IMG/VR virus record: IMGVR_UViG_3300025133_000081
Length of the DNA stretch: 64,000 nt
Source of the DNA: an uncultured virus (IMG/VR IMGVR_UViG_3300025133_000081)
Taxonomy: Duplodnaviria > Heunggongvirae > Uroviricota > Caudoviricetes > Crassvirales
Reading direction: 5' to 3' (one strand)
Part shown: one piece after another, positions 1-64,000 of the stretch
How positions within the stretch are numbered: the first letter of the stretch is position 1
Layout of the letters: every line of letters starts with the position of its first letter
The notes under the pieces: model-generated
What the model was told of the DNA's origin: nothing
The model's input: only the letters and a program-made list of their open reading frames with translations
Databases searched by the model: none
Program-made: the position numbers and the translations under genes

Positions 1-3000
1 ATAAATAGGTCCATTAGGTGTATTATATTGAGATGTATCATGAGGGGTCCCTTCATACCATGTTACTGGATCAATTGGTCCATCAGGTGCAAATACTGGT
101 GGTTGCATATACCTAGCTTCTCCTGGAGTAATAGTATTGCCTGCCCAATCTTCACCATAAGGAGTAGCTGCCATCATAGGATCTGCATAAGGAGCAAAGT
201 CCTCAGGATCCCCATCAGCATACTTCTTAATGTTTTCTTTTCCACCAAGAGCAGCATACATCTGTCGACCTTGAGCTTGAGGTGAACCTAATCGTTCAAT
301 CTCTTTCATGGCTTCCTGCATATCTACTTTCTGCTTGGTCATATCTTTAAGATACTTCTTGTGTCTTGGGTTAGTAGGATCATTCTTGATCTTATTCTCT
401 AAATAAGAGATCTCTCCTGCAACAGTCAATTCACTACCAGGTAATGACTTTTGATCAGAAGCTATAGTAGGTTGTTCTCCTTGCTCAGGATTTCCAACTC
501 TGTACTCTTTGTCCTCGACTAATGCTGAATTAGGCATACCTGGTCTTAGGCTAATTCCATTAGATGGATCTGCGTGTTGATCTCCCCTGAACTGGTTTAA
601 GAAATCTAGATCCTGTAAATCGCTTGGTTTCATATTTTCTTTTCCTCCGTGTGCAGCGAACATACCTCTACTTGTATTAGAGTGACCACTTCCACCTTGA
701 TAGGTAGATCGTTGAAAGCCTCCTCCAATATTTGCTTGCCTGCCCTTGGCACGCTCAGCATACTGTACTCTGGCAGGTTCTGCTACAATTGCATCTCCTA
801 AGCCAGGTAATAATGTGTTTAAAATTCCAGCGCCTACATGTTGTTCTGTATTAATGACGCCACTTTCTTTGTCTGATGCTAGATCAAACCAACTCTTAGA
901 AGGACTTGAAAATCCTCCTGCAAAGGATGCAGCCTGTGCTCCTGCATAATTTCCTTTAGATCTCATATCATCACGACCTGAATCACTAAAGGATGCCAGT
1001 GAAGTACCTGCTTGATAGAACTGTCCTGCAATAGGTATAGCACTGACTACTGATCCTGCTGTCTGTTGAATAGGTGCAAAGGCAGCATGTTCTTCTGGCA
1101 TATACTCTGAGTAAGGATCATCTTCCCCAAAAGCACTGAAGCTATTTACAGCTCCTGCAGCTGCTGCTGCCCAACCTCCTATATCACCACCATCTATTCC
1201 ACTACCTGTTGGTGGTTTATTCTTATCATAAAGTGTATTACCCTGTGGCATTACAGAAGCATTATTATACCTTCCTGGATCCATTAAAGATGGATTGTTA
1301 GTAGGTGCGAACGATGGCATCTGATATGAGTATCCTGAACCAGCATCACCTGTTGGAGTCCCACTATTAGTACCATAGGAATAAGCTCCTTGTTCAAATC
1401 CTCCTGGTGCAAAATAACTTTCATATCCTCCCATATCATATTTTTTTTGTGGTATAGATAATGCTCCGTCTATTTCCCCCTTAGGAACTTCTTTAAAGCC
1501 TTGTAACCAATGTTCTTTGTAAAACTTTAATCTAGGATCATTGAAGTTAGCTGCTTCTGCTAAAGTACCATATGTACGTTTACCGCCTTTAACACTTTCT
1601 TCAAACATGTTTATCCCACTTGTTTCTGCCATGTAAGGTCCTTTGTATCCCATAAATAGGTCAGGATCATATCTTGTGGACATAGGCATACCTTTATTAA
1701 AATAAACCTTTCCAGCATTATGAGTATTATTCATCATATAACTTTCTGGACTTGGAGAAGCACGAAGTTCTCCAAAAGCCTTAGCATCTGCTGCCCCCTC
1801 ATCTCCTAGTAATCTGTAAAATTTTGATTCATTTGGTCGCCATGCCCAAGGATTATGTCTATAGGCTGTATTAATTTTATGCTTTATTCTTTCTTTAAGA
1901 GGCTGTTTCGCATAATGGGATGCTTCCATTTCTAAGAAACTGTCTGCTAATTTTTGAGGAGTCTTAGAATTATAAATAGCTTTTTGATAAGCAAACTCTT
2001 TCCCCAATGTTTTTCCAATGGTTCCTGCACCTTTTAATAAACTTGCTCCAGCTAATTCACTTCCAATAATATCTCTATAATATTCTTCAGTAGTAGCCTT
2101 TTGCTTACCATCTATACTAAGTTGATTAGGTGAGAAATGGGATGCATTAGGATTACCTACATAGTCTATACCTCTTCTAGCATCTGACTTAGGATAAGTA
2201 ATTTCTCCTCGTTCTGGTATCTCTCCTTTATAAGATAGTCTATCATCTGGAAGAAGATCTCCTGGAACTGCTTCAGGTAAAACATAGTTCTCTAAAAAAG
2301 AATCTGGCATTATACCATCCTCTGGTCCACCATCATCATATTTAGAAACTCCTGCATCCCCCCAATTAAATTGATCATCCTGTCTCAGTATTTCTGCTGC
2401 ACCTACTCTACGTTTAGCGAAGTTATGTCCACCATACTTAGATCTATAATCAGTTGTAGCATCATCTTGAAAGAATTTATCATTTTCTAAGATTCCCTTT
2501 TCATGATAAACCTCCATCATTCTTCGAGCACCTGCTTCTCCTAAATTAAAAGATGCTACAGTGAAATAGTCTTTAGCTTCTTCAGATAGTTTTACTTTTA
2601 ACTTACGTTGTTGCCTTAATACACTATCCTCTGCTGATTTAAAATAAGCAGCTTTTGCTTCAACCATATCTCCAACATTGCTAAAACTACCAGAAACACG
2701 TTTCTGTGGGTCACGGTTTCCCTGCTTATCTTTGTGATCATTCATAACTGTTCGGAATCCCATTCTATCTTTAAAGTCTTTTGAAAGATATCCTTTTTCT
2801 ATAAACTCATCCACTCTTTCTCCTATACTATCTAACCCCATCATGTTATATCCAGAGTAACCTGATTTATATTTAAAAGGTAGGGTCTCAGTACCATATC
2901 CTAAATAGTCTCCTTCAGCACCCTCATCCATCATACTGGCAAAGAGTAATGCAGGATCATTTATACTGTCTTTACGCTTCTCAATCTCTTTCCTCCAAGT

Positions 3001-4113
3001 AGTTCCCTTTGTATTTATTGGAATTTGATTAGAAGGATGATTCATAATTCTTCCTTGATAATCATCCTTACGAGCTCGTAAAAGTTCCCAACGTTCAAAC
3101 TCCTCGTCTTTAATATGCCCCTTCTCATTATATAAACTTTTTATAGTTCCGTTGATCGCATCTAATGTTTGTTTATCTCTACTCAACTCTTCATTTGTAA
3201 ATGAATCTGGAATTGATAAAGGGTCATAACGATCCATTGTCCCAGTCCTCGGAGCAATAGGTTTATCTAACCATCCTCCATAATATCTTCTTTTCTCTGC
3301 TGCAGAACCATATTGCTCTTCTATAGATGGGACTCCTTTCTCAGGACCTCCACCAGCATACTGTTCTTCTATACCAGCTCCTTCTCCCATGTTGAAGTAT
3401 CCTCCACTCTCTCCTTGAGACTCTAAAAAATCTCCTGCTGAGTATCTCCCAGTAGCTTTTGGAAAATTAATTACAGGATCTATCTTTGTAGGTTGCGGAG
3501 CATAATCCAAAGTACCTTTATGTATACTCCCATAAGTAGGAGACTTTCGGTGCATCAATGGTATACGCTCTTCGTTTCTAGCTGGTGCGACTGCGGGTGG
3601 TACAGAGCTCGGTCTAACTGGTCTAACTGGTTTTATCGGTGAAGGAAATTCATAATATCTTGAGCGATAACTATCTAATATATCATCTCCTCTTAATTTA
3701 TCTATACCAGATCTTGCGATAGAGGTTGCAAGTGATCTACTAGGATCTTCTGCTCTCCTAAGAAGTTCCCCCCTAGATATAGGCTGAGTTGGATATTTTA
3801 TACTGCCTCTTCTAGAAGATGCTGGATCATCTAAATAAGGACTATTATCATATAAAGCAGATAAATTTTCTGCTACTTTATTAGCCCCCTTCATATGCTT
3901 TGCATCAGCATTCCAAAGATCTGTAGCAAGTACACCATAATCAGTTCCTGCTATAATAACATTTGGTGAACTCACCCTATCTTGAAAATGCTGTTGTCCA
4001 AGAGTATTTAACTCATCAAAATGACGTTGAGCCAGAGTACTATCAGCAAAAGCTTTATTGTCTTTCTGATATTGTTCCAGTAATTCTTCGTAAGTCGGGT
4101 CTCCTTTTGGCAT
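1..4113 (-). CDS. Large virion cargo/ejection protein, partial (>1370 aa, continues off the window edge)
   Basis: ATG at 4113 (MPKGDPTYEELL). No in-frame stop in the portions I translated down to position 1; missing from the ORF track because no stop falls in the window. Contains repeated [YF]xxGG motifs, an SLT-like segment (LFASMMDEG...ASFNLGEAG) and an Ala/Gly-rich segment. Lies just downstream of the muzzle gene, where crAss-like phages encode cargo proteins. Confidence 0.8.
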   Translation of the reverse strand, partial: MPKGDPTYEELLEQYQKDNKAFADSTLAQRHFDELNTLGQQHFQDRVSSPNVIIAGTDYGVLATDLWNADAKHMKGANKVAENLSALYDNSPYLDDPASSRRGSIKYPTQPISRGELLRRAEDPSRSLATSIARSGIDKLRGDDILDSYRSRYYEFPSPIKPVRPVRPSSVPPAVAPARNEERIPLMHRKSPTYGSIHKGTLDYAPQPTKIDPVINFPKATGRYSAGDFLESQGESGGYFNMGEGAGIEEQYAGGGPEKGVPSIEEQYGSAAEKRRYYGGWLDKPIAPRTGTMDRYDPLSIPDSFTNEELSRDKQTLDAINGTIKSLYNEKGHIKDEEFERWELLRARKDDYQGRIMNHPSNQIPINTKGTTWRKEIEKRKDSINDPALLFASMMDEGAEGDYLGYGTETLPFKYKSGYSGYNMMGLDSIGERVDEFIEKGYLSKDFKDRMGFRTVMNDHKDKQGNRDPQKRVSGSFSNVGDMVEAKAAYFKSAEDSVLRQQRKLKVKLSEEAKDYFTVASFNLGEAGARRMMEVYHEKGILENDKFFQDDATTDYRSKYGGHNFAKRRVGAAEILRQDDQFNWGDAGVSKYDDGGPEDGIMPDSFLENYVLPEAVPGDLLPDDRLSYKGEIPERGEITYPKSDARRGIDYVGNPNASHFSPNQLSIDGKQKATTEEYYRDIIGSELAGASLLKGAGTIGKTLGKEFAYQKAIYNSKTPQKLADSFLEMEASHYAKQPLKERIKHKINTAYRHNPWAWRPNESKFYRLLGDEGAADAKAFGELRASPSPESYMMNNTHNAGKVYFNKGMPMSTRYDPDLFMGYKGPYMAETSGINMFEESVKGGKRTYGTLAEAANFNDPRLKFYKEHWLQGFKEVPKGEIDGALSIPQKKYDMGGYESYFAPGGFEQGAYSYGTNSGTPTGDAGSGYSYQMPSFAPTNNPSLMDPGRYNNASVMPQGNTLYDKNKPPTGSGIDGGDIGGWAAAAAGAVNSFSAFGEDDPYSEYMPEEHAAFAPIQQTAGSVVSAIPIAGQFYQAGTSLASFSDSGRDDMRSKGNYAGAQAASFAGGFSSPSKSWFDLASDKESGVINTEQHVGAGILNTLLPGLGDAIVAEPARVQYAERAKGRQANIGGGFQRSTYQGGSGHSNTSRGMFAAHGGKENMKPSDLQDLDFLNQFRGDQHADPSNGISLRPGMPNSALVEDKEYRVGNPEQGEQPTIASDQKSLPGSELTVAGEISYLENKIKNDPTNPRHKKYLKDMTKQKVDMQEAMKEIERLGSPQAQGRQMYAALGGKENIKKYADGDPEDFAPYADPMMAATPYGEDWAGNTITPGEARYMQPPVFAPDGPIDPVTWYEGTPHDTSQYNTPNGPIY

Positions 4114-4118
4114 AACTG

Positions 4119-4150
4119 CTAATATACGAAATTAAATTGACAATTCCAAA
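4119..4150 (-). promoter_or_regulatory. Bacteroidota sigmaA-like promoter TTTG-N20-TATATTAG
   Basis: Minus strand reads TTTG GAATTGTCAATTTAATTTCG TATATTAG CAGTT ATG; one mismatch to the -33 TTTG / -7 TAnnTTTG consensus. Confidence 0.7.
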
Positions 4151-7100
4151 TTAAATTGGAAGAACTTGATAAAGCATTGTCACATCATTCAATACTATCT
4201 TTCTATCATCTAAGTTATCAAACTCAAATTTAGTGATCGCAAAGTGATCTCTCATTCTTTCCTTGGTGTTCTCATTCCTCGGAATGGTTGCTCTCCATGT
4301 TCTGAACCGTCTTTTAAATCTATCGAATTCTCCAGTGTCCTGGTAGTTATTGGTAATGACGATTCCGTCCACGGTAGAATCGAAAAGATTGGCTCCTGAT
4401 GAATCATACACTTCGGTATTCCATTCAAGATTCGTATATACCTTTGACATATTAGGGTGCTTGTTGGACACGAATGTGATGTGCGAAGGTTGCGCATCCT
4501 GGTCATAAAAAACTCCTCTTGCTCCTGCATTATGTCTATATATACTATTTTGAAAGCTTGCCCCTTGAAGTATCGGACCTGGCGCAAACACATTGACGTT
4601 ATCATTAATGTACATAGTAGGTGTAAACCCATAGCGTGAAGTAAATAGTTCCCTCTTTTCATCGTAAACAATTGTAAAGGGTTCGCCTACTTCATCCTTA
4701 TTCTGATCTGTGGTAGCATGAAAGGTTAAAAGAACTTCATCAAATCTATTGTCAAATGTACCTGTTACTCCTCTGTGAAACTTCTCAGTAGGTGTAGATA
4801 CAAGATGAGCTGGATTATCATATAGAAGAAGGTTCTCCCTGGTATTATTATATAGATACTGTGATACGCCTTTGAAAACAGATAACGGAACTATGCCTTG
4901 TGCTGAATATTTATAGATAGTACTATCAGTGGCATCAAAGAAGTATAGAGAAGATGGAGATTTAACCAGTCCGAATTGATGTTGAGTTCCAGCTTCCACT
5001 GTAACATAATCAAATCTGGACAGTACTCCTGAACTTCCTAGTATCAGAGATTGTCCTGTTGTCGTTGTAGTTGTCTGTCTTTCATTAACAGAAGCTATTC
5101 CAACAGCGGTATCTTGTAGAGCTATTAATTTATCCTGAGAATTCACTATTGCATTTATAGGTCCTTGATTTCCATCAACATCTATATATCGTTCAGTAGC
5201 AAAGTTTCTCCAGGAGTCTACTAATTCTCCTTTTGTTTTAGGTAAAGTAGCATAGATACGTTCAGAGAATTCCAGATTAGCATCTCCTGATACTGCTTCT
5301 GGGAATGATGGTGTAAGGGAATTCTGTTCTGAGTAAGCCCAGTTGTACTCCCAATGTTCTCCTTCTGCCTCTAATCTTGTAGGTACATAGCCATCCCAAT
5401 CAGCTGTAGCTAATGTATTATCCCCTGCAGTCAATTGCTCTGGTGAAGCATTATAATATTCTCCTGATCTAAGATCTATATTAACACTTGATTCCACAGG
5501 AAAGTAATGAGTGATCCCAAAGGTCTGTCCCTTCTCTGGAGTTCCTCCTGTATGTGGTACAGTAAGATTCCTTCTCTGTGCCATGATATCCATAGCAGTG
5601 ATGAAAGTATCTCCACCGAATACATCTACGGTATAAGTGTTAGTAAGGATACCTGGAGTATATTCTACTGCAACATTAGTGCCTGTATCTATATAGGTAT
5701 TCAGAGATCTTTCAGCATAGGTGTAACCACCATACTGCTTATCAACCTGACGTAGATAGTGTACATATAGTTTGTTAGGCATGTTAGCCCCCCAGTAACT
5801 CCAAGCTGGTTTGTATTGACTGAGTATAGATGTAGGTATTATATTATCTGTTTTAAGCATCACGCATCTAGCTCCTAAGGTGTGCTGATAAGTTCCAGCA
5901 TTACCTGAACCAGGTACAGTTGATGTAGTAGTAATAGATCTGTTATTGCAATTAATACCATCTACCATAACACTTGCCCCACTCTCACACTGTTGAGCAT
6001 CCTCTACTTGAAAATATGAAGGATTGACAAAGGTATTGGTGTTGTGATGGAACAGTTTGAACTGTGTGATGTTATAAATGTCTCCTTGTCCAAAGGTTCC
6101 ATTGAGAGTAGTCACATCATATTGAGTGGCTACATGAAGTCTGTCTCCTGCTCTGTGAGTAAGATTCTTTCCAAAGTTAAACTCAGGACAGTAGAATGCT
6201 ACACGATCTGTAGAAGTAAGACTGTTATCCTGATCTGTAGCAGTACCTTCTATACTTCCAGGAATAGATTGACTATAATTAAGATAGTGTCCAGGATAAT
6301 CATTTACATAAGATGGACCTACCATCTGAGTGATTATACCAGAACCTATGACAGATCTGTCCTCATCCTCTCGTTTAACTCTCTTTATCTTGAAACCATC
6401 TATATCAGTACCAAGGGATTGTAGATTGAATGTAAACTCAATTCCAATAGAAGTAGCATAATAATGTCCACTACCATCTTTGTGTACCATTTTAAGTTGC
6501 TGCTGATCACTGCCAGCTATACCCCCCGTAGGAGTATATTTATTGACCTCATTCTCAAATGGAATTCTAATATCAGCTATCCATTTAGCAGTACCTTCTA
6601 CACCATCTTTTACAGGAACCCAAGAGAACCTGTATGTCTCTCCTCGTCTATACCCTGTATAAGCTGCAGAGTAATATGGAGAACCATGATGTGCAAAATG
6701 ATCACCATCATACTTACTCTGTCCACCCACTGTTGTGTTAGCAGCTGAAAGACTGTTAAGTAATCTTGAGTGGATCATCTGTTCAGGAACACCTGTCCTT
6801 ACATCTAGATCAATTCTTCTATTAATGAAAGTATAGCTTCCATTCTGTCCAGTACCACCAGCTCCTATTCCATTGGATCTGAATCTATAGATCTCGGGAT
6901 CAGAGTTGTAAGCATCTATAGTTTGATCTGTAGGATAAACTCCACCATTGATATCAACATAAGAATTACCATTCTGGTCGTGTCCATACATACGTGGATC
7001 AAAATCTACATCAAATAGAGTATCACTTACATTGGCTGCAAAGAGTATATTATCCTTTTGAGCCAAGGTCTTACAGAATTTAAAAGGTGGCTTTAGATCT

Positions 7101-8320
7101 AAGAACTCCTCATAAGAGAAGGTCGCTGAATCTTCATTACCTGTAATAGTATAATTAAGTGAAGCAGATGAAATAGGGATCTCTCCTACCAATAGTACTT
7201 CAGGAATAGCTCCATCAGCATTTCTAAATAGTGAGAATACTTCTATGAAGTCATATTCAGTATCAATGTTATCGATCAGGAATGTAAGAGACTTATTGGT
7301 CTGCGTTCCCAATGGGGAACCTAAGTGATCATATATGTTTCCAAAGCTCTCAGCATCCTCTACTACAGGTACAACATCAGATACAGGAGACATCAGGGTA
7401 TAACCACCAGCAGATGATCTCAGTCTGTATGCTGCCTGATAAGCACCAGCTAAAAGATTTCCTCCGATCTTGATCTCTTTAAAGATAGGTACTTGTAAAG
7501 ATATATCATTCTGGATACCTAATACTGTTGGAGTTACTGCCAAGGTATTGGGATCATATACATTAATGAATCTCAACTGGTTGAAGTTATCAGTCCAGGT
7601 TATTCTAAGATATTCTGGATTCTCATAGGCCGCTTCTATACCAGAAGGATTAGCAATAGGATATTGTGTTGAAAAGTTGAGCTCATCAGAATAGATAAGA
7701 TCAAAGGACGAGTTAGTGTAGGTAGCTCTGTCGTAATATAATTTCCATATAGTACCATTACCACCAGTGACCGTATCATCGTCTGTAGTGAACAGATAGA
7801 TCTCTTCCCTCACATTCACCCATCCAATGATAGTTTGGTCCTCAGAAGCGATCTCTGCTTGTATAGAGATGTCCAAGTGAGTGATAGGAAGTATATTCGT
7901 AAGAGAGTGTGTAGGTGAATAGATACGTAGTTTCTCTCCATACCTGGTAACTACCAGATCATATGCAGCAAAGGCAGCATCTGTAGAGAAGGCTGTCTCT
8001 ATCATATCAAAAAACTCATTACTGTTCCCTGAGATAGTAGTACCTACTACTGTGATACCATCTACTACTATAGTTGGTGTGGCTGTCCATAAGAGGTTAG
8101 CTGCACCATCAGGAGTAATTGTAATGATGTTAGGGACTGTAGGAAGATCTATAAGCTTCTCAGTCCCCTCTATGTTCACAACAGCATGTCCAGTACCGTT
8201 CTCATCTGGACTTAGTCTTACATTGAGTGCATCTATATAAGTATGTTCAGGCTGCTTTAATGGAGCAGCATCACTGTTCATACCTTTTATAAAACTATGA
8301 ACTTGACCTTGATTCGCCAT
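4151..8320 (-). CDS. Tail stabilization / muzzle (nozzle) protein, crAss-type
   Basis: 1389 aa; N-terminal F.KGMNSD...Y.DALNVR, internal GYRRGETYRF, C-terminal KRRFRTWR..IPR...RMRD; follows the ring-protein gene as in crAss-like phages. Confidence 0.8.
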   Translation of the reverse strand: MANQGQVHSFIKGMNSDAAPLKQPEHTYIDALNVRLSPDENGTGHAVVNIEGTEKLIDLPTVPNIITITPDGAANLLWTATPTIVVDGITVVGTTISGNSNEFFDMIETAFSTDAAFAAYDLVVTRYGEKLRIYSPTHSLTNILPITHLDISIQAEIASEDQTIIGWVNVREEIYLFTTDDDTVTGGNGTIWKLYYDRATYTNSSFDLIYSDELNFSTQYPIANPSGIEAAYENPEYLRITWTDNFNQLRFINVYDPNTLAVTPTVLGIQNDISLQVPIFKEIKIGGNLLAGAYQAAYRLRSSAGGYTLMSPVSDVVPVVEDAESFGNIYDHLGSPLGTQTNKSLTFLIDNIDTEYDFIEVFSLFRNADGAIPEVLLVGEIPISSASLNYTITGNEDSATFSYEEFLDLKPPFKFCKTLAQKDNILFAANVSDTLFDVDFDPRMYGHDQNGNSYVDINGGVYPTDQTIDAYNSDPEIYRFRSNGIGAGGTGQNGSYTFINRRIDLDVRTGVPEQMIHSRLLNSLSAANTTVGGQSKYDGDHFAHHGSPYYSAAYTGYRRGETYRFSWVPVKDGVEGTAKWIADIRIPFENEVNKYTPTGGIAGSDQQQLKMVHKDGSGHYYATSIGIEFTFNLQSLGTDIDGFKIKRVKREDEDRSVIGSGIITQMVGPSYVNDYPGHYLNYSQSIPGSIEGTATDQDNSLTSTDRVAFYCPEFNFGKNLTHRAGDRLHVATQYDVTTLNGTFGQGDIYNITQFKLFHHNTNTFVNPSYFQVEDAQQCESGASVMVDGINCNNRSITTTSTVPGSGNAGTYQHTLGARCVMLKTDNIIPTSILSQYKPAWSYWGANMPNKLYVHYLRQVDKQYGGYTYAERSLNTYIDTGTNVAVEYTPGILTNTYTVDVFGGDTFITAMDIMAQRRNLTVPHTGGTPEKGQTFGITHYFPVESSVNIDLRSGEYYNASPEQLTAGDNTLATADWDGYVPTRLEAEGEHWEYNWAYSEQNSLTPSFPEAVSGDANLEFSERIYATLPKTKGELVDSWRNFATERYIDVDGNQGPINAIVNSQDKLIALQDTAVGIASVNERQTTTTTTGQSLILGSSGVLSRFDYVTVEAGTQHQFGLVKSPSSLYFFDATDSTIYKYSAQGIVPLSVFKGVSQYLYNNTRENLLLYDNPAHLVSTPTEKFHRGVTGTFDNRFDEVLLTFHATTDQNKDEVGEPFTIVYDEKRELFTSRYGFTPTMYINDNVNVFAPGPILQGASFQNSIYRHNAGARGVFYDQDAQPSHITFVSNKHPNMSKVYTNLEWNTEVYDSSGANLFDSTVDGIVITNNYQDTGEFDRFKRRFRTWRATIPRNENTKERMRDHFAITKFEFDNLDDRKIVLNDVTMLYQVLPI

Positions 8321-9057
8321 TATCGTCTACGATTACCAGTGTGATTTTTAAATCTTTCTCGTTGTCCTAAACTACTCATACCAGTAGAATGGGCATAGTG
8401 ATCGGGGAGTAATCTCACCCAAAGGTTCTTTAAAGATTCCATCTTATCTCTGTTAGGCATAAGACCTTTGTTTCTGGCTGAGGCCATATAGAAGGTTCTC
8501 TCCTGTTGAAGAAGGGTGAATCTCTGGTTGTCCAACTTACCTTGAATAAACAGCTTGTATCCCATTCTCTCAAGTACATAGGCTTTCATGGCCTGTCTAT
8601 ACCTTTGATCATCTGGAACAAGTGGGTAACCATTCTTATCTGTAGGATAGGCCAAGTAAGATATTACCAGGTCTCCTTCAGTATAGTTGGTTGTAATGAA
8701 GTTGTTGTTGAACTTATATTGTGGATCGGTTACACATGTAAGATCTACACATGCTCTGTTCTGTACATGGAAAGCATCTGTTGAGTATCTCAACGGTCTT
8801 CCAGAAGAACAGTCTTTGACCTGCACCACATCAGATAGATCACAAGGTAGTTCTGCTTTGCCATCTATCAATGTAAGCTTATCATGGTCATGTCCATCAG
8901 TAATTCTATTTACATATTGGATCGGAACATTGATAAGCTCCATAGCCTCTCCTATCCATTCAACCACATCTAGTGGATCGATGTCTATCGGAAAGGGGTT
9001 GTCTCTGTTAATGGACTCTATGACAGTGTCCAGTTCTACATATCTTGTGTTAATCAT
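8320..9057 (-). CDS. Tail ring / tubular protein (head-tail adaptor)
   Basis: 245 aa; EWIGEA...LPCDL...ISYLAYPTD..GYPLVPD pattern of crAss tail tubular proteins; immediately upstream of the muzzle gene. Confidence 0.7.
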   Translation of the reverse strand: MINTRYVELDTVIESINRDNPFPIDIDPLDVVEWIGEAMELINVPIQYVNRITDGHDHDKLTLIDGKAELPCDLSDVVQVKDCSSGRPLRYSTDAFHVQNRACVDLTCVTDPQYKFNNNFITTNYTEGDLVISYLAYPTDKNGYPLVPDDQRYRQAMKAYVLERMGYKLFIQGKLDNQRFTLLQQERTFYMASARNKGLMPNRDKMESLKNLWVRLLPDHYAHSTGMSSLGQRERFKNHTGNRRR

Positions 9058-9581
9058 ACCTCGTAAAAATCAATAGTGTCCAGTGGATCTTTTAACTTAA
9101 ATGCTAGATTCCTCTTCCACCGTCTCAGTGGATAGAATTTATAGAACCTCACATTCTTTATGGCAGATACTCCTCTGTACCATTTCCATTTATATACATA
9201 GCCTCCAGTGTGCTTGTTCTCATGAAACACTCTGACCTTCCTCTCTTTGGCATCTAGATCATTTGCCCAAAGTTCTTTAGTAGCTTTCCAGTCTACTGCG
9301 AGATACTTTGTTTCCAGCTTGCCGTCTTCTGATATATTGTACTTTATCTTTTGTTTCAGTATTGATATATCTCCCATTCTGTGTGGAAGTTTTATAGTGG
9401 TATTCTCTTTTATCATCTTCTCCATGATAGCATTGTTCAACATATCAGATACCTTCTTATATGTTGCTTTGTCTACATCTTCTCTTGTCCCTATCTGCTC
9501 CTCTCTTAGAGTTTCCTTATAGTGATCAAACAGATTTTGACTGGTTAGGCGCTCCCGCTCCTGTCTTCTCATTGATTGCAT
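9054..9581 (-). CDS. IHF/HU-like DNA-binding protein of the crAss tail module
   Basis: IKLPHRMGDISI and VDWKATKELW...N.HT.GY.Y..KW motifs; conserved position between ring genes. Confidence 0.65.
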   Translation of the reverse strand: MQSMRRQERERLTSQNLFDHYKETLREEQIGTREDVDKATYKKVSDMLNNAIMEKMIKENTTIKLPHRMGDISILKQKIKYNISEDGKLETKYLAVDWKATKELWANDLDAKERKVRVFHENKHTGGYVYKWKWYRGVSAIKNVRFYKFYPLRRWKRNLAFKLKDPLDTIDFYEV

Positions 9582-10236
9582 CGTTTTCTAGATCTACAGG
9601 CATTTGTAGTATCCTCATCATATCCTTAGTAACCAGATCTTCTTTTACATAATCCCAGGTTCTTTGATCTATAGGATATTTATCATCATCAGAAAAACAT
9701 GGATCTCCAGTACAGTTAATAAAGTCTGCTGCTGAACTAGGATCCTCAAAGACCCCTCTAATAGAAACAGTATCCATCAGTCCGAGATCTGATTTGGATG
9801 CTATATAGATCCTACCATCTCTATAGTATGCAGCAATTCCCCTCTTATTATATCTACCATTACCGAAATAGATGGCATCGGAATAAGACATAAATGAAAA
9901 AGCGGGCTGCCCAATAGAGGGCGGCCCTACTCTTTCAATAGCTACTCTATGATGCAGATTAATCGGAGTGGGGATCTCCTGCGCTGTTCTCAGGACAGAA
10001 CATCCTGAAGTGAAGTCACAGCATTCTGCATCATCTACCTCTTCTAGTGAAACACAATTAAGTTCTTGCACCAATATAGGTGAGATAGCTCTATTCTTGT
10101 TCAGCTCATTATTTATAAAATGGGCTCGCTTAGTGTTGATAAGAGCTTTGATCAGACGAGTGTCAACTATGTCATCGTCTGCCCTATTAGGTGCAACGAT
10201 CTCAAGTACTTGATATACGGCTTCGTTAAGTGTCAT
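9526..10236 (-). CDS. Tail ring protein (structural)
   Basis: 236 aa; MTLNE.VY...Q.L.C..LE.VD...CC...IRGVFEDP...D.KYPI pattern; synteny. Confidence 0.65.
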   Translation of the reverse strand: MTLNEAVYQVLEIVAPNRADDDIVDTRLIKALINTKRAHFINNELNKNRAISPILVQELNCVSLEEVDDAECCDFTSGCSVLRTAQEIPTPINLHHRVAIERVGPPSIGQPAFSFMSYSDAIYFGNGRYNKRGIAAYYRDGRIYIASKSDLGLMDTVSIRGVFEDPSSAADFINCTGDPCFSDDDKYPIDQRTWDYVKEDLVTKDMMRILQMPVDLENDAINEKTGAGAPNQSKSV

Positions 10237-10691
10237 TAGAGTAACTTCAATAGTGTTAATACAAATATAGTCACCATACCCGAGATTCCTACAAAGGCTT
10301 GTATAGACCTGGAGACAGGTGTCATAAATTTAGTTAGTTTAGCAGTAGAGGATTCACTTTGATCCCACCACCGCTTTTTATAGATCAAAGGACTTAATTC
10401 ATTCCTCTGAGTATAGTACATTCCGTTATGGAAGAAGCTGAATACCAATGGTAGACAGACCGCAGTGACCCCTGCAGATATAGGACCATGTGCAAACAGG
10501 GTTCCTAAACATAATCCAATTACTACGAATGCTCTCTGTATTGTAAAGAAGAAGTGCTCATTCAGGCCAGTCTTCTTATAACGAAGTCTAAAGTGCCAAT
10601 ACATTCCTTCTCGCTGTCCTTCTAGAATAGCGTAAGCAATGAATGATAATAGTGCTGATAAGATCATCTTCCTTCTGGGTATTTGGTCCAA
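10236..10691 (-). CDS. Hypothetical membrane protein
   Basis: Several hydrophobic segments; FSFFHNGMYY.QRN motif. Confidence 0.55.
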   Translation of the reverse strand: MDQIPRRKMILSALLSFIAYAILEGQREGMYWHFRLRYKKTGLNEHFFFTIQRAFVVIGLCLGTLFAHGPISAGVTAVCLPLVFSFFHNGMYYTQRNELSPLIYKKRWWDQSESSTAKLTKFMTPVSRSIQAFVGISGMVTIFVLTLLKLL

Positions 10692-10969
10692 GGTCTGTTA
10701 AACCACATCTGCAATGCTGTCCATTGTTTGATGAAAGGCCAGTTCTCTCTACCTGTGTCTTTACCTCTTATCATATTAACAGGTATTCCTATCAGTAGTG
10801 ATAACACTATGAATAATGCAAAAGGAGATACTGCAACAATAGCTGCAATATTAAACCCTGTACTTACGTCCCCTACAGTAAAATAACCTACGGTAGCAAG
10901 TATAGCTCCTAATATCATCAGGTCAACTATGATCCCATGCTTTGTTAAAAACCATTTTAAATGTCTCAA
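10664..10969 (-). CDS. Hypothetical two-TM membrane protein
   Basis: Two hydrophobic helices; overlaps both neighbours. Confidence 0.5.
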   Translation of the reverse strand: MRHLKWFLTKHGIIVDLMILGAILATVGYFTVGDVSTGFNIAAIVAVSPFALFIVLSLLIGIPVNMIRGKDTGRENWPFIKQWTALQMWFNRPWTKYPEGR

Positions 10970-12126
10970 AACAATATTCGATCTTGTGAAATTCGTGTCC
11001 CGTACTTCTCTACAACCTCAAAGTCAACTCCTGCTTTACCTGAACCATAGTTTGTGTGAATCCATTTTGATGATCCATACAATGACATACAGTTCTTATA
11101 TCGGAATCTTTTGCCATACTCACAGGCAGACTGATGTAGATCTCCTTTTATAAAGTGTATCTGCTTACTTCTTATTTCCTTTATGTTGATATAATCATTT
11201 ATATAATTCTCCGCTACAGGAGTTAATTTAAATGGTAAACCAGTTCTCATATCTTCTTCATCTTTACCATGAGAAACTATATAAGTATGATTTCCATATT
11301 CAAAGTGGTCCATGAACTTATCAATGACCATTCTATCTATCTCGGGATACTTTACTTCTAAATATATATCCACCGCTCTATTGGCACAATATCCGAAAGA
11401 ACCACTATGATTGTCATTAGTTACAGCGACAAACTTTATATTATTGGTTATTCCCATCTTTACCAGGGAATCAAAAAACTTTCTATGTACCTTTACGTAT
11501 GCATCAAACTGTTCTCTATCTGTCATGTTCTGAGGAAGACCATGTCCACCTCTTGTAGTGTATCCTCCGAAACCATCTAAAGGATCTCCTAGATCCATCA
11601 GTGCTACGGTATCAAATCTACCATGCATTCTATATTGAGCGTATGCCTCTTCCAGTACCTTTTCCATACGAGCCTCGAAGATCTTAGCATCATATGGATT
11701 CTTATACATACTCTGTTCCTTTGTCTCTGCTCCTACATGCTTATCTGATGTAAATAGGAACAGTCCTTTTTTATTGGTAACAGATTTCTTGGGTAACTTC
11801 CAAGGTTTAATTGTTTCTTCGAGAGCTTCTTTTACTTGCTTTCTAAGGTCTTCTTGATCTACTGCAGATCCTTTTGCCTTTTCATAGCTATACTTGGTTT
11901 CTCCTCCTGGTCCGTCCCACATGGACTTGATGACCATACCTACAGGAACACTTTTATTCTCTTCCTCTCGTCTTGCTTTTAGTTCTTTACGTACTCCTTT
12001 AGCGACTTCTCTTACATGTTCTACATCTACCTGAAAACGTTTCGCTACTCGTTTTAAATTCTTCAGGTATCCTGGTTTACTTATTAGGAAGTCAAAGACT
12101 TCTCCTTCAATCGTATTTTCCTTCAT
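10966..12126 (-). CDS. Calcineurin-like metallophosphoesterase
   Basis: SDKHVG, DLGDPLDG, NDNH, SHG and GDLH metal-binding motifs. Confidence 0.8.
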   Translation of the reverse strand: MKENTIEGEVFDFLISKPGYLKNLKRVAKRFQVDVEHVREVAKGVRKELKARREEENKSVPVGMVIKSMWDGPGGETKYSYEKAKGSAVDQEDLRKQVKEALEETIKPWKLPKKSVTNKKGLFLFTSDKHVGAETKEQSMYKNPYDAKIFEARMEKVLEEAYAQYRMHGRFDTVALMDLGDPLDGFGGYTTRGGHGLPQNMTDREQFDAYVKVHRKFFDSLVKMGITNNIKFVAVTNDNHSGSFGYCANRAVDIYLEVKYPEIDRMVIDKFMDHFEYGNHTYIVSHGKDEEDMRTGLPFKLTPVAENYINDYINIKEIRSKQIHFIKGDLHQSACEYGKRFRYKNCMSLYGSSKWIHTNYGSGKAGVDFEVVEKYGTRISQDRILF

Positions 12127-12159
12127 TTGATAGGTTAGTATCAGTAAAGGGCTGCAGTG

Positions 12160-12191
12160 CTAATATACAAAAAAATTTGGACATATGCAAG
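12160..12191 (-). promoter_or_regulatory. sigmaA-like promoter CTTG-N20-TATATTAG
   Basis: Same architecture and spacing as the promoters at 4119 and 35250; lies 33 nt upstream of the phosphoesterase ATG. Confidence 0.65.
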
Positions 12192-12200
12192 AAAAAGATA

Positions 12201-12602
12201 TTATTTATTTAAATACTCTATTGCTTCTAACAATAATAAAGTATTATCTTTAAACTTTCCTAGTCCATGATTACAATGATCACATAAAAGTCCTCTCACT
12301 TTACCACTAATATGACAGTGATCTATTGAAAGGACTCTTGGTAACTTGTCTTCATGTGTCTTACATATTGCACACTTATAATCCTGTTCTTGTCTTAGTT
12401 TATTATAATCATCCATTGTTATTCCATACATACATTTTATGTACCTCTCCTTATTAATTTTAGGAGTAATGGATTTTTTATTAACTATCTTCTGGTATTC
12501 TCTTAAACATACCTTACAAGTATAAGCGTATCCTGTTTTAGTTCTATTATTTTTATAAAATTCTAATACATCTTTATCTTCTTTACATTTAGAACAAACC
12601 AT
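12201..12602 (-). CDS. Endonuclease VII-family HNH nuclease (probable free-standing homing endonuclease)
   Basis: N-terminal CxxC...CxxC, then CAIC...IDHCH..GKVRGLLC..CN.GLG; visibly more AT-rich than its neighbours. Confidence 0.85.
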   Translation of the reverse strand: MVCSKCKEDKDVLEFYKNNRTKTGYAYTCKVCLREYQKIVNKKSITPKINKERYIKCMYGITMDDYNKLRQEQDYKCAICKTHEDKLPRVLSIDHCHISGKVRGLLCDHCNHGLGKFKDNTLLLLEAIEYLNK

Positions 12603-12610
12603 TTTTTTGT

Positions 12611-13117
12611 TTATTTCACTGCTACAGCAATTATTGCAACAAGTTCCAGTACAGCTGCTCCTAAGAGAGCCCAGAACCCTATATTCTTTTTAACAAGTTT
12701 CTTTTCAACTTCCTTTCGTCTCTCAGCTTCCTGTTCCTTTTCTATGTCTACTATTTCTAGAACTTCTCCTGTAAACTCTAATTGAATAACTTTCTCGTTA
12801 TAAGCTGAAGCTAGACTGTCGTAAGATTCTGTTAAGCCTTCTGTTAGTAGAAAACAACTATCAAGATCTTCTTCGACAACAGCCAGTTTTGCAATTGCTT
12901 TATTACCCCGTTCAATTACTTCGAGAGTATTGACCATCCAAGGATAGTTAGCTCTCATCATCTTTTGCTGATGATCTTTTACATATACTACGTCAGTGAC
13001 TGGTATTGTATCCACTGGGAGTTGCTCCTCCGATTCTTGACAATTTCCTATACGCACTGTCGAAACTAATAGTATCAATACCAGCAAATATATCTTCGAA
13101 TTCATCATCGATATCAC
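12611..13117 (-). CDS. Spanin-like protein (signal peptide, coiled coil, C-terminal TM)
   Basis: KIYLLVLILLVSTVRIGNC-QES signal, coiled coil, terminal hydrophobic helix; overlaps the upstream gene by about 125 nt in another frame; next to the endolysin. Confidence 0.45.
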   Translation of the reverse strand: MISMMNSKIYLLVLILLVSTVRIGNCQESEEQLPVDTIPVTDVVYVKDHQQKMMRANYPWMVNTLEVIERGNKAIAKLAVVEEDLDSCFLLTEGLTESYDSLASAYNEKVIQLEFTGEVLEIVDIEKEQEAERRKEVEKKLVKKNIGFWALLGAAVLELVAIIAVAVK

Positions 13118-13415
13118 TAGTTTTCTTTTGATTACTTTCTTTTAACTTCTTTATACTTGTTCTATACTTCTCCTGCATTTCTGTTGCAGCCTCTACTGCT
13201 ACCATCTCTCGTTCCTCTGAGAGTAACAGAAGGTCTTCCAATTCTGCCTTCTGGTGTCTGAGGTAATCATTTTCTATATATGTCTTATAGGTCTCATTAC
13301 TTCCTACAAGTATTCCAGCAACAAGTAGAACAACTGCTACAGCTATCACTACTGGTCTCCAATATCTCTGATAGAGACTCTTATTTGTCTGGACTGTATT
13401 TTCCTCCATTACCAC
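12993..13415 (-). CDS. i-spanin-like protein (N-terminal TM plus coiled coil)
   Basis: RPVVIAVAVVLLVAGILV TM followed by a helical region; directly downstream of the endolysin. Confidence 0.5.
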   Translation of the reverse strand: MVMEENTVQTNKSLYQRYWRPVVIAVAVVLLVAGILVGSNETYKTYIENDYLRHQKAELEDLLLLSEEREMVAVEAATEMQEKYRTSIKKLKESNQKKTSDIDDEFEDIFAGIDTISFDSAYRKLSRIGGATPSGYNTSH

Positions 13416-13839
13416 ATATCTCTACAATAGTACCATTACCTATGAATGTCATCAGTTTCTTAAAGGTCTTCTTAGAAGAAGTGATGTCCCTAAGACCATC
13501 ACCATCTATATCTAAATGAGCTTTCCCTGTGAGTACACAGCCTCTTATGTCTGGATGACCTGTACGAGGATTCTTTGAGCCAGCATAATTACCCCAATGG
13601 ATAAGTATCAGACTCCTTCCATCAACTTCTGTAATATGTATATGATCCTTATATTTAGCAGATGTCCTTGCCTTCCCTCTATAAACTCCTTCTGGTATAC
13701 AACTCACGCTACGCTCATTGTTTCTCCAAGGAAGTTCTAATGTCTTACACTGAAATACAAGCTTACCAGTATTATCAAACACAGCCGCATGACCTAGTGT
13801 TTGATGCTTCTCATAAGTTCTGTCGATAAGTAATTTCAT
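13381..13839 (-). CDS. Putative endolysin, DUF5675-like cysteine peptidase / L,D-transpeptidase fold
   Basis: TLELPW.NN...SCIPEG.Y, ILIHWGN and GC.L.G motifs; probable start MKLLIDR at 13839 rather than the track start 13896. Confidence 0.75.
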   Translation of the reverse strand: MKLLIDRTYEKHQTLGHAAVFDNTGKLVFQCKTLELPWRNNERSVSCIPEGVYRGKARTSAKYKDHIHITEVDGRSLILIHWGNYAGSKNPRTGHPDIRGCVLTGKAHLDIDGDGLRDITSSKKTFKKLMTFIGNGTIVEICGNGGKYSPDK

Positions 13840-13963
13840 TCGTCTTAACCTTTTTAAATTTGTTAACGTCAGTGTATTTGCATTTATTATTTTCACATGT
13901 ACATTCTACGGGAGCAGATGTACACCAGCCTTTAGGTTTATTATTATCTTTTCGCTTTCCCAA
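13811..13963 (-). CDS. Small 50-aa Cys-containing protein (not in ORF track)
   Basis: TTG start 1 nt after the upstream stop: MGKRKDNNKPKGWCTSAPVECTCENNKCKYTDVNKFKKVKTNEITYRQNL; fills the gap and overlaps the endolysin start. Confidence 0.45.
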   Translation of the reverse strand: MGKRKDNNKPKGWCTSAPVECTCENNKCKYTDVNKFKKVKTNEITYRQNL

Positions 13964-13964
13964 A

Positions 13965-14630
13965 TTATGCTATTGGTTTAGGAGCATATTTATTACCAGA
14001 GCAGTTATCACCGCAATAGTCTTTTAGTCCTCTTTCTATTACTTCACATATCTCAGCTCCTGTGAGACAATTATATTTATGATCAGTGGTCTCTACAATA
14101 GTTTCATCAAGCTCAGTAAAAATGAGACGAGCATATTTCCAACCAGCGGGCCAGAAGGTCAAACCATCGGTAGCAACAGATCCTCCGTAGATATCTATGG
14201 TGAATACATTGTCTTGAAGATAGGTGGCTGTAGTATATACATAGAAGCCATAAGGATGGAACCCACTATTATAAAGCTCTACTATCTCTTGAGCAGCTTC
14301 TGCATCAGTAGTAGCAGTAAGAGTTCTAGGCTCAGCAGGTCCTATGTTTCCTATATCTCCTTCTGTTCCTACAAATTCTACATAAGAAAAAATAGGATCG
14401 ACCCCATCTAACTCTACTGTAAAGGTAAGAGTTATCTTATACCATAGATCATCATACCTGGCACAATGTAATAGATCAGCTGCTGCATGAGCAAAGTTAT
14501 GTCTAGCAGTACAGCATGGATCCAGTGTACCACCTCTAGCATTAAGGAGTAATGGATACCCTTTTTGAGAGAGACAGCAACTATAATTACCTACCGTATT
14601 CCTAATGTCTTGTCGTGTCATATTCCACAC
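13965..14630 (-). CDS. Putative tail hub / fibre attachment protein
   Basis: Cys-rich termini (CC, CC, NCL...C...YCGDNC) around a beta-rich core; structural region. Confidence 0.4.
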   Translation of the reverse strand: MWNMTRQDIRNTVGNYSCCLSQKGYPLLLNARGGTLDPCCTARHNFAHAAADLLHCARYDDLWYKITLTFTVELDGVDPIFSYVEFVGTEGDIGNIGPAEPRTLTATTDAEAAQEIVELYNSGFHPYGFYVYTTATYLQDNVFTIDIYGGSVATDGLTFWPAGWKYARLIFTELDETIVETTDHKYNCLTGAEICEVIERGLKDYCGDNCSGNKYAPKPIA

Positions 14631-14992
14631 TCTTCTAATATACTTGTTGTTAATGTTCCCATAACTCTAGCATAGACCTCTTCAGTCGAATCGTCCAGTG
14701 GGATCTGTTGAATCTCACTCAGCGCATGCTTTGTTATGTGGAATAATTCGTGTATCAGCACTCCTGTAGCTCTTGCATCATCTGGTACATGAGGCATCCA
14801 TAGTAATGATTCTCCACTAGGAAGTATCATTGTCGAACCCTCACAGTTACTTAGATCATTTGTGTAGACCACATACTCTGCACACTCCTCACCTAACTCT
14901 TCTTCTATTACTTTATATAATGCTTCTTCAGAAGAGAAGATACATCTGAGCTCATAGTCCCAGAAATCTATTTTCACTTTAAAATCAATCAT
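14618..14992 (-). CDS. Small zincin-like metallopeptidase-fold protein
   Basis: LIHELFH (HExxH) with downstream EEVYA. Confidence 0.6.
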   Translation of the reverse strand: MIDFKVKIDFWDYELRCIFSSEEALYKVIEEELGEECAEYVVYTNDLSNCEGSTMILPSGESLLWMPHVPDDARATGVLIHELFHITKHALSEIQQIPLDDSTEEVYARVMGTLTTSILEECGI

Positions 14993-15048
14993 ATTTTTAT
15001 TTTGAATATAATCAATTTTTCTGACAATAACTGTCAGCTGGATGACAA

Positions 15049-15348
15049 TTATGGATATCCAATGATCGCTCCAGATGTAAGAGTAACTACCTTAAAGGCA
15101 ACTCCTTCAGGTGCTGTTATCAATGCTCCTGCTTTTAAAGTAGAGGTCCCTAAATTATATAGGGCAACATAATCCACATCATCAGATCCTGTAAGAACAG
15201 CTATGACACTATCTTCCTGTACTATAATAGTAGCAGCAGGTGCGCCTAAAGTATCTGTACCTGAAGCATAGAATGATCCTCTAGTACCTAGTAATCTAGT
15301 TCCTAAGAGACCCATGAATTTAAAAGCTTCTGTTTGAAAAGTATTCAT
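15049..15348 (-). CDS. Small beta-rich structural protein
   Basis: 99 aa, rich in A/G/T/V; C-terminal TLTSGAIIGY. Confidence 0.5.
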   Translation of the reverse strand: MNTFQTEAFKFMGLLGTRLLGTRGSFYASGTDTLGAPAATIIVQEDSVIAVLTGSDDVDYVALYNLGTSTLKAGALITAPEGVAFKVVTLTSGAIIGYP

Positions 15349-15363
15349 TTCTTTGATTTAAAA

Positions 15364-15804
15364 TTATTTAATATTTCGCTTAAAAGTATTTTCAATTGTT
15401 TCTTTTAAAGCATTCCATAGATCTATTCCAGTGATAGTTCCTATATTCTCCATATTAGATTTGAACTCTACTACTCCTATGTAGCCAGCTGTTATCTGAG
15501 AAACAGGTAACCAAGGGATAAATACTATTTCTACCATACGACTTAACAGTATGGCTAGAGCATAAAAGATTATTTTAGTGACTGTTCTTGATAGTCCTCT
15601 TGAATGGATCTCCTCTCCTCTGGTCTGAGCTGCTCTTACACCTGTATAAACATCAGTCATTATAAGAATTCCTATTGCTATTAAACTTCCTACTATTGGA
15701 GTAAAAAAGAATATGAGATATGGTAACCCTAACTTTAATAAAGTAGGCCATTTAAATACATGTGGGTACATACTAGTTGGATTATTATTCGTCAATGCTT
15801 TCAA
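15364..15804 (-). CDS. Holin (phage holin family 4-like)
   Basis: Three TM segments; D..TGV.AA...E.I.SR...RT..K and E..S..EN motifs. Confidence 0.8.
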   Translation of the reverse strand: MKALTNNNPTSMYPHVFKWPTLLKLGLPYLIFFFTPIVGSLIAIGILIMTDVYTGVRAAQTRGEEIHSRGLSRTVTKIIFYALAILLSRMVEIVFIPWLPVSQITAGYIGVVEFKSNMENIGTITGIDLWNALKETIENTFKRNIK

Positions 15805-16165
15805 GAGAATGATCTTTTCCGAGGATATTCAATATCTTAGTAAATCGTTGTCCTGCTTTAGTAAGAGTTCCGTCTCGTTCATTTCTACCTGTAATATCAG
15901 ATATAGTATCATCCTCGTCACCGTACTGATACCCTTCTTCTGTTATCATTACTTTATTAAGCACATCTCCTACCCATATGTTAGCATACTGGTCTATAGA
16001 GACTGCTGACTTATACATTCTAGTGCCTATAGCATACCAGGCTTCTCTTATGTTAGAGAACGCTGTGTAGAATCCTCCTATTACAGATAGAGGTATAAAG
16101 ACTATCCTGCTTAATAGCAACCAAGCCATTCCTTCTAATAGTCCTTTCCTCTGTCCTACTTTCAT
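15785..16165 (-). CDS. Conserved phage membrane-associated protein next to the holin
   Basis: N-terminal TM; SIDQYAN...G..D.TIS...G.N...L..L..DH motif. Confidence 0.55.
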   Translation of the reverse strand: MKVGQRKGLLEGMAWLLLSRIVFIPLSVIGGFYTAFSNIREAWYAIGTRMYKSAVSIDQYANIWVGDVLNKVMITEEGYQYGDEDDTISDITGRNERDGTLTKAGQRFTKILNILGKDHSLESIDE

Positions 16166-17166
16166 GACACTGCTTTTGCTATCTGATCGTCTACAATTTG
16201 GTCTACTGCAGTTCTTACCTGTGCTGCTGTCAATACTTTAGTACCTATCTTTGCAGCAGTATCGTAAGACACTCCTAAGCCTACATCGTCCGTTGCAGGG
16301 TGGTCAGCAGGTGCTCCTGAAGCATCTGCTAATACAAGTTCCGACCTGTCTTCCTGTTGTACTGTTGCAAAGCAATCAGCAGCAGTGTTGTTAAATACTA
16401 CCTTACCTTCTATAGGAACGGTCTGATAACCATTATAATCTATGTTCTTTACAATAACTCTACCTGATTTTGTAGGTGAACCGTAGACTGAGCATGATTG
16501 CTCTCCTGAATAAGCAGTTCCTGAAAGGGTTATATCCCCCGTAGTGTCTCCATGTATTCCCCACGTATTAATAGACGTCCCTGCATACGCGCTACCCGTA
16601 ACATCCGCTGTTCCTGAACTTGTAATATGAAGTGCGCCTGTTCCATCGTCTGCACCTCCAAAACAATTTCCTGTAAGGTCTATATTTCCAGAAGAAGAGT
16701 GTAATGCTGCTTGACCGTTTCCTGTTGCTGCATATACATCGCCTACCACTATACCTTTAAAGTATGCCGCCCCGCGATAATCACCACCGTAAATATTACC
16801 TGTAATGTCGCCACCTGCTGCCCCGTTGAAATCAGTTCCGTTTCCTCCGTTTCTCCAACCACCGTAAATATCACCTATGATGGTCAATATGTTGGTTGCG
16901 TCATTATTATCTATACAAAGAGATGAACCTGCAACGATGTCACAGGTAAGAACTATTGCGCTTCCACTGTTAGGTTTATCAAACTCACCACCTGCGGAAG
17001 CCGTAGCACCTGATGCGGTGGTTAACACATCACAGGTTACATCTTCGTCCAATGTCACTGTAAAACCATTTGCGTGAGCCGTGTCACCTGTGGTCGGTTT
17101 TGTACCACCATTCCAATTAGCCGCTGTCGACCAATTACCGTTTGCTATAGGATATTTTTCTGCCAT
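16162..17166 (-). CDS. Beta-helix fibre/spike protein, paralogue B
   Basis: Gly/Thr/Asn-rich repeats (ITGNIYGG, LTGNCFGG, VTGSAYAG); N-terminus very similar to 17169..18188. Confidence 0.65.
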   Translation of the reverse strand: MAEKYPIANGNWSTAANWNGGTKPTTGDTAHANGFTVTLDEDVTCDVLTTASGATASAGGEFDKPNSGSAIVLTCDIVAGSSLCIDNNDATNILTIIGDIYGGWRNGGNGTDFNGAAGGDITGNIYGGDYRGAAYFKGIVVGDVYAATGNGQAALHSSSGNIDLTGNCFGGADDGTGALHITSSGTADVTGSAYAGTSINTWGIHGDTTGDITLSGTAYSGEQSCSVYGSPTKSGRVIVKNIDYNGYQTVPIEGKVVFNNTAADCFATVQQEDRSELVLADASGAPADHPATDDVGLGVSYDTAAKIGTKVLTAAQVRTAVDQIVDDQIAKAVS

Positions 17167-17168
17167 GA

Positions 17169-18188
17169 TTAAGGTATATTAGATGCTAATGTGTCCCCCA
17201 CTACTTTTGCAACTCCGTCAATTATCTGACCTGTAGTAAGTTCTGCTGTTCCTGTTTTAGCTCCGTAAGCATAAGATACCCCTTCGCTTACATCTGCTTC
17301 AGCAGGATAGTCAGGTGTTCCTGATTGTGAGGCATCGTCCATTATTAACTCCGAACCGTCTTCCTGTTCAACAGTTAGAGAAACAAGTGACGCGTCATTC
17401 GCAAAGAAAACCTTTCCTGACGCAGGAAAGAAGTCTGAGCCATTATAGTCCATTGCAGTTACTATTACGCCACTGGCTTTTGCAGGATTTGACCAAACAG
17501 CAGAAGATGTGGCACTTGAATAAGCTGTACCATCCATTGTTACTATACCATTACTACTATTCATCAATCCCCAAGCGTTAGATGCAGTTCCTCCATACGC
17601 ATCTCCTACTATTGTAGCTGTACCTACTCCTGTAATATTAACTGCGGCTGATGTCGCATCACTTCCTCCGTACATATCTCCTGTTACATCTACGTGTCCG
17701 TAAGCAGTGTGTAATCCATAGGCAGCGTTACCACCTCCCTGATAAATATCTCCTATAACAGTACCTTGAAAATAAGATACTGCTTGAGTACTTGTTTTAT
17801 TTCCTGATGTAAGCGTTCCCGTAATGTGACCTCCTGCTGAACCATTGAAATCAATCCCCATCTTGCTATTGGTAGTAGAACTTCCTGTAATGTCTCCTAC
17901 GACAACAAGCCTGTGTGTATGATTATTGTAATCTACACAAGGAGTTGAACCTGCTAATATATTACAGGTCAGTGTTATTGGGTTTCCTGTGGTCGGATTA
18001 TCAAATTCACCACCTGCGGAAGCTGTAGCCCCTGCTGTAGTGGTTATCATGTCGCACGTTACGTCCTCGTCTAAAGTAATGGTGTACCCGTTAGCATGAG
18101 CAGTATCCCCTGTTGTGGGCTTTACTCCTCCGTTCCAATTGGCATCATCACTCCAAAGTCCGTTTGCACTTGGGTATTTCTCAGCCAT
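17169..18188 (-). CDS. Beta-helix fibre/spike protein, paralogue A
   Basis: Same architecture (VIGDIYQG, VTGDMYGG, IVGDAYGG); tandem duplicate. Confidence 0.65.
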   Translation of the reverse strand: MAEKYPSANGLWSDDANWNGGVKPTTGDTAHANGYTITLDEDVTCDMITTTAGATASAGGEFDNPTTGNPITLTCNILAGSTPCVDYNNHTHRLVVVGDITGSSTTNSKMGIDFNGSAGGHITGTLTSGNKTSTQAVSYFQGTVIGDIYQGGGNAAYGLHTAYGHVDVTGDMYGGSDATSAAVNITGVGTATIVGDAYGGTASNAWGLMNSSNGIVTMDGTAYSSATSSAVWSNPAKASGVIVTAMDYNGSDFFPASGKVFFANDASLVSLTVEQEDGSELIMDDASQSGTPDYPAEADVSEGVSYAYGAKTGTAELTTGQIIDGVAKVVGDTLASNIP

Positions 18189-18190
18189 GA

Positions 18191-18493
18191 TTAATAGTCT
18201 TTAGCGTTAGCGTAATTCTGTATCGCATACTGAATTGTTCCGAAAGCAGTAAGCGCATCCGAGTCACCATCCTTTGCTACATCTGCTAAGGAAAGTTTTG
18301 CGAAGGGCTTTTCAGAGATAAAAGTATCTCCGTTCTCTACTACTGTTCCGAAGAACTTAATGTTCACGGTAGTAGGCATCGAATCAGGCATTCTCACTCT
18401 TAGAGGAGAAGTACTGAAAGCTACCGTGAAGTCTGTGAAGGTCTTAAGATTACCGTTTTGGTCCTTTCCTTCATATGGGTTGTTAAGTGTCAT
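18191..18493 (-). CDS. Hypothetical protein (fibre-associated/chaperone?)
   Basis: 100-aa ORF tightly packed in the operon. Confidence 0.5.
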   Translation of the reverse strand: MTLNNPYEGKDQNGNLKTFTDFTVAFSTSPLRVRMPDSMPTTVNIKFFGTVVENGDTFISEKPFAKLSLADVAKDGDSDALTAFGTIQYAIQNYANAKDY

Positions 18494-18497
18494 TTCC

Positions 18498-18737
18498 TTA
18501 AGTATAAGTTTCTGTTAATCTATCATCCCACGCTACACTTGTAGCTGTAGTGATAGTAGTTGTACCGTCTGCGAATACTTCTATTCGACTGATATCCCAA
18601 GCAGCAAGTGATGTAGCTGTTCCTGAAGGAGCCGTCCCCATATAAGAATAAGGATCTACGAAATCATGTTCGCACTCTCCAAGGCCACCTCCACCTCCAC
18701 CTCCGCTTCTGACTGTTTGAATAGTTATTCCTGGCAT
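18498..18737 (-). CDS. Small structural protein
   Basis: Poly-Gly linker then Y.G.A..G..TS...W.I.RI.......WDDR...Y, a recurrent phage structural motif. Confidence 0.55.
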   Translation of the reverse strand: MPGITIQTVRSGGGGGGGLGECEHDFVDPYSYMGTAPSGTATSLAAWDISRIEVFADGTTTITTATSVAWDDRLTETYT

Positions 18738-18982
18738 TATTTCTCTTTTAAATGTTTTTCAATATCATCAAGTCTCCCCATGATCTTCTCCTCAGACTTC
18801 TTTACCAGTCTACTGGCTCGATCATCTACGTACTCGATCTTCATGGTCTGGTTTCTATCAACCAGTTCATTCATTGCAAATGCATGTCTCGCCTCCTCCA
18901 CACTGACAGTCGCTGTCACCAGGAATCCGCATAGGAGGATCACCTCCCCATTTGTCAAGCTCTTCAGTTCCCGAAACGCCAT
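18737..18982 (-). CDS. Hypothetical protein (TM plus coiled coil)
   Basis: 81 aa; coupled to the next gene (TAATG). Confidence 0.45.
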   Translation of the reverse strand: MAFRELKSLTNGEVILLCGFLVTATVSVEEARHAFAMNELVDRNQTMKIEYVDDRASRLVKKSEEKIMGRLDDIEKHLKEK

Positions 18983-19187
18983 ATCTAACTTCCATTATTT
19001 TGTGAAGGTACTTAGGTGCAAAGATAGATATTAAGATCACAAAATCCAAAGCCACGAAGGGCATGGTTATCTCATTATCTTCTTTCACATAGAAGAAATT
19101 AAAAATAAGAAAGAAGCATAACATCATAAAACTATATAATCTTGTGCTACTCTTTTGTCCGTTATTTTCTTCGAAAAATTCTGTCAT
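18867..19187 (-). CDS. Hypothetical two-TM protein (holin-like N-terminus)
   Basis: FFEENNGQKSSTRL then two TM helices; overlaps the next gene. Confidence 0.5.
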   Translation of the reverse strand: MTEFFEENNGQKSSTRLYSFMMLCFFLIFNFFYVKEDNEITMPFVALDFVILISIFAPKYLHKIMEVRYGVSGTEELDKWGGDPPMRIPGDSDCQCGGGETCICNE

Positions 19188-19203
19188 ATAAAGTTAGCCC
19201 TTA

Positions 19204-20232
19204 TTATGCTCTAGTAATATGTAGTGATACTAATGCTTTTCCTCCAGCAGTGACTTTAGATGTTGTTAGATATATAACCTCATCAGCAATAAATGTATTA
19301 TTCGCTGAAGGATCATCCGTATAAGCTGTGTTCACAGTATCTGATGCTCCAAAAGTAATAGTACCATCTGTCATAGTAGTACCAGCATCATTCTTTAAAA
19401 CTATAGTACCATCATCTGTAGCTGCTATGGCTTTTGTACTGATCGCATAGATGTGGTTTACAGTGCCTGGATAAGGCATCTTGATCTTGTTATCACATTG
19501 CTCTCCTGTTTCAAATGAAACTGGCACTGTGATGATCTCTTCTTTCAATGCTGCATCCAGCTTCACTGTATCGATCGCAGAGTTAGCAATGGACACTGCA
19601 CCTGACTTTGACATAGTGGCGTCACCAGACATGATGTAAGGAGCTAATGCTCCAGTAGCTTCTCCTACAAGTAGAGCTCCATCTGTTGATAGATCTGCTT
19701 CTTGAGGATCTCCTGCAGCATCAAAGTATATTACATTCCCTGCAGTACCTGAATTAAGTTTTGCCAGAGTAACTGAATCATCAGCTAGTTTAGCTGTAGT
19801 TACATTAGCATCTAGTATCTTAGCTGTAGTAACAGCATCTGCTTCTATACGATCAGCATTGACAATTGAGGAAGTAACCCAGTCAGTAGAGACCATAACT
19901 ACCCAGGCAGAGCCATTGTAGATACACTCTGCTTTCCAGTTAGCTCCACTTGTTAATAGTTCGTCTGGTATGGTCTCTCCGAATACAGTCACCGCATGTG
20001 AGCCTCCTGTAGTAATAGTAGCCTCATTCCAGATAACAACTCGTATATTGTCTGATGCAGTTCCAGTAGGATTAATATCCAATTGAGCAGCAAGAACAAC
20101 AGAGCCTGTAAGTCTGTAAAATTTGTAGTAATCTGTAGGAGCATTGGGAACAGTAAATGCCCCAGTGTCAATGGTCAAAGGACCTGCACCTACAGCTACA
20201 TCTAAAATTGGAATTTCTTTAACTGAAGACAT
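19204..20232 (-). CDS. Fibre protein (head or tail fibre)
   Basis: VTTAKI.D.NVTTAKLADDSVTLAKL decamer repeats typical of phage fibres. Confidence 0.65.
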   Translation of the reverse strand: MSSVKEIPILDVAVGAGPLTIDTGAFTVPNAPTDYYKFYRLTGSVVLAAQLDINPTGTASDNIRVVIWNEATITTGGSHAVTVFGETIPDELLTSGANWKAECIYNGSAWVVMVSTDWVTSSIVNADRIEADAVTTAKILDANVTTAKLADDSVTLAKLNSGTAGNVIYFDAAGDPQEADLSTDGALLVGEATGALAPYIMSGDATMSKSGAVSIANSAIDTVKLDAALKEEIITVPVSFETGEQCDNKIKMPYPGTVNHIYAISTKAIAATDDGTIVLKNDAGTTMTDGTITFGASDTVNTAYTDDPSANNTFIADEVIYLTTSKVTAGGKALVSLHITRA

Positions 20233-20235
20233 TTG

Positions 20236-20907
20236 TTAAACTTTTAAGTATTTAGTAAGTTTGTACGATAGGATAGATATCTGATCTGCAGCTACTCCAG
20301 TATCATTCTTGATCTGGATCTTAAAATCATGTGCACCTGAAAGAGCACTTGATATAGCTACTGCTGGTGCAACATATGCTGCAGTAATAGTAGATCCTGC
20401 CCAAAGCATATTACCAGTGAAGTCACCGTTACCTGCTTCTAGTTTTATAATAGGGACTATAGTATCCGTAGCTGAAACCACCATATCAATAGTGATCCTT
20501 CCAGCATTTCTGAACGTAGTACCTGATCCAGATAAATTAAATCCTGTTGCTGCAGATGAATCAAATATAGTATCTGCACCATATAGGACCTTAAAATCAT
20601 ATGCTGGTGCTGTAGCAACCTTAGCTCCCACAAGTATCATCTCCAACGTCATAACGTCTTCTACTGTACCGAAGTCCAATGTAGTACCGTTCAATGACTC
20701 ATTCATAACCTCACCAGTGGCGTATGAATTAGTAGCTTTTATTTGTTTAGTTACGCTTGAGTGAACTATAGCGACTCCGTCTGTTCCATCACTACCATCT
20801 CCACCAGCTGGTCCCGTTAAACCTGTTCCACCAGCCGCTCCGTCAGCACCTGCTGGTCCTCGTCTAAGAGTAACTGATCCTAAGCAATCACCATTGCAAC
20901 AACCCAT
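20236..20907 (-). CDS. Collagen-like fibre protein
   Basis: MGCCNGDC N-terminus then about 9 Gly-X-Y triplets (GPAGADGAAGGTGLTGPAGGDGSDGTDG). Confidence 0.65.
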   Translation of the reverse strand: MGCCNGDCLGSVTLRRGPAGADGAAGGTGLTGPAGGDGSDGTDGVAIVHSSVTKQIKATNSYATGEVMNESLNGTTLDFGTVEDVMTLEMILVGAKVATAPAYDFKVLYGADTIFDSSAATGFNLSGSGTTFRNAGRITIDMVVSATDTIVPIIKLEAGNGDFTGNMLWAGSTITAAYVAPAVAISSALSGAHDFKIQIKNDTGVAADQISILSYKLTKYLKV

Positions 20908-20915
20908 GTTTTCTT

Positions 20916-21485
20916 TTATTTACATCCACAACCTGTAGAAGAAGAATCACATAGACTCTGTAGCTTCGTAAAGATTGAAGTGGCTTCATCATAATTACAC
21001 CCATTAGCGGCATATTTAAAGTCCGTAAGTAGACTCCATAAATAATTAGCATAGGCAAGCTTGTCAGCATATTTGCATGGATCATTTCCATAAGCAACAG
21101 CAGCTGCATGTAGCTTTTCGTGTAAGCAACATTCTAGGTCGCAATACACATAAAATGTTAAGGTATCTGTGAACGTACCATTAGTATTGGTAATACTGTA
21201 TACGGCAGTTGCTATACCATCTGCGAGATCTGCTTCGATCTCTTGGTATTGAAAATCTTGGAACCAATCAGTAAGAGCAGCTTGAGCAGTCACATTAGCG
21301 ACTGTCACCTCTCCTTCAGAATCAGTTATAGTTATAGAGGCAGCAGTTATATCGGTTCTATCGTCATTGGGTGTCCCATAACCTCCAAGATTTGTTGTGG
21401 CATCGTATTCTCCAGTAACATCGGTCACTAGAACTTTACCACAGTTATTTATAGTACATAATTCAAATTCGGGGATAAGTGCCAT
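20916..21485 (-). CDS. Putative tail hub protein
   Basis: D.TG.YDA..N.GGYG.PN motif; Cys-rich C-terminus ending CGCK; follows the auxiliary capsid gene. Confidence 0.5.
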   Translation of the reverse strand: MALIPEFELCTINNCGKVLVTDVTGEYDATTNLGGYGTPNDDRTDITAASITITDSEGEVTVANVTAQAALTDWFQDFQYQEIEADLADGIATAVYSITNTNGTFTDTLTFYVYCDLECCLHEKLHAAAVAYGNDPCKYADKLAYANYLWSLLTDFKYAANGCNYDEATSIFTKLQSLCDSSSTGCGCK

Positions 21486-21493
21486 CTAAATAA

Positions 21494-21538
21494 GATTTAA
21501 GAAAGAAAAAGGAACTTAATCCTTTTTCTCTCTAAATC
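21494..21538 (-). terminator. Intergenic hairpin, likely terminator or attenuator after the auxiliary capsid gene
   Basis: Inverted repeat gattt-aagaaagaaaaagga / tcctttttctctct-aaatc. Confidence 0.5.
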
Positions 21539-21545
21539 AATAATA

Positions 21546-22859
21546 TTACCCTATACTAAAGTCTGTAGAAACAGCTCCTTGAAGGAGTACTTCTAAAACA
21601 TCAGTAAGGTCATCAGTAGTAGCATCCAGGCCGTACCAAGCATTTGTGCTTGTAGCAGGTAGACAGATGTCTATTTGCTTAGGCGAGATCTCTGCACTGA
21701 ATGGATTAACTATACTGTTGTTGAACCTAATAGAAAGTACATCGTACCCTCCACCAGTTACATCAACATTAGCAACCAAATTAAGTGGGTGAATTACTGG
21801 TACACCAATTCGATAGATTTCTCCATGGAATCCTTGTGCCATAGCTTCAAGAGCAGCAACAGCTTCTCCCTCACCTTCACCAGAATCAGCTCCTGTGGTA
21901 GCCAAAGTTGAAGCACCGAAGTCCTCCAATTGAGTGTTCCAAGAAACTTGTTTGTACTTGTAATCAGGTGCACCAAAGCTTAGATCAGCTCCAGCCATAA
22001 CTACTCCAAAGTTTGCAGCAGCAGCCGCAGCTACATCAATAACCTCAGCATCTGAAGTTGCAGCAGCGAGTACTTGACTAGCTATCTGAATAGGTCGATC
22101 TACAGTAAATGTCAATGCAGTAGTGTCAACAGACTCTACCTTATAAACATCATCTGCAAGTGCAGTACCAGCTCCATTAGAGCCCATACGTACATAGTCA
22201 CCAGCTACCAAAGTAGTGGCAGATCCACCCCAAGTTACTGCAGTAGCAACACCTACAACCTTTGATCCCAAAGCGATAGTTATATCGTTAACGAAATCAT
22301 TAGCAGCAGTTACAGCAGAATCAGAACGTACAGAGAATGCACACCATGCTTCAGCCTCTCGTAGGAAGTTATTGATCAAAGATCCCGCAAGACCTACAGC
22401 AATATCTCCTTGAGTAGAAGTAGAACTAGATTGGAATACACCATGCTTGATCTTCTGTCCATCTGACTCAGCAGACAAAAGCTCTTGCACATACATTCGA
22501 ATGTAGTATAAGTTATTAGCAATTACCTCAATAGAACCAGTAGTTCCATTCGACCCGATGATGGTCGATTGATTCACGCGTGCAGAGAAAGCAGCAAAGT
22601 CGAAAGAATCGACATTAGCAACCTCTATGATATCTGACATAAGAATAGGAAGACTTGAGCCGCGACTCAAACCAATTCTAAACGCAGTTGCTGAAGCAGC
22701 AGCAGCCTGTGTCATTGCAGCACCCGCAAGATCGTATACGCCCATAACACCTGCAGCAGCCGCACCTAGTGCAGTTAATGTTGCTGGCATTGTACCTGAT
22801 GAACCTGGCTCTCCGCCAATGAAAATCTGGTATGCGTTTCTTACTTGAAAATTAGCCAT
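21546..22859 (-). CDS. Auxiliary capsid (stabilising) protein
   Basis: 437 aa, Ala-rich; SDII..ANV, GEGEGEAVAALE...G..GE.YR, YDVL.I motifs; crAss position after the ring protein. Confidence 0.6.
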   Translation of the reverse strand: MANFQVRNAYQIFIGGEPGSSGTMPATLTALGAAAAGVMGVYDLAGAAMTQAAAASATAFRIGLSRGSSLPILMSDIIEVANVDSFDFAAFSARVNQSTIIGSNGTTGSIEVIANNLYYIRMYVQELLSAESDGQKIKHGVFQSSSTSTQGDIAVGLAGSLINNFLREAEAWCAFSVRSDSAVTAANDFVNDITIALGSKVVGVATAVTWGGSATTLVAGDYVRMGSNGAGTALADDVYKVESVDTTALTFTVDRPIQIASQVLAAATSDAEVIDVAAAAAANFGVVMAGADLSFGAPDYKYKQVSWNTQLEDFGASTLATTGADSGEGEGEAVAALEAMAQGFHGEIYRIGVPVIHPLNLVANVDVTGGGYDVLSIRFNNSIVNPFSAEISPKQIDICLPATSTNAWYGLDATTDDLTDVLEVLLQGAVSTDFSIG

Positions 22860-22991
22860 TTTAATGGTTTTAGAATTAAACGTAGTCTAATGAGAACCTC
22901 TGTTCTCTATTAGTAACCTGTTCACACAAGTTATTTTTTAATCTGCCGACTCCAGCAGCCTTCCCTCTTAAAGCGGGGAATTACTTATTTC

Positions 22992-23576
22992 TTACAGACC
23001 TGTAGTAATTACTCGGTAAGTTACCTTAGCTCTGATTACTCCTGCTGCAGTTCCAGGTTGTGTAACTGCTGTTGAAGCAAGATTGATATTAGAATTAACT
23101 CCTAACACATGGTCAGTTGTCAATGCGCTCAAATTGATCACTGTATCTCCTGCCTTAGTAATAAGGTCAGCAGTTGCGATCGCACCTGATACTGCTACAG
23201 AGTTGATATAGACCGTAAGGTCATCTCCTGCTCCACCAGTATAGGCTGCTGTGTCATAATCATAGATCAGTACCGCGTTCACAAACTGTAGAGCAGTTCC
23301 TGCTCCTCCTGCTGCTACCAGTTCTGCTCCACTTGCGTGTCCCAGATCACCTGCTGCCGTACCTACTATTACATCTGCACCCAATGTTACATCTACTGTA
23401 TACTGAGTGACCGTGTCTGATATCTTAATACTACTAGCTACAAGATTCCCGTCAGACGGTTCTAATTCCAATACCGCATCTACAAGAGCATTGAACTGCT
23501 TAGAGTAGACTCGGAAACGATCGTTCCCTTTTCCTGGCTTGAAATTCTTACTTGTTATTTTTTCTGCTAATGCCAT
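22992..23576 (-). CDS. Putative capsid decoration protein
   Basis: Ala/Gly/Thr-rich beta-sandwich-like sequence ending in VTYRVI. Confidence 0.5.
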   Translation of the reverse strand: MALAEKITSKNFKPGKGNDRFRVYSKQFNALVDAVLELEPSDGNLVASSIKISDTVTQYTVDVTLGADVIVGTAAGDLGHASGAELVAAGGAGTALQFVNAVLIYDYDTAAYTGGAGDDLTVYINSVAVSGAIATADLITKAGDTVINLSALTTDHVLGVNSNINLASTAVTQPGTAAGVIRAKVTYRVITTGL

Positions 23577-23592
23577 TAGTTAAATTTTTAGA

Positions 23593-24321
23593 TTATTCAA
23601 TAATTTTTTGATCTAAAGAGAGATTGGTCTTCAGTCTCTCCTGTCTTGCGGCTTCCAACATCAATTGGACAGCCATATCCGCTATTGCTCTATGTGTTCC
23701 TGGATCAAGTTCACAATGACCATCTGTAGGATCAGACACATCAATAGCTTTTGGATATTTTACATAAGTGAGATAGTAATCACTGAGAGTGAGAGTATCT
23801 CCTAGTACCAGCTCATGTTGTTTTAAGTTGGTAGCAGACAGAGCATCGTCAGGATCTACCTTACTGAAGTCCATTCTCCAGACCAGGGTCTTGTCAGGCT
23901 TCTTGTAAGGGTTCTTTATATTGGCATTATAGAAATCCATTCTTACTGGCTTGACAGGGATCCTGTCAGTGGTCTCTATTTCTGTACAAGGATCTGTATA
24001 GGTGATATTGGCCTCTTCCTTTACTACCCACCACAATCCTTCTGGAAGTGGTACAAGTCTGGAATCAGGATGGTTTCCAGCTGTTGAGGTTGATATGGTA
24101 TTGAATCTCAATAGCTCAGATATGTCCTTAGATCGTTTCTCAGATTCTTCAAAACCCACTCTCGGTGGGTTAGAATCAGCATTATATAACGACTTGCAGA
24201 AGCGCTCCTGGGCACGATTCAGAAAGAGATTTATCTCATCATCCTCGTAGCCAGGGGCTGCAGAGTTCGCAATAGAATCATATGTAATTTCTACGTACTC
24301 TTTAAATTCTGCTGGTGTCAT
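23593..24321 (-). CDS. Tail ring protein (crAss gene-74-like)
   Basis: YDSIA..AAPGY.D.EI..FLNRAQE...GFEESEKR..D...NPYKKP...Y.KYP..I...CEL....H..I...AV. Confidence 0.75.
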   Translation of the reverse strand: MTPAEFKEYVEITYDSIANSAAPGYEDDEINLFLNRAQERFCKSLYNADSNPPRVGFEESEKRSKDISELLRFNTISTSTAGNHPDSRLVPLPEGLWWVVKEEANITYTDPCTEIETTDRIPVKPVRMDFYNANIKNPYKKPDKTLVWRMDFSKVDPDDALSATNLKQHELVLGDTLTLSDYYLTYVKYPKAIDVSDPTDGHCELDPGTHRAIADMAVQLMLEAARQERLKTNLSLDQKIIE

Positions 24322-25193
24322 TAGTCACTCATATATTCGTCAACGCGGTTCTCGATCACTATTCTTATATCCTGATTCTTAGGATTGTTAAGAAACTCGA
24401 TAGCCTCAGTTACATTTCTTCCTATGTCATCTCCGCCTGGAGTAGCATAGGCAATTCCATCTTTCTTAAGAGCTTTAGCTTGAATAGCCTCTTCGATCAG
24501 AATCTTGGTTTCAAGGTTCTTATCATTGATAGTATTCAAAAAGGTCTCAGGTTCAGAATTAAGGATCTTATTCATCTCAGCTTGCAAGAATCCTAGTTTG
24601 GATGTACGTGCCACCCGAATTCCTTTTGCAACCATAAGAATATGTCTAAGTTTCTTAGAATCATTCTGAACAGCACCATACGCTGTATATGCTCGTAACT
24701 TGATGTCTAACTCATTAACTTGCTGACGTGTCTCGTGATCAACATCAACAATAGCAAACTTATAAGTAAGCTTATGTGTCATAACATCTGCTGAAGGTGC
24801 AACTCTATCTGGGTTTGCCAGTAGAATCTTATACTTCATAAAATCATCAGCTCGGCTAAGATCGAGATACAAGATCTCATTCTTCAATTTAACCTTACCT
24901 GCTTTCGTTAACCAGTAACTATTCTTCTTAGTAGCTAATAGTTCGCCTGGATAAAAATCCAAACCTGAGGCGGGACTTTCTAGGAAAGCCCGCTCTTCAG
25001 GTGATAATGGATCTTTTAAGCGTCCGTACTGATCTTGCGGGACGCAAACTTCGAAATATGATTCTTTAAATAGGAAGCTCGCCTCATGTTCTGGCGGAAC
25101 CAGTCCTTTTCTCCTCTTGATCGGGACAACCTTCACCTTCCTATTAGGAAGAGTAAATGTAGCCGTCTCTGTTTTTCCATCCGTTTTGCTCAT
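24321..25193 (-). CDS. Conserved crAss protein downstream of MCP (gene-75-like)
   Basis: LDLS...D..KY.IL.AN...VAPS and A..FL..PKNQ motifs; synteny. Confidence 0.7.
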   Translation of the reverse strand: MSKTDGKTETATFTLPNRKVKVVPIKRRKGLVPPEHEASFLFKESYFEVCVPQDQYGRLKDPLSPEERAFLESPASGLDFYPGELLATKKNSYWLTKAGKVKLKNEILYLDLSRADDFMKYKILLANPDRVAPSADVMTHKLTYKFAIVDVDHETRQQVNELDIKLRAYTAYGAVQNDSKKLRHILMVAKGIRVARTSKLGFLQAEMNKILNSEPETFLNTINDKNLETKILIEEAIQAKALKKDGIAYATPGGDDIGRNVTEAIEFLNNPKNQDIRIVIENRVDEYMSD

Positions 25194-25212
25194 TCTATTT
25201 AAATTAAATCAA

Positions 25213-26706
25213 TTATGCTAAAATACTTGGAATCAATGATGCAGTCCTTGAAGGATCATAAACTGCAACTCCACATACTGTAGCCCTGTGTACTTGATAA
25301 CCATCAGTAGGCATAGCCATTAGGTTCTGACTTCTCTCACCAGAAGATGAGAATGGATTACGAAGACCAGGAATATATCCCATAATGTCCTCAGATCCAC
25401 TTACGTAGAACTTCTGAATGTTAGGCTCACCATTAGTTGTACCGATATCCATGATATCGTAACGGTAAGACTCTGCTACACCACCATCTGGGTGGTACAA
25501 CTTGTTACGCTCACGATCGTCATACATAGAATCAACCATCAAAGTAACTTTGACATTGTTAGGTCCTCTGTACTCTACGAACTGTCCTCCGTATCCTAAA
25601 CCTAGATCAGCAATGCTGTTAGAGGCTCTGAACATACGATCTTCGTTTCGTAGTGGTGTAAACAATTGTGATTGATCTTCAAGTGCTTTGTGGAACTGAA
25701 TAGCTCCTCGCTCACCTGTACGAAGTACGAAGTGACGATCATCAGTAGGTAACTTACCTTCTGAAAGGTCAACAAGGACCTCTGTCAGGTAATCAATGTT
25801 GAACGTGCTGTAGAAAGACGTATTAGACGCTTCCATCTGCTCCCTGATACCAGCACCCTGCTTAAGGATGTGTCCAGAGTTTCCAACATTAAAGTACTCA
25901 CCGTTCGCAGACTTGTTTGATCGGGCATAATACATAAGCTTATTCTTCTCCTGACGGAACTGCCAGTCGAAAACGTAGTCCTCATGTTGTGTCCAAGTGG
26001 TATGAGTAACCAATTCTCCGTCCTCACCACGAGATTGCCACTTAGTCGCAAATGGTCGATTCAGCATATTACCAGCGGTAGTATGTTGCATACGGATCAT
26101 TGAGAAAGCGTTTCTCATTGTGAATGGACTTTCGAAGTTGATTCCACCACCTTTCTTGGAAAGGGTAGGTTCAACAAGTGACCACTCACGGCTCCATCTT
26201 TTGCCAGGGGCAAGTTCCTCTACAGGAACAAAAGCGGTAAGGTCACCAGAGACCAATTCTACAGTATATCTCCAGTTAAGTCCATCAGGGACTGGGTCGG
26301 ATACAATTCTAAGTTGATATACTTCATTTTTCTCACCAACAATGGTGTGAACATCTGTGAACCATTGTTCAGCGAAGATCATATCAAAGCGAGCCAAAGC
26401 AAGACCAGGCTGGTCTCCTGCCGCAACAGGTGTACCAGCAGTGATTTCTGCTTGAATCAATTTAACATTTTTCTTCCCAGAACCAATAAGTTCCCAGGTA
26501 AAATCATCATCAGTTTCCATTACTTTGTAAGGAATCTGTGACAAATAACTATCGAGGTCCATACCAAAGTTTGAGGTATAGATCCTTCGCATCAGATTAG
26601 AAGCTTTTTGAGGGGCGGCTTGATAAATTGCCCCCAAATGGTTTGTGGTCGTGAGACCAGCCCAATGTTGAGCCTCCGTCATCTGAAATGGGGAAAGTTG
26701 TGGCAT
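25213..26706 (-). CDS. Major capsid protein (HK97 fold, crAss-type)
   Basis: 497 aa; W.GLTT.NHLG...F.W.L.G...G.G.REQ...TGE.GA..F...HP.GG.AESYRYDI. Confidence 0.9.
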   Translation of the reverse strand: MPQLSPFQMTEAQHWAGLTTTNHLGAIYQAAPQKASNLMRRIYTSNFGMDLDSYLSQIPYKVMETDDDFTWELIGSGKKNVKLIQAEITAGTPVAAGDQPGLALARFDMIFAEQWFTDVHTIVGEKNEVYQLRIVSDPVPDGLNWRYTVELVSGDLTAFVPVEELAPGKRWSREWSLVEPTLSKKGGGINFESPFTMRNAFSMIRMQHTTAGNMLNRPFATKWQSRGEDGELVTHTTWTQHEDYVFDWQFRQEKNKLMYYARSNKSANGEYFNVGNSGHILKQGAGIREQMEASNTSFYSTFNIDYLTEVLVDLSEGKLPTDDRHFVLRTGERGAIQFHKALEDQSQLFTPLRNEDRMFRASNSIADLGLGYGGQFVEYRGPNNVKVTLMVDSMYDDRERNKLYHPDGGVAESYRYDIMDIGTTNGEPNIQKFYVSGSEDIMGYIPGLRNPFSSSGERSQNLMAMPTDGYQVHRATVCGVAVYDPSRTASLIPSILA

Positions 26707-26723
26707 CTTTTAAATGGGTTTAG

Positions 26724-27887
26724 TTAAAGATTATCCAGTGACTTGAGCAACGTATCGTCCACGTTACTGTGTATTCGGGGGGTACTGCTGCCTCCTCCGA
26801 AACTAGTAGATTTCGAACTACCAAGACTTTTGGTGAAATCGTCTACCTTTTTACTTCTCTTGGTCCGACCAAACACTGATAGGTCAGGGTTATCATCAAA
26901 CACTCCAAGTGAGATCAGATAATGCAGCTTGAGATCAAAAGCTATCGGATCTTTTTCGCGAACCTGTTGTGCAGCATAAACTGGGCCTTGCTCAGTCGAT
27001 GCTATTGGTCGAGTCATTTGATCAAATAACATTTTTCTTGTCTTCTCTGGAACTGTCATTCCAGGAAGAATTTCTTCTGTTTTCAGAATTTTCTTTTCAA
27101 TACTGTTAAGATCATCCTGTAACTTCTGTTTACTTGCCTGTGCATTCTGTCGTTCAGTTTCCATGAATCGTTCATTAACAGCCCTTAGATCAACTAAAGC
27201 CTGTTTAACATCTTCGATATCATCTCCTAGCTCAACAGATCGTTTAGCAAGTTTTGTAGCCCTTTCTTGATTCATCCCTGTAGCAACAAATGATTTCTCA
27301 ATTATCGTTTGGCGGGCCTGTTCTTTCATAGATGTCTGCTCATCATCATCCTCATCGGCTGGTAAAAAGCGGGCATCGTCCAGATTATCCAAACGTAATT
27401 TTTGATTGTTATATTCTCGAAGAACCTCGGAAGGTACTCCTTGTCTATAATCCTCAACCATTAATTTAACTTCGGGTGGGAGATCAGCAAATTCATTCTG
27501 CTTGATCGTCTCTTGAATGAGACCGACAAGGTCAGAAGGACCATTAAGTCCTTCCAACTTGTCAGCATCAGTTGTAATAACGCCTTCCTCTTGAAGCACC
27601 GAGGCAAACAATTTAAGCGGGTCGGATGGAGAAGAGAGAGTGCTTGTAGAGGAAGGTTCATCTTCAACTCCTGTCTGCGACTCTTCTGTCTTTACTTCTC
27701 CTGTTACTTCACCTGTAGGCGATACTTCTAATTTTCCTGTATCAATAACTGTATCAGGTTTATCTGTTTCATCTTCTCCTTTCGGAGTACCTTCTGGAAT
27801 CACTTCACCTGTCGGACCCACCTCTATAAGGGAGTCGTCACTAAGATTAAATGTACCAAAAAGACTTTCTTCTTTGTTGTTTTCCAT
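26724..27887 (-). CDS. Scaffold-like acidic protein upstream of MCP (gene-77-like)
   Basis: Acidic low-complexity N-terminus, helical C-terminus; between portal and MCP. Confidence 0.65.
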   Translation of the reverse strand: MENNKEESLFGTFNLSDDSLIEVGPTGEVIPEGTPKGEDETDKPDTVIDTGKLEVSPTGEVTGEVKTEESQTGVEDEPSSTSTLSSPSDPLKLFASVLQEEGVITTDADKLEGLNGPSDLVGLIQETIKQNEFADLPPEVKLMVEDYRQGVPSEVLREYNNQKLRLDNLDDARFLPADEDDDEQTSMKEQARQTIIEKSFVATGMNQERATKLAKRSVELGDDIEDVKQALVDLRAVNERFMETERQNAQASKQKLQDDLNSIEKKILKTEEILPGMTVPEKTRKMLFDQMTRPIASTEQGPVYAAQQVREKDPIAFDLKLHYLISLGVFDDNPDLSVFGRTKRSKKVDDFTKSLGSSKSTSFGGGSSTPRIHSNVDDTLLKSLDNL

Positions 27888-27889
27888 CT

Positions 27890-27897
27890 CTAACGTA
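27890..27897 (-). promoter_or_regulatory. -7 element-like TACGTTAG just before the scaffold ATG
   Basis: TTTCG TACGTTAG AG ATG; same TTTCG context as at 4119, but the TTG box is 28 nt away rather than 20. Confidence 0.4.
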
Positions 27898-27976
27898 CGA
27901 AATTAGACAATATAATGTTATTATCCAAGAAAATTCGAAATAATCTTTCAAACTTTTTCAGTTCCCTCATAGCATT

Positions 27977-30409
27977 TTACTTTGCTGTAGGGGACGGTTT
28001 CCTGGCTTTCGCGGTCCTCTCTTTAGAGGCTATGTCCAATCGATCAATTACTCGATCTTTTTCATTTTCCCGCGCCTCATGTCCTCGATCTAGCTCCTGT
28101 TGTCTTTCTTCCAACTCTAGTTTGAGCTTCTCAAGTCCTTCTGTATCACCTGTAAGAGCTGCTTCCAGCTGCTTAAGGGCGACCTCTTTCTCATATTCCA
28201 TCAACTTCAATTCCTTTTCATGTAACTGCTTCTTCTCTTCTAGAATCAGATTGGATTGAAGTTCACGTTCTTGTTCTGTGGCCTTTGCCTGGATAGCTTG
28301 TTCCTGCTCCGCAGCTCTTGCCTGTTGTTCCTGTTGAGCAGCCTGTTGTTGTCTTCTCTGTGCATCCTCCTCAGCAGTCTCTATCTTACGTCTGATCGAT
28401 GAGATAGATTTATCAGTCATGATAGACATCAATTGACTGAAGTTCAACTTATCATTCTGAAGTCCTGCTTGAGCAAGATTCATGAACTGTTGATATATTT
28501 CAGAATCAATTCTGTTATTAGATACTGCGATATCGAAGTCAAGTTCTCTGAACTCATCCCCATCTATCTCAAATATCTCTACAGACATATCATCCAATAC
28601 ATGTTGTACTTTCTTCTTATCTCCTCTATAAGCATATTTAGAAGCCTCTAACAATGCTGTCAGTGCTCTCTTTTTAATATCCTCATGAATGGAGAAATAC
28701 ATTTCAGTAATATGAGAGGACTGTGTTACAGCTCTATCAACATTACCTACAAGCTCTCTTTGTTCAATAGCTCCCTCTCTTTGCTTCGATACACCAGATA
28801 TCTCACCCATCTCATTCTTCAAGAAGTTGAGCATGGCGATATTCTGCTGGATATAACCAGACATATCAAAGTTCATAGGTGATTGTCTAGAAGGTAGATT
28901 ACCAGCCATCTTACCTGTGGCAGCACCTTTATCTCCCTCCTTAAAAGAATCCTCTACCATCCAGCCCATACGTTCTGCATAATAAAGTACATCCTCAAAC
29001 TCCCAACCATCAGGAGTTCTTGCAAGGTCAATGGATCCTATCACCCCTTTATATTTAGCAAATGCCTCCTGCGTTTTCCACATGAAGGCATTATATAAAT
29101 ATTGATAAGGTTTCATACGTCCCATCAAAGAGACCACCTGCTGATCATTTACAGCATAGGCAGTACCTACATAAGGACATTGTGAAATAGATGGATTGGT
29201 CATAGAAAAGGCCTTAACTGGGAAGCTTTGCATCTTCACATATATCTCCTTACCTATCCGTGTACCTTCCCACCAGTCAGTTACCCAGTACCAATCGATC
29301 TCCTCACCAAGAGAAGTATCAGCCTCTCTAAGCTCTGAGACCAGCTCATATTGTGGTAATCCTGTCTGTGGATCATAGTACTTTAACTTTCCTACCTTTT
29401 GAAAAGATCGCCAAGCTACCCGTGTTACGAGCATTGAACCATCTTCACTGTAGTCTGGTAAGTAGAAACTATTCTCTGTCAACTCTGTGTCAGCTATGAA
29501 TTTTCCGTCTCCAGCATCTACCAGATGAATTCCTGATGGAAGGTCATCTTCCTTATGTCCTATATTAATACCCTCTTTATTGGAATACTCCTCACCTTTG
29601 GTCTTACCCTGCTCGATCAATTTGACCTGCGTGGGAGTAAGATGATCATGAAACATATCAATGACCTTACCAGGGGAATAGTAGGCATACTCCAGAATAA
29701 TATCAGAATCTTCGATATTGTGTGTTTCAGATGAGCGGATAACCTTTATATTAGTAGGGTTACATTTCCTCATCACTGGCTCACCAGCCACTACATCAAC
29801 TGCATATATCTCAACACCAGTAAGTAATGCATCTAAGAACCCAGCATTGAATTTCCTATCAACACCCTCCTGTTCCTTAATGTGTTCCAGTAGAAAGGTA
29901 GCTCTACGCTCTCTCATATCCTGGTACTCATACTTTCTCCATTTGTCCAGTTCCTGCAGTTTCTGTTCTATATCCTGCTGAGACTGCCCCTCACCTTGAA
30001 TGATCTGCTGCATTGCCTGTGTATATACCTTCTTTATCTCTTTCTCCTTATCAGAGATGGCATCGTCATTGATAACCCTCACCCTTAGGTCAGAGCGTCT
30101 CTTGGCCTCCTCTCCTACAAGGAGATTGATCTTAGGTGCAGCGATCGGATAGTTTCTAGGTTCAATTGGAAATGAATCATCTCCTAATGAAAATGGATCA
30201 CAGAATTCCATCATCTCCTTCTTATCAACATGATTATTATACATATTGATATTGGTGCGCATCTCCTTCAGAGTTGTCTTGAATTCACCTGCAGAGAATG
30301 CGTGGTCAATAGCTGACTCTACACATTTCTCTCTCCATTTTTTGTTCTTGGCAGCTAATGATTTCTTCTGTGAAGGAAACCCGCTTAAGCCTGATTCAGT
30401 TAGTCCCAT
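27977..30409 (-). CDS. Portal protein
   Basis: 810 aa; FPSQK...K..KW...C, YPI..PKI.LL.GEE.KR, WEGTRIG, GVSKQREG.I..RELVG.V.R...QSS.ITE; long C-terminal coiled coil. Confidence 0.9.
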   Translation of the reverse strand: MGLTESGLSGFPSQKKSLAAKNKKWREKCVESAIDHAFSAGEFKTTLKEMRTNINMYNNHVDKKEMMEFCDPFSLGDDSFPIEPRNYPIAAPKINLLVGEEAKRRSDLRVRVINDDAISDKEKEIKKVYTQAMQQIIQGEGQSQQDIEQKLQELDKWRKYEYQDMRERRATFLLEHIKEQEGVDRKFNAGFLDALLTGVEIYAVDVVAGEPVMRKCNPTNIKVIRSSETHNIEDSDIILEYAYYSPGKVIDMFHDHLTPTQVKLIEQGKTKGEEYSNKEGINIGHKEDDLPSGIHLVDAGDGKFIADTELTENSFYLPDYSEDGSMLVTRVAWRSFQKVGKLKYYDPQTGLPQYELVSELREADTSLGEEIDWYWVTDWWEGTRIGKEIYVKMQSFPVKAFSMTNPSISQCPYVGTAYAVNDQQVVSLMGRMKPYQYLYNAFMWKTQEAFAKYKGVIGSIDLARTPDGWEFEDVLYYAERMGWMVEDSFKEGDKGAATGKMAGNLPSRQSPMNFDMSGYIQQNIAMLNFLKNEMGEISGVSKQREGAIEQRELVGNVDRAVTQSSHITEMYFSIHEDIKKRALTALLEASKYAYRGDKKKVQHVLDDMSVEIFEIDGDEFRELDFDIAVSNNRIDSEIYQQFMNLAQAGLQNDKLNFSQLMSIMTDKSISSIRRKIETAEEDAQRRQQQAAQQEQQARAAEQEQAIQAKATEQERELQSNLILEEKKQLHEKELKLMEYEKEVALKQLEAALTGDTEGLEKLKLELEERQQELDRGHEARENEKDRVIDRLDIASKERTAKARKPSPTAK

Positions 30410-30413
30410 TTAA

Positions 30414-30446
30414 CAAATATAACATTATTTATTCCTTAAGTGCAAA
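30414..30446 (-). promoter_or_regulatory. sigmaA promoter TTTG-N21-TATATTTG, 4 nt before the portal ATG
   Basis: Exact -7 consensus TAnnTTTG followed by TTAA ATG. Confidence 0.65.
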
Positions 30447-32614
30447 GGAATGAAAGGTTTTTTCTCACTTTTCTCTTTACGTAGATAGCGGTTTCCTCTA
30501 ACGGATGGTCGGCTATCAAAGAACTTTGGATAGGTTTTAGCTTCTCGTTCTACCCTCACTCTGTGCATGTCCTCTCTAAGGATCAATACCATTCCCAGTG
30601 CAGATATCCTATCATAGTTCCCCTCATCTGGTCTGAAGTCGATCAGCTCTTGGACCATAGCTATGTTCCACAGATGATGTAAGGTCATCTTGTCCTCTCC
30701 TCCTTCGCCATAATAATCTGACAGGAGCCATGACTTGATAAGGGAATTTCTCCAGTTATTGACCTCTTTAGTAGTATGTGTACCCTTTGCAGTGTTTCCG
30801 AAGGTTGCTCCTTTGACGATCTGCATATCCTTCAATATCTGAGGAGTATCGGTCAATAGATACAAAGCATTCTTCTTATCAAAATAAGAGAACATGCCCT
30901 TCTTATTATTCTCATAATTACACCTGGCATTATAATACTTCAACATCCTATACACTACCTCATAGAATTTCTCAGCAGTAGCTGGTCTACCAGTATATTC
31001 TGCCACTATACGTCCAGTCAACCTATTCATTATAACACATGAACCAAGTGAATTGGTAGTAGACATATCATCATCATAGGGGTCAACCCCTGCTATATAG
31101 ATACCATAAGGTACATCTATACCATGATTTATAGGATGTTCCCGTATCTCTACACACCCCACCAATCCATAGTTCTCTCGGATCGGAAACTGCTTGACAG
31201 GAGGATGTTCAGCCAATCTGGTCTCAATACGTCCCTCCTTATTAATAAGCTCTACCCTGAACAGGGCATCATCGAATCTAGCTGGCTTAGTAAGTATCTC
31301 ACTCTTCTGTACCTTCAGATCCTCTACTGGAAAGATAGAACCCTCTCTCTTCATTACTGCTTCCTCAGGAGTGATGGATCTATCCGCCTTCTCCTGTATC
31401 ATTGCATTGGGATCAGTGGTATTTCTCCTCACCTTGTCCCTCTCTATCAGTAACTCTTTGAGTGCACCTATAACATCTGAATTACCATTCTCATCATAGT
31501 ATCCCTTCCTATTAAAGTACTCTCCACAATACCATCCACAATTGGATGTGGTCTTATCTCCTCTATCAAACACATTCTTTATACCATACACCCTATAACC
31601 TTCTGGCTGTTCAAACAATGTTCTGATACCATCAAAGTCAGCCCCCTCAGTACCACCTGTACCGAATGCTACCATAGTACCGAATGTATAGTTACCATCC
31701 TCCATGGACGGTCGTGCAATGGCCCAGGCCGTAAGTAGGTTAGGGAATTTACCAGATTCCTCAAACATGATTATCTTTCCCCTTTTCCCTCTGGCCCTCT
31801 CGGGTTGATTCTTCAGGGTTATCCCTATGATCTCAGACTTGTATCCTTTTACGATCTTAGTGTTGGGATCCTTATACGAAGCTTTTCTGTGATGAGATGT
31901 ATCCTTCTCCTCCCTAGCCTTCTTCCACGGTGTGTGTTCATCAACAAAATCCATAATATCCCAGGTCTTATCCAGAATCGCATCACCTCGTAGGTAGGAA
32001 TCCTCCGAAGCAATAGCATAACTCTTAGACTCTGAGATCATAAAGAAGTTCCTTGATAGTACAGCAGCACCCTTAAAAGAGTACCCTCTACCTCTGGTCT
32101 TCAATACAGAGCAATGTAGACCACGCTGCTCTGCTTGTTCTATATAATGAAAATATAAATAATCACTATCCCAAAAATGAGGAAATTCACGCTTACGTTC
32201 CGCTCTCTTCAGATTGGAATCCTCGTGTGATTCGATCTCCACATTCACAAGAATAGTGCAGTAATTCAAATACCAATAAAAATAACCTGATACCCACTCT
32301 CCATCAGAAGGTCTCACATACCCCTCGGTACACCTTCTCATCTCTTCCTTCCAGAACTTCATATAATCTGAGCTCTCCTGTGGGTTAGGATAAAGAAACG
32401 TATAGCAATCATGCTTCTGAAAATGCAATGCTGCTTCCCTAAAATAATCAATATCCTCCAATATATGAGGCCGAGTGATATCTACTATCACCCGACCCTT
32501 ACTGTCTCTTTCCAGTTCTTTGGCCCTTGGTCTATCCAGCTTTGTCAGATAATCCAGTATAGGAATATCCAAGATGGTCTGATCAATTTCCTGTTGTAAC
32601 TTCTTCTCGTCCAT
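30425..32614 (-). CDS. terL: Terminase large subunit
   Basis: Walker A-like KTRGRGYS, Walker B IMFEESG, FGTGG coupling motif, RNase H-like IAGVDPY and GNYDRISA. Confidence 0.92.
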   Translation of the reverse strand: MDEKKLQQEIDQTILDIPILDYLTKLDRPRAKELERDSKGRVIVDITRPHILEDIDYFREAALHFQKHDCYTFLYPNPQESSDYMKFWKEEMRRCTEGYVRPSDGEWVSGYFYWYLNYCTILVNVEIESHEDSNLKRAERKREFPHFWDSDYLYFHYIEQAEQRGLHCSVLKTRGRGYSFKGAAVLSRNFFMISESKSYAIASEDSYLRGDAILDKTWDIMDFVDEHTPWKKAREEKDTSHHRKASYKDPNTKIVKGYKSEIIGITLKNQPERARGKRGKIIMFEESGKFPNLLTAWAIARPSMEDGNYTFGTMVAFGTGGTEGADFDGIRTLFEQPEGYRVYGIKNVFDRGDKTTSNCGWYCGEYFNRKGYYDENGNSDVIGALKELLIERDKVRRNTTDPNAMIQEKADRSITPEEAVMKREGSIFPVEDLKVQKSEILTKPARFDDALFRVELINKEGRIETRLAEHPPVKQFPIRENYGLVGCVEIREHPINHGIDVPYGIYIAGVDPYDDDMSTTNSLGSCVIMNRLTGRIVAEYTGRPATAEKFYEVVYRMLKYYNARCNYENNKKGMFSYFDKKNALYLLTDTPQILKDMQIVKGATFGNTAKGTHTTKEVNNWRNSLIKSWLLSDYYGEGGEDKMTLHHLWNIAMVQELIDFRPDEGNYDRISALGMVLILREDMHRVRVEREAKTYPKFFDSRPSVRGNRYLRKEKSEKKPFIPLHLRNK

Positions 32615-32861
32615 GAAGTCTTATACCAATTCCATTCGGTCCAATAAGTTCATACTCTCCTGTCTTTGGAGCTGAAAAAGTATACGTATAATAATTCATA
32701 TCCTTCATCACCTCTTTTCTCTCCTGTGTTGACAACTCTATATTAACCTCTTTATCACCGATATGATTCAAGATCTTAACTGCCAGGCTGTTCAGCCCCA
32801 GGTATTCAAATTCTTCTCCTCCGTTAATCTGCATCTTCAAAAAATCCTTTTTGACGTCCAC
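32583..32861 (-). CDS. Hypothetical protein
   Basis: 92 aa; bridges two genes with overlaps on both sides. Confidence 0.45.
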   Translation of the reverse strand: MDVKKDFLKMQINGGEEFEYLGLNSLAVKILNHIGDKEVNIELSTQERKEVMKDMNYYTYTFSAPKTGEYELIGPNGIGIRLHGREEVTTGN

Positions 32862-33363
32862 CTCTCAAAGACCCCTCATCGGCAAGCTCTTTCCTAACCT
32901 CCTCTTCCAGCTTCTTCATAGAAGCAACCAGTTGAGGAAGTGCTGCGATAACACCCTTTACCTTGGCGACATCATTAATATACTTACCATTGACATCCCG
33001 CTCATTATACTCAATAGACTTGAGAAACTTAGCGAGATCATCTAAATTGTCCCATGCTCCCTCCAATAGGGCCATAGAACGTGTTCTCTGTAGATCCCTA
33101 TAGACATCTCTAGCAGCCCTTACTCTTTTATCTGCCGTCCACTCCTTGCCTCCAAAGATCGATCTAATTACCTTTTCCTCCCTCTCACTCTTATGCTCCT
33201 GCATATATGGAGAGCGAAGATCTTCCATGAAATAAACATAGCTCATCTCCTGAAAGGCCTTCTCCTTAGAGCGGTTCTTTCCCCAGATAGCTTTGAATTC
33301 TTTAATAGCCAGTGCCTCTGGAGTCCAAACAACTGCACCATCTTCCATGCGAAATAACTCCAT
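32824..33363 (-). CDS. Conserved crAss protein upstream of TerL (putative small terminase)
   Basis: PEAL.I..F..IW...K..A..E.SY.YF..D.RS.Y motif; position. Confidence 0.55.
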   Translation of the reverse strand: MELFRMEDGAVVWTPEALAIKEFKAIWGKNRSKEKAFQEMSYVYFMEDLRSPYMQEHKSEREEKVIRSIFGGKEWTADKRVRAARDVYRDLQRTRSMALLEGAWDNLDDLAKFLKSIEYNERDVNGKYINDVAKVKGVIAALPQLVASMKKLEEEVRKELADEGSLRGGRQKGFFEDAD

Positions 33364-33803
33364 TAGCTAGGTAGTTCTGCCTTACTAGGATCAATTGTCT
33401 TAACCTTCACACTCTTATTAAAAGCTTCCTTGGCCTTCTCTGCCATATCACCTATATGCATGGTGAGGTCTCTTTCGATCTTCTTATTGAACTCCCTGGA
33501 CAGTGTCGTCTGGATCTGATCTACAGAAGGATATTCCGCATATGAACCAGAGAAATCATACTCCTTCAAAAGAAAGTATATCTCATCATCCAATCCAAGA
33601 ATAGGGGAAGGCACAATACCTGCCACCATCAATCCTACATCTCCTGCCTCATATCCCTTAACAGAATCAGCAACCTCTACGATCTTAACATAAGGATTGT
33701 ACATTGCCTCTCCTAAACTAATACCACCCTTGGTGGTCGTGATCAATTCCATCTTACAAAGAATATTTCCATTCTTAGGTGTAAATCCACTCTTATTTTT
33801 CAT
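33363..33803 (-). CDS. GroES-like co-chaperonin-fold protein
   Basis: FTP.NGNIL...TKGGI.L...V.IVEV...V..YEAGD pattern of Cpn10. Confidence 0.55.
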   Translation of the reverse strand: MKNKSGFTPKNGNILCKMELITTTKGGISLGEAMYNPYVKIVEVADSVKGYEAGDVGLMVAGIVPSPILGLDDEIYFLLKEYDFSGSYAEYPSVDQIQTTLSREFNKKIERDLTMHIGDMAEKAKEAFNKSVKVKTIDPSKAELPS

Positions 33804-34011
33804 TTTTCAAATAACTAATTCCACGTGTAATACCATACCTGTACGGATCCCATACAAGTCTCCCTTTCTTATAATGCTTGATCTCCTGCTTCATATAGGC
33901 CCTTCGAAATCTATATTCTTCAAAGGTCTCACCATCCAATCGATGGTTTGCAAAGCTAAGAGCTACAGGCATTATTCTGTCCTCCTCGACAGCATGTTCC
34001 ATATATTCCAT
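33793..34011 (-). CDS. Hypothetical protein
   Basis: RL.GE.FEEY..RR.......K.Y.KG.L.W motif recurrent in phages. Confidence 0.55.
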   Translation of the reverse strand: MEYMEHAVEEDRIMPVALSFANHRLDGETFEEYRFRRAYMKQEIKHYKKGRLVWDPYRYGITRGISYLKNEK

Positions 34012-34214
34012 TAAAACATCGGTTTATCGGTCGATAACTCAATACCAGCATGTTGCACAGTATTCATATTCTCCCATCTGACCAGATACTCACAGTCCCC
34101 GTCCCCTGGAACTATTATCGCCAGAACCATCCCCCTCTCGGGATCTCCCTGCGACATTCTCAAGAACACCAGGTCTCCCACCTGATAATCTACCTCTAAT
34201 GTTAGCCTCTTCAT
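34011..34214 (-). CDS. Small SH3/KOW-like hypothetical protein
   Basis: YQVGDLVFL...G.V...Y.V.W pattern. Confidence 0.5.
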   Translation of the reverse strand: MKRLTLEVDYQVGDLVFLRMSQGDPERGMVLAIIVPGDGDCEYLVRWENMNTVQHAGIELSTDKPMF

Positions 34215-34305
34215 TTGCTATTAAATAATCAATAATATCATCTACTCCCATAATGATATCCTCTGGCTCCAATTCGTTTTCCCAAACATTCAATGTTAAC
34301 CACAT
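34090..34305 (-). CDS. Hypothetical protein
   Basis: Starts right after the upstream stop; C-terminal half overlaps the next gene. Confidence 0.3.
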   Translation of the reverse strand: MWLTLNVWENELEPEDIIMGVDDIIDYLIANEEANIRGRLSGGRPGVLENVAGRSREGDGSGDNSSRGRGL

Positions 34306-34306
34306 A

Positions 34307-34519
34307 TCACCATTTCTTTAAAGGACATTCACTTCCCATACTTCTTGTCTTAGCAGCAAGTGGACATCCACATTCATTACATTTTAAAACTCCTACCTTA
34401 ACTCTAGCAGATGGGCAGTCAGAACATATCTTTGCTCTCCTTTTTGCCTCAATCTCTACCAGAGGGTCCTTCTTTATCAGGTTCTTCCACCCGCTTAATA
34501 TTTCTTCTAACTTTCCCAT
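34307..34519 (-). CDS. Small Cys-rich metal-binding protein
   Basis: RR..IC..CP...C..CGCPL.AK......CP..KW. Confidence 0.7.
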   Translation of the reverse strand: MGKLEEILSGWKNLIKKDPLVEIEAKRRAKICSDCPSARVKVGVLKCNECGCPLAAKTRSMGSECPLKKW

Positions 34520-34706
34520 TGCATGGTTTAAATCTTCCTATTCCCTTAACATAGACCTCTCCCATAGTTACTGGATCATTACGATCTCCCTTCGATATGG
34601 TCAATCTCACCAATTCCCATTGCCTCTGCCATATCCTCTTAACTATCTTATACGGAACTCCTGTCCTCAAAGAAACGTCCTTCAATATCAACTCCGTCTC
34701 CGTCAT
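34449..34706 (-). CDS. HU/IHF-like DNA-binding protein
   Basis: Helix-turn-helix N-terminus (LKDVS.RTGV....V..I) and V.VKGIGRF strand motif. Confidence 0.55.
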   Translation of the reverse strand: MTETELILKDVSLRTGVPYKIVKRIWQRQWELVRLTISKGDRNDPVTMGEVYVKGIGRFKPCNGKVRRNIKRVEEPDKEGPSGRD

Positions 34707-34890
34707 TTATACTTACACTAATATGTAACCTTAATTTCTTCTTATTGAGCTTGATCTTCCAAGTAGTATCAGGAAACTCCTCCTGATACGTCTCCAGTGC
34801 CAATCTCATCATACTCTTTAACGCTATCAGCTCCTCCATTGAGGTTCTCTGAAACGAGTACTCCAGTACTTTTCTTGAGTCTAAATTCAA
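34648..34890 (-). CDS. Hypothetical protein
   Basis: Bridging ORF; true start probably MEELI. Confidence 0.35.
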   Translation of the reverse strand: MNLDSRKVLEYSFQRTSMEELIALKSMMRLALETYQEEFPDTTWKIKLNKKKLRLHISVSINDGDGVDIEGRFFEDRSSV

Positions 34891-35245
34891 AACTTACCTT
34901 ATTTACTGCCGAAGGATAAATAACAAAAGCCTTCGACAAAGTGTTCCCTTTAATTATATGTACCTTCCTCAGTACACTCAAAGAATTATTAAAACTAGCT
35001 TCTGTTACACCAGCTCGCTCTCTTATCTCCTTCCTAATAGAAGAAGAAAACAACAATTCCCATTTCTTAGGATCTTCCTTCTCCTTAAAAGAACCACTTA
35101 ACTCTTCATTCATACGCATAAACTCCGCAAGAATATTACAATCCTTATTCGAAAGTCTATTAAGAGGCGGTAGATTCTTCAACAACTCTATATACTGTCG
35201 ATAAAATCTTTCCCTCTCCGTATCTATCTTAACCGTTTGCCTCAT
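34769..35245 (-). CDS. Putative winged-helix DNA-binding protein
   Basis: L.NKD..ILAE...IR..IRE..GVT.ASFNN.LS.LRK..II; start reassigned to the ATG at 35245 because the track start lies inside the promoter. Confidence 0.55.
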   Translation of the reverse strand: MRQTVKIDTERERFYRQYIELLKNLPPLNRLSNKDCNILAEFMRMNEELSGSFKEKEDPKKWELLFSSSIRKEIRERAGVTEASFNNSLSVLRKVHIIKGNTLSKAFVIYPSAVNKVSFEFRLKKSTGVLVSENLNGGADSVKEYDEIGTGDVSGGVS

Positions 35246-35249
35246 ACAT

Positions 35250-35281
35250 CTAATATACAAAAAAAAATTGAATTATCCAAA
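35250..35281 (-). promoter_or_regulatory. sigmaA-like promoter TTTG-N20-TATATTAG, 4 nt before ATG
   Basis: TTTG GATAATTCAATTTTTTTTTG TATATTAG ATGT ATG. Confidence 0.7.
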
Positions 35282-35282
35282 T

Positions 35283-35408
35283 TTACTTTTTATACACTAT
35301 TATAATAGATGCACATATACTACAATTACCCTTAAACACCTTCCAAGAAATCTCTCTGAGGTTCTTTAACGCAACTGTCGTTGAGCACCTATTACAATAG
35401 CTTACCAT
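35283..35408 (-). CDS. 41-aa zinc-ribbon peptide (not in ORF track)
   Basis: MVSYCNRCSTTVALKNLREISWKVFKGNCSICASIIIVYKK; YCxxC...KGxCxxC; ATG abuts the upstream TAG. Confidence 0.65.
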   Translation of the reverse strand: MVSYCNRCSTTVALKNLREISWKVFKGNCSICASIIIVYKK

Positions 35409-35483
35409 CTATTTACAACTACACTGTACACAGGTACATGTACAGTCTGCTGCACATACACACATCTCTTTACATTCACACAT
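35409..35483 (-). CDS. 24-aa metallothionein-like peptide (not in ORF track)
   Basis: MCECKEMCVCAADCTCTCVQCSCK; 9 Cys in CxC units; preceded by AAAAGAGGAAACA. Confidence 0.7.
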   Translation of the reverse strand: MCECKEMCVCAADCTCTCVQCSCK

Positions 35484-35558
35484 TGTTTCCTCTTTTAATT
35501 ATTAACTATTAATCCTTAATCATTAATCTTCTAAAGCCCCTTCCCCCTAGCTTTTTTG

Positions 35559-35698
35559 GAGTCACCTGAAAAAACACTCGATTATTGCGAGTCAAAAAAT
35601 CTAACCATAACCCTTTATAGATTTTTTGAGTTCAACTATCTGATCCAACAAGTGTCTCTTGAAGTGTAAGATTTCTTTCTTTATCGTCAGGTGATCTC
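35559..35698 (-). ncRNA. Structured leader / ncRNA candidate
   Basis: Closing helix GAG(A)TCACCTGA/TCAGGTGACTC encloses a 12-bp hairpin (35592-35629) and a 5-bp hairpin (35576-35592); begins just after the promoter at 35712. Confidence 0.55.
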
Positions 35699-35711
35699 TA
35701 ACTGACCAGTA

Positions 35712-35743
35712 CAAACATACGAATAATTATTGACATATCCAAA
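35712..35743 (-). promoter_or_regulatory. Consensus Bacteroidota sigmaA promoter TTTG-N20-TATGTTTG
   Basis: Exact match to -33 TTTG / -7 TAnnTTTG; first promoter of the minus-strand arm. Confidence 0.8.
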
Positions 35744-35893
35744 TTTATTTTAATATTTTTTAAAAAATTTTACCATGTGTCCTATTTGAGAGAGTACCTC
35801 TAATCAAACTGGGGCTATGTTTTGCGGTGGGAAACCCCCCCATTCGCAAACTATGTATAATCTAACTTTTGGGGTAAATATAAGGAAATTGTC

Positions 35894-36364
35894 ATGGACA
35901 AAAAAACATTTAATTGCCGCGTTAATCCAGCAACCTGGACACGCGAGAGAGACGGTAAAGAGTTTGACGCCTTCCTATTCTCAGGCGGTCACATCATTAT
36001 GTCTGAAGAAGACACAGATGATGGCACTGTTGAAGTTGAGCTTGATGCCCAATTCACTTTGCGTATTGATCGAGACGCTCAAGACGAAATTATGGAAGAA
36101 ATTCTTGAAAGTTTTGGCAGCTCTCCCGAAGAAGTTGAACATCTTGGTAGATCTGTTGTTGCCGCAGGGTTGGCACATGAGTTCCCAATCGAAATAGATT
36201 GGGCCACTGTTACCCTTGGCAAGAAACTCGTATCTGAGTATTCAAACGCTGAGAGCGGTCTCATTCAGAGAGTTCGTCTGTCTAAGTCGGGCTTACGACA
36301 GGCGCTTACTGGCTTCTTGACTGAAGTGGATACACTTGTCAAAGCTGGCGAAATTACGGTGTAA
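35894..36364 (+). CDS. First gene of the plus arm; acidic hypothetical protein
   Basis: 156 aa, rich in D/E, less AT-rich than neighbours, followed by its own terminator. Confidence 0.7.
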   Translation: MDKKTFNCRVNPATWTRERDGKEFDAFLFSGGHIIMSEEDTDDGTVEVELDAQFTLRIDRDAQDEIMEEILESFGSSPEEVEHLGRSVVAAGLAHEFPIEIDWATVTLGKKLVSEYSNAESGLIQRVRLSKSGLRQALTGFLTEVDTLVKAGEITV

Positions 36365-36399
36365 GGATACTACCTTTGGTAGTCACTTGCCTTACATGC

Positions 36400-36430
36400 A
36401 AGAAGGGGGCTGTTAGCCCTCTTCTTTTTT
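36400..36430 (+). terminator. Rho-independent terminator
   Basis: agaagggggc-tgtta-gcccttcttct followed by a T run. Confidence 0.7.
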
Positions 36431-36506
36431 AAGGCCCTTACACACAGTGATAGAGAGTATATATTAGGCATAACTCATTAAGTATTAATTAATTAGAACT
36501 AATCCA

Positions 36507-36638
36507 ATGGTAGAAGACATCAATGTTACTCCAGAGTTATTCGTAGAAGAATTACTTAGAGATAAGGACGTCAATGTTGAGGGATGGGTGGATCATTTAC
36601 TATCCTCGCCCTCAGACATTCAAGCAGTATCATTCTAA
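36507..36638 (+). CDS. 43-aa acidic peptide (not in ORF track)
   Basis: MVEDINVTPELFVEELLRDKDVNVEGWVDHLLSSPSDIQAVSF. Confidence 0.5.
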   Translation: MVEDINVTPELFVEELLRDKDVNVEGWVDHLLSSPSDIQAVSF

Positions 36639-36777
36639 ATGCACTGCTTCATAGATTAATAGCCTTTTATAGGAAAGCGTATAAGCATCATTGAGGTATA
36701 ATTATCTTAATTACACCTCTTTGATGTACGCTATCCCATTACAAACATACAAATAACCGTTCAAAAAACAAGAAAAC

Positions 36778-37086
36778 ATGCCAAGTTGTTTTAAATTATT
36801 CAAAAAGACTGATGGTCAAGCACAGTCGTTAAACAAGCTTGATGAAGAAATTTGTACCCTTTTAGGTGTACCTGTTCACCCTAAGAAGTATGGTGGACAT
36901 ATCTATAACTGGTTTGATACTGTTGGTTTTCAAATAGCTACTGGTAAAGACCTAGGTTCTCAAGAATTACGTGACCACTACCTCTCTCCAATGTGGATTG
37001 AAGATACGTGGATTATCAAGGTGATCGACTACCTTGAGGATAACTATACTAGCCACAGCTTCTATCAACCGAAGCATGTGGACTAG
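36778..37086 (+). CDS. Hypothetical protein
   Basis: MP.CF.L...L..LDEEIC...V......Y...W.D.VG...A.G recurrent phage motif. Confidence 0.65.
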   Translation: MPSCFKLFKKTDGQAQSLNKLDEEICTLLGVPVHPKKYGGHIYNWFDTVGFQIATGKDLGSQELRDHYLSPMWIEDTWIIKVIDYLEDNYTSHSFYQPKHVD

Positions 37087-37551
37087 TTCCATTAATAGTG
37101 AGTTTGGTCCTTAACAGGATGGGTTCTCTGCAAAATACTACCAGTAATGATAGTTGCTATTATTAATCTTTATGGTCTCCCAATTATCCAATAGTCACTC
37201 GTTGGATGATAGAGATCATGATGGAATATCAAGGAGTGAATGAGTTAATGGATATAATAATACACCATTGGCAATATAACCCGTATTAAGAGTTCTCATA
37301 AAATAGTTAAGAGAGAACTTTGTCCTACCTGTCTAGGATGCTATAATTATGAACAACTGAAGAAAACTGAACCTCATAGAAGATAGAAGCACCTATTTAT
37401 ATGAAAATACTAAGTGTGGAGGTTTAACACCCGATGAAGCATAGAGATCTGTAGAAAGGCTGCAGGTAAGACTTACGTTGTGCAAGTAAGACTAGGAGAG
37501 AGGCAGGACTCTCTGAAATATTTTTAAACTCAAACTATTAAAACCTATAAC

Positions 37552-37689
37552 ATGAAACTTCAGACAAATACTAAACAATCCACAGTCAATAACAAGATCA
37601 GAAGATTGACCAGACATCTCAAGAAGAATAATTATTACGGTAACGATAAGCAAGCAATGGAAGCTCTTGCTAAATTAACTAAAGTATAG
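37552..37689 (+). CDS. 45-aa basic peptide (not in ORF track)
   Basis: MKLQTNTKQSTVNNKIRRLTRHLKKNNYYGNDKQAMEALAKLTKV. Confidence 0.55.
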   Translation: MKLQTNTKQSTVNNKIRRLTRHLKKNNYYGNDKQAMEALAKLTKV

Positions 37690-37692
37690 CTC

Positions 37693-38013
37693 ATGAAAAT
37701 AGGTGATGAAATAGTGTGTATTGATACCTCAACTGTAGATAAATATGGTGTAGCTGGTAGTCCTATTAAAGGAGAGATATACACTATTATAGATGCAGCC
37801 GCATGTATTGAATGTGGAGAATATGAGATCAATGTAGGATTAACAAGTACTCTTGGTACAAGATGTACCTGTGGTCATATTACTGATCCTGGACCTGTCT
37901 ATAATGATCCCAAAAGATTTAGAAAAATTGAAAGACACACAGCTCAAGAGAATTGTGTCAATGTTCAATTGATTGAAGAAGGTTTGGATATTCCAACACC
38001 TGAATTAGTATGA
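37693..38013 (+). CDS. Hypothetical protein with zinc-ribbon Cys pairs
   Basis: KIGDEIVCID...GEIYTI, CIECG...CTCG, RFRK. Confidence 0.6.
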   Translation: MKIGDEIVCIDTSTVDKYGVAGSPIKGEIYTIIDAAACIECGEYEINVGLTSTLGTRCTCGHITDPGPVYNDPKRFRKIERHTAQENCVNVQLIEEGLDIPTPELV

Positions 38014-38015
38014 TA

Positions 38016-38092
38016 TATGGAGTAGTTTAAGTAAAACATTATCTTGATGCGATGACAGGATATTATAAAGGTATCGATTCCTTTCTCCGTAC
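38016..38092 (+). ncRNA. Degenerate tRNA-like cloverleaf
   Basis: Acceptor TATGGAG/CTCCGTA, D arm GTTT/AAAC, extended anticodon arm TATCTTG/CAGGATA with a 9-nt loop, T arm AAAGG-TATCGATT-CCTTT; no encoded CCA. Confidence 0.6.
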
Positions 38093-38113
38093 TTAACACA
38101 AAAAACAGATACA

Positions 38114-38512
38114 ATGAAACATTTAATTCAAATATTTCCAGACAAATTTGCAGAAATTGCAGGTACTAATAATAAATTAGCCTGTATTGCATTAGCACAG
38201 GTTACTACTACTGCTATTCATGATATTCTTAAAGAATATGATGAAACAACAACCATTGAAACTCTTGTAGTAAATGGATTTAAGATGGATATTCTTGTTA
38301 AGGTCAATAAGGACATTAACTATAACACAATGAATATGATTCTTACTGTATTTCCACAAGCAGTGGTAATTTCAAACAAAACAGCAGAACAGGCATTCAC
38401 AGTAGAGGATAATATTTATTCTTATGTGCCAATGAAACCAAGAACAATGACTGATCCACATTTCTGTATAGAATGTGGTCAAATTGCTCAACCTGATTGT
38501 CCAAACCATTAA
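38114..38512 (+). CDS. Hypothetical protein, C-terminal CxxC..C..H
   Basis: 132-aa ORF with A-rich leader. Confidence 0.6.
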   Translation: MKHLIQIFPDKFAEIAGTNNKLACIALAQVTTTAIHDILKEYDETTTIETLVVNGFKMDILVKVNKDINYNTMNMILTVFPQAVVISNKTAEQAFTVEDNIYSYVPMKPRTMTDPHFCIECGQIAQPDCPNH

Positions 38513-38522
38513 TAATACTTTG

Positions 38523-38557
38523 AACGGTGGCCTTGCTTAATAGCGGGTCACTGTTCT
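38523..38557 (+). terminator. Hairpin, probable terminator or processing site
   Basis: gaacggtggcc / ggtcactgttc stem with G-U pairs. Confidence 0.5.
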
Positions 38558-38566
38558 CTAAAATCA

Positions 38567-38755
38567 ATGATCATGATAACATTCTTTATAATAATAGTAG
38601 TACTTGCTCTTTATCTTTTAAGAGAAGAATATCGTATATATAATAATATTGATATATTCAACAGAGATGTAACTTTTAAAAGAGTAATAATAGCTGCAAC
38701 AGGATTTATATCAATAATATTTCTTGCAATCATGTGTATAATATATTTACCATGA
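38567..38755 (+). CDS. Small two-TM membrane protein
   Basis: Two hydrophobic segments. Confidence 0.55.
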   Translation: MIMITFFIIIVVLALYLLREEYRIYNNIDIFNRDVTFKRVIIAATGFISIIFLAIMCIIYLP

Positions 38756-38991
38756 TATTTATCAACAAAGTATCTCATGAGACAAATTATCTGGCATCAC
38801 ATGCTGATAACTATAGTAAAGTACAAGAACGGTTCAGACAAAAGAACCCACATACTTTTAGTGTAGTACATGGTTCAACTCTACGTCCTAGATTTCCTTC
38901 ATCAAAAATAGATTGGTTATTAGAAAGGTCACTCCATAATTTAATTGCAAAGGTCATACCATTCAATAATATTAAATTATTCAAAAGATGA
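38734..38991 (+). CDS. KR-tail small protein (ends NIKLFKR)
   Basis: Paralogue of 38988; probable start MIFINK at 38752. Confidence 0.6.
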   Translation: MYNIFTMIFINKVSHETNYLASHADNYSKVQERFRQKNPHTFSVVHGSTLRPRFPSSKIDWLLERSLHNLIAKVIPFNNIKLFKR

Positions 38992-39227
38992 TATTTATTA
39001 GAAAATATAGTAAGATAACTCATATCTTATATTGTGTAAGTGATAATTATACACGTATAATACATGACGAAGATTATATAAAGGTAAGAAAACCTACTAC
39101 TATATATCTAGTAAAAGGAAAATTACCTTTGACCCCTAGTAAAATTCAATGGGCTCATGATAGAAAACATCTAGCATTTGCAGCACCTTTCATTATGTTT
39201 AGAAATATAAGTGTATTTAAAAAATGA
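38988..39227 (+). CDS. KR-tail-like small protein (ends NISVFKK)
   Basis: MIFI...DNY...PSKI.W...R shared with 38734. Confidence 0.6.
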   Translation: MIFIRKYSKITHILYCVSDNYTRIIHDEDYIKVRKPTTIYLVKGKLPLTPSKIQWAHDRKHLAFAAPFIMFRNISVFKK

Positions 39228-39412
39228 GATGGATAAATATTGAAGATGATATACCTAAAAGATCAGGTAAATATATTGTCAAGACAAGAACTTCATTTAA
39301 TAATATCAATGCGTTTCTAGCAGGATATAAATATAATGAAGAAAAACAATCAGGTACATTTGATGTATCCAATCAAAGAATTACTCATTGGCTTAAATAT
39401 CCACCTCTATGA
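39224..39412 (+). CDS. DUF551-like small protein
   Basis: M.WI..ED..P...G.Y.V...ITHW..YP. Confidence 0.6.
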   Translation: MRWINIEDDIPKRSGKYIVKTRTSFNNINAFLAGYKYNEEKQSGTFDVSNQRITHWLKYPPL

Positions 39413-39687
39413 AATATACTACATATAATGTAAATCTTCTTCGAATACCTATAGGAGATGTTCTCTGTTCTTTAACAGGAGGACGTTTACTACATTTTAC
39501 AGGTGAATTTGGGAAAGAATTTCCTTTTAAAACTACATTTAAAAATGCTTCAACTTATCATATATTAAAGAAATCAAATGAAGATTCAGTAGTATATAAT
39601 TATGTACGATGGGCACAACAGAGAAGCTTAGTAGATCTAAGAGGTAAGACACTTTCTATTAAAAATCTTTCAACTTATCCAAGGTAA
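39409..39687 (+). CDS. KR-tail-like small protein (ends NLSTYPR)
   Basis: VRWAQQRSL resembles IDWLLERSL of 38734. Confidence 0.55.
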   Translation: MKYTTYNVNLLRIPIGDVLCSLTGGRLLHFTGEFGKEFPFKTTFKNASTYHILKKSNEDSVVYNYVRWAQQRSLVDLRGKTLSIKNLSTYPR

Positions 39688-39947
39688 TGCAACAGTATAT
39701 ACATATAATGCCATTTAGTCTTCTTGAATTAAAAAGACTTAAATCTGCTAGATTGATACAGGCATTTGGTAGTACACAACATCCTTTAGGATTTGAAATA
39801 ATGTATATTAAACGAATGTGTGTAGTAAAACATGATGATTCTATTTATGCATATCATAAGATTCATGCTTATGCTTCCATACAGAGTACTACTGTTTCAT
39901 TTGATCTAAAGATAACAATTAGACATTTAAGAATATATAAAAGATAA
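39687..39947 (+). CDS. KR-tail small protein (ends HLRIYKR)
   Basis: TAATG coupling; shared tail. Confidence 0.55.
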   Translation: MQQYIHIMPFSLLELKRLKSARLIQAFGSTQHPLGFEIMYIKRMCVVKHDDSIYAYHKIHAYASIQSTTVSFDLKITIRHLRIYKR

Positions 39948-40231
39948 AGAACTCCATTGAGACTATAGAAAAAATCCATACTATAAATAGTACTCCATAT
40001 ACAGCTCTCTGATAAAGGTTTGAAGACCTGAATTATAACTGTATAGCTATGAAAAAGTAATTTCACATTCAAATTAATTAAAACCCTTAAGGTTGTGAAC
40101 GGATTCTATTCTTGGGAGAGAATAGTTAAGTGATAAGATCTCCGACTTAGAGAGACTCACGATGGATTCTTCTTTTAACTTACACTCGGGTCGCAACTTA
40201 GCTGCGTAAGCAGTTTAAACAACCAGAGTTT

Positions 40232-40291
40232 AGAGAGTGGCACTATTTTTTGTGTCATAGGTTTTGTTGGTTAAGTGCCACTCTCTTTTTT
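40232..40291 (+). terminator. Terminator-like hairpin with an unusually large loop
   Basis: Perfect 13-bp stem agagagtggcact/agtgccactctct, 29-nt loop, T run. Confidence 0.65.
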
Positions 40292-40336
40292 CCTTTGAAA
40301 CAATAACACCACTATATTAACACAAAAATCATTAAA

Positions 40337-40600
40337 ATGAAAGGTTTTGCATTTAAAATCAAAAAAGCGGTCACAAACAGGCCCAAAGATTATTCAGGTC
40401 TTCCAGGCCTGCTTCATAACATGGGTGTCTCTCAAATTATTAATAGTAATTTGCAATTACATTCTTTTGTTTGGAAAGAATCCCCAAGATCTATTTCAGC
40501 AACCTTCTTCTTTCAAACAGAAGAGAGTAGAGCAAGAATCAATGGATTTAAAGAACTTATTCGAGAAACAATAGAGTTTCATAAGAATATTCATAACTGA
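40337..40600 (+). CDS. Hypothetical protein
   Basis: FVWKESP motif shared with 46308 (FNWKESP). Confidence 0.55.
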   Translation: MKGFAFKIKKAVTNRPKDYSGLPGLLHNMGVSQIINSNLQLHSFVWKESPRSISATFFFQTEESRARINGFKELIRETIEFHKNIHN

Positions 40601-40608
40601 AAAAGTTT

Positions 40609-40702
40609 TATACTGTCTGATTACAGAACTTGCCAAAGTTTAGTCCAACAGGACATCCGTAGCCTCATGCCGTAAGGAGAGGATTAAAGTGTAGTAAGTA
40701 TA
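40609..40702 (+). ncRNA. Multi-hairpin ncRNA candidate
   Basis: tatact/agtata closes tctg-atta-caga, aactt-gcca-aagtt, gtcc-aaca-ggac and cctc..cc-gtaa-gg..gagg. Confidence 0.5.
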
Positions 40703-40731
40703 GAACGACAAACAATCTAAAATTAAACAAA

Positions 40732-41202
40732 ATGAATTGGTATTTAATATTTTATTTATTCGCATTAGCATCTAAGATCTCATTTACATTTAAAACTCTA
40801 GCAATAATATTTTCATTGATTGCAGGATTATGTTTTTTAATATGGATAATATCAGGTTTGGATGAAGATAGTTCAGGAGTTCCTGTTGTTAGAAAGATGT
40901 TCTGGATATTTGCTCCTTTGGCCTTTTTTGCTTGGAGTGTATGGGCATTTATACCTGACAGAAATGACATGCTATTGATAATAGCAGGTGGTTCTGTAGG
41001 AGAGTTCATAGCAGGTGATGAGAATGCTAAAGAGATTCCACATGATGTAACAAGATTTCTTAGAAAAGAGATACTTGAAGCTACTATGGAATCAGGTAAT
41101 GAAGCATTGAAAGATGCTATTGGTATTGAATCAGAAGCAGATAAACTGAAGAAACTATCAAAAGAAGAACTTATTAAGTTACTTGAAAAACCAGACCCAT
41201 GA
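40732..41202 (+). CDS. Membrane protein
   Basis: Two to three TM segments then FIP.R..M..I.AGG motif. Confidence 0.65.
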   Translation: MNWYLIFYLFALASKISFTFKTLAIIFSLIAGLCFLIWIISGLDEDSSGVPVVRKMFWIFAPLAFFAWSVWAFIPDRNDMLLIIAGGSVGEFIAGDENAKEIPHDVTRFLRKEILEATMESGNEALKDAIGIESEADKLKKLSKEELIKLLEKPDP

Positions 41203-41804
41203 AAAGTTCTAAAGGACAGTTATTTTGGAATGAGGTATTACAGGATAAACATTTTCATGCATTCTTTGAAAAATATCCAAATGTATCTGAACATTCCATT
41301 CTGGAACGATTTAAAGAAGGACTGGTAGGAATTACAATTAATAACTCCTATTCAGACGCCTCTTGGGATGAATTTATCATTCTATGTAAAACTTCTTTTA
41401 AAAATGCTGATTCATACCCACCTAAGAAAAAACAGGGTTATACTCATTTTTGGGCAAGACGAAATACTGAACAATATTATTCTGCAGGTAAAGGTAAAGA
41501 AGGTGCACATAATGTACATGATTGGATAACTTTTAACACATTCAAAAAGTTATTAAAACTAGAAAAAACAGAAATCACTAAAAATAAAGAAAATGAAGTA
41601 CACGAAAAGACTGAAGAACAAGGAACAACAAGATGCAAAGGTAATCGATCGGATCGGAAAAAGATCCAAATTGCAAGCGCAAGCAGACCTCGTGGAAGTA
41701 GAATCACAGATCGAAGAAAAAGAAGCAGAGCTCGAAGGTCTTCGATTAGCGGAGAAAGATTATTCTCTTACGAGAGTTGCGGAATGTATGACCTCCATCA
41801 CTGA
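41199..41804 (+). CDS. Hypothetical protein
   Basis: 201 aa; C-terminal third overlaps 41593. Confidence 0.5.
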   Translation: MKSSKGQLFWNEVLQDKHFHAFFEKYPNVSEHSILERFKEGLVGITINNSYSDASWDEFIILCKTSFKNADSYPPKKKQGYTHFWARRNTEQYYSAGKGKEGAHNVHDWITFNTFKKLLKLEKTEITKNKENEVHEKTEEQGTTRCKGNRSDRKKIQIASASRPRGSRITDRRKRSRARRSSISGERLFSYESCGMYDLHH

Positions 41805-41865
41805 TCTTGTAACGATCTTTAAAGCTATGGAAGGAGAATTCAAATCAGAGTTTATAGATAAATAG
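41593..41865 (+). CDS. Coiled-coil protein
   Basis: Heptad-rich; similar in character to 47846. Confidence 0.6.
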   Translation: MKYTKRLKNKEQQDAKVIDRIGKRSKLQAQADLVEVESQIEEKEAELEGLRLAEKDYSLTRVAECMTSITDLVTIFKAMEGEFKSEFIDK

Positions 41866-41887
41866 TAGCAGGGCTATTGACAACAGA

Positions 41888-41925
41888 TAGGAGAATGTGG
41901 TGTAAAAACCCTTCTCCTATTTATT
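41888..41925 (+). terminator. Terminator-like hairpin
   Basis: ataggagaa / ttctcctat followed by T-rich sequence. Confidence 0.5.
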
Positions 41926-41947
41926 TCATCACACTAAAAAAAATATT

Positions 41948-42115
41948 ATGACACCACCTACAATAACCACTAAAGTAATGGCAGATATGAATGGAGACTT
42001 TTATGTCAGAGTTTATGTCAATGAAGTATTATGTTTTAGATCAATGTCTTTTAAAATACAAAAGAGAGCTGAAGAATATGCTCAAAATTTTGAAAATGCA
42101 TTAAAACCTAAATAA
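41948..42115 (+). CDS. 55-aa hypothetical protein (not in ORF track)
   Basis: MTPPTITTKVMADMNGDFYVRVYVNEVLCFRSMSFKIQKRAEEYAQNFENALKPK; stop 1 nt before the next ATG. Confidence 0.55.
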   Translation: MTPPTITTKVMADMNGDFYVRVYVNEVLCFRSMSFKIQKRAEEYAQNFENALKPK

Positions 42116-42116
42116 A

Positions 42117-42491
42117 ATGAAAAGCAACACAGTAATTGAATTTACCCAACAGAACATAAGTGACGCGTATAATATTGGTGCATACATCATTCGTGATGAT
42201 GTAAACATTGAAGAACGTGTACAATATGCATGTACTTGGGTCAAGAAGATAGTCTATCAACTGACAATAGGTACAGATAAATACGGTCTTTGCTCAGCGT
42301 TAACTGATGGTTGGTGCTATTTTATTGGTTCTAAACAAGAATTGATAGATAAACTTAATAACTATGAGAATGGTAAGGATAAGGATGGTAACGCCAAGTT
42401 TATCAAGTGGAGATTTATGACTGAAGATGAGTTATTATACCTTATTCAAAATCGTACAAATCAAGAACAACTTGTTCGCAATCCTACCTAA
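42117..42491 (+). CDS. Hypothetical protein
   Basis: 124-aa ORF in operon. Confidence 0.6.
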   Translation: MKSNTVIEFTQQNISDAYNIGAYIIRDDVNIEERVQYACTWVKKIVYQLTIGTDKYGLCSALTDGWCYFIGSKQELIDKLNNYENGKDKDGNAKFIKWRFMTEDELLYLIQNRTNQEQLVRNPT

Positions 42492-42493
42492 TC

Positions 42494-43153
42494 ATGAAAC
42501 AGAGAGCAAAAACACATCTGTTACCTACGGATAGACAAACTTCAATTGTAATTAACAATTCAATTGGGGATAAACAGTTACAGTTTAGACCTGACTTAAT
42601 AGGTAGTTCCAAAATGGTAAGATCTGCATTGACCTTTTATAACCTCTACATCACAACTGATGAAGAGCCTAAAACTGATGATTGGGTTATTGAAACAGCA
42701 AATGGCAACGTAGTTGTACAATTTGATGAGATGTCTCTCAATCAACGTAGCATGGGATGCAGAAAGATCATCGCAACAACTGATCCTGAGTTAGTTATAA
42801 ATATCAGTAGACCTTTAGGTGTAGTTCAAGAGTTACCCCAACCTTCACAATCATTCATAGAGCATTACTGTAAAGTAGATGGTCTTGATGAGGTTGATGT
42901 GGAGTATGAGAGTAATATTAATAGAGGAGAAAAGTATTCTAAAGACAGTAAACTACAAACGGGTGATGTGATTTGTAATCCTATTTATATTCCCAAACTA
43001 GACTCCAACAACTGCATCATCACTCATTCTATCAAGGACAGTTATACTCGTGAAGAAGTAATACACATCATGGGACAGTTGTTCGACCAATTAAGTGCAA
43101 ACAGAGTATTTACTCAAGGAGCATTTGATGAATACGTAGAAGAGTTATTATAA
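42494..43153 (+). CDS. Conserved Bacteroidota-phage hypothetical protein
   Basis: LYITTDEE.K.DDW, C.KIIATTD, LPQPSQSFIE, KDSYTREEV motifs. Confidence 0.65.
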   Translation: MKQRAKTHLLPTDRQTSIVINNSIGDKQLQFRPDLIGSSKMVRSALTFYNLYITTDEEPKTDDWVIETANGNVVVQFDEMSLNQRSMGCRKIIATTDPELVINISRPLGVVQELPQPSQSFIEHYCKVDGLDEVDVEYESNINRGEKYSKDSKLQTGDVICNPIYIPKLDSNNCIITHSIKDSYTREEVIHIMGQLFDQLSANRVFTQGAFDEYVEELL

Positions 43154-43188
43154 ACCGCATAAAAATCAGAAAACATGCAACAACCTGT

Positions 43189-43610
43189 TTCAAGCAAGCA
43201 GTATGATGTGACCTGCGAGAGCGGTGAAGCACGAGATTACAGCTCTACCTAAGAGCGTTGTTTGTTTGAATGTGTCAAGAGTTATTAGACAGCGAGGCAT
43301 TGAGTTCGCGTGACGCACTGATTGAGACATCCAGTATAGGGTAACTGGCAGGTATAACTTATTGAGAGAGTAGTGGTGGGTGATACATCACTTTAGAAAA
43401 GTAAGAGTCCTGACAGAAATGCTTAGGATGCCATCAGCAATAAATGCCTTTGTAAAGAAGGAGTTGAATAGTTGACATGCTGCTTTTATCTCTCATACTT
43501 ATTACTCCCTTCCAATTGCAGGTATAGGCCACGCTTGTTTTGTAGGACATTGTCCACGGCAAGAGAGTCGGACGAATGCGAAAGCTTCAGGGTGCAACCT
43601 TGGGGGAGTA
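43189..43610 (+). ncRNA. Cluster of structured ncRNA candidates
   Basis: GC-richer gene-free stretch with closing helices 43189-43270, 43363-43495 and 43503-43610, plus internal GNRA hairpins. Confidence 0.55.
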
Positions 43611-43635
43611 TATTTTAATCGATAAAACAAAAATA

Positions 43636-43980
43636 ATGAGTGAAATAGGTAATCAATTATGTCATGATATGATCTTTAAGGGATATAAACCCACTAAAGA
43701 AGAACATGAACTGATAATTAAAGAAGTTCAAGATGAATTCTATGTGGTAGATCCTACTGATATAGAATCAGAATTAGAAGAAAAACAATATGATAAGGAC
43801 GGTGTTCTTATTGCATGGCATGGTAGAACATCTTATAAAAGAGATGTACCTAATGATCATGAACGAGATGTATTTGGTAATACTACTAATTACTATCGTA
43901 AAAAAACTATTAAAAAGAAATCAAAAACAATCTATCCAGTAACTAATCAGGTCTGGGTCAAACCTTCAAAATTTAAATAA
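43636..43980 (+). CDS. Hypothetical protein
   Basis: Start reassigned to MSEIGNQ (A-rich leader); the track start lies inside a structured RNA. Confidence 0.55.
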   Translation: MSEIGNQLCHDMIFKGYKPTKEEHELIIKEVQDEFYVVDPTDIESELEEKQYDKDGVLIAWHGRTSYKRDVPNDHERDVFGNTTNYYRKKTIKKKSKTIYPVTNQVWVKPSKFK

Positions 43981-43981
43981 T

Positions 43982-44236
43982 ATGGAAAGTTCACTTTTAC
44001 TATCACTTCTAGTATTAACATTTGGTATTATCAGTATTTTAATTGTATATTTTAAGCAAGATGATATTACATTTGTAGTTTCTAATTTATTTCTTATAAG
44101 TACTATAATAGGTATAGGACTTTATCGTATATTTACTGAAGGACCATCATTCTTATTAATACTTTCACCATTACTTTGGACAACGGTATTATGGTTGACC
44201 TATAAAAGATATAGACAACTGAATGGAGATACATAG
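43982..44236 (+). CDS. Small three-TM membrane protein
   Basis: Hydrophobic segments. Confidence 0.55.
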   Translation: MESSLLLSLLVLTFGIISILIVYFKQDDITFVVSNLFLISTIIGIGLYRIFTEGPSFLLILSPLLWTTVLWLTYKRYRQLNGDT

Positions 44237-44363
44237 ATATTGCTATTAGTTTACTAACAATTCCGCCAGAGTGCCTGATACGTTAAAGTCAACTAATATT
44301 ACCTAGCAATAAAAAACTTTACGATAGGTTGAAGTAAAGGTTATAACCCTATCCTTTTTAATT

Positions 44364-44501
44364 ATGAAAAAAAGAAGAAAAAAGAAAGATGGTGAATTAA
44401 TGCATCATATTCAGAAGAAAATGACTGAAAAAACTTATAAAGATAAGAAAAAATATGAGCGTAAGAAAAAACACCAAAAAAAACCAGACAAGTTTGATTA
44501 A
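44364..44501 (+). CDS. 45-aa highly basic ArfA-like peptide (not in ORF track)
   Basis: MKKRRKKKDGELMHHIQKKMTEKTYKDKKKYERKKKHQKKPDKFD; YxRKxKH motif. Confidence 0.6.
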   Translation: MKKRRKKKDGELMHHIQKKMTEKTYKDKKKYERKKKHQKKPDKFD

Positions 44502-44733
44502 TACTAAGTCAAATATACCTAATGCTAGTATTATTGAAGGAAAAATTATTATTGGCAAAAAAGAAAAAATACAATTAATATATCTAGATGTATCAAATGT
44601 TTATTTACGTACCGATAATAGTGATTTTTCTTCTAAAAGAGAGTATTATAGTATATGTATAACAGGATCTTCTACATCTTTTTATGTAAATAGTAGAATA
44701 TTATTAGCTCACCATGTAATTTTTAAAAGATGA
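44455..44733 (+). CDS. KR-tail small protein (ends HHVIFKR)
   Basis: Shared tail; true start possibly TTG near 44494. Confidence 0.55.
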   Translation: MSVRKNTKKNQTSLINTKSNIPNASIIEGKIIIGKKEKIQLIYLDVSNVYLRTDNSDFSSKREYYSICITGSSTSFYVNSRILLAHHVIFKR

Positions 44734-44993
44734 TAGCAATTGAACATGATTTTTCAGGACATAAATTAGTTGCTTTTTATATCGAAGGTGATTCCATAAA
44801 AATTGATGATAGCGATTTTCTTTTTCTAAAAAATCCAAAAACCCTTGTAATATTTTCAATGGCTGCAGGGACAATTGATGGTATTATTGAAGAATTAACA
44901 AATAGTGAAACTTTATGTTATGTACCTTATGAATTGGAAGATGCAGCTGGAACAGACATAGCAATAACCGTTTTAAAAACACATAGAAGATGA
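44730..44993 (+). CDS. KR-tail-like small protein (ends VLKTHRR)
   Basis: ATGA coupling; N-terminus resembles 44990. Confidence 0.55.
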   Translation: MIAIEHDFSGHKLVAFYIEGDSIKIDDSDFLFLKNPKTLVIFSMAAGTIDGIIEELTNSETLCYVPYELEDAAGTDIAITVLKTHRR

Positions 44994-45256
44994 TCATATT
45001 AATTCAAAGTAGGGGAAAACAAAATAATATATTAGCATATATGACTGGTTTTAAAATTTCTAAAAAAACTCCTGAACTTGATACTCATCAACTTGAAAAT
45101 GTCAGTAATATAATTCTAACAGAACATTCTTTAGGTGAAGCTTCTTTTTTAAGTGATTACTATGGAACTGAAATTATTAAAAATAAAATTCCATTTCCTA
45201 TATTTTTACCGAATTTTATACAGATAAATATAAATTCTATGGGATATAAACGATAG
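44990..45256 (+). CDS. KR-tail small protein (ends NSMGYKR)
   Basis: Tail encoded TAT AAA CGA TAG with no overlapping gene. Confidence 0.55.
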   Translation: MIILIQSRGKQNNILAYMTGFKISKKTPELDTHQLENVSNIILTEHSLGEASFLSDYYGTEIIKNKIPFPIFLPNFIQININSMGYKR

Positions 45257-45297
45257 TTTATATTTTATTACATTACAAAGACTTTGTGTGGTGGACA

Positions 45298-45358
45298 GAG
45301 TTCAGTTAGTGGTTTTACTGAACTCGTTAACTGGGGAGGAGCATTTAGTTTCTCCCCA
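45298..45358 (+). other. Two adjacent hairpins (processing site, terminator or small RNA)
   Basis: gagttcagt/actgaactc and tggggag/ctcccca. Confidence 0.45.
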
Positions 45359-45372
45359 AAATATTTAAACAT

Positions 45373-45594
45373 ATGTTATTAGCAATATTAAAAAATCCTG
45401 AAAGATTCAAAAGCGAAAAAAATATGATTTTTCTTGCTTATGATCATAAACATATTAAATCTTATGTAAGAGTACAAAATAATTCTAATAAGATTTATAT
45501 AAATTATCCTGAAAAAAGAAAATTTCTTTGGGAAACATGTGCAACGAATTTTATCTTTGTCAATCATAGAGCTAAATTAAGTAAAAAAAGATGA
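45373..45594 (+). CDS. KR-tail small protein (ends AKLSKKR)
   Basis: Shared tail. Confidence 0.55.
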   Translation: MLLAILKNPERFKSEKNMIFLAYDHKHIKSYVRVQNNSNKIYINYPEKRKFLWETCATNFIFVNHRAKLSKKR

Positions 45595-45830
45595 ATAGAA
45601 AATTAGTAAATACTCCATTTGAACAATTAGTATTACCTTTAGGTAAAGCTACATTTAAAGGAAGAGTATATATGTATGGACTTTGTCAAGAAGAGGCACG
45701 TTCTCTTTTATATGATGGGAAAAATATTGAAGATCTATTGATAGTTCTAAATTGGCCTTGGAAAAGAGAAGACGATGAAGCTGAGAAAATGTTCATGTAT
45801 ACTACTAATATTATAAAAACAAGAAGATGA
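45591..45830 (+). CDS. KR-tail-like small protein (ends NIIKTRR)
   Basis: ATGA coupling; shared tail. Confidence 0.55.
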   Translation: MNRKLVNTPFEQLVLPLGKATFKGRVYMYGLCQEEARSLLYDGKNIEDLLIVLNWPWKREDDEAEKMFMYTTNIIKTRR

Positions 45831-46066
45831 GTACATACATGACCAAACCTAAAAAATTCACTGAAGGAAGTATATTTGAATTTCATTGGTTTTTATATAA
45901 ACGGACATCATCATCTTCTTTATATTGTTTTGGTGTAAAAACAATTGTTATACATGCTTTATTAACTAGTCCATTTATATCCTACACTTTACCTTTATTA
46001 GATAGTATAAGTGCTTCACAGAAACATATAAATAGCTTTAAAAATTTAAAAAGTCATAAAAGATGA
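45827..46066 (+). CDS. KR-tail small protein (ends NLKSHKR)
   Basis: ATGA coupling; shared tail. Confidence 0.55.
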   Translation: MSTYMTKPKKFTEGSIFEFHWFLYKRTSSSSLYCFGVKTIVIHALLTSPFISYTLPLLDSISASQKHINSFKNLKSHKR

Positions 46067-46317
46067 GAGAATATAAATTATTACTTAATACTCCTCTTAC
46101 ATCAGATCCTTTATATCAAGATCAGTATAGAACCTGTGTTGAAAAAGGAATAGAAGAGTTAAAGCTCTCTAACTTGATCGTAGAGTTCCTTTGGGGACCA
46201 TATAAAGAGGAAGGACATGATATCTATTTATATTGTAGACTTAACCTTACAGCTGAAGAACTTATTCAAATAGGAGTTAAATTAGGAGAGTATGCAGAAC
46301 TTTATAATTGTATATAA
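46063..46317 (+). CDS. Hypothetical protein
   Basis: 84-aa ORF in operon. Confidence 0.55.
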   Translation: MREYKLLLNTPLTSDPLYQDQYRTCVEKGIEELKLSNLIVEFLWGPYKEEGHDIYLYCRLNLTAEELIQIGVKLGEYAELYNCI

Positions 46318-46619
46318 TGGCAAATAAACAAAATTTTCCTGTTAATTCCCTATCATTATTATTAACAGGTAAAGAATACACTGATTTTCTATCAAATGTT
46401 GCTTATTCTAGTAGATCTGAAGCAGATATTCAAATTCATTTAATGCCTAAACAACATATTAGGAGTTCTCCTCTTATAAGCTGTCTATTTAATTGGAAAG
46501 AATCTCCACAAGGAGACCGATACTGGTCAGATATGTATAATGCAGTAGCATATATAGAAGATACTGTAATACATCGTGATCTTAGCGGATTAACAAATGC
46601 AAAAATTTATAAAAGATGA
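46308..46619 (+). CDS. KR-tail small protein (ends NAKIYKR) with F.W..SP.G..YW motif
   Basis: FNWKESPQGDRYW plus shared tail. Confidence 0.6.
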   Translation: MYIMANKQNFPVNSLSLLLTGKEYTDFLSNVAYSSRSEADIQIHLMPKQHIRSSPLISCLFNWKESPQGDRYWSDMYNAVAYIEDTVIHRDLSGLTNAKIYKR

Positions 46620-46828
46620 TAATTTTACTTATAATCAGTAGTATATATGGCATATCTGTATTGTACAATAAGATATGGTTACATAAGGCTTATAGTAATG
46701 ATGGTATATATCGTTTAAACTGGCCTACATCACAAGATAAATATGTTTATTATCTTCCTGTATATAATACTTTACTTACAATAGGATTTATATTCAGAGG
46801 AAGTCCACTTAAACAAAAACCAAAATAA
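46616..46828 (+). CDS. Small membrane protein
   Basis: Hydrophobic N-terminus; LPVYNTL motif. Confidence 0.55.
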   Translation: MIILLIISSIYGISVLYNKIWLHKAYSNDGIYRLNWPTSQDKYVYYLPVYNTLLTIGFIFRGSPLKQKPK

Positions 46829-46834
46829 GAACTC

Positions 46835-47815
46835 ATGAAAATATCAGATTTAAATATAGGAGATGTTGTAATAACAAGAATGCATAATACTAATCATCCT
46901 GTAGTAAAAACAGTACGAAGTAAAGGAAGTAATAGTATCAGTGTTATTGCTAAGAGCTATGGTTCTAAATATATGTCAAATGTAAATATAAACCAGGTTC
47001 AACAAAAGTTACATGGCCCTTTTCCTAAATTAAAAAAAGGAACTCAGATATTACTTAATCCAGATTATGGAAATAAATATGTACAATGGGATCATATTAC
47101 TACTAACTATAGAAGTTATCATACTGAAGCTTCTCGTACTATGAGAATAGAAAAATATTCTTTAGATGGATATTCTTTTAAAGCAGTAAATGGAGATTGG
47201 ATCGCAACATGTGCAATAGATCCTAATTGTACTGCTATGTTGGAACATAGTGTACCATTTATCGATGAAAATAATTCACTTACTTCAGCAGGATTAGATA
47301 ATTTAATTGATAAATTAACTCCACATAGTATTAAACATGGAGATAATATCTTCTTTAGTAATTTAGAAGAATTCAAAGCTACTTCTGGTGTTCTTAATGG
47401 TTTATTGGGTACATATGATAAAAAAATAGAAGATTATATTACTCAAGAGGAAATACATGATATTGCTACACAAAAGGATTTTACACCAGCAGTAAATTCT
47501 CCATTTTTAAAGTTTAGTGGACGAAAAGCTGCTGGAAAAACTAACTTTTTAATGTATAATGAAGAAACAGATAAATTAGAAAGAATAGAAAATGCTACTC
47601 GTCAATCATTTAGCAATGAAAAATATAAATTTGTAGACTATGGAAGTAGATTGCTTAAAAAATTAATAATAAAAAAAGTATTAATAAAACTTATGGCTGA
47701 AAAAGAAGGACCTTCTTCAGTTATAGATCTATATACTAATATTGATCTGATACCATTGGTAACCAGAAAGAAATCCAGTGATTCAATGGTAATTTTAGAA
47801 AATGGATTAATTTAA
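46835..47815 (+). CDS. Hypothetical protein
   Basis: 326-aa ORF. Confidence 0.6.
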   Translation: MKISDLNIGDVVITRMHNTNHPVVKTVRSKGSNSISVIAKSYGSKYMSNVNINQVQQKLHGPFPKLKKGTQILLNPDYGNKYVQWDHITTNYRSYHTEASRTMRIEKYSLDGYSFKAVNGDWIATCAIDPNCTAMLEHSVPFIDENNSLTSAGLDNLIDKLTPHSIKHGDNIFFSNLEEFKATSGVLNGLLGTYDKKIEDYITQEEIHDIATQKDFTPAVNSPFLKFSGRKAAGKTNFLMYNEETDKLERIENATRQSFSNEKYKFVDYGSRLLKKLIIKKVLIKLMAEKEGPSSVIDLYTNIDLIPLVTRKKSSDSMVILENGLI

Positions 47816-47845
47816 CATAAATAATAAACAAAAAAATCAATTAAA

Positions 47846-48193
47846 ATGAAGGCAAAAGAAAACAAGTTTCAAGTTGAAACAAAAAAAAGAATCACTAACA
47901 AAGGCTCTGCAGATGCGATTTCAGCACATAACGCAGAATTTGCAGAGATTGCTATCAATGGACAGATAAATGCTCGTATAGGGCTTATAGCTGACCTTAA
48001 ATTGGAAGTAAGTGCTGCTAGTAGAGCACTTGTTGAAGCAACTTTCCCTATAAAAGAGATCACTGACCGAAAGAAGTACTTAGAAGGTATTCAAAAGGCA
48101 CGTAACCTGAAGAAAGAAAAAGAAGCTCAGTTGGTTCAGACTGAACAGGATCAAGAAGAGTACAAAGAACTCCACAAAGATCTATTTGGGTAA
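47846..48193 (+). CDS. Coiled-coil protein
   Basis: Heptad pattern; ends DLFG; followed by a terminator. Confidence 0.65.
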   Translation: MKAKENKFQVETKKRITNKGSADAISAHNAEFAEIAINGQINARIGLIADLKLEVSAASRALVEATFPIKEITDRKKYLEGIQKARNLKKEKEAQLVQTEQDQEEYKELHKDLFG

Positions 48194-48215
48194 ATCCCAC
48201 TTAAATTAATCAATT

Positions 48216-48249
48216 AAGAGTATCTATCTTAGGATAGGTACTCTTTTTT
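48216..48249 (+). terminator. Rho-independent terminator
   Basis: aagagtatctatc-ttag-gataggtactctt plus T run. Confidence 0.75.
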
Positions 48250-48260
48250 AAAACAAGAAT

Positions 48261-48692
48261 ATGAAGAAGAAAAGAATTTATGTTGGAATATACGATAACG
48301 ATAGTATAAGTGAAGTAATTTTCCAAGAAAGTCTTCCTCCTGCCAGCTGTAATACTATTATGGAGATCACTGATGTTAAGATCATTGATGGAAATCTTAA
48401 TATTATAGGATATCCATTCCAGACAGAGTATTTACAGATGGAAAATATTTTATCAGAATACTGTAAGGATAATAATATCAATGAAGAGGAGTTCAGAAAG
48501 ATGAATAAAAAGAAAATCTCTTCTTTTACATCATTTTCATTGAAGAAATTCTGGTTTATTAAAGAGGATTCTGCATCTGGTTTTGTATATGTTAAAAAAT
48601 TAGATACTGCTACTCATAAGATCTATAGTAATTTTAGAATCCAAGACAGGACAAGTACTAAAATTATGTCAGATGGAAAGAGATTCGCGTAA
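48261..48692 (+). CDS. Hypothetical protein
   Basis: 143-aa ORF. Confidence 0.55.
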   Translation: MKKKRIYVGIYDNDSISEVIFQESLPPASCNTIMEITDVKIIDGNLNIIGYPFQTEYLQMENILSEYCKDNNINEEEFRKMNKKKISSFTSFSLKKFWFIKEDSASGFVYVKKLDTATHKIYSNFRIQDRTSTKIMSDGKRFA

Positions 48693-48948
48693 AGCTATTT
48701 ATATACCAAAACCTTCACAGAACAATCTTCCTTCACCTATGTTTGAATACCTTTATGATAAAAAGAAAGATCATTGGTATAATATATATGAGTTGGATTG
48801 TTCTTCTATATATAATGATGAACCATGGTTAATGCCTGGAACTTTTTTAACATTTTCTACTGAAGAAATATTTCAAGAATACGAAGAAAGTGATTCAGGT
48901 GTATATAAATTTACTGAAATTAGAAACATTACAAAACTAAAAAGATGA
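48673..48948 (+). CDS. KR-tail small protein (ends NITKLKR)
   Basis: Shared tail. Confidence 0.55.
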   Translation: MERDSRKAIYIPKPSQNNLPSPMFEYLYDKKKDHWYNIYELDCSSIYNDEPWLMPGTFLTFSTEEIFQEYEESDSGVYKFTEIRNITKLKR

Positions 48949-49667
48949 TAATTGCAATAATTACCACAATATTTTTATTGATAGTAGTACCACTTATCGT
49001 ATTACATAATAAGGCCATTGATATGGCATTTACAGATATGAGTCTATTAAGACTTGTTTCTCATAACAGATTGATGTCCACTACTATATTTGGATTATTG
49101 ATCACATTGATACTTCCCCCAATAGTAAATATGTTCATTATAGGATTATTAGCTTTATTATGGCTAGTAAGAACTATTATGATCGTTAGGGCAGTACAGG
49201 AAAGATATGGAGACTGGTCTATGAATAATATGAATTCATATTCTTCTACTATGTTAACAGATGATGGTGCAGAAATTGATGGTGATGCTGTTCAAGACTA
49301 TCTTGATGGTAAAGCTGATTCTGTAAAAGAGGCTGCTAATAAAAATAAAGGAAAGAAATCAGATGAAAAATCAGATAAATATTCTGATGAAGAACATGAT
49401 CCTGAAGTAGATGACTGTACAGATGATGTAAATAAACAAAAGAATACTCAAAAGACCCAATCAGTTGAAGAGTATAAATTTGAAAAAGGACAAGTAGTTA
49501 CTATCTGTAATCTACCAGCAGGATATCCTTCAAATATGAGTGGCAGATCTGGAGAGATCAGAGCTCATATACCCAATATCCAATTAGTGAGAAAAGAACT
49601 TGACAAACAACATGGCTATATCATAGCTGGATTTGTTCATCCTGTTCCAGAAAATTGTTTAAAATAA
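48945..49667 (+). CDS. Membrane protein with acidic linker and C-terminal KOW/SH3-like domain
   Basis: N-terminal TM segments; YKFEKGQVV.I...G.SGEI...V.E.CL. Confidence 0.55.
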   Translation: MIIAIITTIFLLIVVPLIVLHNKAIDMAFTDMSLLRLVSHNRLMSTTIFGLLITLILPPIVNMFIIGLLALLWLVRTIMIVRAVQERYGDWSMNNMNSYSSTMLTDDGAEIDGDAVQDYLDGKADSVKEAANKNKGKKSDEKSDKYSDEEHDPEVDDCTDDVNKQKNTQKTQSVEEYKFEKGQVVTICNLPAGYPSNMSGRSGEIRAHIPNIQLVRKELDKQHGYIIAGFVHPVPENCLK

Positions 49668-49680
49668 AAACTATTATAAG

Positions 49681-50247
49681 ATGGCAAAAGTAAAAGAAAA
49701 AATTGACGAGAATACATTAGGTGAAATAAGTAAAAAGATCTATGCTGAAGCTAAGAAGACCAATACTGATCCTTACAAAGTAAAGGGAGAGATCAAAGAT
49801 GTTAAAGGTGTTCAGGTATGTGAATGTGGTTTTAAACAGGAAGATGGACCTGAATATACATCTCTTGATGAACTTATTGAAGCAGGTTATACTGGATTCA
49901 TGAAAAGAAATAAGTTGGTCAAATATCTTTCACAGGATGATTTTGATGGAGAAGCTGAAGTAAAAGAACTTGAAGCAGATCTAAAGAAATTTAATCTACC
50001 TGATATTATAGGTATGTCTTTAGAAGAACTTAAAGAAATTACTGCCAAGGAAGATATTGATGTATTCATTGGTGCACCATCATTGGAATATATTACCAAT
50101 AGAGTGTATTATGATACTATCTATATCCGTAATAAAGAATTAGATGCTATCTGTATCTATCAGACTTATTTGGATAACAATGAAATAGGTAGTGCAATGA
50201 ATCTTCGACCTCTTACCTTAAGTGATGTTATGGATGTAATCAGCTAA
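49681..50247 (+). CDS. Hypothetical protein
   Basis: 188-aa ORF. Confidence 0.6.
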   Translation: MAKVKEKIDENTLGEISKKIYAEAKKTNTDPYKVKGEIKDVKGVQVCECGFKQEDGPEYTSLDELIEAGYTGFMKRNKLVKYLSQDDFDGEAEVKELEADLKKFNLPDIIGMSLEELKEITAKEDIDVFIGAPSLEYITNRVYYDTIYIRNKELDAICIYQTYLDNNEIGSAMNLRPLTLSDVMDVIS

Positions 50248-50359
50248 ATATGTTTAAAAAAAGAAGGAGTCAGAGACCATGGAAAAGAGCAACATTTAAA
50301 CTTTCAGAAACAATTTCAAAAACAACTCAATTAAAACTAAATCAAATAAAGCAAAAGAA

Positions 50360-50716
50360 ATGGACGTAAAACAAACGTATCACATTCATAGTGCTCCCCT
50401 AGAGGATGGTACTAGAGCTACTGTAGGAGCAGTAGTTACAAAAGATAATACTCTTAGATTCGGCATTGCCGTCTGTGCGCCTGGGGACAATTTTGTCAGA
50501 AGAACAGGAGCAGATAAATCTTTGGGTAGAGCACTTATTGGAACAGTTCCAAATAGATTAGGAGTAGTTCATAAAGCTTCTACGGAATCTGTTATCAAAG
50601 AAGTAGAAACACCACAGAATTCTAAGGAGATGTTAACATTCTTCCTTAACCATGCAAGAGATATCCTGGCTGAAAGAGGATTTCAAACAAAAAACAACCA
50701 AAAAGAGAAAGTATAA
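50360..50716 (+). CDS. Conserved phage protein
   Basis: G.A.C.P.DNF.R..G...SLGRA motif widespread in phages. Confidence 0.65.
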   Translation: MDVKQTYHIHSAPLEDGTRATVGAVVTKDNTLRFGIAVCAPGDNFVRRTGADKSLGRALIGTVPNRLGVVHKASTESVIKEVETPQNSKEMLTFFLNHARDILAERGFQTKNNQKEKV

Positions 50717-51729
50717 TGGATGATTTGAAAAAACAATTAGGATTGCTTCTACAGTCAGATGAGGCTATGGAGATCTTTAGAGAATTGATCAATGAGAACA
50801 TGTCTGAAAAAGATTATGAGAAATTGATCACTGAGGAAACTTTAAAAGGAAGTGCTACTTTATTGAAGCCAGTTATTACTGAGTTGAGAGACAAGAATAT
50901 TACGAAAGTAATTAAACTTGAAAAGAATGAGTATAAGATCGATCCATCTACTACTCATGCCAAAGTAACCAATCTTGTTACTAATCTTGGTCTATTCAAG
51001 CAAGCTATGATCGTTGGACCTACTGGTTCAGGTAAATCTACTCTTGCAGAACAATGTGCTAAGATCATGGGGCTTGATTATGCTTCTTATTCTTGTAATG
51101 AAGAAGCCTCTAAGACAGAATTGATCGGATTCAATGACCTTAGTGGTTATAATTATCCAGATTTCCTTCGTCTTTATGAAGAGGGCGGTGTAATGCTCAT
51201 TGATGAGTATGATGCCATGTCTCCTGGTATGGCATTGGTTCTTAATGCTGCATTCGATAGAAGTGGAAGACTCAGTGTTCCTACAAGAAAAGATAACCCT
51301 GCTGCCTTTAAGCACAAGGACTTTTACTGTATTCTTGCTGGTAATACTTGGGGAAATGCTTCTGTTGAATATTCTGGTAGAGATATGCAGGATAGAGCAT
51401 TCTTGGATCGTTTCAAAATGTGTCGTGTATTCATTGATTATGATGAAGAATTAGAAAGAAGTCTTACTACACCAGAATTCTCAAGACTTTTTCATAATAT
51501 GAGAAAAGAATTGGTGGATCTTGGTATAGATGATGAAGTATCTACTAGAACTATTGTAGATGCATTTTCTTTGTATCATAATGGATTTGAGTTAAAAGCT
51601 CTTGTTCAAGAAGCAATGTTACACTGGGATGATGGAGACAAAGACCAAATGATGGCTCGTATGGAAGGTTATATCTCTGATTTCAACAAAACTGCAAAAG
51701 TTAGTGCAGAAGGCGAAATTAAGGTTTAA
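50716..51729 (+). CDS. MoxR/CobS-like AAA+ ATPase
   Basis: GPTGSGKS, LIDEYD, AGNT.G, GR..QD.AFLDRF. Confidence 0.88.
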   Translation: MDDLKKQLGLLLQSDEAMEIFRELINENMSEKDYEKLITEETLKGSATLLKPVITELRDKNITKVIKLEKNEYKIDPSTTHAKVTNLVTNLGLFKQAMIVGPTGSGKSTLAEQCAKIMGLDYASYSCNEEASKTELIGFNDLSGYNYPDFLRLYEEGGVMLIDEYDAMSPGMALVLNAAFDRSGRLSVPTRKDNPAAFKHKDFYCILAGNTWGNASVEYSGRDMQDRAFLDRFKMCRVFIDYDEELERSLTTPEFSRLFHNMRKELVDLGIDDEVSTRTIVDAFSLYHNGFELKALVQEAMLHWDDGDKDQMMARMEGYISDFNKTAKVSAEGEIKV

Positions 51730-51886
51730 TAATCAGATCATTACTTTTACTAAAGACATGTTGGGGGTTAAGGTGACGAAAGTCACTACCCTCAACAGAT
51801 CTAGAGCCATAGATATTACTAAATCTTTAGGTAAAAGAGATTTGAAAAGACTTACTAACAATGTAAACAAATTTCTCAATGAATAA
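51704..51886 (+). CDS. Small basic hypothetical protein
   Basis: Bridges the ATPase and its partner gene. Confidence 0.4.
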   Translation: MQKAKLRFNNQIITFTKDMLGVKVTKVTTLNRSRAIDITKSLGKRDLKRLTNNVNKFLNE

Positions 51887-52799
51887 AACTAATCCACAAG
51901 CGGATATCACATATCTTGAAAATGATAATCGTGAATATGTCGTATTTAAAAATTATGATCATTTGATTGCTTGTGTAGACCATAGAAAAGATTTTGCATC
52001 ACAAGCAGTAAGAGGTGCAAATACTTCTTATAAAGTAGATGGACATAAACATCATTTTACAAAAGCTGTCAATGGTTCTGAAGGTAATTGGGCATATGGA
52101 AAAGAGGGGCATGAAGCTTATATAGCCCGTACACTCTCCAGAATGCCTCATCCAGAGGTTCTAGACGCTTCTAGGAAAGATCTTAACAAAAAGCTTAAGA
52201 CAAAAGAAGTAATGCGTCTACGGCAAAGAATGATGTCTCGTAGAAAACGAAGATTTTACAGTGATACTGATGGTATCATGAGTATTCCTCGTATCCTGTC
52301 AGGTAGTGATAAATATTTCATTAAAAGACAGAAGAAGCAATTGGTCGGTATGAAAATAGGTATAAAAGGAGGTCTCACATGTAACTTTGATGAGACAGCT
52401 TTCTTAGACCTGATCTCAGGACTGATCATTACCGCAAAAATGTTGGAGTTTGTAGGAATTCCTACTGAACTTCATTATATTGGTGATTCACAGAATCTTG
52501 CAAGTGGTGCAGGGTTCACTAGACAAGGTATCATATTTCCAATTAAGAGGGGGTTTGAAAGAATCAATCTTAAGAAGGTATGTATGATAGGTTCGTCAGG
52601 ACATTTTCGTCATCACATTTTTGGAGCATGGGCACTATACAATTCAGGTGATCTGAATAGTGGTCTTGGTCAACAGACTGATACTGAGTATGAAGAAGAT
52701 TGTAAACTTCTGAATCTTGATATCATATTAGGAAAAGAGTTTATGGGAAACAATCCTGTAGACGTATTTAATTATGTAACAAAAGGAGTATTTTCATGA
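51879..52799 (+). CDS. CobT/vWA-like partner of the MoxR ATPase (degenerate MIDAS)
   Basis: G.MSIPR.LSG...YF, LE..G..TEL, FRH..F, GLG; usual position next to phage MoxR. Confidence 0.6.
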   Translation: MNKTNPQADITYLENDNREYVVFKNYDHLIACVDHRKDFASQAVRGANTSYKVDGHKHHFTKAVNGSEGNWAYGKEGHEAYIARTLSRMPHPEVLDASRKDLNKKLKTKEVMRLRQRMMSRRKRRFYSDTDGIMSIPRILSGSDKYFIKRQKKQLVGMKIGIKGGLTCNFDETAFLDLISGLIITAKMLEFVGIPTELHYIGDSQNLASGAGFTRQGIIFPIKRGFERINLKKVCMIGSSGHFRHHIFGAWALYNSGDLNSGLGQQTDTEYEEDCKLLNLDIILGKEFMGNNPVDVFNYVTKGVFS

Positions 52800-53737
52800 A
52801 AAAAATAGGATTATGGTTTTTCTCAATGTTATTTCCAGATCTATATCATGCATATCTAAGTAAAAAGGACAAGTCTTCTCTTCCTTTTGAAGCAGATACT
52901 AAAGATCTAGGAGATGGAATGAGATTGGGACAACATGCAATATCAAGTGAACCACATGTACTGAAAGCATTGGAAGATGTAGGTGTACTTGATAAAAATA
53001 GAGAAGAAGGAGAAGCTTTTATGGCAATTGCTTTTAATACCAGTAGTAAGAAAGAATTAGAGATCTTTCATACCAGGTTAAAAGCTATTGCAAAACATCT
53101 TTCTAATTCCAAAACGTATGAGCAAGCTTTAAAACAGGCTAAAAAGTTACTACATATAGCAGATGATCTGAAAGGAACAGCTGAATATGGAGATGCTGCT
53201 CGACAGATGGATGATGAAAAGAGAGAAAGTGTATTCAATCTTAGTGAAGAGAAGAGAACTCAGTTAGCTGAATTCTTTGCAAGTGTTATTTCTAAAGCAC
53301 CTATTCATGTAAAGAAGTCTATTGAAAGACCTTTAGGTAATGAAGACAAATTAGGATCATTGAAAAATGGTAAAAATATGTTTGAAGTACTGAATGTAGG
53401 AGATGAATATAAGACTACTCTTATTAAGACTATCATGAATTCTTATATGGATACCAATGATTGTGCAGTATGTACTAGAAATATACTGGATCTTGGTCTA
53501 TCTTATAAGGAGGCATTGATCGGTGGAATGTTGATCAGTAGCTTGAATAGATTTGTTGATACTATTGACAAATTTACTAATACAGCTAGTATTGAATTTC
53601 AAGAGATCAAACGTGAAGAGTTGAATAGTCTTCTTCGGATAGGAGCTGCATATTCTATGGGAATAGAGTTTGGAGAAAGTACTGAAGAAGATCTAGCTAT
53701 GGAGGTTAAAAGATATCTTAACGTTAAGATCATATGA
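52796..53737 (+). CDS. Hypothetical protein
   Basis: 313-aa ORF. Confidence 0.6.
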   Translation: MKKIGLWFFSMLFPDLYHAYLSKKDKSSLPFEADTKDLGDGMRLGQHAISSEPHVLKALEDVGVLDKNREEGEAFMAIAFNTSSKKELEIFHTRLKAIAKHLSNSKTYEQALKQAKKLLHIADDLKGTAEYGDAARQMDDEKRESVFNLSEEKRTQLAEFFASVISKAPIHVKKSIERPLGNEDKLGSLKNGKNMFEVLNVGDEYKTTLIKTIMNSYMDTNDCAVCTRNILDLGLSYKEALIGGMLISSLNRFVDTIDKFTNTASIEFQEIKREELNSLLRIGAAYSMGIEFGESTEEDLAMEVKRYLNVKII

Positions 53738-54249
53738 AATCTCCTCTAAAATGGTTACCTACTATGCCTATAAAACATACTACTAAAGAAAATTTAGGAG
53801 TATGTTTAGGTATAGGTAGCCAATTGGAAGCAGCAGAAGAATTCTTATTGGCATATTTAGCTCATTTAGATAATTATCTAATAAAAGGAGAGTTAAAGAT
53901 GATCAATCTTAAGAGTGTTCCGCTTGCCTTCCTTACAAATTATAGTTATTCTTCTATGAATCAGGTAATTCTTTTGAATTTTATGGTTCATAGTATAATA
54001 ATTGGAAATCCCGATGCTAGTAAAATACTTGCTATTATCGGACGTACTCCTGAGCATATTAAATTACTTAGGAGAATTATTGGCGCAGATCTTTATAATG
54101 CTTATCAAGATAATGATTTACAAGATGAGATTGTACCTGAAATAATGGCACATCTAAGTCCTTTAAAAGACTTTGTAATGACAGGATCACCGATAAGTGA
54201 AAAAGAGATCAAGCCTATTATGTATTTAATAGATGAAGCAAGTAATTAA
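53734..54249 (+). CDS. Hypothetical protein
   Basis: 171-aa ORF. Confidence 0.55.
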   Translation: MKSPLKWLPTMPIKHTTKENLGVCLGIGSQLEAAEEFLLAYLAHLDNYLIKGELKMINLKSVPLAFLTNYSYSSMNQVILLNFMVHSIIIGNPDASKILAIIGRTPEHIKLLRRIIGADLYNAYQDNDLQDEIVPEIMAHLSPLKDFVMTGSPISEKEIKPIMYLIDEASN

Positions 54250-54568
54250 AAAAGGTGACAAGGTCATCTGTACTCAGACATCCATTATTGAAATCCCTAT
54301 GTACCTATCTAAAAGAAGGATAGTAGTACATAGGGATCTTATTCTTGGAGAAGAGACTATTAAAGAGTCTATAAAAAGAGAAAAAAGCAATGGTAGAAAA
54401 CCTTCTATCTTTGTCCCTATTCTAATAGTGAATAGGGTTTATAAAGGAGCTGATAATAAACAATATATTCAGTTTGAAAATGGGAGAAAAACTCCTATCA
54501 AATATCAGTTACATCATGTGCATTCAGCACATAAATTCAGATTGGTAAATGAACCAGATCGTAAATGA
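54233..54568 (+). CDS. Hypothetical protein
   Basis: IKKGDKVIC...FRLV, SH3-like. Confidence 0.55.
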   Translation: MKQVIKKGDKVICTQTSIIEIPMYLSKRRIVVHRDLILGEETIKESIKREKSNGRKPSIFVPILIVNRVYKGADNKQYIQFENGRKTPIKYQLHHVHSAHKFRLVNEPDRK

Positions 54569-54782
54569 ATTTCATAATAGAATCACTCGAACTAAAAAAG
54601 GTTGGGTGTTGAAGAGAATTCGTAATAATTTTGCAATAGATAAATCAGAATTTAAGAAGACCTTTAAAGAAAGGAAAGAGCTTAAATTACTTAAACATCA
54701 TGCAAATATTATGATGAGAAAAGAAGATAGTGGGTATACCGCTAAAACTTATAAATGGAAAACAATTAAAATAATTGGATAA
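54549..54782 (+). CDS. Small basic hypothetical protein
   Basis: 77-aa ORF coupled to the next gene. Confidence 0.5.
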   Translation: MNQIVNEFHNRITRTKKGWVLKRIRNNFAIDKSEFKKTFKERKELKLLKHHANIMMRKEDSGYTAKTYKWKTIKIIG

Positions 54783-55288
54783 TGGCTACAAAAACAGAAA
54801 AAACTATTGCGGATAGTATTCCGTTATATGACACAAATAAAATGCAAACAATATTGAAAACTCTTTTAAATAAAGGGTGTTCAGTTATATTTAATAGTAA
54901 TACAGGATCACATGCTTTTGAATTGGGAATACCTTATCAGATCGATAAAGTAACTCTTCAATCTAATAATATCTTACAGATAACAGCTCATCAAATAAGT
55001 GCTCCTGATAGAAATGGATTGTATAATGTAAATCCCAGTGATTTTAAGATACTTGGTATTCATAGAGGAGCTTTAGATAATGCTATAGATGGATTACAAA
55101 CACAATTAACTACTTTAAAAGGTCTTCAAGAACGACTTGATGACTTAGGACTTTCTGATTCCAATTCTTACTTTGATCTACGTAAAGAGATCATTAGAAA
55201 TATCTTAGATCGATCTGAACAGGGCGATATAGATAAAGAGACCAAATTAAAATTAATTGTAGAATTAACTGATGCATTCGTAATGTGA
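54782..55288 (+). CDS. Hypothetical protein
   Basis: 168 aa; C-terminal coiled coil. Confidence 0.6.
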   Translation: MATKTEKTIADSIPLYDTNKMQTILKTLLNKGCSVIFNSNTGSHAFELGIPYQIDKVTLQSNNILQITAHQISAPDRNGLYNVNPSDFKILGIHRGALDNAIDGLQTQLTTLKGLQERLDDLGLSDSNSYFDLRKEIIRNILDRSEQGDIDKETKLKLIVELTDAFVM

Positions 55289-55292
55289 TCCA

Positions 55293-55327
55293 ATGAGAGA
55301 GGGGAAGTTGTCTCCTCTCTCATTTTA
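55293..55327 (+). terminator. Terminator hairpin
   Basis: atgagagagggga-agttg-tctcctctctcat plus T run. Confidence 0.65.
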
Positions 55328-55341
55328 CTAATATTTATACT

Positions 55342-55554
55342 ATGAGACAGATTAAAGAAAAGAATTTCACTATTATCAAGTATTCCCAACTTTCTGAAGA
55401 AGAAAAGGATGCACATACTTGGATCGATACAGAAGAAATGTACACATATGTACCTTTTACGGTACTTGACACTCAAGATGATCCATTGAGTCAGAATTTA
55501 TTGTTTGAAAATATTGTCCAATACGGAGAAACTGTACTAATATACAAAGACTGA
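55342..55554 (+). CDS. Hypothetical protein
   Basis: 70-aa ORF. Confidence 0.55.
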   Translation: MRQIKEKNFTIIKYSQLSEEEKDAHTWIDTEEMYTYVPFTVLDTQDDPLSQNLLFENIVQYGETVLIYKD

Positions 55555-55689
55555 TGTTAAAATTATTTAAAAAATTCACATTTAAACGATCTACCCTAAA
55601 GCATAGACTTCCAGCTAACTATAAATGGAAAGGTACATTAGGTAGAAATCAAACTATTTTTCGTTTAGAAGATAAAAAAAGAAAAAAAG

Positions 55690-56208
55690 ATGAAACAAAA
55701 TTTGGAAAATAGAGATGTTTTAGGTATATTTGTTAATTATCTGGGAAAAGATATCTTTGTAAACACTTATGGGATCACGATCGAACAATTTGATCTTGAT
55801 TTCATAACAGCTGCTTATTATGAGAGAGCAGAAATATTTGCTCCAGAGGGTACAATTAATGTCTCTTTAATAGAATGTAGTGTAATTCTTAAGGAATTAA
55901 GTCATATTACCAAAGAAGATATTCAAACAGTAGCTGATATACTGGAAACAGATTTTAATAATATTAAAGCAACTATAGGTTTGATCAGATTTGGTTTAGA
56001 AGAGGAAGTTCCTTTTACACTTATTAGAGAATTATCTAGACTTGGTTATGCTGTTCCTTATTTTGGAAAATCTTTATTCAGTCTTGGAATAGCCATTAAA
56101 GAAGAAGACATAAAAAATATAATTGAAAAAGCAGATAAAAAAGATGAAGATATTATCAAAAGAGTGCAGTCCGCAGAGACAGAAACGGCTAATCCTGACC
56201 CCTGGTAA
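55690..56208 (+). CDS. Hypothetical protein
   Basis: ILK.LS.IT.ED...L.RLGYAVP motif. Confidence 0.6.
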   Translation: MKQNLENRDVLGIFVNYLGKDIFVNTYGITIEQFDLDFITAAYYERAEIFAPEGTINVSLIECSVILKELSHITKEDIQTVADILETDFNNIKATIGLIRFGLEEEVPFTLIRELSRLGYAVPYFGKSLFSLGIAIKEEDIKNIIEKADKKDEDIIKRVQSAETETANPDPW

Positions 56209-56368
56209 AAGACTTCCAAAAAATTGGGAGCTAACTATAATGACTGCTAATGCAATACATTTAGTAGATTCCATGTGTACTATCTATAGAATACCAACAA
56301 GTAATCGAAAAAAAGCATATTTTTGTGGAATGATAGTTATAAATGATATAAATTTATATAAACGTTAA
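56123..56368 (+). CDS. KR-tail small protein (ends DINLYKR)
   Basis: Tail TAT AAA CGT TAA; true start probably downstream of the track start. Confidence 0.5.
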   Translation: MKKQIKKMKILSKECSPQRQKRLILTPGKRLPKNWELTIMTANAIHLVDSMCTIYRIPTSNRKKAYFCGMIVINDINLYKR

Positions 56369-56370
56369 AT

Positions 56371-56604
56371 ATGGAAGTTTTACAAAGAACAGTTCAGTTA
56401 CTTTTACCACAGTATGAAGACGATAAAAATATACCTAATTATACTTCTATCATACATGAAAATTATCTATATATGGATACATATAATGAAGGTTCAGATA
56501 GTTATTTTATACATGATAATAAATCTTTTTTTGCCTCTCAAGAAAAAAATAAAGTATATGAAATTAAGGTAAAAAGAGAAAAATGTAAACGATATAAAAG
56601 ATAA
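56371..56604 (+). CDS. KR-tail small protein (LYMDTY; ends KCKRYKR)
   Basis: Array paralogue. Confidence 0.6.
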   Translation: MEVLQRTVQLLLPQYEDDKNIPNYTSIIHENYLYMDTYNEGSDSYFIHDNKSFFASQEKNKVYEIKVKREKCKRYKR

Positions 56605-56605
56605 A

Positions 56606-56770
56606 ATGGCAATAAGATCGAATTCTCCAATTACTATAGATGATACAAATAATTATCAGACCATAACTCCAACTAGAATTTATTGTGATACTTATGGGTG
56701 TACAGAAAGTTATAAGATAGGTAATGAATCATGTTTAATGATTATTATAAAAAAAATATATAAAAGATAA
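56606..56770 (+). CDS. KR-tail small protein, 54 aa (not in ORF track)
   Basis: MAIRSNSPITIDDTNNYQTITPTRIYCDTYGCTESYKIGNESCLMIIIKKIYKR. Confidence 0.65.
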   Translation: MAIRSNSPITIDDTNNYQTITPTRIYCDTYGCTESYKIGNESCLMIIIKKIYKR

Positions 56771-56771
56771 A

Positions 56772-56951
56772 ATGGCAGTAATTACATCACATAAAATAGC
56801 TTTGGATTTTTTAGATGAAAAATATAATCAAAGTTATAATTTATTCACTTTAAAAAAAATTTATTTTGATACTATGCATGGTCCTGAAAGATATAAACTT
56901 AAAGATAAATTCTCTATGGATGTATTAAATAAAAAAATATATAAGAGATGA
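56772..56951 (+). CDS. KR-tail small protein, 59 aa (not in ORF track)
   Basis: MAVITSHKIALDFLDEKYNQSYNLFTLKKIYFDTMHGPERYKLKDKFSMDVLNKKIYKR. Confidence 0.65.
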   Translation: MAVITSHKIALDFLDEKYNQSYNLFTLKKIYFDTMHGPERYKLKDKFSMDVLNKKIYKR

Positions 56952-57148
56952 AACGACAACACCCAAGATATATAACAATACGTGACGGTGCTACTGCTAT
57001 GGTCACTAGTACAAAACTATTCTTTGATACTTATAATAAAAATGAAAATGCTTTTTTAATATACATGCATACTAAAAAAGATCTTGCAGGATGTAATGCA
57101 ATATCTAATATAGATATATATGAAAACCTTTATAGATATAAAAGATGA
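56948..57148 (+). CDS. KR-tail small protein (LFFDTY; ends NLYRYKR)
   Basis: Array paralogue. Confidence 0.6.
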   Translation: MKRQHPRYITIRDGATAMVTSTKLFFDTYNKNENAFLIYMHTKKDLAGCNAISNIDIYENLYRYKR

Positions 57149-57339
57149 TAAATGAAAAAGGATTATACTTAAAAACAGCATTAAAATGTCCAGATGTAGT
57201 AATACTTATGTTTGCTGAAGGACAGGTTTATTGTCAAGATTATTATGGGGATTATCTTCCTTTTTCAGGTGATGATTCTACACATTGGGGAATAGTTACT
57301 ATACGATATAAACATGCTCCTAGAATAGCAAAAAGATGA
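57145..57339 (+). CDS. KR-tail small protein (VYCQDYY; ends APRIAKR)
   Basis: Array member. Confidence 0.55.
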   Translation: MINEKGLYLKTALKCPDVVILMFAEGQVYCQDYYGDYLPFSGDDSTHWGIVTIRYKHAPRIAKR

Positions 57340-57557
57340 AAGAATCAATTAATTATGCATTAAAGGTCTCTTCAAAAGAGAGGAAAAAGAATCAAATAAA
57401 AAACACTTCTTTATTACAAAGAAGTATGTTAGCTGCAGATCAAATATTATATTTGGATAATTTTCATAATGAAAGATATTATATAGAAGGAGCAGATAGT
57501 ATTACTACAATACTTTATTACGTAGAATTTAATAATTTAAAAATATGTAAAAGATGA
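57336..57557 (+). CDS. KR-tail small protein (LYLDNF; ends NLKICKR)
   Basis: Array paralogue; ATGA-coupled to the polymerase. Confidence 0.6.
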   Translation: MKESINYALKVSSKERKKNQIKNTSLLQRSMLAADQILYLDNFHNERYYIEGADSITTILYYVEFNNLKICKR

Positions 57558-59452
57558 TACATCTTATTGTAGATGATGTTGGTCTGAGTTTTATGCATGA
57601 TCTAATACATGATGCAGAAATCTTACAGATAGATACAGAAACTACAGGATTTGATCCACATTCAGACAAGATCTTAACTTTACAGATCGGTACAGAAGAT
57701 GGAGAACATCAATATGTTCTTGATGCTTCTAAGGTGGATATGGGTCATAAAGATATTAAAGATCTACTAGAAGAAAAGATCTTGATATTTCAAAATGCTA
57801 AATTTGATCTTCAGTTTTTATTTAAGATCGGAATTTGGCCTACTAAAATAAGAGATACATTCATTGCTGAATGTGTTCTTACTACAGGATTAAAAATAAG
57901 AAGTCTAGGATTAGATGCCTTAGCTTTTAAATACTGTGATGAGGTACTTGATAAAAGTATCAGAGCTAATATACATAAAGAAGGTCTTACTGATAGAGTA
58001 GTAAGATATGCTGCAGATGATGTAAAATTCCTCAACGCAATATATGAGGCTCAACAAAAAAAGATCCAATCAGAAAAATTGGAAAGAGTATTATCTTTAG
58101 AAGAACAATATGTAAAAGTACTTGCTTATGCTGAATTCTGCGGATTTGGAATTAATACAGAAGCTTGGAAAAAGAATACAGATATTTTTAAAGATAAATT
58201 AGAGATACATAAAGAGAGAGTAACCGAATGGATACATGAAAATCTCTCACAATATAGAGATACTCAATTGGATATGTTCAGTACAGAGAATAAACTTAAT
58301 ATAAGTATAGACTCTGCTAAAGACATGACAGGAGTATTTCAAGACCTTGGAATAGATACACAGATAACTTTCAAGGGAAAGACAAAAGACACGATCGAAG
58401 CAAAACATCTGAAGAAGTTTAAAAAAACTACTCCACTCGTAGAAATTTATATGGAGTATTCAGGTGTTCGAAAGCTAGTAACCACTTATGGTGAAAGCTT
58501 TTTAGATTATGTCAACGACACGACAGGGAGATTGCACAGTAGTTATTGGCAAATTCTAAATACTGGTCGAATTTCTTCTTCTGATCCTAATTTACAGAAT
58601 ATACCTGCTGACGAGGAGATAAGAGGCTGTTTTATAGCAGAAGAAGATAACACTTTAATCGTAGCTGATTATTCAGCACAAGAAACAAGAGTACTAGCAG
58701 ATATGGCGAAAGAGCAGAACTATATAGAATTTTTTCTAAATGGTGATGGAGATTCGCATTCTATGGTAGCTTCTAGAATGTTTACAGAGATTGAAGGAAA
58801 ACCAGTAGTCGTGTCAGGAACACAGAATACAGACTTAAGACAAATCGGTAAAATACTATCATTTCAGATAGCCTATGGAGCGTCTGCATGGTCTGTAAAG
58901 GACTCTTTCAATATAAGTGAAGAACGTGCTCAGAAATTCATAGATGCTTACTTAGACTCGTTCCCTGACCTTAAGAAATACTTTGAGAAAAGGAAAAGAG
59001 AAGTGATCGCTAAAGGATATCTGGTAACTGATCCCATTACCCTACGTAGAATTTATATGGGGGGGTTTGAGCGGTTTCAGGAAGTAGCTAAAGAGAGAAG
59101 AGCAATATATGATGCTGGTGAAAGACCTTCTAAGGAACTTACCAGAGAATTCTATAGTATGAAAGGAGCATTTGAAAGAGCTGCTCTGAATTACCCTATA
59201 CAGTCTGTATCAGCTAGTATGATGAAACTAGCAGGAGTAAGATTGTTTGATTGGATTTTGAAGAAAGGATATCAGAACAAGGTTAAGATCGTATCATTTA
59301 TACATGACGAGACCTGTTTAGAATGTCCTAAGGACATGGCTCAGGAAGTTGCTGATGCCGTACAGGACTTTATGGAGAATTCTGCAAAGGTCTTCTGTAA
59401 GACCGTCCCTATTCCTGCAAAACCCAATATAACTAAATTCTGGAAGAAATGA
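57554..59452 (+). CDS. polA: Family A DNA polymerase with 3'-5' exonuclease
   Basis: Exo DTETTG, QNAKFD, YAADD; TGRISSSDPNLQNIP; motif A ADYSAQE; motif B R..GKILSF..AYG; motif C IHDE. Confidence 0.95.
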   Translation: MIHLIVDDVGLSFMHDLIHDAEILQIDTETTGFDPHSDKILTLQIGTEDGEHQYVLDASKVDMGHKDIKDLLEEKILIFQNAKFDLQFLFKIGIWPTKIRDTFIAECVLTTGLKIRSLGLDALAFKYCDEVLDKSIRANIHKEGLTDRVVRYAADDVKFLNAIYEAQQKKIQSEKLERVLSLEEQYVKVLAYAEFCGFGINTEAWKKNTDIFKDKLEIHKERVTEWIHENLSQYRDTQLDMFSTENKLNISIDSAKDMTGVFQDLGIDTQITFKGKTKDTIEAKHLKKFKKTTPLVEIYMEYSGVRKLVTTYGESFLDYVNDTTGRLHSSYWQILNTGRISSSDPNLQNIPADEEIRGCFIAEEDNTLIVADYSAQETRVLADMAKEQNYIEFFLNGDGDSHSMVASRMFTEIEGKPVVVSGTQNTDLRQIGKILSFQIAYGASAWSVKDSFNISEERAQKFIDAYLDSFPDLKKYFEKRKREVIAKGYLVTDPITLRRIYMGGFERFQEVAKERRAIYDAGERPSKELTREFYSMKGAFERAALNYPIQSVSASMMKLAGVRLFDWILKKGYQNKVKIVSFIHDETCLECPKDMAQEVADAVQDFMENSAKVFCKTVPIPAKPNITKFWKK

Positions 59453-59754
59453 TTCCTAGATTTCGTGTTAAAAGTTTATCCAGTGGGGATGAATATGATG
59501 TTGTAAAAATAGAATATAGTTTAGTAGATGAAAATAGTTGGTCTGTAGAATATTTAGAACATGGTTATGTTAATAACGTAGTTATGTCAAGTAAACATAT
59601 TCTAAAAGAATTTACAGGTGTATATGATAAGAATAATAAACCTATTTATACGTATGATACGTTAAAAGATAAAAAAGGTAAAGTATTTACATATAATTAT
59701 ATGAAACCAGCTATTCTTGAAACTTGTGAAAAGATAGATGATGAAGGATCCTAG
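59449..59754 (+). CDS. YopX-like protein
   Basis: MIPRFR...EFTG.YDKN.K.IY..D. Confidence 0.6.
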   Translation: MIPRFRVKSLSSGDEYDVVKIEYSLVDENSWSVEYLEHGYVNNVVMSSKHILKEFTGVYDKNNKPIYTYDTLKDKKGKVFTYNYMKPAILETCEKIDDEGS

Positions 59755-60934
59755 AGAAAGGATACAAGAAGAAGCATTTGCACAATGGAAAGACAAAGGA
59801 GAAAAAGGAACAATACAGGCAATTACTGGTATTGGGAAAACATTCATAGCTTTAAAAGCTGTAGCAGAAATGGATCCTAATGACAGAATACTGTTTTTAG
59901 CAGAAACACGACAAAGAGAAAGAGACTTTAAGAAAGAAATAGATAAATTCAGTGACCTATATGGAGTAGATTTCACTGAATACAATATAGAAATAATGTG
60001 CTATCAAAGTGCTTATAAAAGAAGAGGTATGACCCATGATCTTGTTATCGCAGATGAGATCCATGATTCATTGACACCTAAATACTCCAGATATTATGCG
60101 AATAATACATATTATAAGATAATGGGGCTTTCAGCTACTATTGATGATGGTGAAATATGGTTCTCTGAGGATCGTAGTACTACCAAACTCAAGATGTTAT
60201 CTGAAATTGCTCCTATATGTTATATATATAATATAGAAGATGGGCAACGAGAGGGTACTACACGACCATTAGATGTATTTGTTTTACATCATAGGTTAGG
60301 TACAGTTCGTAATGTATTGGCAGGAACCAAGAAAAAACCGTTTATGACCACTGAACAAGGGTCATATGAGTATTGGGACAAGCGATTCAAACGATCATTC
60401 TTTGTTGAACCCGATAAGAGGGAACTACAAATGGCTCTGGCATCAAGAAAAAGAGCTGCTATGTTATATACCCTACCATCTAAAGTAGTAATGGTAAATA
60501 AACTCCTAGAGAATCTCAAAGGAAAAACTCTGATCTTTGGAAACGATCTAAAAGCTTTGGAACAAATTACAAGTAATGTTGTAAGGGCTGCAAGAAAAGG
60601 TGAAAAAGTTAAAGAGATTGAAAAAAGAAATGAGAGGATCCGAGAACAATTTGATAAAGGAGAAATAGATGTAATAGCTTCATTTAAGATGCTCAAACAA
60701 GGAGCAAATTTAAAAAATGTAGATAATGTTATAGTAATGTCCTATTATGGAAAACAAAGAGATCTTTTACAAAGAATAGGTCGTCTTCGTAAAGAAGGTA
60801 ATAAGATAGGTACTGTAATAATACCCGTAACAGTAGGAACTCAGGAAGTGAAATGGTTTGAATCAATGACAGACGGTATATCATTGAATACAATTCCATG
60901 TCTCTCCCTGGATGAACTTATATCAAAACTATAA
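59738..60934 (+). CDS. Superfamily 2 helicase (DExH)
   Basis: TGIGKT, ADEIH, LSAT, LKQG.N, QRIGR. Confidence 0.9.
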   Translation: MMKDPRERIQEEAFAQWKDKGEKGTIQAITGIGKTFIALKAVAEMDPNDRILFLAETRQRERDFKKEIDKFSDLYGVDFTEYNIEIMCYQSAYKRRGMTHDLVIADEIHDSLTPKYSRYYANNTYYKIMGLSATIDDGEIWFSEDRSTTKLKMLSEIAPICYIYNIEDGQREGTTRPLDVFVLHHRLGTVRNVLAGTKKKPFMTTEQGSYEYWDKRFKRSFFVEPDKRELQMALASRKRAAMLYTLPSKVVMVNKLLENLKGKTLIFGNDLKALEQITSNVVRAARKGEKVKEIEKRNERIREQFDKGEIDVIASFKMLKQGANLKNVDNVIVMSYYGKQRDLLQRIGRLRKEGNKIGTVIIPVTVGTQEVKWFESMTDGISLNTIPCLSLDELISKL

Positions 60935-61045
60935 CCTTGACCAATTAAAAAAACAAATTTTTTAAAAAAATGTAAGTCAAGAAAAAATAATTATAGCAAG
61001 ATAAGGTCCAGTGTTAGTGATGAAATAAGGTTAACCCTTATTATA

Positions 61046-61627
61046 ATGATAATCACAATTAATACTGATATATTAAAAAAACTAGGATTGTCTCCCAATG
61101 AATATGTTGTTCTAGCAGCAATGGTACAAGATGTTTCATTAGATTTAGGATTAGGGCTCTCTTATAGAAATTTAGTTACAAAGAAATTTGTTACTATAGA
61201 TAAAAAAGGATTCAGCATTCCAACTCCAAAGGCTCAGAAGATATTTGATATCCCTGTAAAAGGAGTTGTTAAAGCAAATGAAGGATCTAAGAAAGCTCCC
61301 TCTGCTGATTTTATAGAAAAATTTATAGAATTATTTCCAAAAGGAGTTAGAAGTGGAGGATATTTAGTACGTGGTACTAGAGGGACAATTAGAAGTAAGA
61401 TCAGATCTTTCAAACGAAAGTATCCAGAGTATTCTGAAGATCTTATCCTAGAAGTAACAAAACGTTACGTAGAACGGAAAAGACGTGAAAGATTTCAATA
61501 TATGATGTTAGCACCCTATTTCATTGAAAAAAATGGTGTATCAACATTAGCTGCTGAATGTGAAGAACGTTTATCTGAACTTAAATCTGGAAATATAGAT
61601 GACAAAGAGTGGGGCAGGGACATATAA
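61046..61627 (+). CDS. Putative replication initiator / helicase loader-like protein
   Basis: N-terminal wHTH-like region, F.ELFP, YM..A.YFI; overlaps the helicase gene. Confidence 0.5.
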   Translation: MIITINTDILKKLGLSPNEYVVLAAMVQDVSLDLGLGLSYRNLVTKKFVTIDKKGFSIPTPKAQKIFDIPVKGVVKANEGSKKAPSADFIEKFIELFPKGVRSGGYLVRGTRGTIRSKIRSFKRKYPEYSEDLILEVTKRYVERKRRERFQYMMLAPYFIEKNGVSTLAAECEERLSELKSGNIDDKEWGRDI

Positions 61628-62681
61628 AAGGGCATTTGATTCTATTAAAAGGAATCGAGATAGACAATTAGCTGGTAAAGTTAATTGTATTCCCTTTAAA
61701 CTACCTCGATTTGAAAAATATGTACCAGGATTAGAGCCTAGAACTTATACTATTGTGACAGCTTCGTCAGGAGTAGGTAAGTCTAAGTTATCAAAATTAC
61801 TATATGTAATAAGAGCATACGAATATATGAAAGAGAATCCAGATTGTGGAATAAAGGTCAAGATCTTTTATTTCTGTTTGGAAGAGTACCGAGAGATATT
61901 TATGCAATCACTTATTATATATGAACTATACAGACGATATAAGAAAAGAATAGATATAAAACAATTGAATTCCATGTACCAGGGAAAGATCCTTGGAGAA
62001 GAGACCATAGAACAGATAGAACTTCTCAAGGAATATTTTGAGGAGATGGAAAGAGATTGTCTTGTAATATATGATCGGGCTAAAAATCCTGATCACATAT
62101 ATAGAATACTTAAGGAGTATGCGGAAGCAAATGGTGATTGGCATGAGGGTCAATACATTCCAAAGGATCAAGAAGAACTTGTAGTTCCTATCTTTGATCA
62201 TATCTCACTCCTTGAGCCAAATAAAGGGGAACGACTAATAGATGCAATGGGTAGATTTTCTGCACAACATCTGGTTGATCTCCGTAATACCTATGGAATG
62301 TCACCGATCGCTGTTCAGCAGCAATCAGCAGATAAGGAGAGGCAAGTATATACTTCTTCTGGTTCCTCAGTGGATTCAAAACTGGAACCATCTTTGGATG
62401 GTCTTGCAGATAATAAGAAGACACAGAGAGATGCTGATATGGTGATAGGTCTGTTTGCACCAGATAGATTTGAGATGGAACAACATCGAGGATATGATAT
62501 CAAGGGTCTGCAGGACTCTTATCGATCCTTATCTGTTCTTAAGAATAGATATGGAGCAACCAACCTAAGAGTAGGACTATACTTTGATGGTGCTGTAGGG
62601 GAGTTCGCAGAACTTCCTAATGCAACAGATAAAGTTGAGATGAGTAAGGTATTAAAACATATAACTGGTTTAAATGGTTGA
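61599..62681 (+). CDS. DnaB-like (SF4) replicative helicase
   Basis: ASSGVGKS, FCLEE, FDHISLL, VQQQ, RDAD.VIGLF.P, LKNRYG. Confidence 0.88.
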   Translation: MTKSGAGTYKRAFDSIKRNRDRQLAGKVNCIPFKLPRFEKYVPGLEPRTYTIVTASSGVGKSKLSKLLYVIRAYEYMKENPDCGIKVKIFYFCLEEYREIFMQSLIIYELYRRYKKRIDIKQLNSMYQGKILGEETIEQIELLKEYFEEMERDCLVIYDRAKNPDHIYRILKEYAEANGDWHEGQYIPKDQEELVVPIFDHISLLEPNKGERLIDAMGRFSAQHLVDLRNTYGMSPIAVQQQSADKERQVYTSSGSSVDSKLEPSLDGLADNKKTQRDADMVIGLFAPDRFEMEQHRGYDIKGLQDSYRSLSVLKNRYGATNLRVGLYFDGAVGEFAELPNATDKVEMSKVLKHITGLNG

Positions 62682-63405
62682 ATTAGTATTACCGAAGAAG
62701 CCTGTAAAGGCTACTTCCACTAACCCAAGAAGGTTAGTAATATACTCTCCTCCTAAAATGGGAAAAACAACACTGTTATCACGACTACCTAATTGTTTGA
62801 TCATCGATACTGAACGTGGATCTAGTTTTCTAGATGCTCTAAAGATCGAAGTCAATAATCTGGCAGAACTGAAGCAGGTAATTACCAAGATTGAGGAAGA
62901 GGGTAATCCTTATGATTATATAGCAATAGATACAGTGACAAGACTCGAAGAGATGGTCATGCCTCTTGCTGTAAAACTTTATAAAGACACTCCTATGGGG
63001 AAAAATTATAAAGGAGATGACGTTAGGAAACTCCCTAATGGAGCAGGATACTTATATTTTAGAGAAGCACTGGATAAAGTGTTGAAAGATATAGAAAGTG
63101 TCTGTGGCAAAGGTCTTATCATAGCAGGTCATATCAAAGAGAAATTCCTAGAAAAAGCAGGAAAAGAAGTCTCGGCAAAAGATATTGATCTTACTGGTAA
63201 GAATCGTAGCATTGTCTGCTCTGATGCAGATGCTATTGGGTATTTATTCAGAGATGGTAAGAATACTGTCTTGAATTTTGCTTCGTCAGAAGAAGTACTC
63301 TGTGGTTCCAGAGCAGCACATCTTAAAGGTCAACAGATCCTCCTGGGAGAGGATGTTGATGGTGAGTTAGTATCCCATTGGGATAAAGTATATCTCCCAG
63401 ACTAA
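62674..63405 (+). CDS. AAA_24 / Sak4-like P-loop ATPase
   Basis: YSPPKMGKTT, IDTERGS, IAIDTVT, LPNGAGY, ADAIGY. Confidence 0.85.
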   Translation: MVELVLPKKPVKATSTNPRRLVIYSPPKMGKTTLLSRLPNCLIIDTERGSSFLDALKIEVNNLAELKQVITKIEEEGNPYDYIAIDTVTRLEEMVMPLAVKLYKDTPMGKNYKGDDVRKLPNGAGYLYFREALDKVLKDIESVCGKGLIIAGHIKEKFLEKAGKEVSAKDIDLTGKNRSIVCSDADAIGYLFRDGKNTVLNFASSEEVLCGSRAAHLKGQQILLGEDVDGELVSHWDKVYLPD

Positions 63406-63434
63406 GTAAAGGAACGATCATAGAAACAAAACAA

Positions 63435-64000
63435 ATGCAAATAGATTCTAGATCAAGTGAAGTTGGAGGAAGTCGTACATTGTACACAGGACTTCACAAT
63501 ATGAAGGTTATCGCAATTAACCCTACTGTAGCAGAATTAGAAGATATGGGATATAATCCTCAGTTTGAACCTGAGTATATATCAGTATCAGAAGATGGCT
63601 TTCAGAAGGCAGTAGTTGATGTTTACTTTCAAAGTGATGAAGTATCATTTCCAGTAAAGAGACGATTCTGGTTGGAAAACCGTATCAACGTTACAAGAGA
63701 TGGTAATAAAACTGATTACATTGACGATTACACAGCTAATTCGTATGTTACAAGCGTAGAAGAGCTACCTACATGGGTAGATCAATCTACAGCTCGGCAG
63801 GCATTAGTTGGTGAAGCTCAATTACTTAAGTTTATTGCTGCATGGGCAAATATCAATCCCTTCCCTGATAAGGAAGGTAACCGTGCAATGTGTAAATTTG
63901 AAAACATTGATAAATTGTTTTCCAATGACACTAGTGAGATCCGTTCAATCATGACGGGTGAAATTACTAAAGATAATTTAGTAAAATTACTATTGGATGT
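63435..64000 (+). CDS. Putative ssDNA-binding protein, crAss-type (partial, runs off the window)
   Basis: MQIDSRSSEVGGSRTLYTGLHNMKVIAINPTVAELE...R.A.VGE..L..FI..WAN; position after the AAA_24 ATPase. Confidence 0.55.
   Translation, partial: MQIDSRSSEVGGSRTLYTGLHNMKVIAINPTVAELEDMGYNPQFEPEYISVSEDGFQKAVVDVYFQSDEVSFPVKRRFWLENRINVTRDGNKTDYIDDYTANSYVTSVEELPTWVDQSTARQALVGEAQLLKFIAAWANINPFPDKEGNRAMCKFENIDKLFSNDTSEIRSIMTGEITKDNLVKLLLD

Follow-up and report, generated by a model that had tools for sequence, protein, structure and literature searches.

Several described systems resemble the locus studied here in part. The T4-type capsid-targeting sequence is an N-terminal peptide, removed through cleavage by the prohead protease, on late, packaged internal proteins of a plastic locus. 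In a human mRNA, the C-terminal peptide of ORF1, and not only the RNA, is needed for coupling to the overlapping ORF2 (Gould 2014, PMC3923131). In most phyla, an SD sequence inside the upstream gene serves re-initiation, and in Bacteroidetes both initiation and re-initiation take place without use of the SD (Huber et al. 2019, PMC6728339). In Flavobacterium johnsoniae, A at -3, -6, -12, and -13 of the start codon was found to be a positive determinant (Baez et al. 2019, PMC6847099).

The window, meaning the whole analyzed stretch of 64,000 nucleotides, belongs to an uncultured marine phage of the Crassvirales (crAss-like). On its plus-strand arm, 19 small orphan genes with the common end [KR][KR]-stop are found in three arrays with one outlier (Table 1). 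Each array is rich in AT and specific to the lineage, and consists of a run of early or accessory orphans. The host class of the phage, Bacteroidia, makes no use of SD pairing. As in termination-reinitiation coupling (Huber 2019), the co-directional genes are chained, with -4/-1 overlaps or gaps of 1-2 nt in 17/19 cases; unlike in most phyla, there is no SD here, and a conserved T[AT]TAAAAG plus a conserved peptide end is found instead. The Kozak-like start context of Bacteroidia (Baez 2019) is matched by A at -3 of the downstream start, and A's also occur at -12 to -14, but the locus differs from that context by T in place of A at -6, by a near-invariant G at -1, and by its location within the coding sequence of the upstream gene. 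The T4-type sequence is similar in that a short common peptide is present on diverse small proteins of a plastic locus, whereas the tail here is C-terminal, is encoded on the replication/early arm, and shows no sign of packaging. The human case is different in being eukaryotic, in having an aspartate-rich repeat, and in concerning a single gene. Our best reading, to which we give a probability of roughly 45%, is that the common end may be the coding face of a dual-coded gene-end cassette of about 25-36 nt. The tag ends are most likely shared because the last codons would also aid the translation start of the next gene.

Table 1 Positions of the arrays, tagged and untagged genes, hairpins, and start contexts in the window.
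Feature	Position	Strand	Last seven residues	Remarks
Untagged gene	38567-38755	+		directly upstream of array 1
Array 1	38752..39947	+		four tagged genes
Tagged gene	38752-38991	+	NIKLFKR	array 1
Tagged gene	38988-39227	+	NISVFKK	array 1
Untagged gene	39224-39412	+		within array 1
Tagged gene	39409-39687	+	NLSTYPR	array 1
Tagged gene	39687-39947	+	HLRIYKR	array 1, last gene of its unit
Terminator-like hairpin, then U run	40232..40291	+		-23.2 kcal/mol, z -3.4; after the tagged gene ending at 39947, in ORF-free 39948-40336 (no plus-strand ORF of >=20 aa)
Array 2a	44455..45256	+		three tagged genes
Tagged gene	44455-44733	+	HHVIFKR	array 2a
Tagged gene	44730-44993	+	VLKTHRR	array 2a
Tagged gene	44990-45256	+	NSMGYKR	array 2a; spelled CGA TAG, no start after
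Two strong hairpins	45298..45357	+		-33.6 kcal/mol, z -4.4; between tagged end 45256 and next start 45373
Array 2b	45373..46619	+		four tagged genes
Tagged gene	45373-45594	+	AKLSKKR	array 2b
Tagged gene	45591-45830	+	NIIKTRR	array 2b
Tagged gene	45827-46066	+	NLKSHKR	array 2b
Untagged gene	46063-46317	+		within array 2b
Tagged gene	46317-46619	+	NAKIYKR	array 2b; body is one unit of the widespread aFxWxxTPQGxxYW repeat
Tagged gene (outlier)	48673..48948	+	NITKLKR	ATGA overlap onto membrane-protein gene 48945-49667
Array 3	56123..57557	+		seven tagged genes
Tagged gene	56123-56368	+	DINLYKR	array 3
Tagged gene	56371-56604	+	KCKRYKR	array 3
Tagged gene	56606-56770	+	IKKIYKR	array 3
Tagged gene	56772-56951	+	NKKIYKR	array 3
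Tagged gene	56948-57148	+	NLYRYKR	array 3
Tagged gene	57145-57339	+	APRIAKR	array 3
Tagged gene	57336-57557	+	NLKICKR	array 3
Major capsid gene start context	26707..26718	-		non-coding CCCATTTAAAAG, then ATG
AAAAGATGA as start context of gene 55690-56208	55685..55693	+		no tagged gene end there

All 19 C-termini listed by the earlier note were confirmed on re-reading. The last two residues are KR in 15 genes, RR in 2, KK in 1, and PR in 1. The stop codon is TGA in 13 genes, TAA in 5, and TAG in 1, and the terminal Arg is encoded by AGA in 15 genes and by CGA, CGT, and AGG in one gene each; these counts bear out that the tag is kept through synonymous Arg codons and all three stop codons. The next start is reached by an ATGA overlap at 13 junctions, a TAATG overlap at 1, and a gap of 1-2 nt at 3, and two tagged genes (ends 39947 and 45256) have no start within 100 nt downstream. 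The lengths, given before as 54-103 aa, are revised to about 42-100 aa, since three starts are probably later ATGs: the gene placed at GTG 38734 probably starts at ATG 38752, the gene placed at TTG 46308 probably starts at ATG 46317, and ORF 56123 shares 86 nt with gene 55690-56208, so that its start is more likely 56240 or 56144. The F.WKESP motif was found, as claimed, in a tagged gene (46317-46619) and in an untagged one (40337-40600).

KR ends were found in 15 of the 58 plus-strand genes, while body composition would give about 0.2 (binomial p 4e-24). For AAAAGATGA, 12 copies were counted where 1.9 are expected; 0/100 shuffles reached 12, and 9 of the 11 plus-strand copies are ends of tagged genes. 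Lys is often last in window genes (16/95), and codons rich in A are favored near starts; both would agree with a common end produced as an artefact by high AT content and overlapping ATGA junctions. Against this, KR ends are found in 0/91 genes of Fpv1 (27% GC) and 0/62 genes of phi14:2 (29% GC), both AT-rich crAss-like Bacteroidota phages, in 0/144 genes of relatives of the phage, and in 0/37 genes of its own structural arm. Arg is last at 12/15 ATGA-type ends inside the arrays versus 1/22 elsewhere (Fisher p 2.8e-6). The artefact explanation is refuted by these phage controls and by the Fisher comparison, and the enrichment survives control for AT content and ATGA overlaps in both the genome controls and the junction counts. 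As the earlier note had argued, ATGA coupling alone is insufficient: coupling is also seen at untagged array genes, which lack the motif (ATGA twice, TAATG, and TGATG), the other ATGA-type ends rarely have Arg last, no start follows two of the tagged genes, and non-AGA codons keep the Arg. The first three points, together with the zero counts in Fpv1 and phi14:2, count against the dual-coded cassette as well.

The seven-residue tag described before is real, but the motif extends further, to about 12 residues. Hydrophobic residues are located at -12, -11, and -9, followed by N at -7, a hydrophobic residue at -6, K at -5, a hydrophobic residue at -4, Y/F/H at -3, and K-R. Arg is the last residue in 18/19 genes and Lys in 1/19; K or R is at -2 in 18/19, Y/F/H at -3 in 14/19, and N at -7 in 11/19 (p 1e-8 to 2e-9), and K is at -5 in 8/19. 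Positions -9 and -11 are each hydrophobic in 13/19 genes, against a background of 31% (p 8e-4). The strong residue constraint at -1, -2, -3, and -7 speaks for a less likely alternative, in which the last 7-12 residues would form a candidate short linear motif that ends in a free Arg carboxyl group and has one common phage or host partner, and the variable bodies would supply different specificities. A portable address peptide N-h-K-h-Y-K-R would then mark about ten unrelated early protein kinds for one reader. Candidate readers are a hub protein, a chaperone or AAA+ machine, and the ribosome at termination; in the last variant, the nascent tail could promote re-initiation in a host without SD pairing. 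If an address peptide is the primary role, overlapping the next start would be secondary.

Codon usage and divergence bear on both the peptide-level and the RNA-level role. Varied codons encode the conserved hydrophobic residues at -9 and -11, and codon choice in the tag equals background usage; both count against an RNA-level cassette. The final three codons have a pN of 0.25 versus 0.73 in an unaligned control and a pS of 0.44 versus 0.55, which indicates conservation mostly at replacement sites and counts for a peptide-level role and against the cassette, although the contrast is not clean because an A-rich start context would also impose A-rich K, N, and R codons. Tag identity is 0.590 within arrays and 0.586 between arrays, which indicates selection to one consensus and not recent copying; the near saturation of silent sites in the tag also argues against recent copying. 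Where the AAAAG string is broken, CGA, CGT, and AGG still retain Arg, but every variant Arg codon keeps the G too. The two operon-terminal genes with no start behind still read YKR, via CGA TAG and AGA TAA, and a third gene uses CGT; the persistence of YKR in these two genes counts against the cassette and for a peptide-level role. At least two bodies that were shown to be unrelated carry the tag, and its predicted structural context is helical in one body and beta in the other, both models being weak. On the other side, 17/19 tags abut a start, 7/19 come from one paralogous array and reduce the independent cases below 19, and the bodies lack homologues outside the phage that could show retention.

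Known C-terminal signals do not match this end. An ssrA-like C-terminal degron has non-polar last residues, and here the last two residues are basic in 18/19 genes. The T9SS C-terminal sorting domain is a folded domain of some 70-100 residues, whereas the part in common here is at most 12 residues. No CTD-type Pfam match, and no Pfam family above cutoff, was found among 23 small proteins, so the idea of a T9SS mimic in the earlier note is not sustained. Proteins with such a domain have an N-terminal Sec signal peptide, and inspection of the tagged protein N-termini by eye revealed no hydrophobic signal-like stretch.

The start context bears on the dual-coded cassette. The nucleic-acid side of the tag had been underrated before: 17/19 tags are at most 2 nt from the next ATG, which counts for the cassette, and pairwise identity around the junctions is 0.59 at nt -21 to -1 versus 0.32 (random) at +3 to +23, a one-sided conservation that also counts for it. 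Only 2/82 starts have an SD-like core (GGAG/GAGG/AGGA at -20 to -4), in agreement with the Bacteroidetes pattern of PMC6728339, and the relatives identified by the major capsid protein (MCP) that have a stated host all infect Bacteroidota. Through the Lys codons at -2 and -5, A's come to lie at -3 to -5 and -12 to -14 of the next ATG, where A's favor initiation in Bacteroidia (PMC6847099). Among the 17 post-tag starts, A reaches 88-94% at -2, -3, and -5 (88% at -3), 76% at -12, 47% at -13, and 76% at -14; in the other 62 starts, A peaks at 65% (-12) and 63% (-13). Two features of this context count against the cassette. A is present at -6 in only 29% of the 17 post-tag starts, with T in 53%. 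The most conserved base is the G at -1 (18/19, and only 16% of other starts); it completes the Arg codon and is not a reported start determinant.

The same context was also found at a capsid gene. The 8-mer TTTAAAAG at the tagged junction at 44733 is identical to the last eight bases before the major capsid ATG, where it is non-coding, and relatives have CCAT[AT]TAAAAAC then ATG before the capsid start. In the window and relatives together, T[AT]TAAAA is found at -12 to -1 of starts at about 10x its overall density. In the proposed mechanism, each tagged gene would end in N-h-K-h-[Y/F/H]-K-R with its stop overlapping or abutting the next start, and the same bases, read as RNA, would place T[AT]TAAAAG immediately 5' of the next AUG, with an A-run at -12 to -14. 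This context may act as a strong SD-independent signal for re-initiation after termination, and it would have been retained at every junction while gene bodies turned over. The encoded peptide would have been shaped in turn to be an acceptable, possibly useful, protein end. The motif, its restriction to the arrays, the geometry of the junctions, the lack of an SD, the capsid-context match, and the missing array 3 in relatives are observed; we infer that the context raises re-initiation, that it is conserved for that reason, and how new bodies gained the tag.

The bodies were compared to examine common ancestry. Genes 38752 and 38988 are paralogues (E 1.4e-6; z 17), and 6/7 genes of array 3 form one family with an h-Y-x-D-T-Y motif; body homology is seen within array 3 and part of array 1, and not between arrays. 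The claim that the tag is found on bodies of different families was borne out by profile comparisons and by the separate repeat family. It is unlikely that all tagged genes are one fast-evolving superfamily derived by tandem duplication from one small gene, with a C-terminal strand or hairpin as the sole recognizable remnant of its fold. The single size class, the tandem arrays, the detectable sub-families (38752/38988 and 56371/56606/56772/56948), and a hydrophobic periodicity at -12, -11, -9, -6, and -4 that resembles a structural element would fit such a superfamily. However, profile-profile (hhalign) probabilities between the tail-less bodies of the three arrays are below 1%, and mean body similarity between tagged genes has z 0.36 versus 0.06-0.11 in controls. 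The body of 46317-46619 is a member of another repeat family, which is widespread and lacks the tail, and it is the only body for which homologues outside the phage were found. The tag is present in 0/25 of these homologues, so that it is an extra tail on this gene, which counts for the dual-coded cassette.

Array content was compared with related genomes, as suggested earlier, and array 3 is absent from relatives with PolA 62-64% identical. The last gene of array 3 overlaps the PolA start by ATGA, and the array ends exactly on the ancestral ATGATA start, while the preceding AAAAG is absent in relatives; this counts for the cassette. A role of the DNA consensus TATAAAAGATRA as a recombination joint for gain, loss, and swap of gene cassettes is very unlikely. 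The whole 2.2-kb block before PolA is missing in those relatives, and at its right edge a tag junction is joined to the ATG of PolA itself; both points speak for such a joint. But twelve bases are short for homologous exchange, the near-saturated silent sites of the tag speak against recent copying, and no strain that differs in its cassettes was found: the phage in four metagenome runs is identical, the IMG/VR copies share 99.99-100% identity, and no diverged strain was present among them. The phage was not found in RNA runs.

On re-initiation of overlapping genes in SD-ignoring Bacteroidia, PMC6728339 notes only that the SD plays no part. With 17 natural junctions on one short consensus, which is also found before the capsid gene, this phage provides a compact candidate element. 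If the end acts as a peptide, many unrelated early proteins of a phage would carry one address tag in common, which would be a rare case. Both outcomes help to explain why unrelated phage mini-genes frequently have alike ends, and it is a warning that alike termini should not be taken as protein homology or effector signals.

Nineteen small plus-strand genes of this phage share a C-terminal tail of the type N-hydrophobic-x-x-[YFH]-K-R-stop, and the 19 C-termini listed in the earlier note were all read as given. Fifteen end in KR, the number counted there, and the rest end in RR (2), KK (1) and PR (1). Counted back from the C-terminus, N is found at -7 in 11/19, a hydrophobic residue at -6 in 11/19, K at -5 in 8/19, a hydrophobic residue at -4 in 10/19, Y/F/H at -3 in 14/19, K or R at -2 in 18/19, and R or K at -1 in all 19 (binomial p for the motif positions, 8e-4 to 2e-9). 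The motif extends further than first proposed, with hydrophobic residues also at -12, -11 and -9. The stops are TGA (13), TAA (5) and TAG (1), and the Arg codons in the last position are AGA (15), CGA (1), CGT (1) and AGG (1). At the nucleotide level, AAAAGATGA occurs 12 times with 1.9 expected, and tagged gene ends account for 9 of its 11 plus-strand copies. Three tagged genes probably start at later ATGs (38752, 46317, and 56240 or 56144). PolA itself ends in NITKFWKK with an ATGA-type end, where relatives have NITEYWQK or NITQYWEK. The polymerase has a conserved end of its own, which probably resembles the tag (N-I-T-x-aromatic-x-x-K) by coincidence.

Features of the window discussed in the text
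Feature	Coordinates	Strand	Remark
Capsid start context	26707-26718	-	
tRNA-Ile (anticodon GAT)	38016-38092	+	ARAGORN; just 5' of array 1
Small gene, strongly hydrophobic N-terminus	38567-38755		adjoins tagged gene
Array 1	38752..39947	+	
Untagged array gene	39224-39412		sub-threshold DUF551 match (E 0.0011, 20.2 bits vs cutoff 22)
Repeat copy, degenerate	40337-40600		
ORF-free stretch	43154-43575		422 nt, 43% GC, richer than flanks
Array 2 (2a, 2b)	44455..46619	+	
Repeat copy, intact single unit	46317-46619	+	tagged
Small gene, strongly hydrophobic N-terminus	46616-46828		adjoins tagged gene
Outlier tagged gene	48673..48948	+	
Small gene, strongly hydrophobic N-terminus	48945-49667		adjoins tagged gene
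Small-gene block	55289-57553		~2.2 kb, ten small genes, between hairpin and PolA
Terminator-like hairpin	55297-55321		
Array 3	56123..57557	+	
PolA end	59428-59452		

The enrichment of the ending outlasts control for AT content and ATGA overlaps, the point on which the earlier note would have given up the tag, because the comparison sets contain no KR ends and because terminal Arg at ATGA-type ends is found in 12/15 cases in the arrays vs 1/22 elsewhere (Fisher p 2.8e-6). The tag is a genuine feature, peculiar to these arrays. The islands bearing the arrays have 27-29% GC and the DNA elsewhere 34-43%, and a mere artefact of this composition is hardly credible.

KR ends in gene sets called with a single crude ATG-only gene caller
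Gene set	GC	KR ends
This phage, plus-strand arm	32%	14/58
This phage, structural arm	40%	0/37
Flavobacterium phage Fpv1	27%	0/91
Cellulophaga phage phi14:2, early arm	29%	0/62
Loci of six relatives	36-42%	0/144

Between 4 and 35 kb the minus strand encodes structural proteins, by PHROGs the major head protein, portal, large terminase and tail proteins. Replication and accessory genes, among them those for an AAA_5 (MoxR-type) ATPase at 50716-51729, PolA, helicases and a Sak4-like protein, occupy the plus strand between 36 and 64 kb. Stop-codon recoding was dismissed, since table 11 leaves the structural genes intact. The major capsid protein shares 43-44% identity with those of Steigviridae-type crAss-like phages, and Bacteroidota is the host of every capsid-protein relative for which a host is given. 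PolA shares 30-38% identity with crAss-like polymerases and one cyanophage polymerase. Environmental relatives and the sequencing runs containing the phage are marine, and GenBank phages gave no near-identical DNA to the window. An Rfam gathering scan of the whole window returned zero matches, the tRNA-Ile likewise not being listed, and the ORF-free stretch between arrays 1 and 2 showed neither a folding signal (z 0.14) nor an Rfam match.

A Shine-Dalgarno (SD)-like core was found at only 2/82 starts, and the start contexts are A-rich; lack of SD use and A-rich start contexts are the Bacteroidia pattern in the available portions of PMC6847099 and PMC6728339. Several features favour a nucleic-acid reading. 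Seventeen of the 19 tags lie no more than 2 nt from the next ATG. At ATGA junctions, nt -5..-3 of the following start are covered by the Lys codon at peptide position -2, and nt -14..-12 by the one at -5. The A frequency upstream of post-tag starts is 88-94% at -2, -3 and -5 and 76% at -12 and -14, and the positive start determinants in F. johnsoniae given in those portions of PMC6847099 include A at -3 and -12/-13. The conservation of the junctions is confined to the side upstream of the stop: pairwise identity at the tags is 0.73 at -9..-1, 0.59 at -21..-1, 0.42 at -36..-10 and 0.32 at +3..+23 (random, 0.31). The Y/F alternation at -3 corresponds exactly to the T[AT]T of T[AT]TAAAAG. In the window and relatives, T[AT]TAAAA is found at -12..-1 of starts at about ten times its overall density and is rare in absolute terms.

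The major capsid start is directly preceded by the non-coding CCCATTTAAAAG, whose final 8-mer is that of the junction at 44733, and relatives have CCAT[AT]TAAAAAC before the same ATG. The CCAT[AT]TAAAA part is kept across relatives whose capsid protein is 65-66% identical, and likewise before another gene in the PolA relatives; its role could be that of a late promoter, of a leader element or of a start context. A promoter reading was rejected after a sigma-70-type scan, in which sites were no more numerous than in shuffles. For phi14:2, early transcripts without a common upstream motif are described in the accessible part of 10.1101/2020.03.07.982082.

Other features favour a peptide reading. 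Conservation of single bases is highest at the G of the Arg codon (18/19), which every Arg-codon variant also retains; G at -1 is found in only 16% of other starts and is not among the described start determinants. Untagged array genes lack the motif and are coupled all the same. Two tagged genes, with ends at 39947 and 45256, close their units and are followed by ORF-free DNA with strong hairpins; both keep YKR, one of them spelled CGA TAG. Arg is spelled CGT in another tag and AGG at a TAATG junction. The hydrophobic tag positions are preserved through differing codons, and codon choice within the tag equals background usage. Over the last three codons, pN and pS are 0.25 and 0.44 (unaligned control, 0.73 and 0.55); with A-rich codons, replacement sites and "A" sites largely coincide. 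Tag identity is equal within and between arrays, seven of the tags coming from a single paralogous array, and this equality points to apparent selection toward one consensus, not recent copying. A true address tag recognised by a common partner, the docking or sorting peptide of the modular effector system that the earlier note proposed, would account for the unit-final YKR ends, is less called for where the Lys codons coincide with the A-rich start positions, and is rather unlikely. The idea of a T9SS mimic fails on domain size, on zero family matches and on signal peptides, of which none was seen by eye.

The gene bodies were compared with the last eight residues trimmed. Recognisably related bodies are few (38752/38988, 40337/46317 and the array-3 set 56371/56606/56772/56948), and profile-profile comparison among the bodies of the three arrays gave probabilities <1%. 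The body of 46317-46619 consists of a single unit of an unnamed aFxWxxTPQGxxYW repeat that is widespread, and it has 25 homologues outside this phage (E down to 7e-11). The tail is present in 0/25 of them and a dibasic end in 2/25, and in the alignment the tail forms an extra 20-odd residues after the repeat unit. One superfamily that keeps a conserved terminal element, as the few related pairs might suggest, is unlikely with such bodies. The repeat, for which Pfam has no family, reaches up to 13 units per protein; one intact and one degenerate copy are present in the phage.

For the other small genes, a word-seeded search of 5.8 billion clustered proteins found no homologue beyond this phage, and searches with g38988 (the gene starting at 38988), an array-3 profile and a 12-sequence profile returned zero proteins from other phages. 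One of these searches gave seven matches; the four retrieved are the window's own, and the other three have window-protein lengths and belong to the same contig set. No small gene had a usable match in Pfam or PHROGs. The ESM Atlas model of g38752 (pLDDT 0.48) gave no usable feature match, and the AlphaFold models of the array-3 family (pLDDT 53.5) and g46317 (pLDDT 65.1) are too weak for placing the tail. The three small proteins with hydrophobic N-termini are likely membrane proteins, and two of their three genes begin with ATGATA at a tag junction.

Related loci were searched in IMG/VR and metagenomes. The PolA-based search recovered either this phage itself or relatives of 62-72% identity that have no such array; a 219-aa neighbour protein recovered the same phage only (99.99% identity), and a 326-aa neighbour protein recovered no relative. 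In relatives with PolA 62-64% identical, the whole block at 55.3-57.5 kb is missing and ~440 nt of ORF-poor DNA is found instead. The ATGATA start of PolA is ancestral and the preceding AAAAG is not. This makes the arrays accessory insertions specific to the lineage. Five marine DNA runs, and no RNA run, are among those listed as containing the phage. Contigs of four marine runs, compared at 80% likeness, gave the identical phage and no informative variants; the few joints in run contigs have sides <30 nt and were not trusted.

A scan of IMG/VR for two AAAAGATGA sites 180-210 nt apart gave at least 119 loci; among those listed, both sites lie at ORF junctions in 2, and the N-h-x-x-Y-K-R motif is in neither. 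One unrelated phage contig of IMG/VR carries, at 2001-2392 (-), a pair of neighbouring small genes with the ends ...NRKR and ...FKKR and with AAAAGATGA overlaps; the rest of the motif is missing. A strict 24-nt consensus scan gave 66 matches, 0 at an ORF end, and has low power because its pattern misses every window tag. A recombination joint, the earlier note's alternative of a DNA site for gene cassettes, would suit inserted arrays; it is very unlikely.

The RNA and peptide readings are not mutually exclusive, and sequence alone does not separate them. The tail is tentatively read as a dual-coded gene-end cassette (probability about 0.45). It would persist mainly as a strong SD-independent re-initiation context for the next gene, and the encoded peptide would be shaped to be acceptable as a protein end. 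Chaining of genes by ATGA overlap is ordinary, according to the available portion of PMC6728339. No such tail was come across in literature on crAss-like promoter consensus, Bacteroidia start contexts and termination-reinitiation, which is not proof of its absence in print. The known start determinants leave the most conserved feature of this junction unexplained. What is new is a conserved SD-less T[AT]TAAAAG-ATG-A junction, read as [YF]-K-R, in a Bacteroidota phage.
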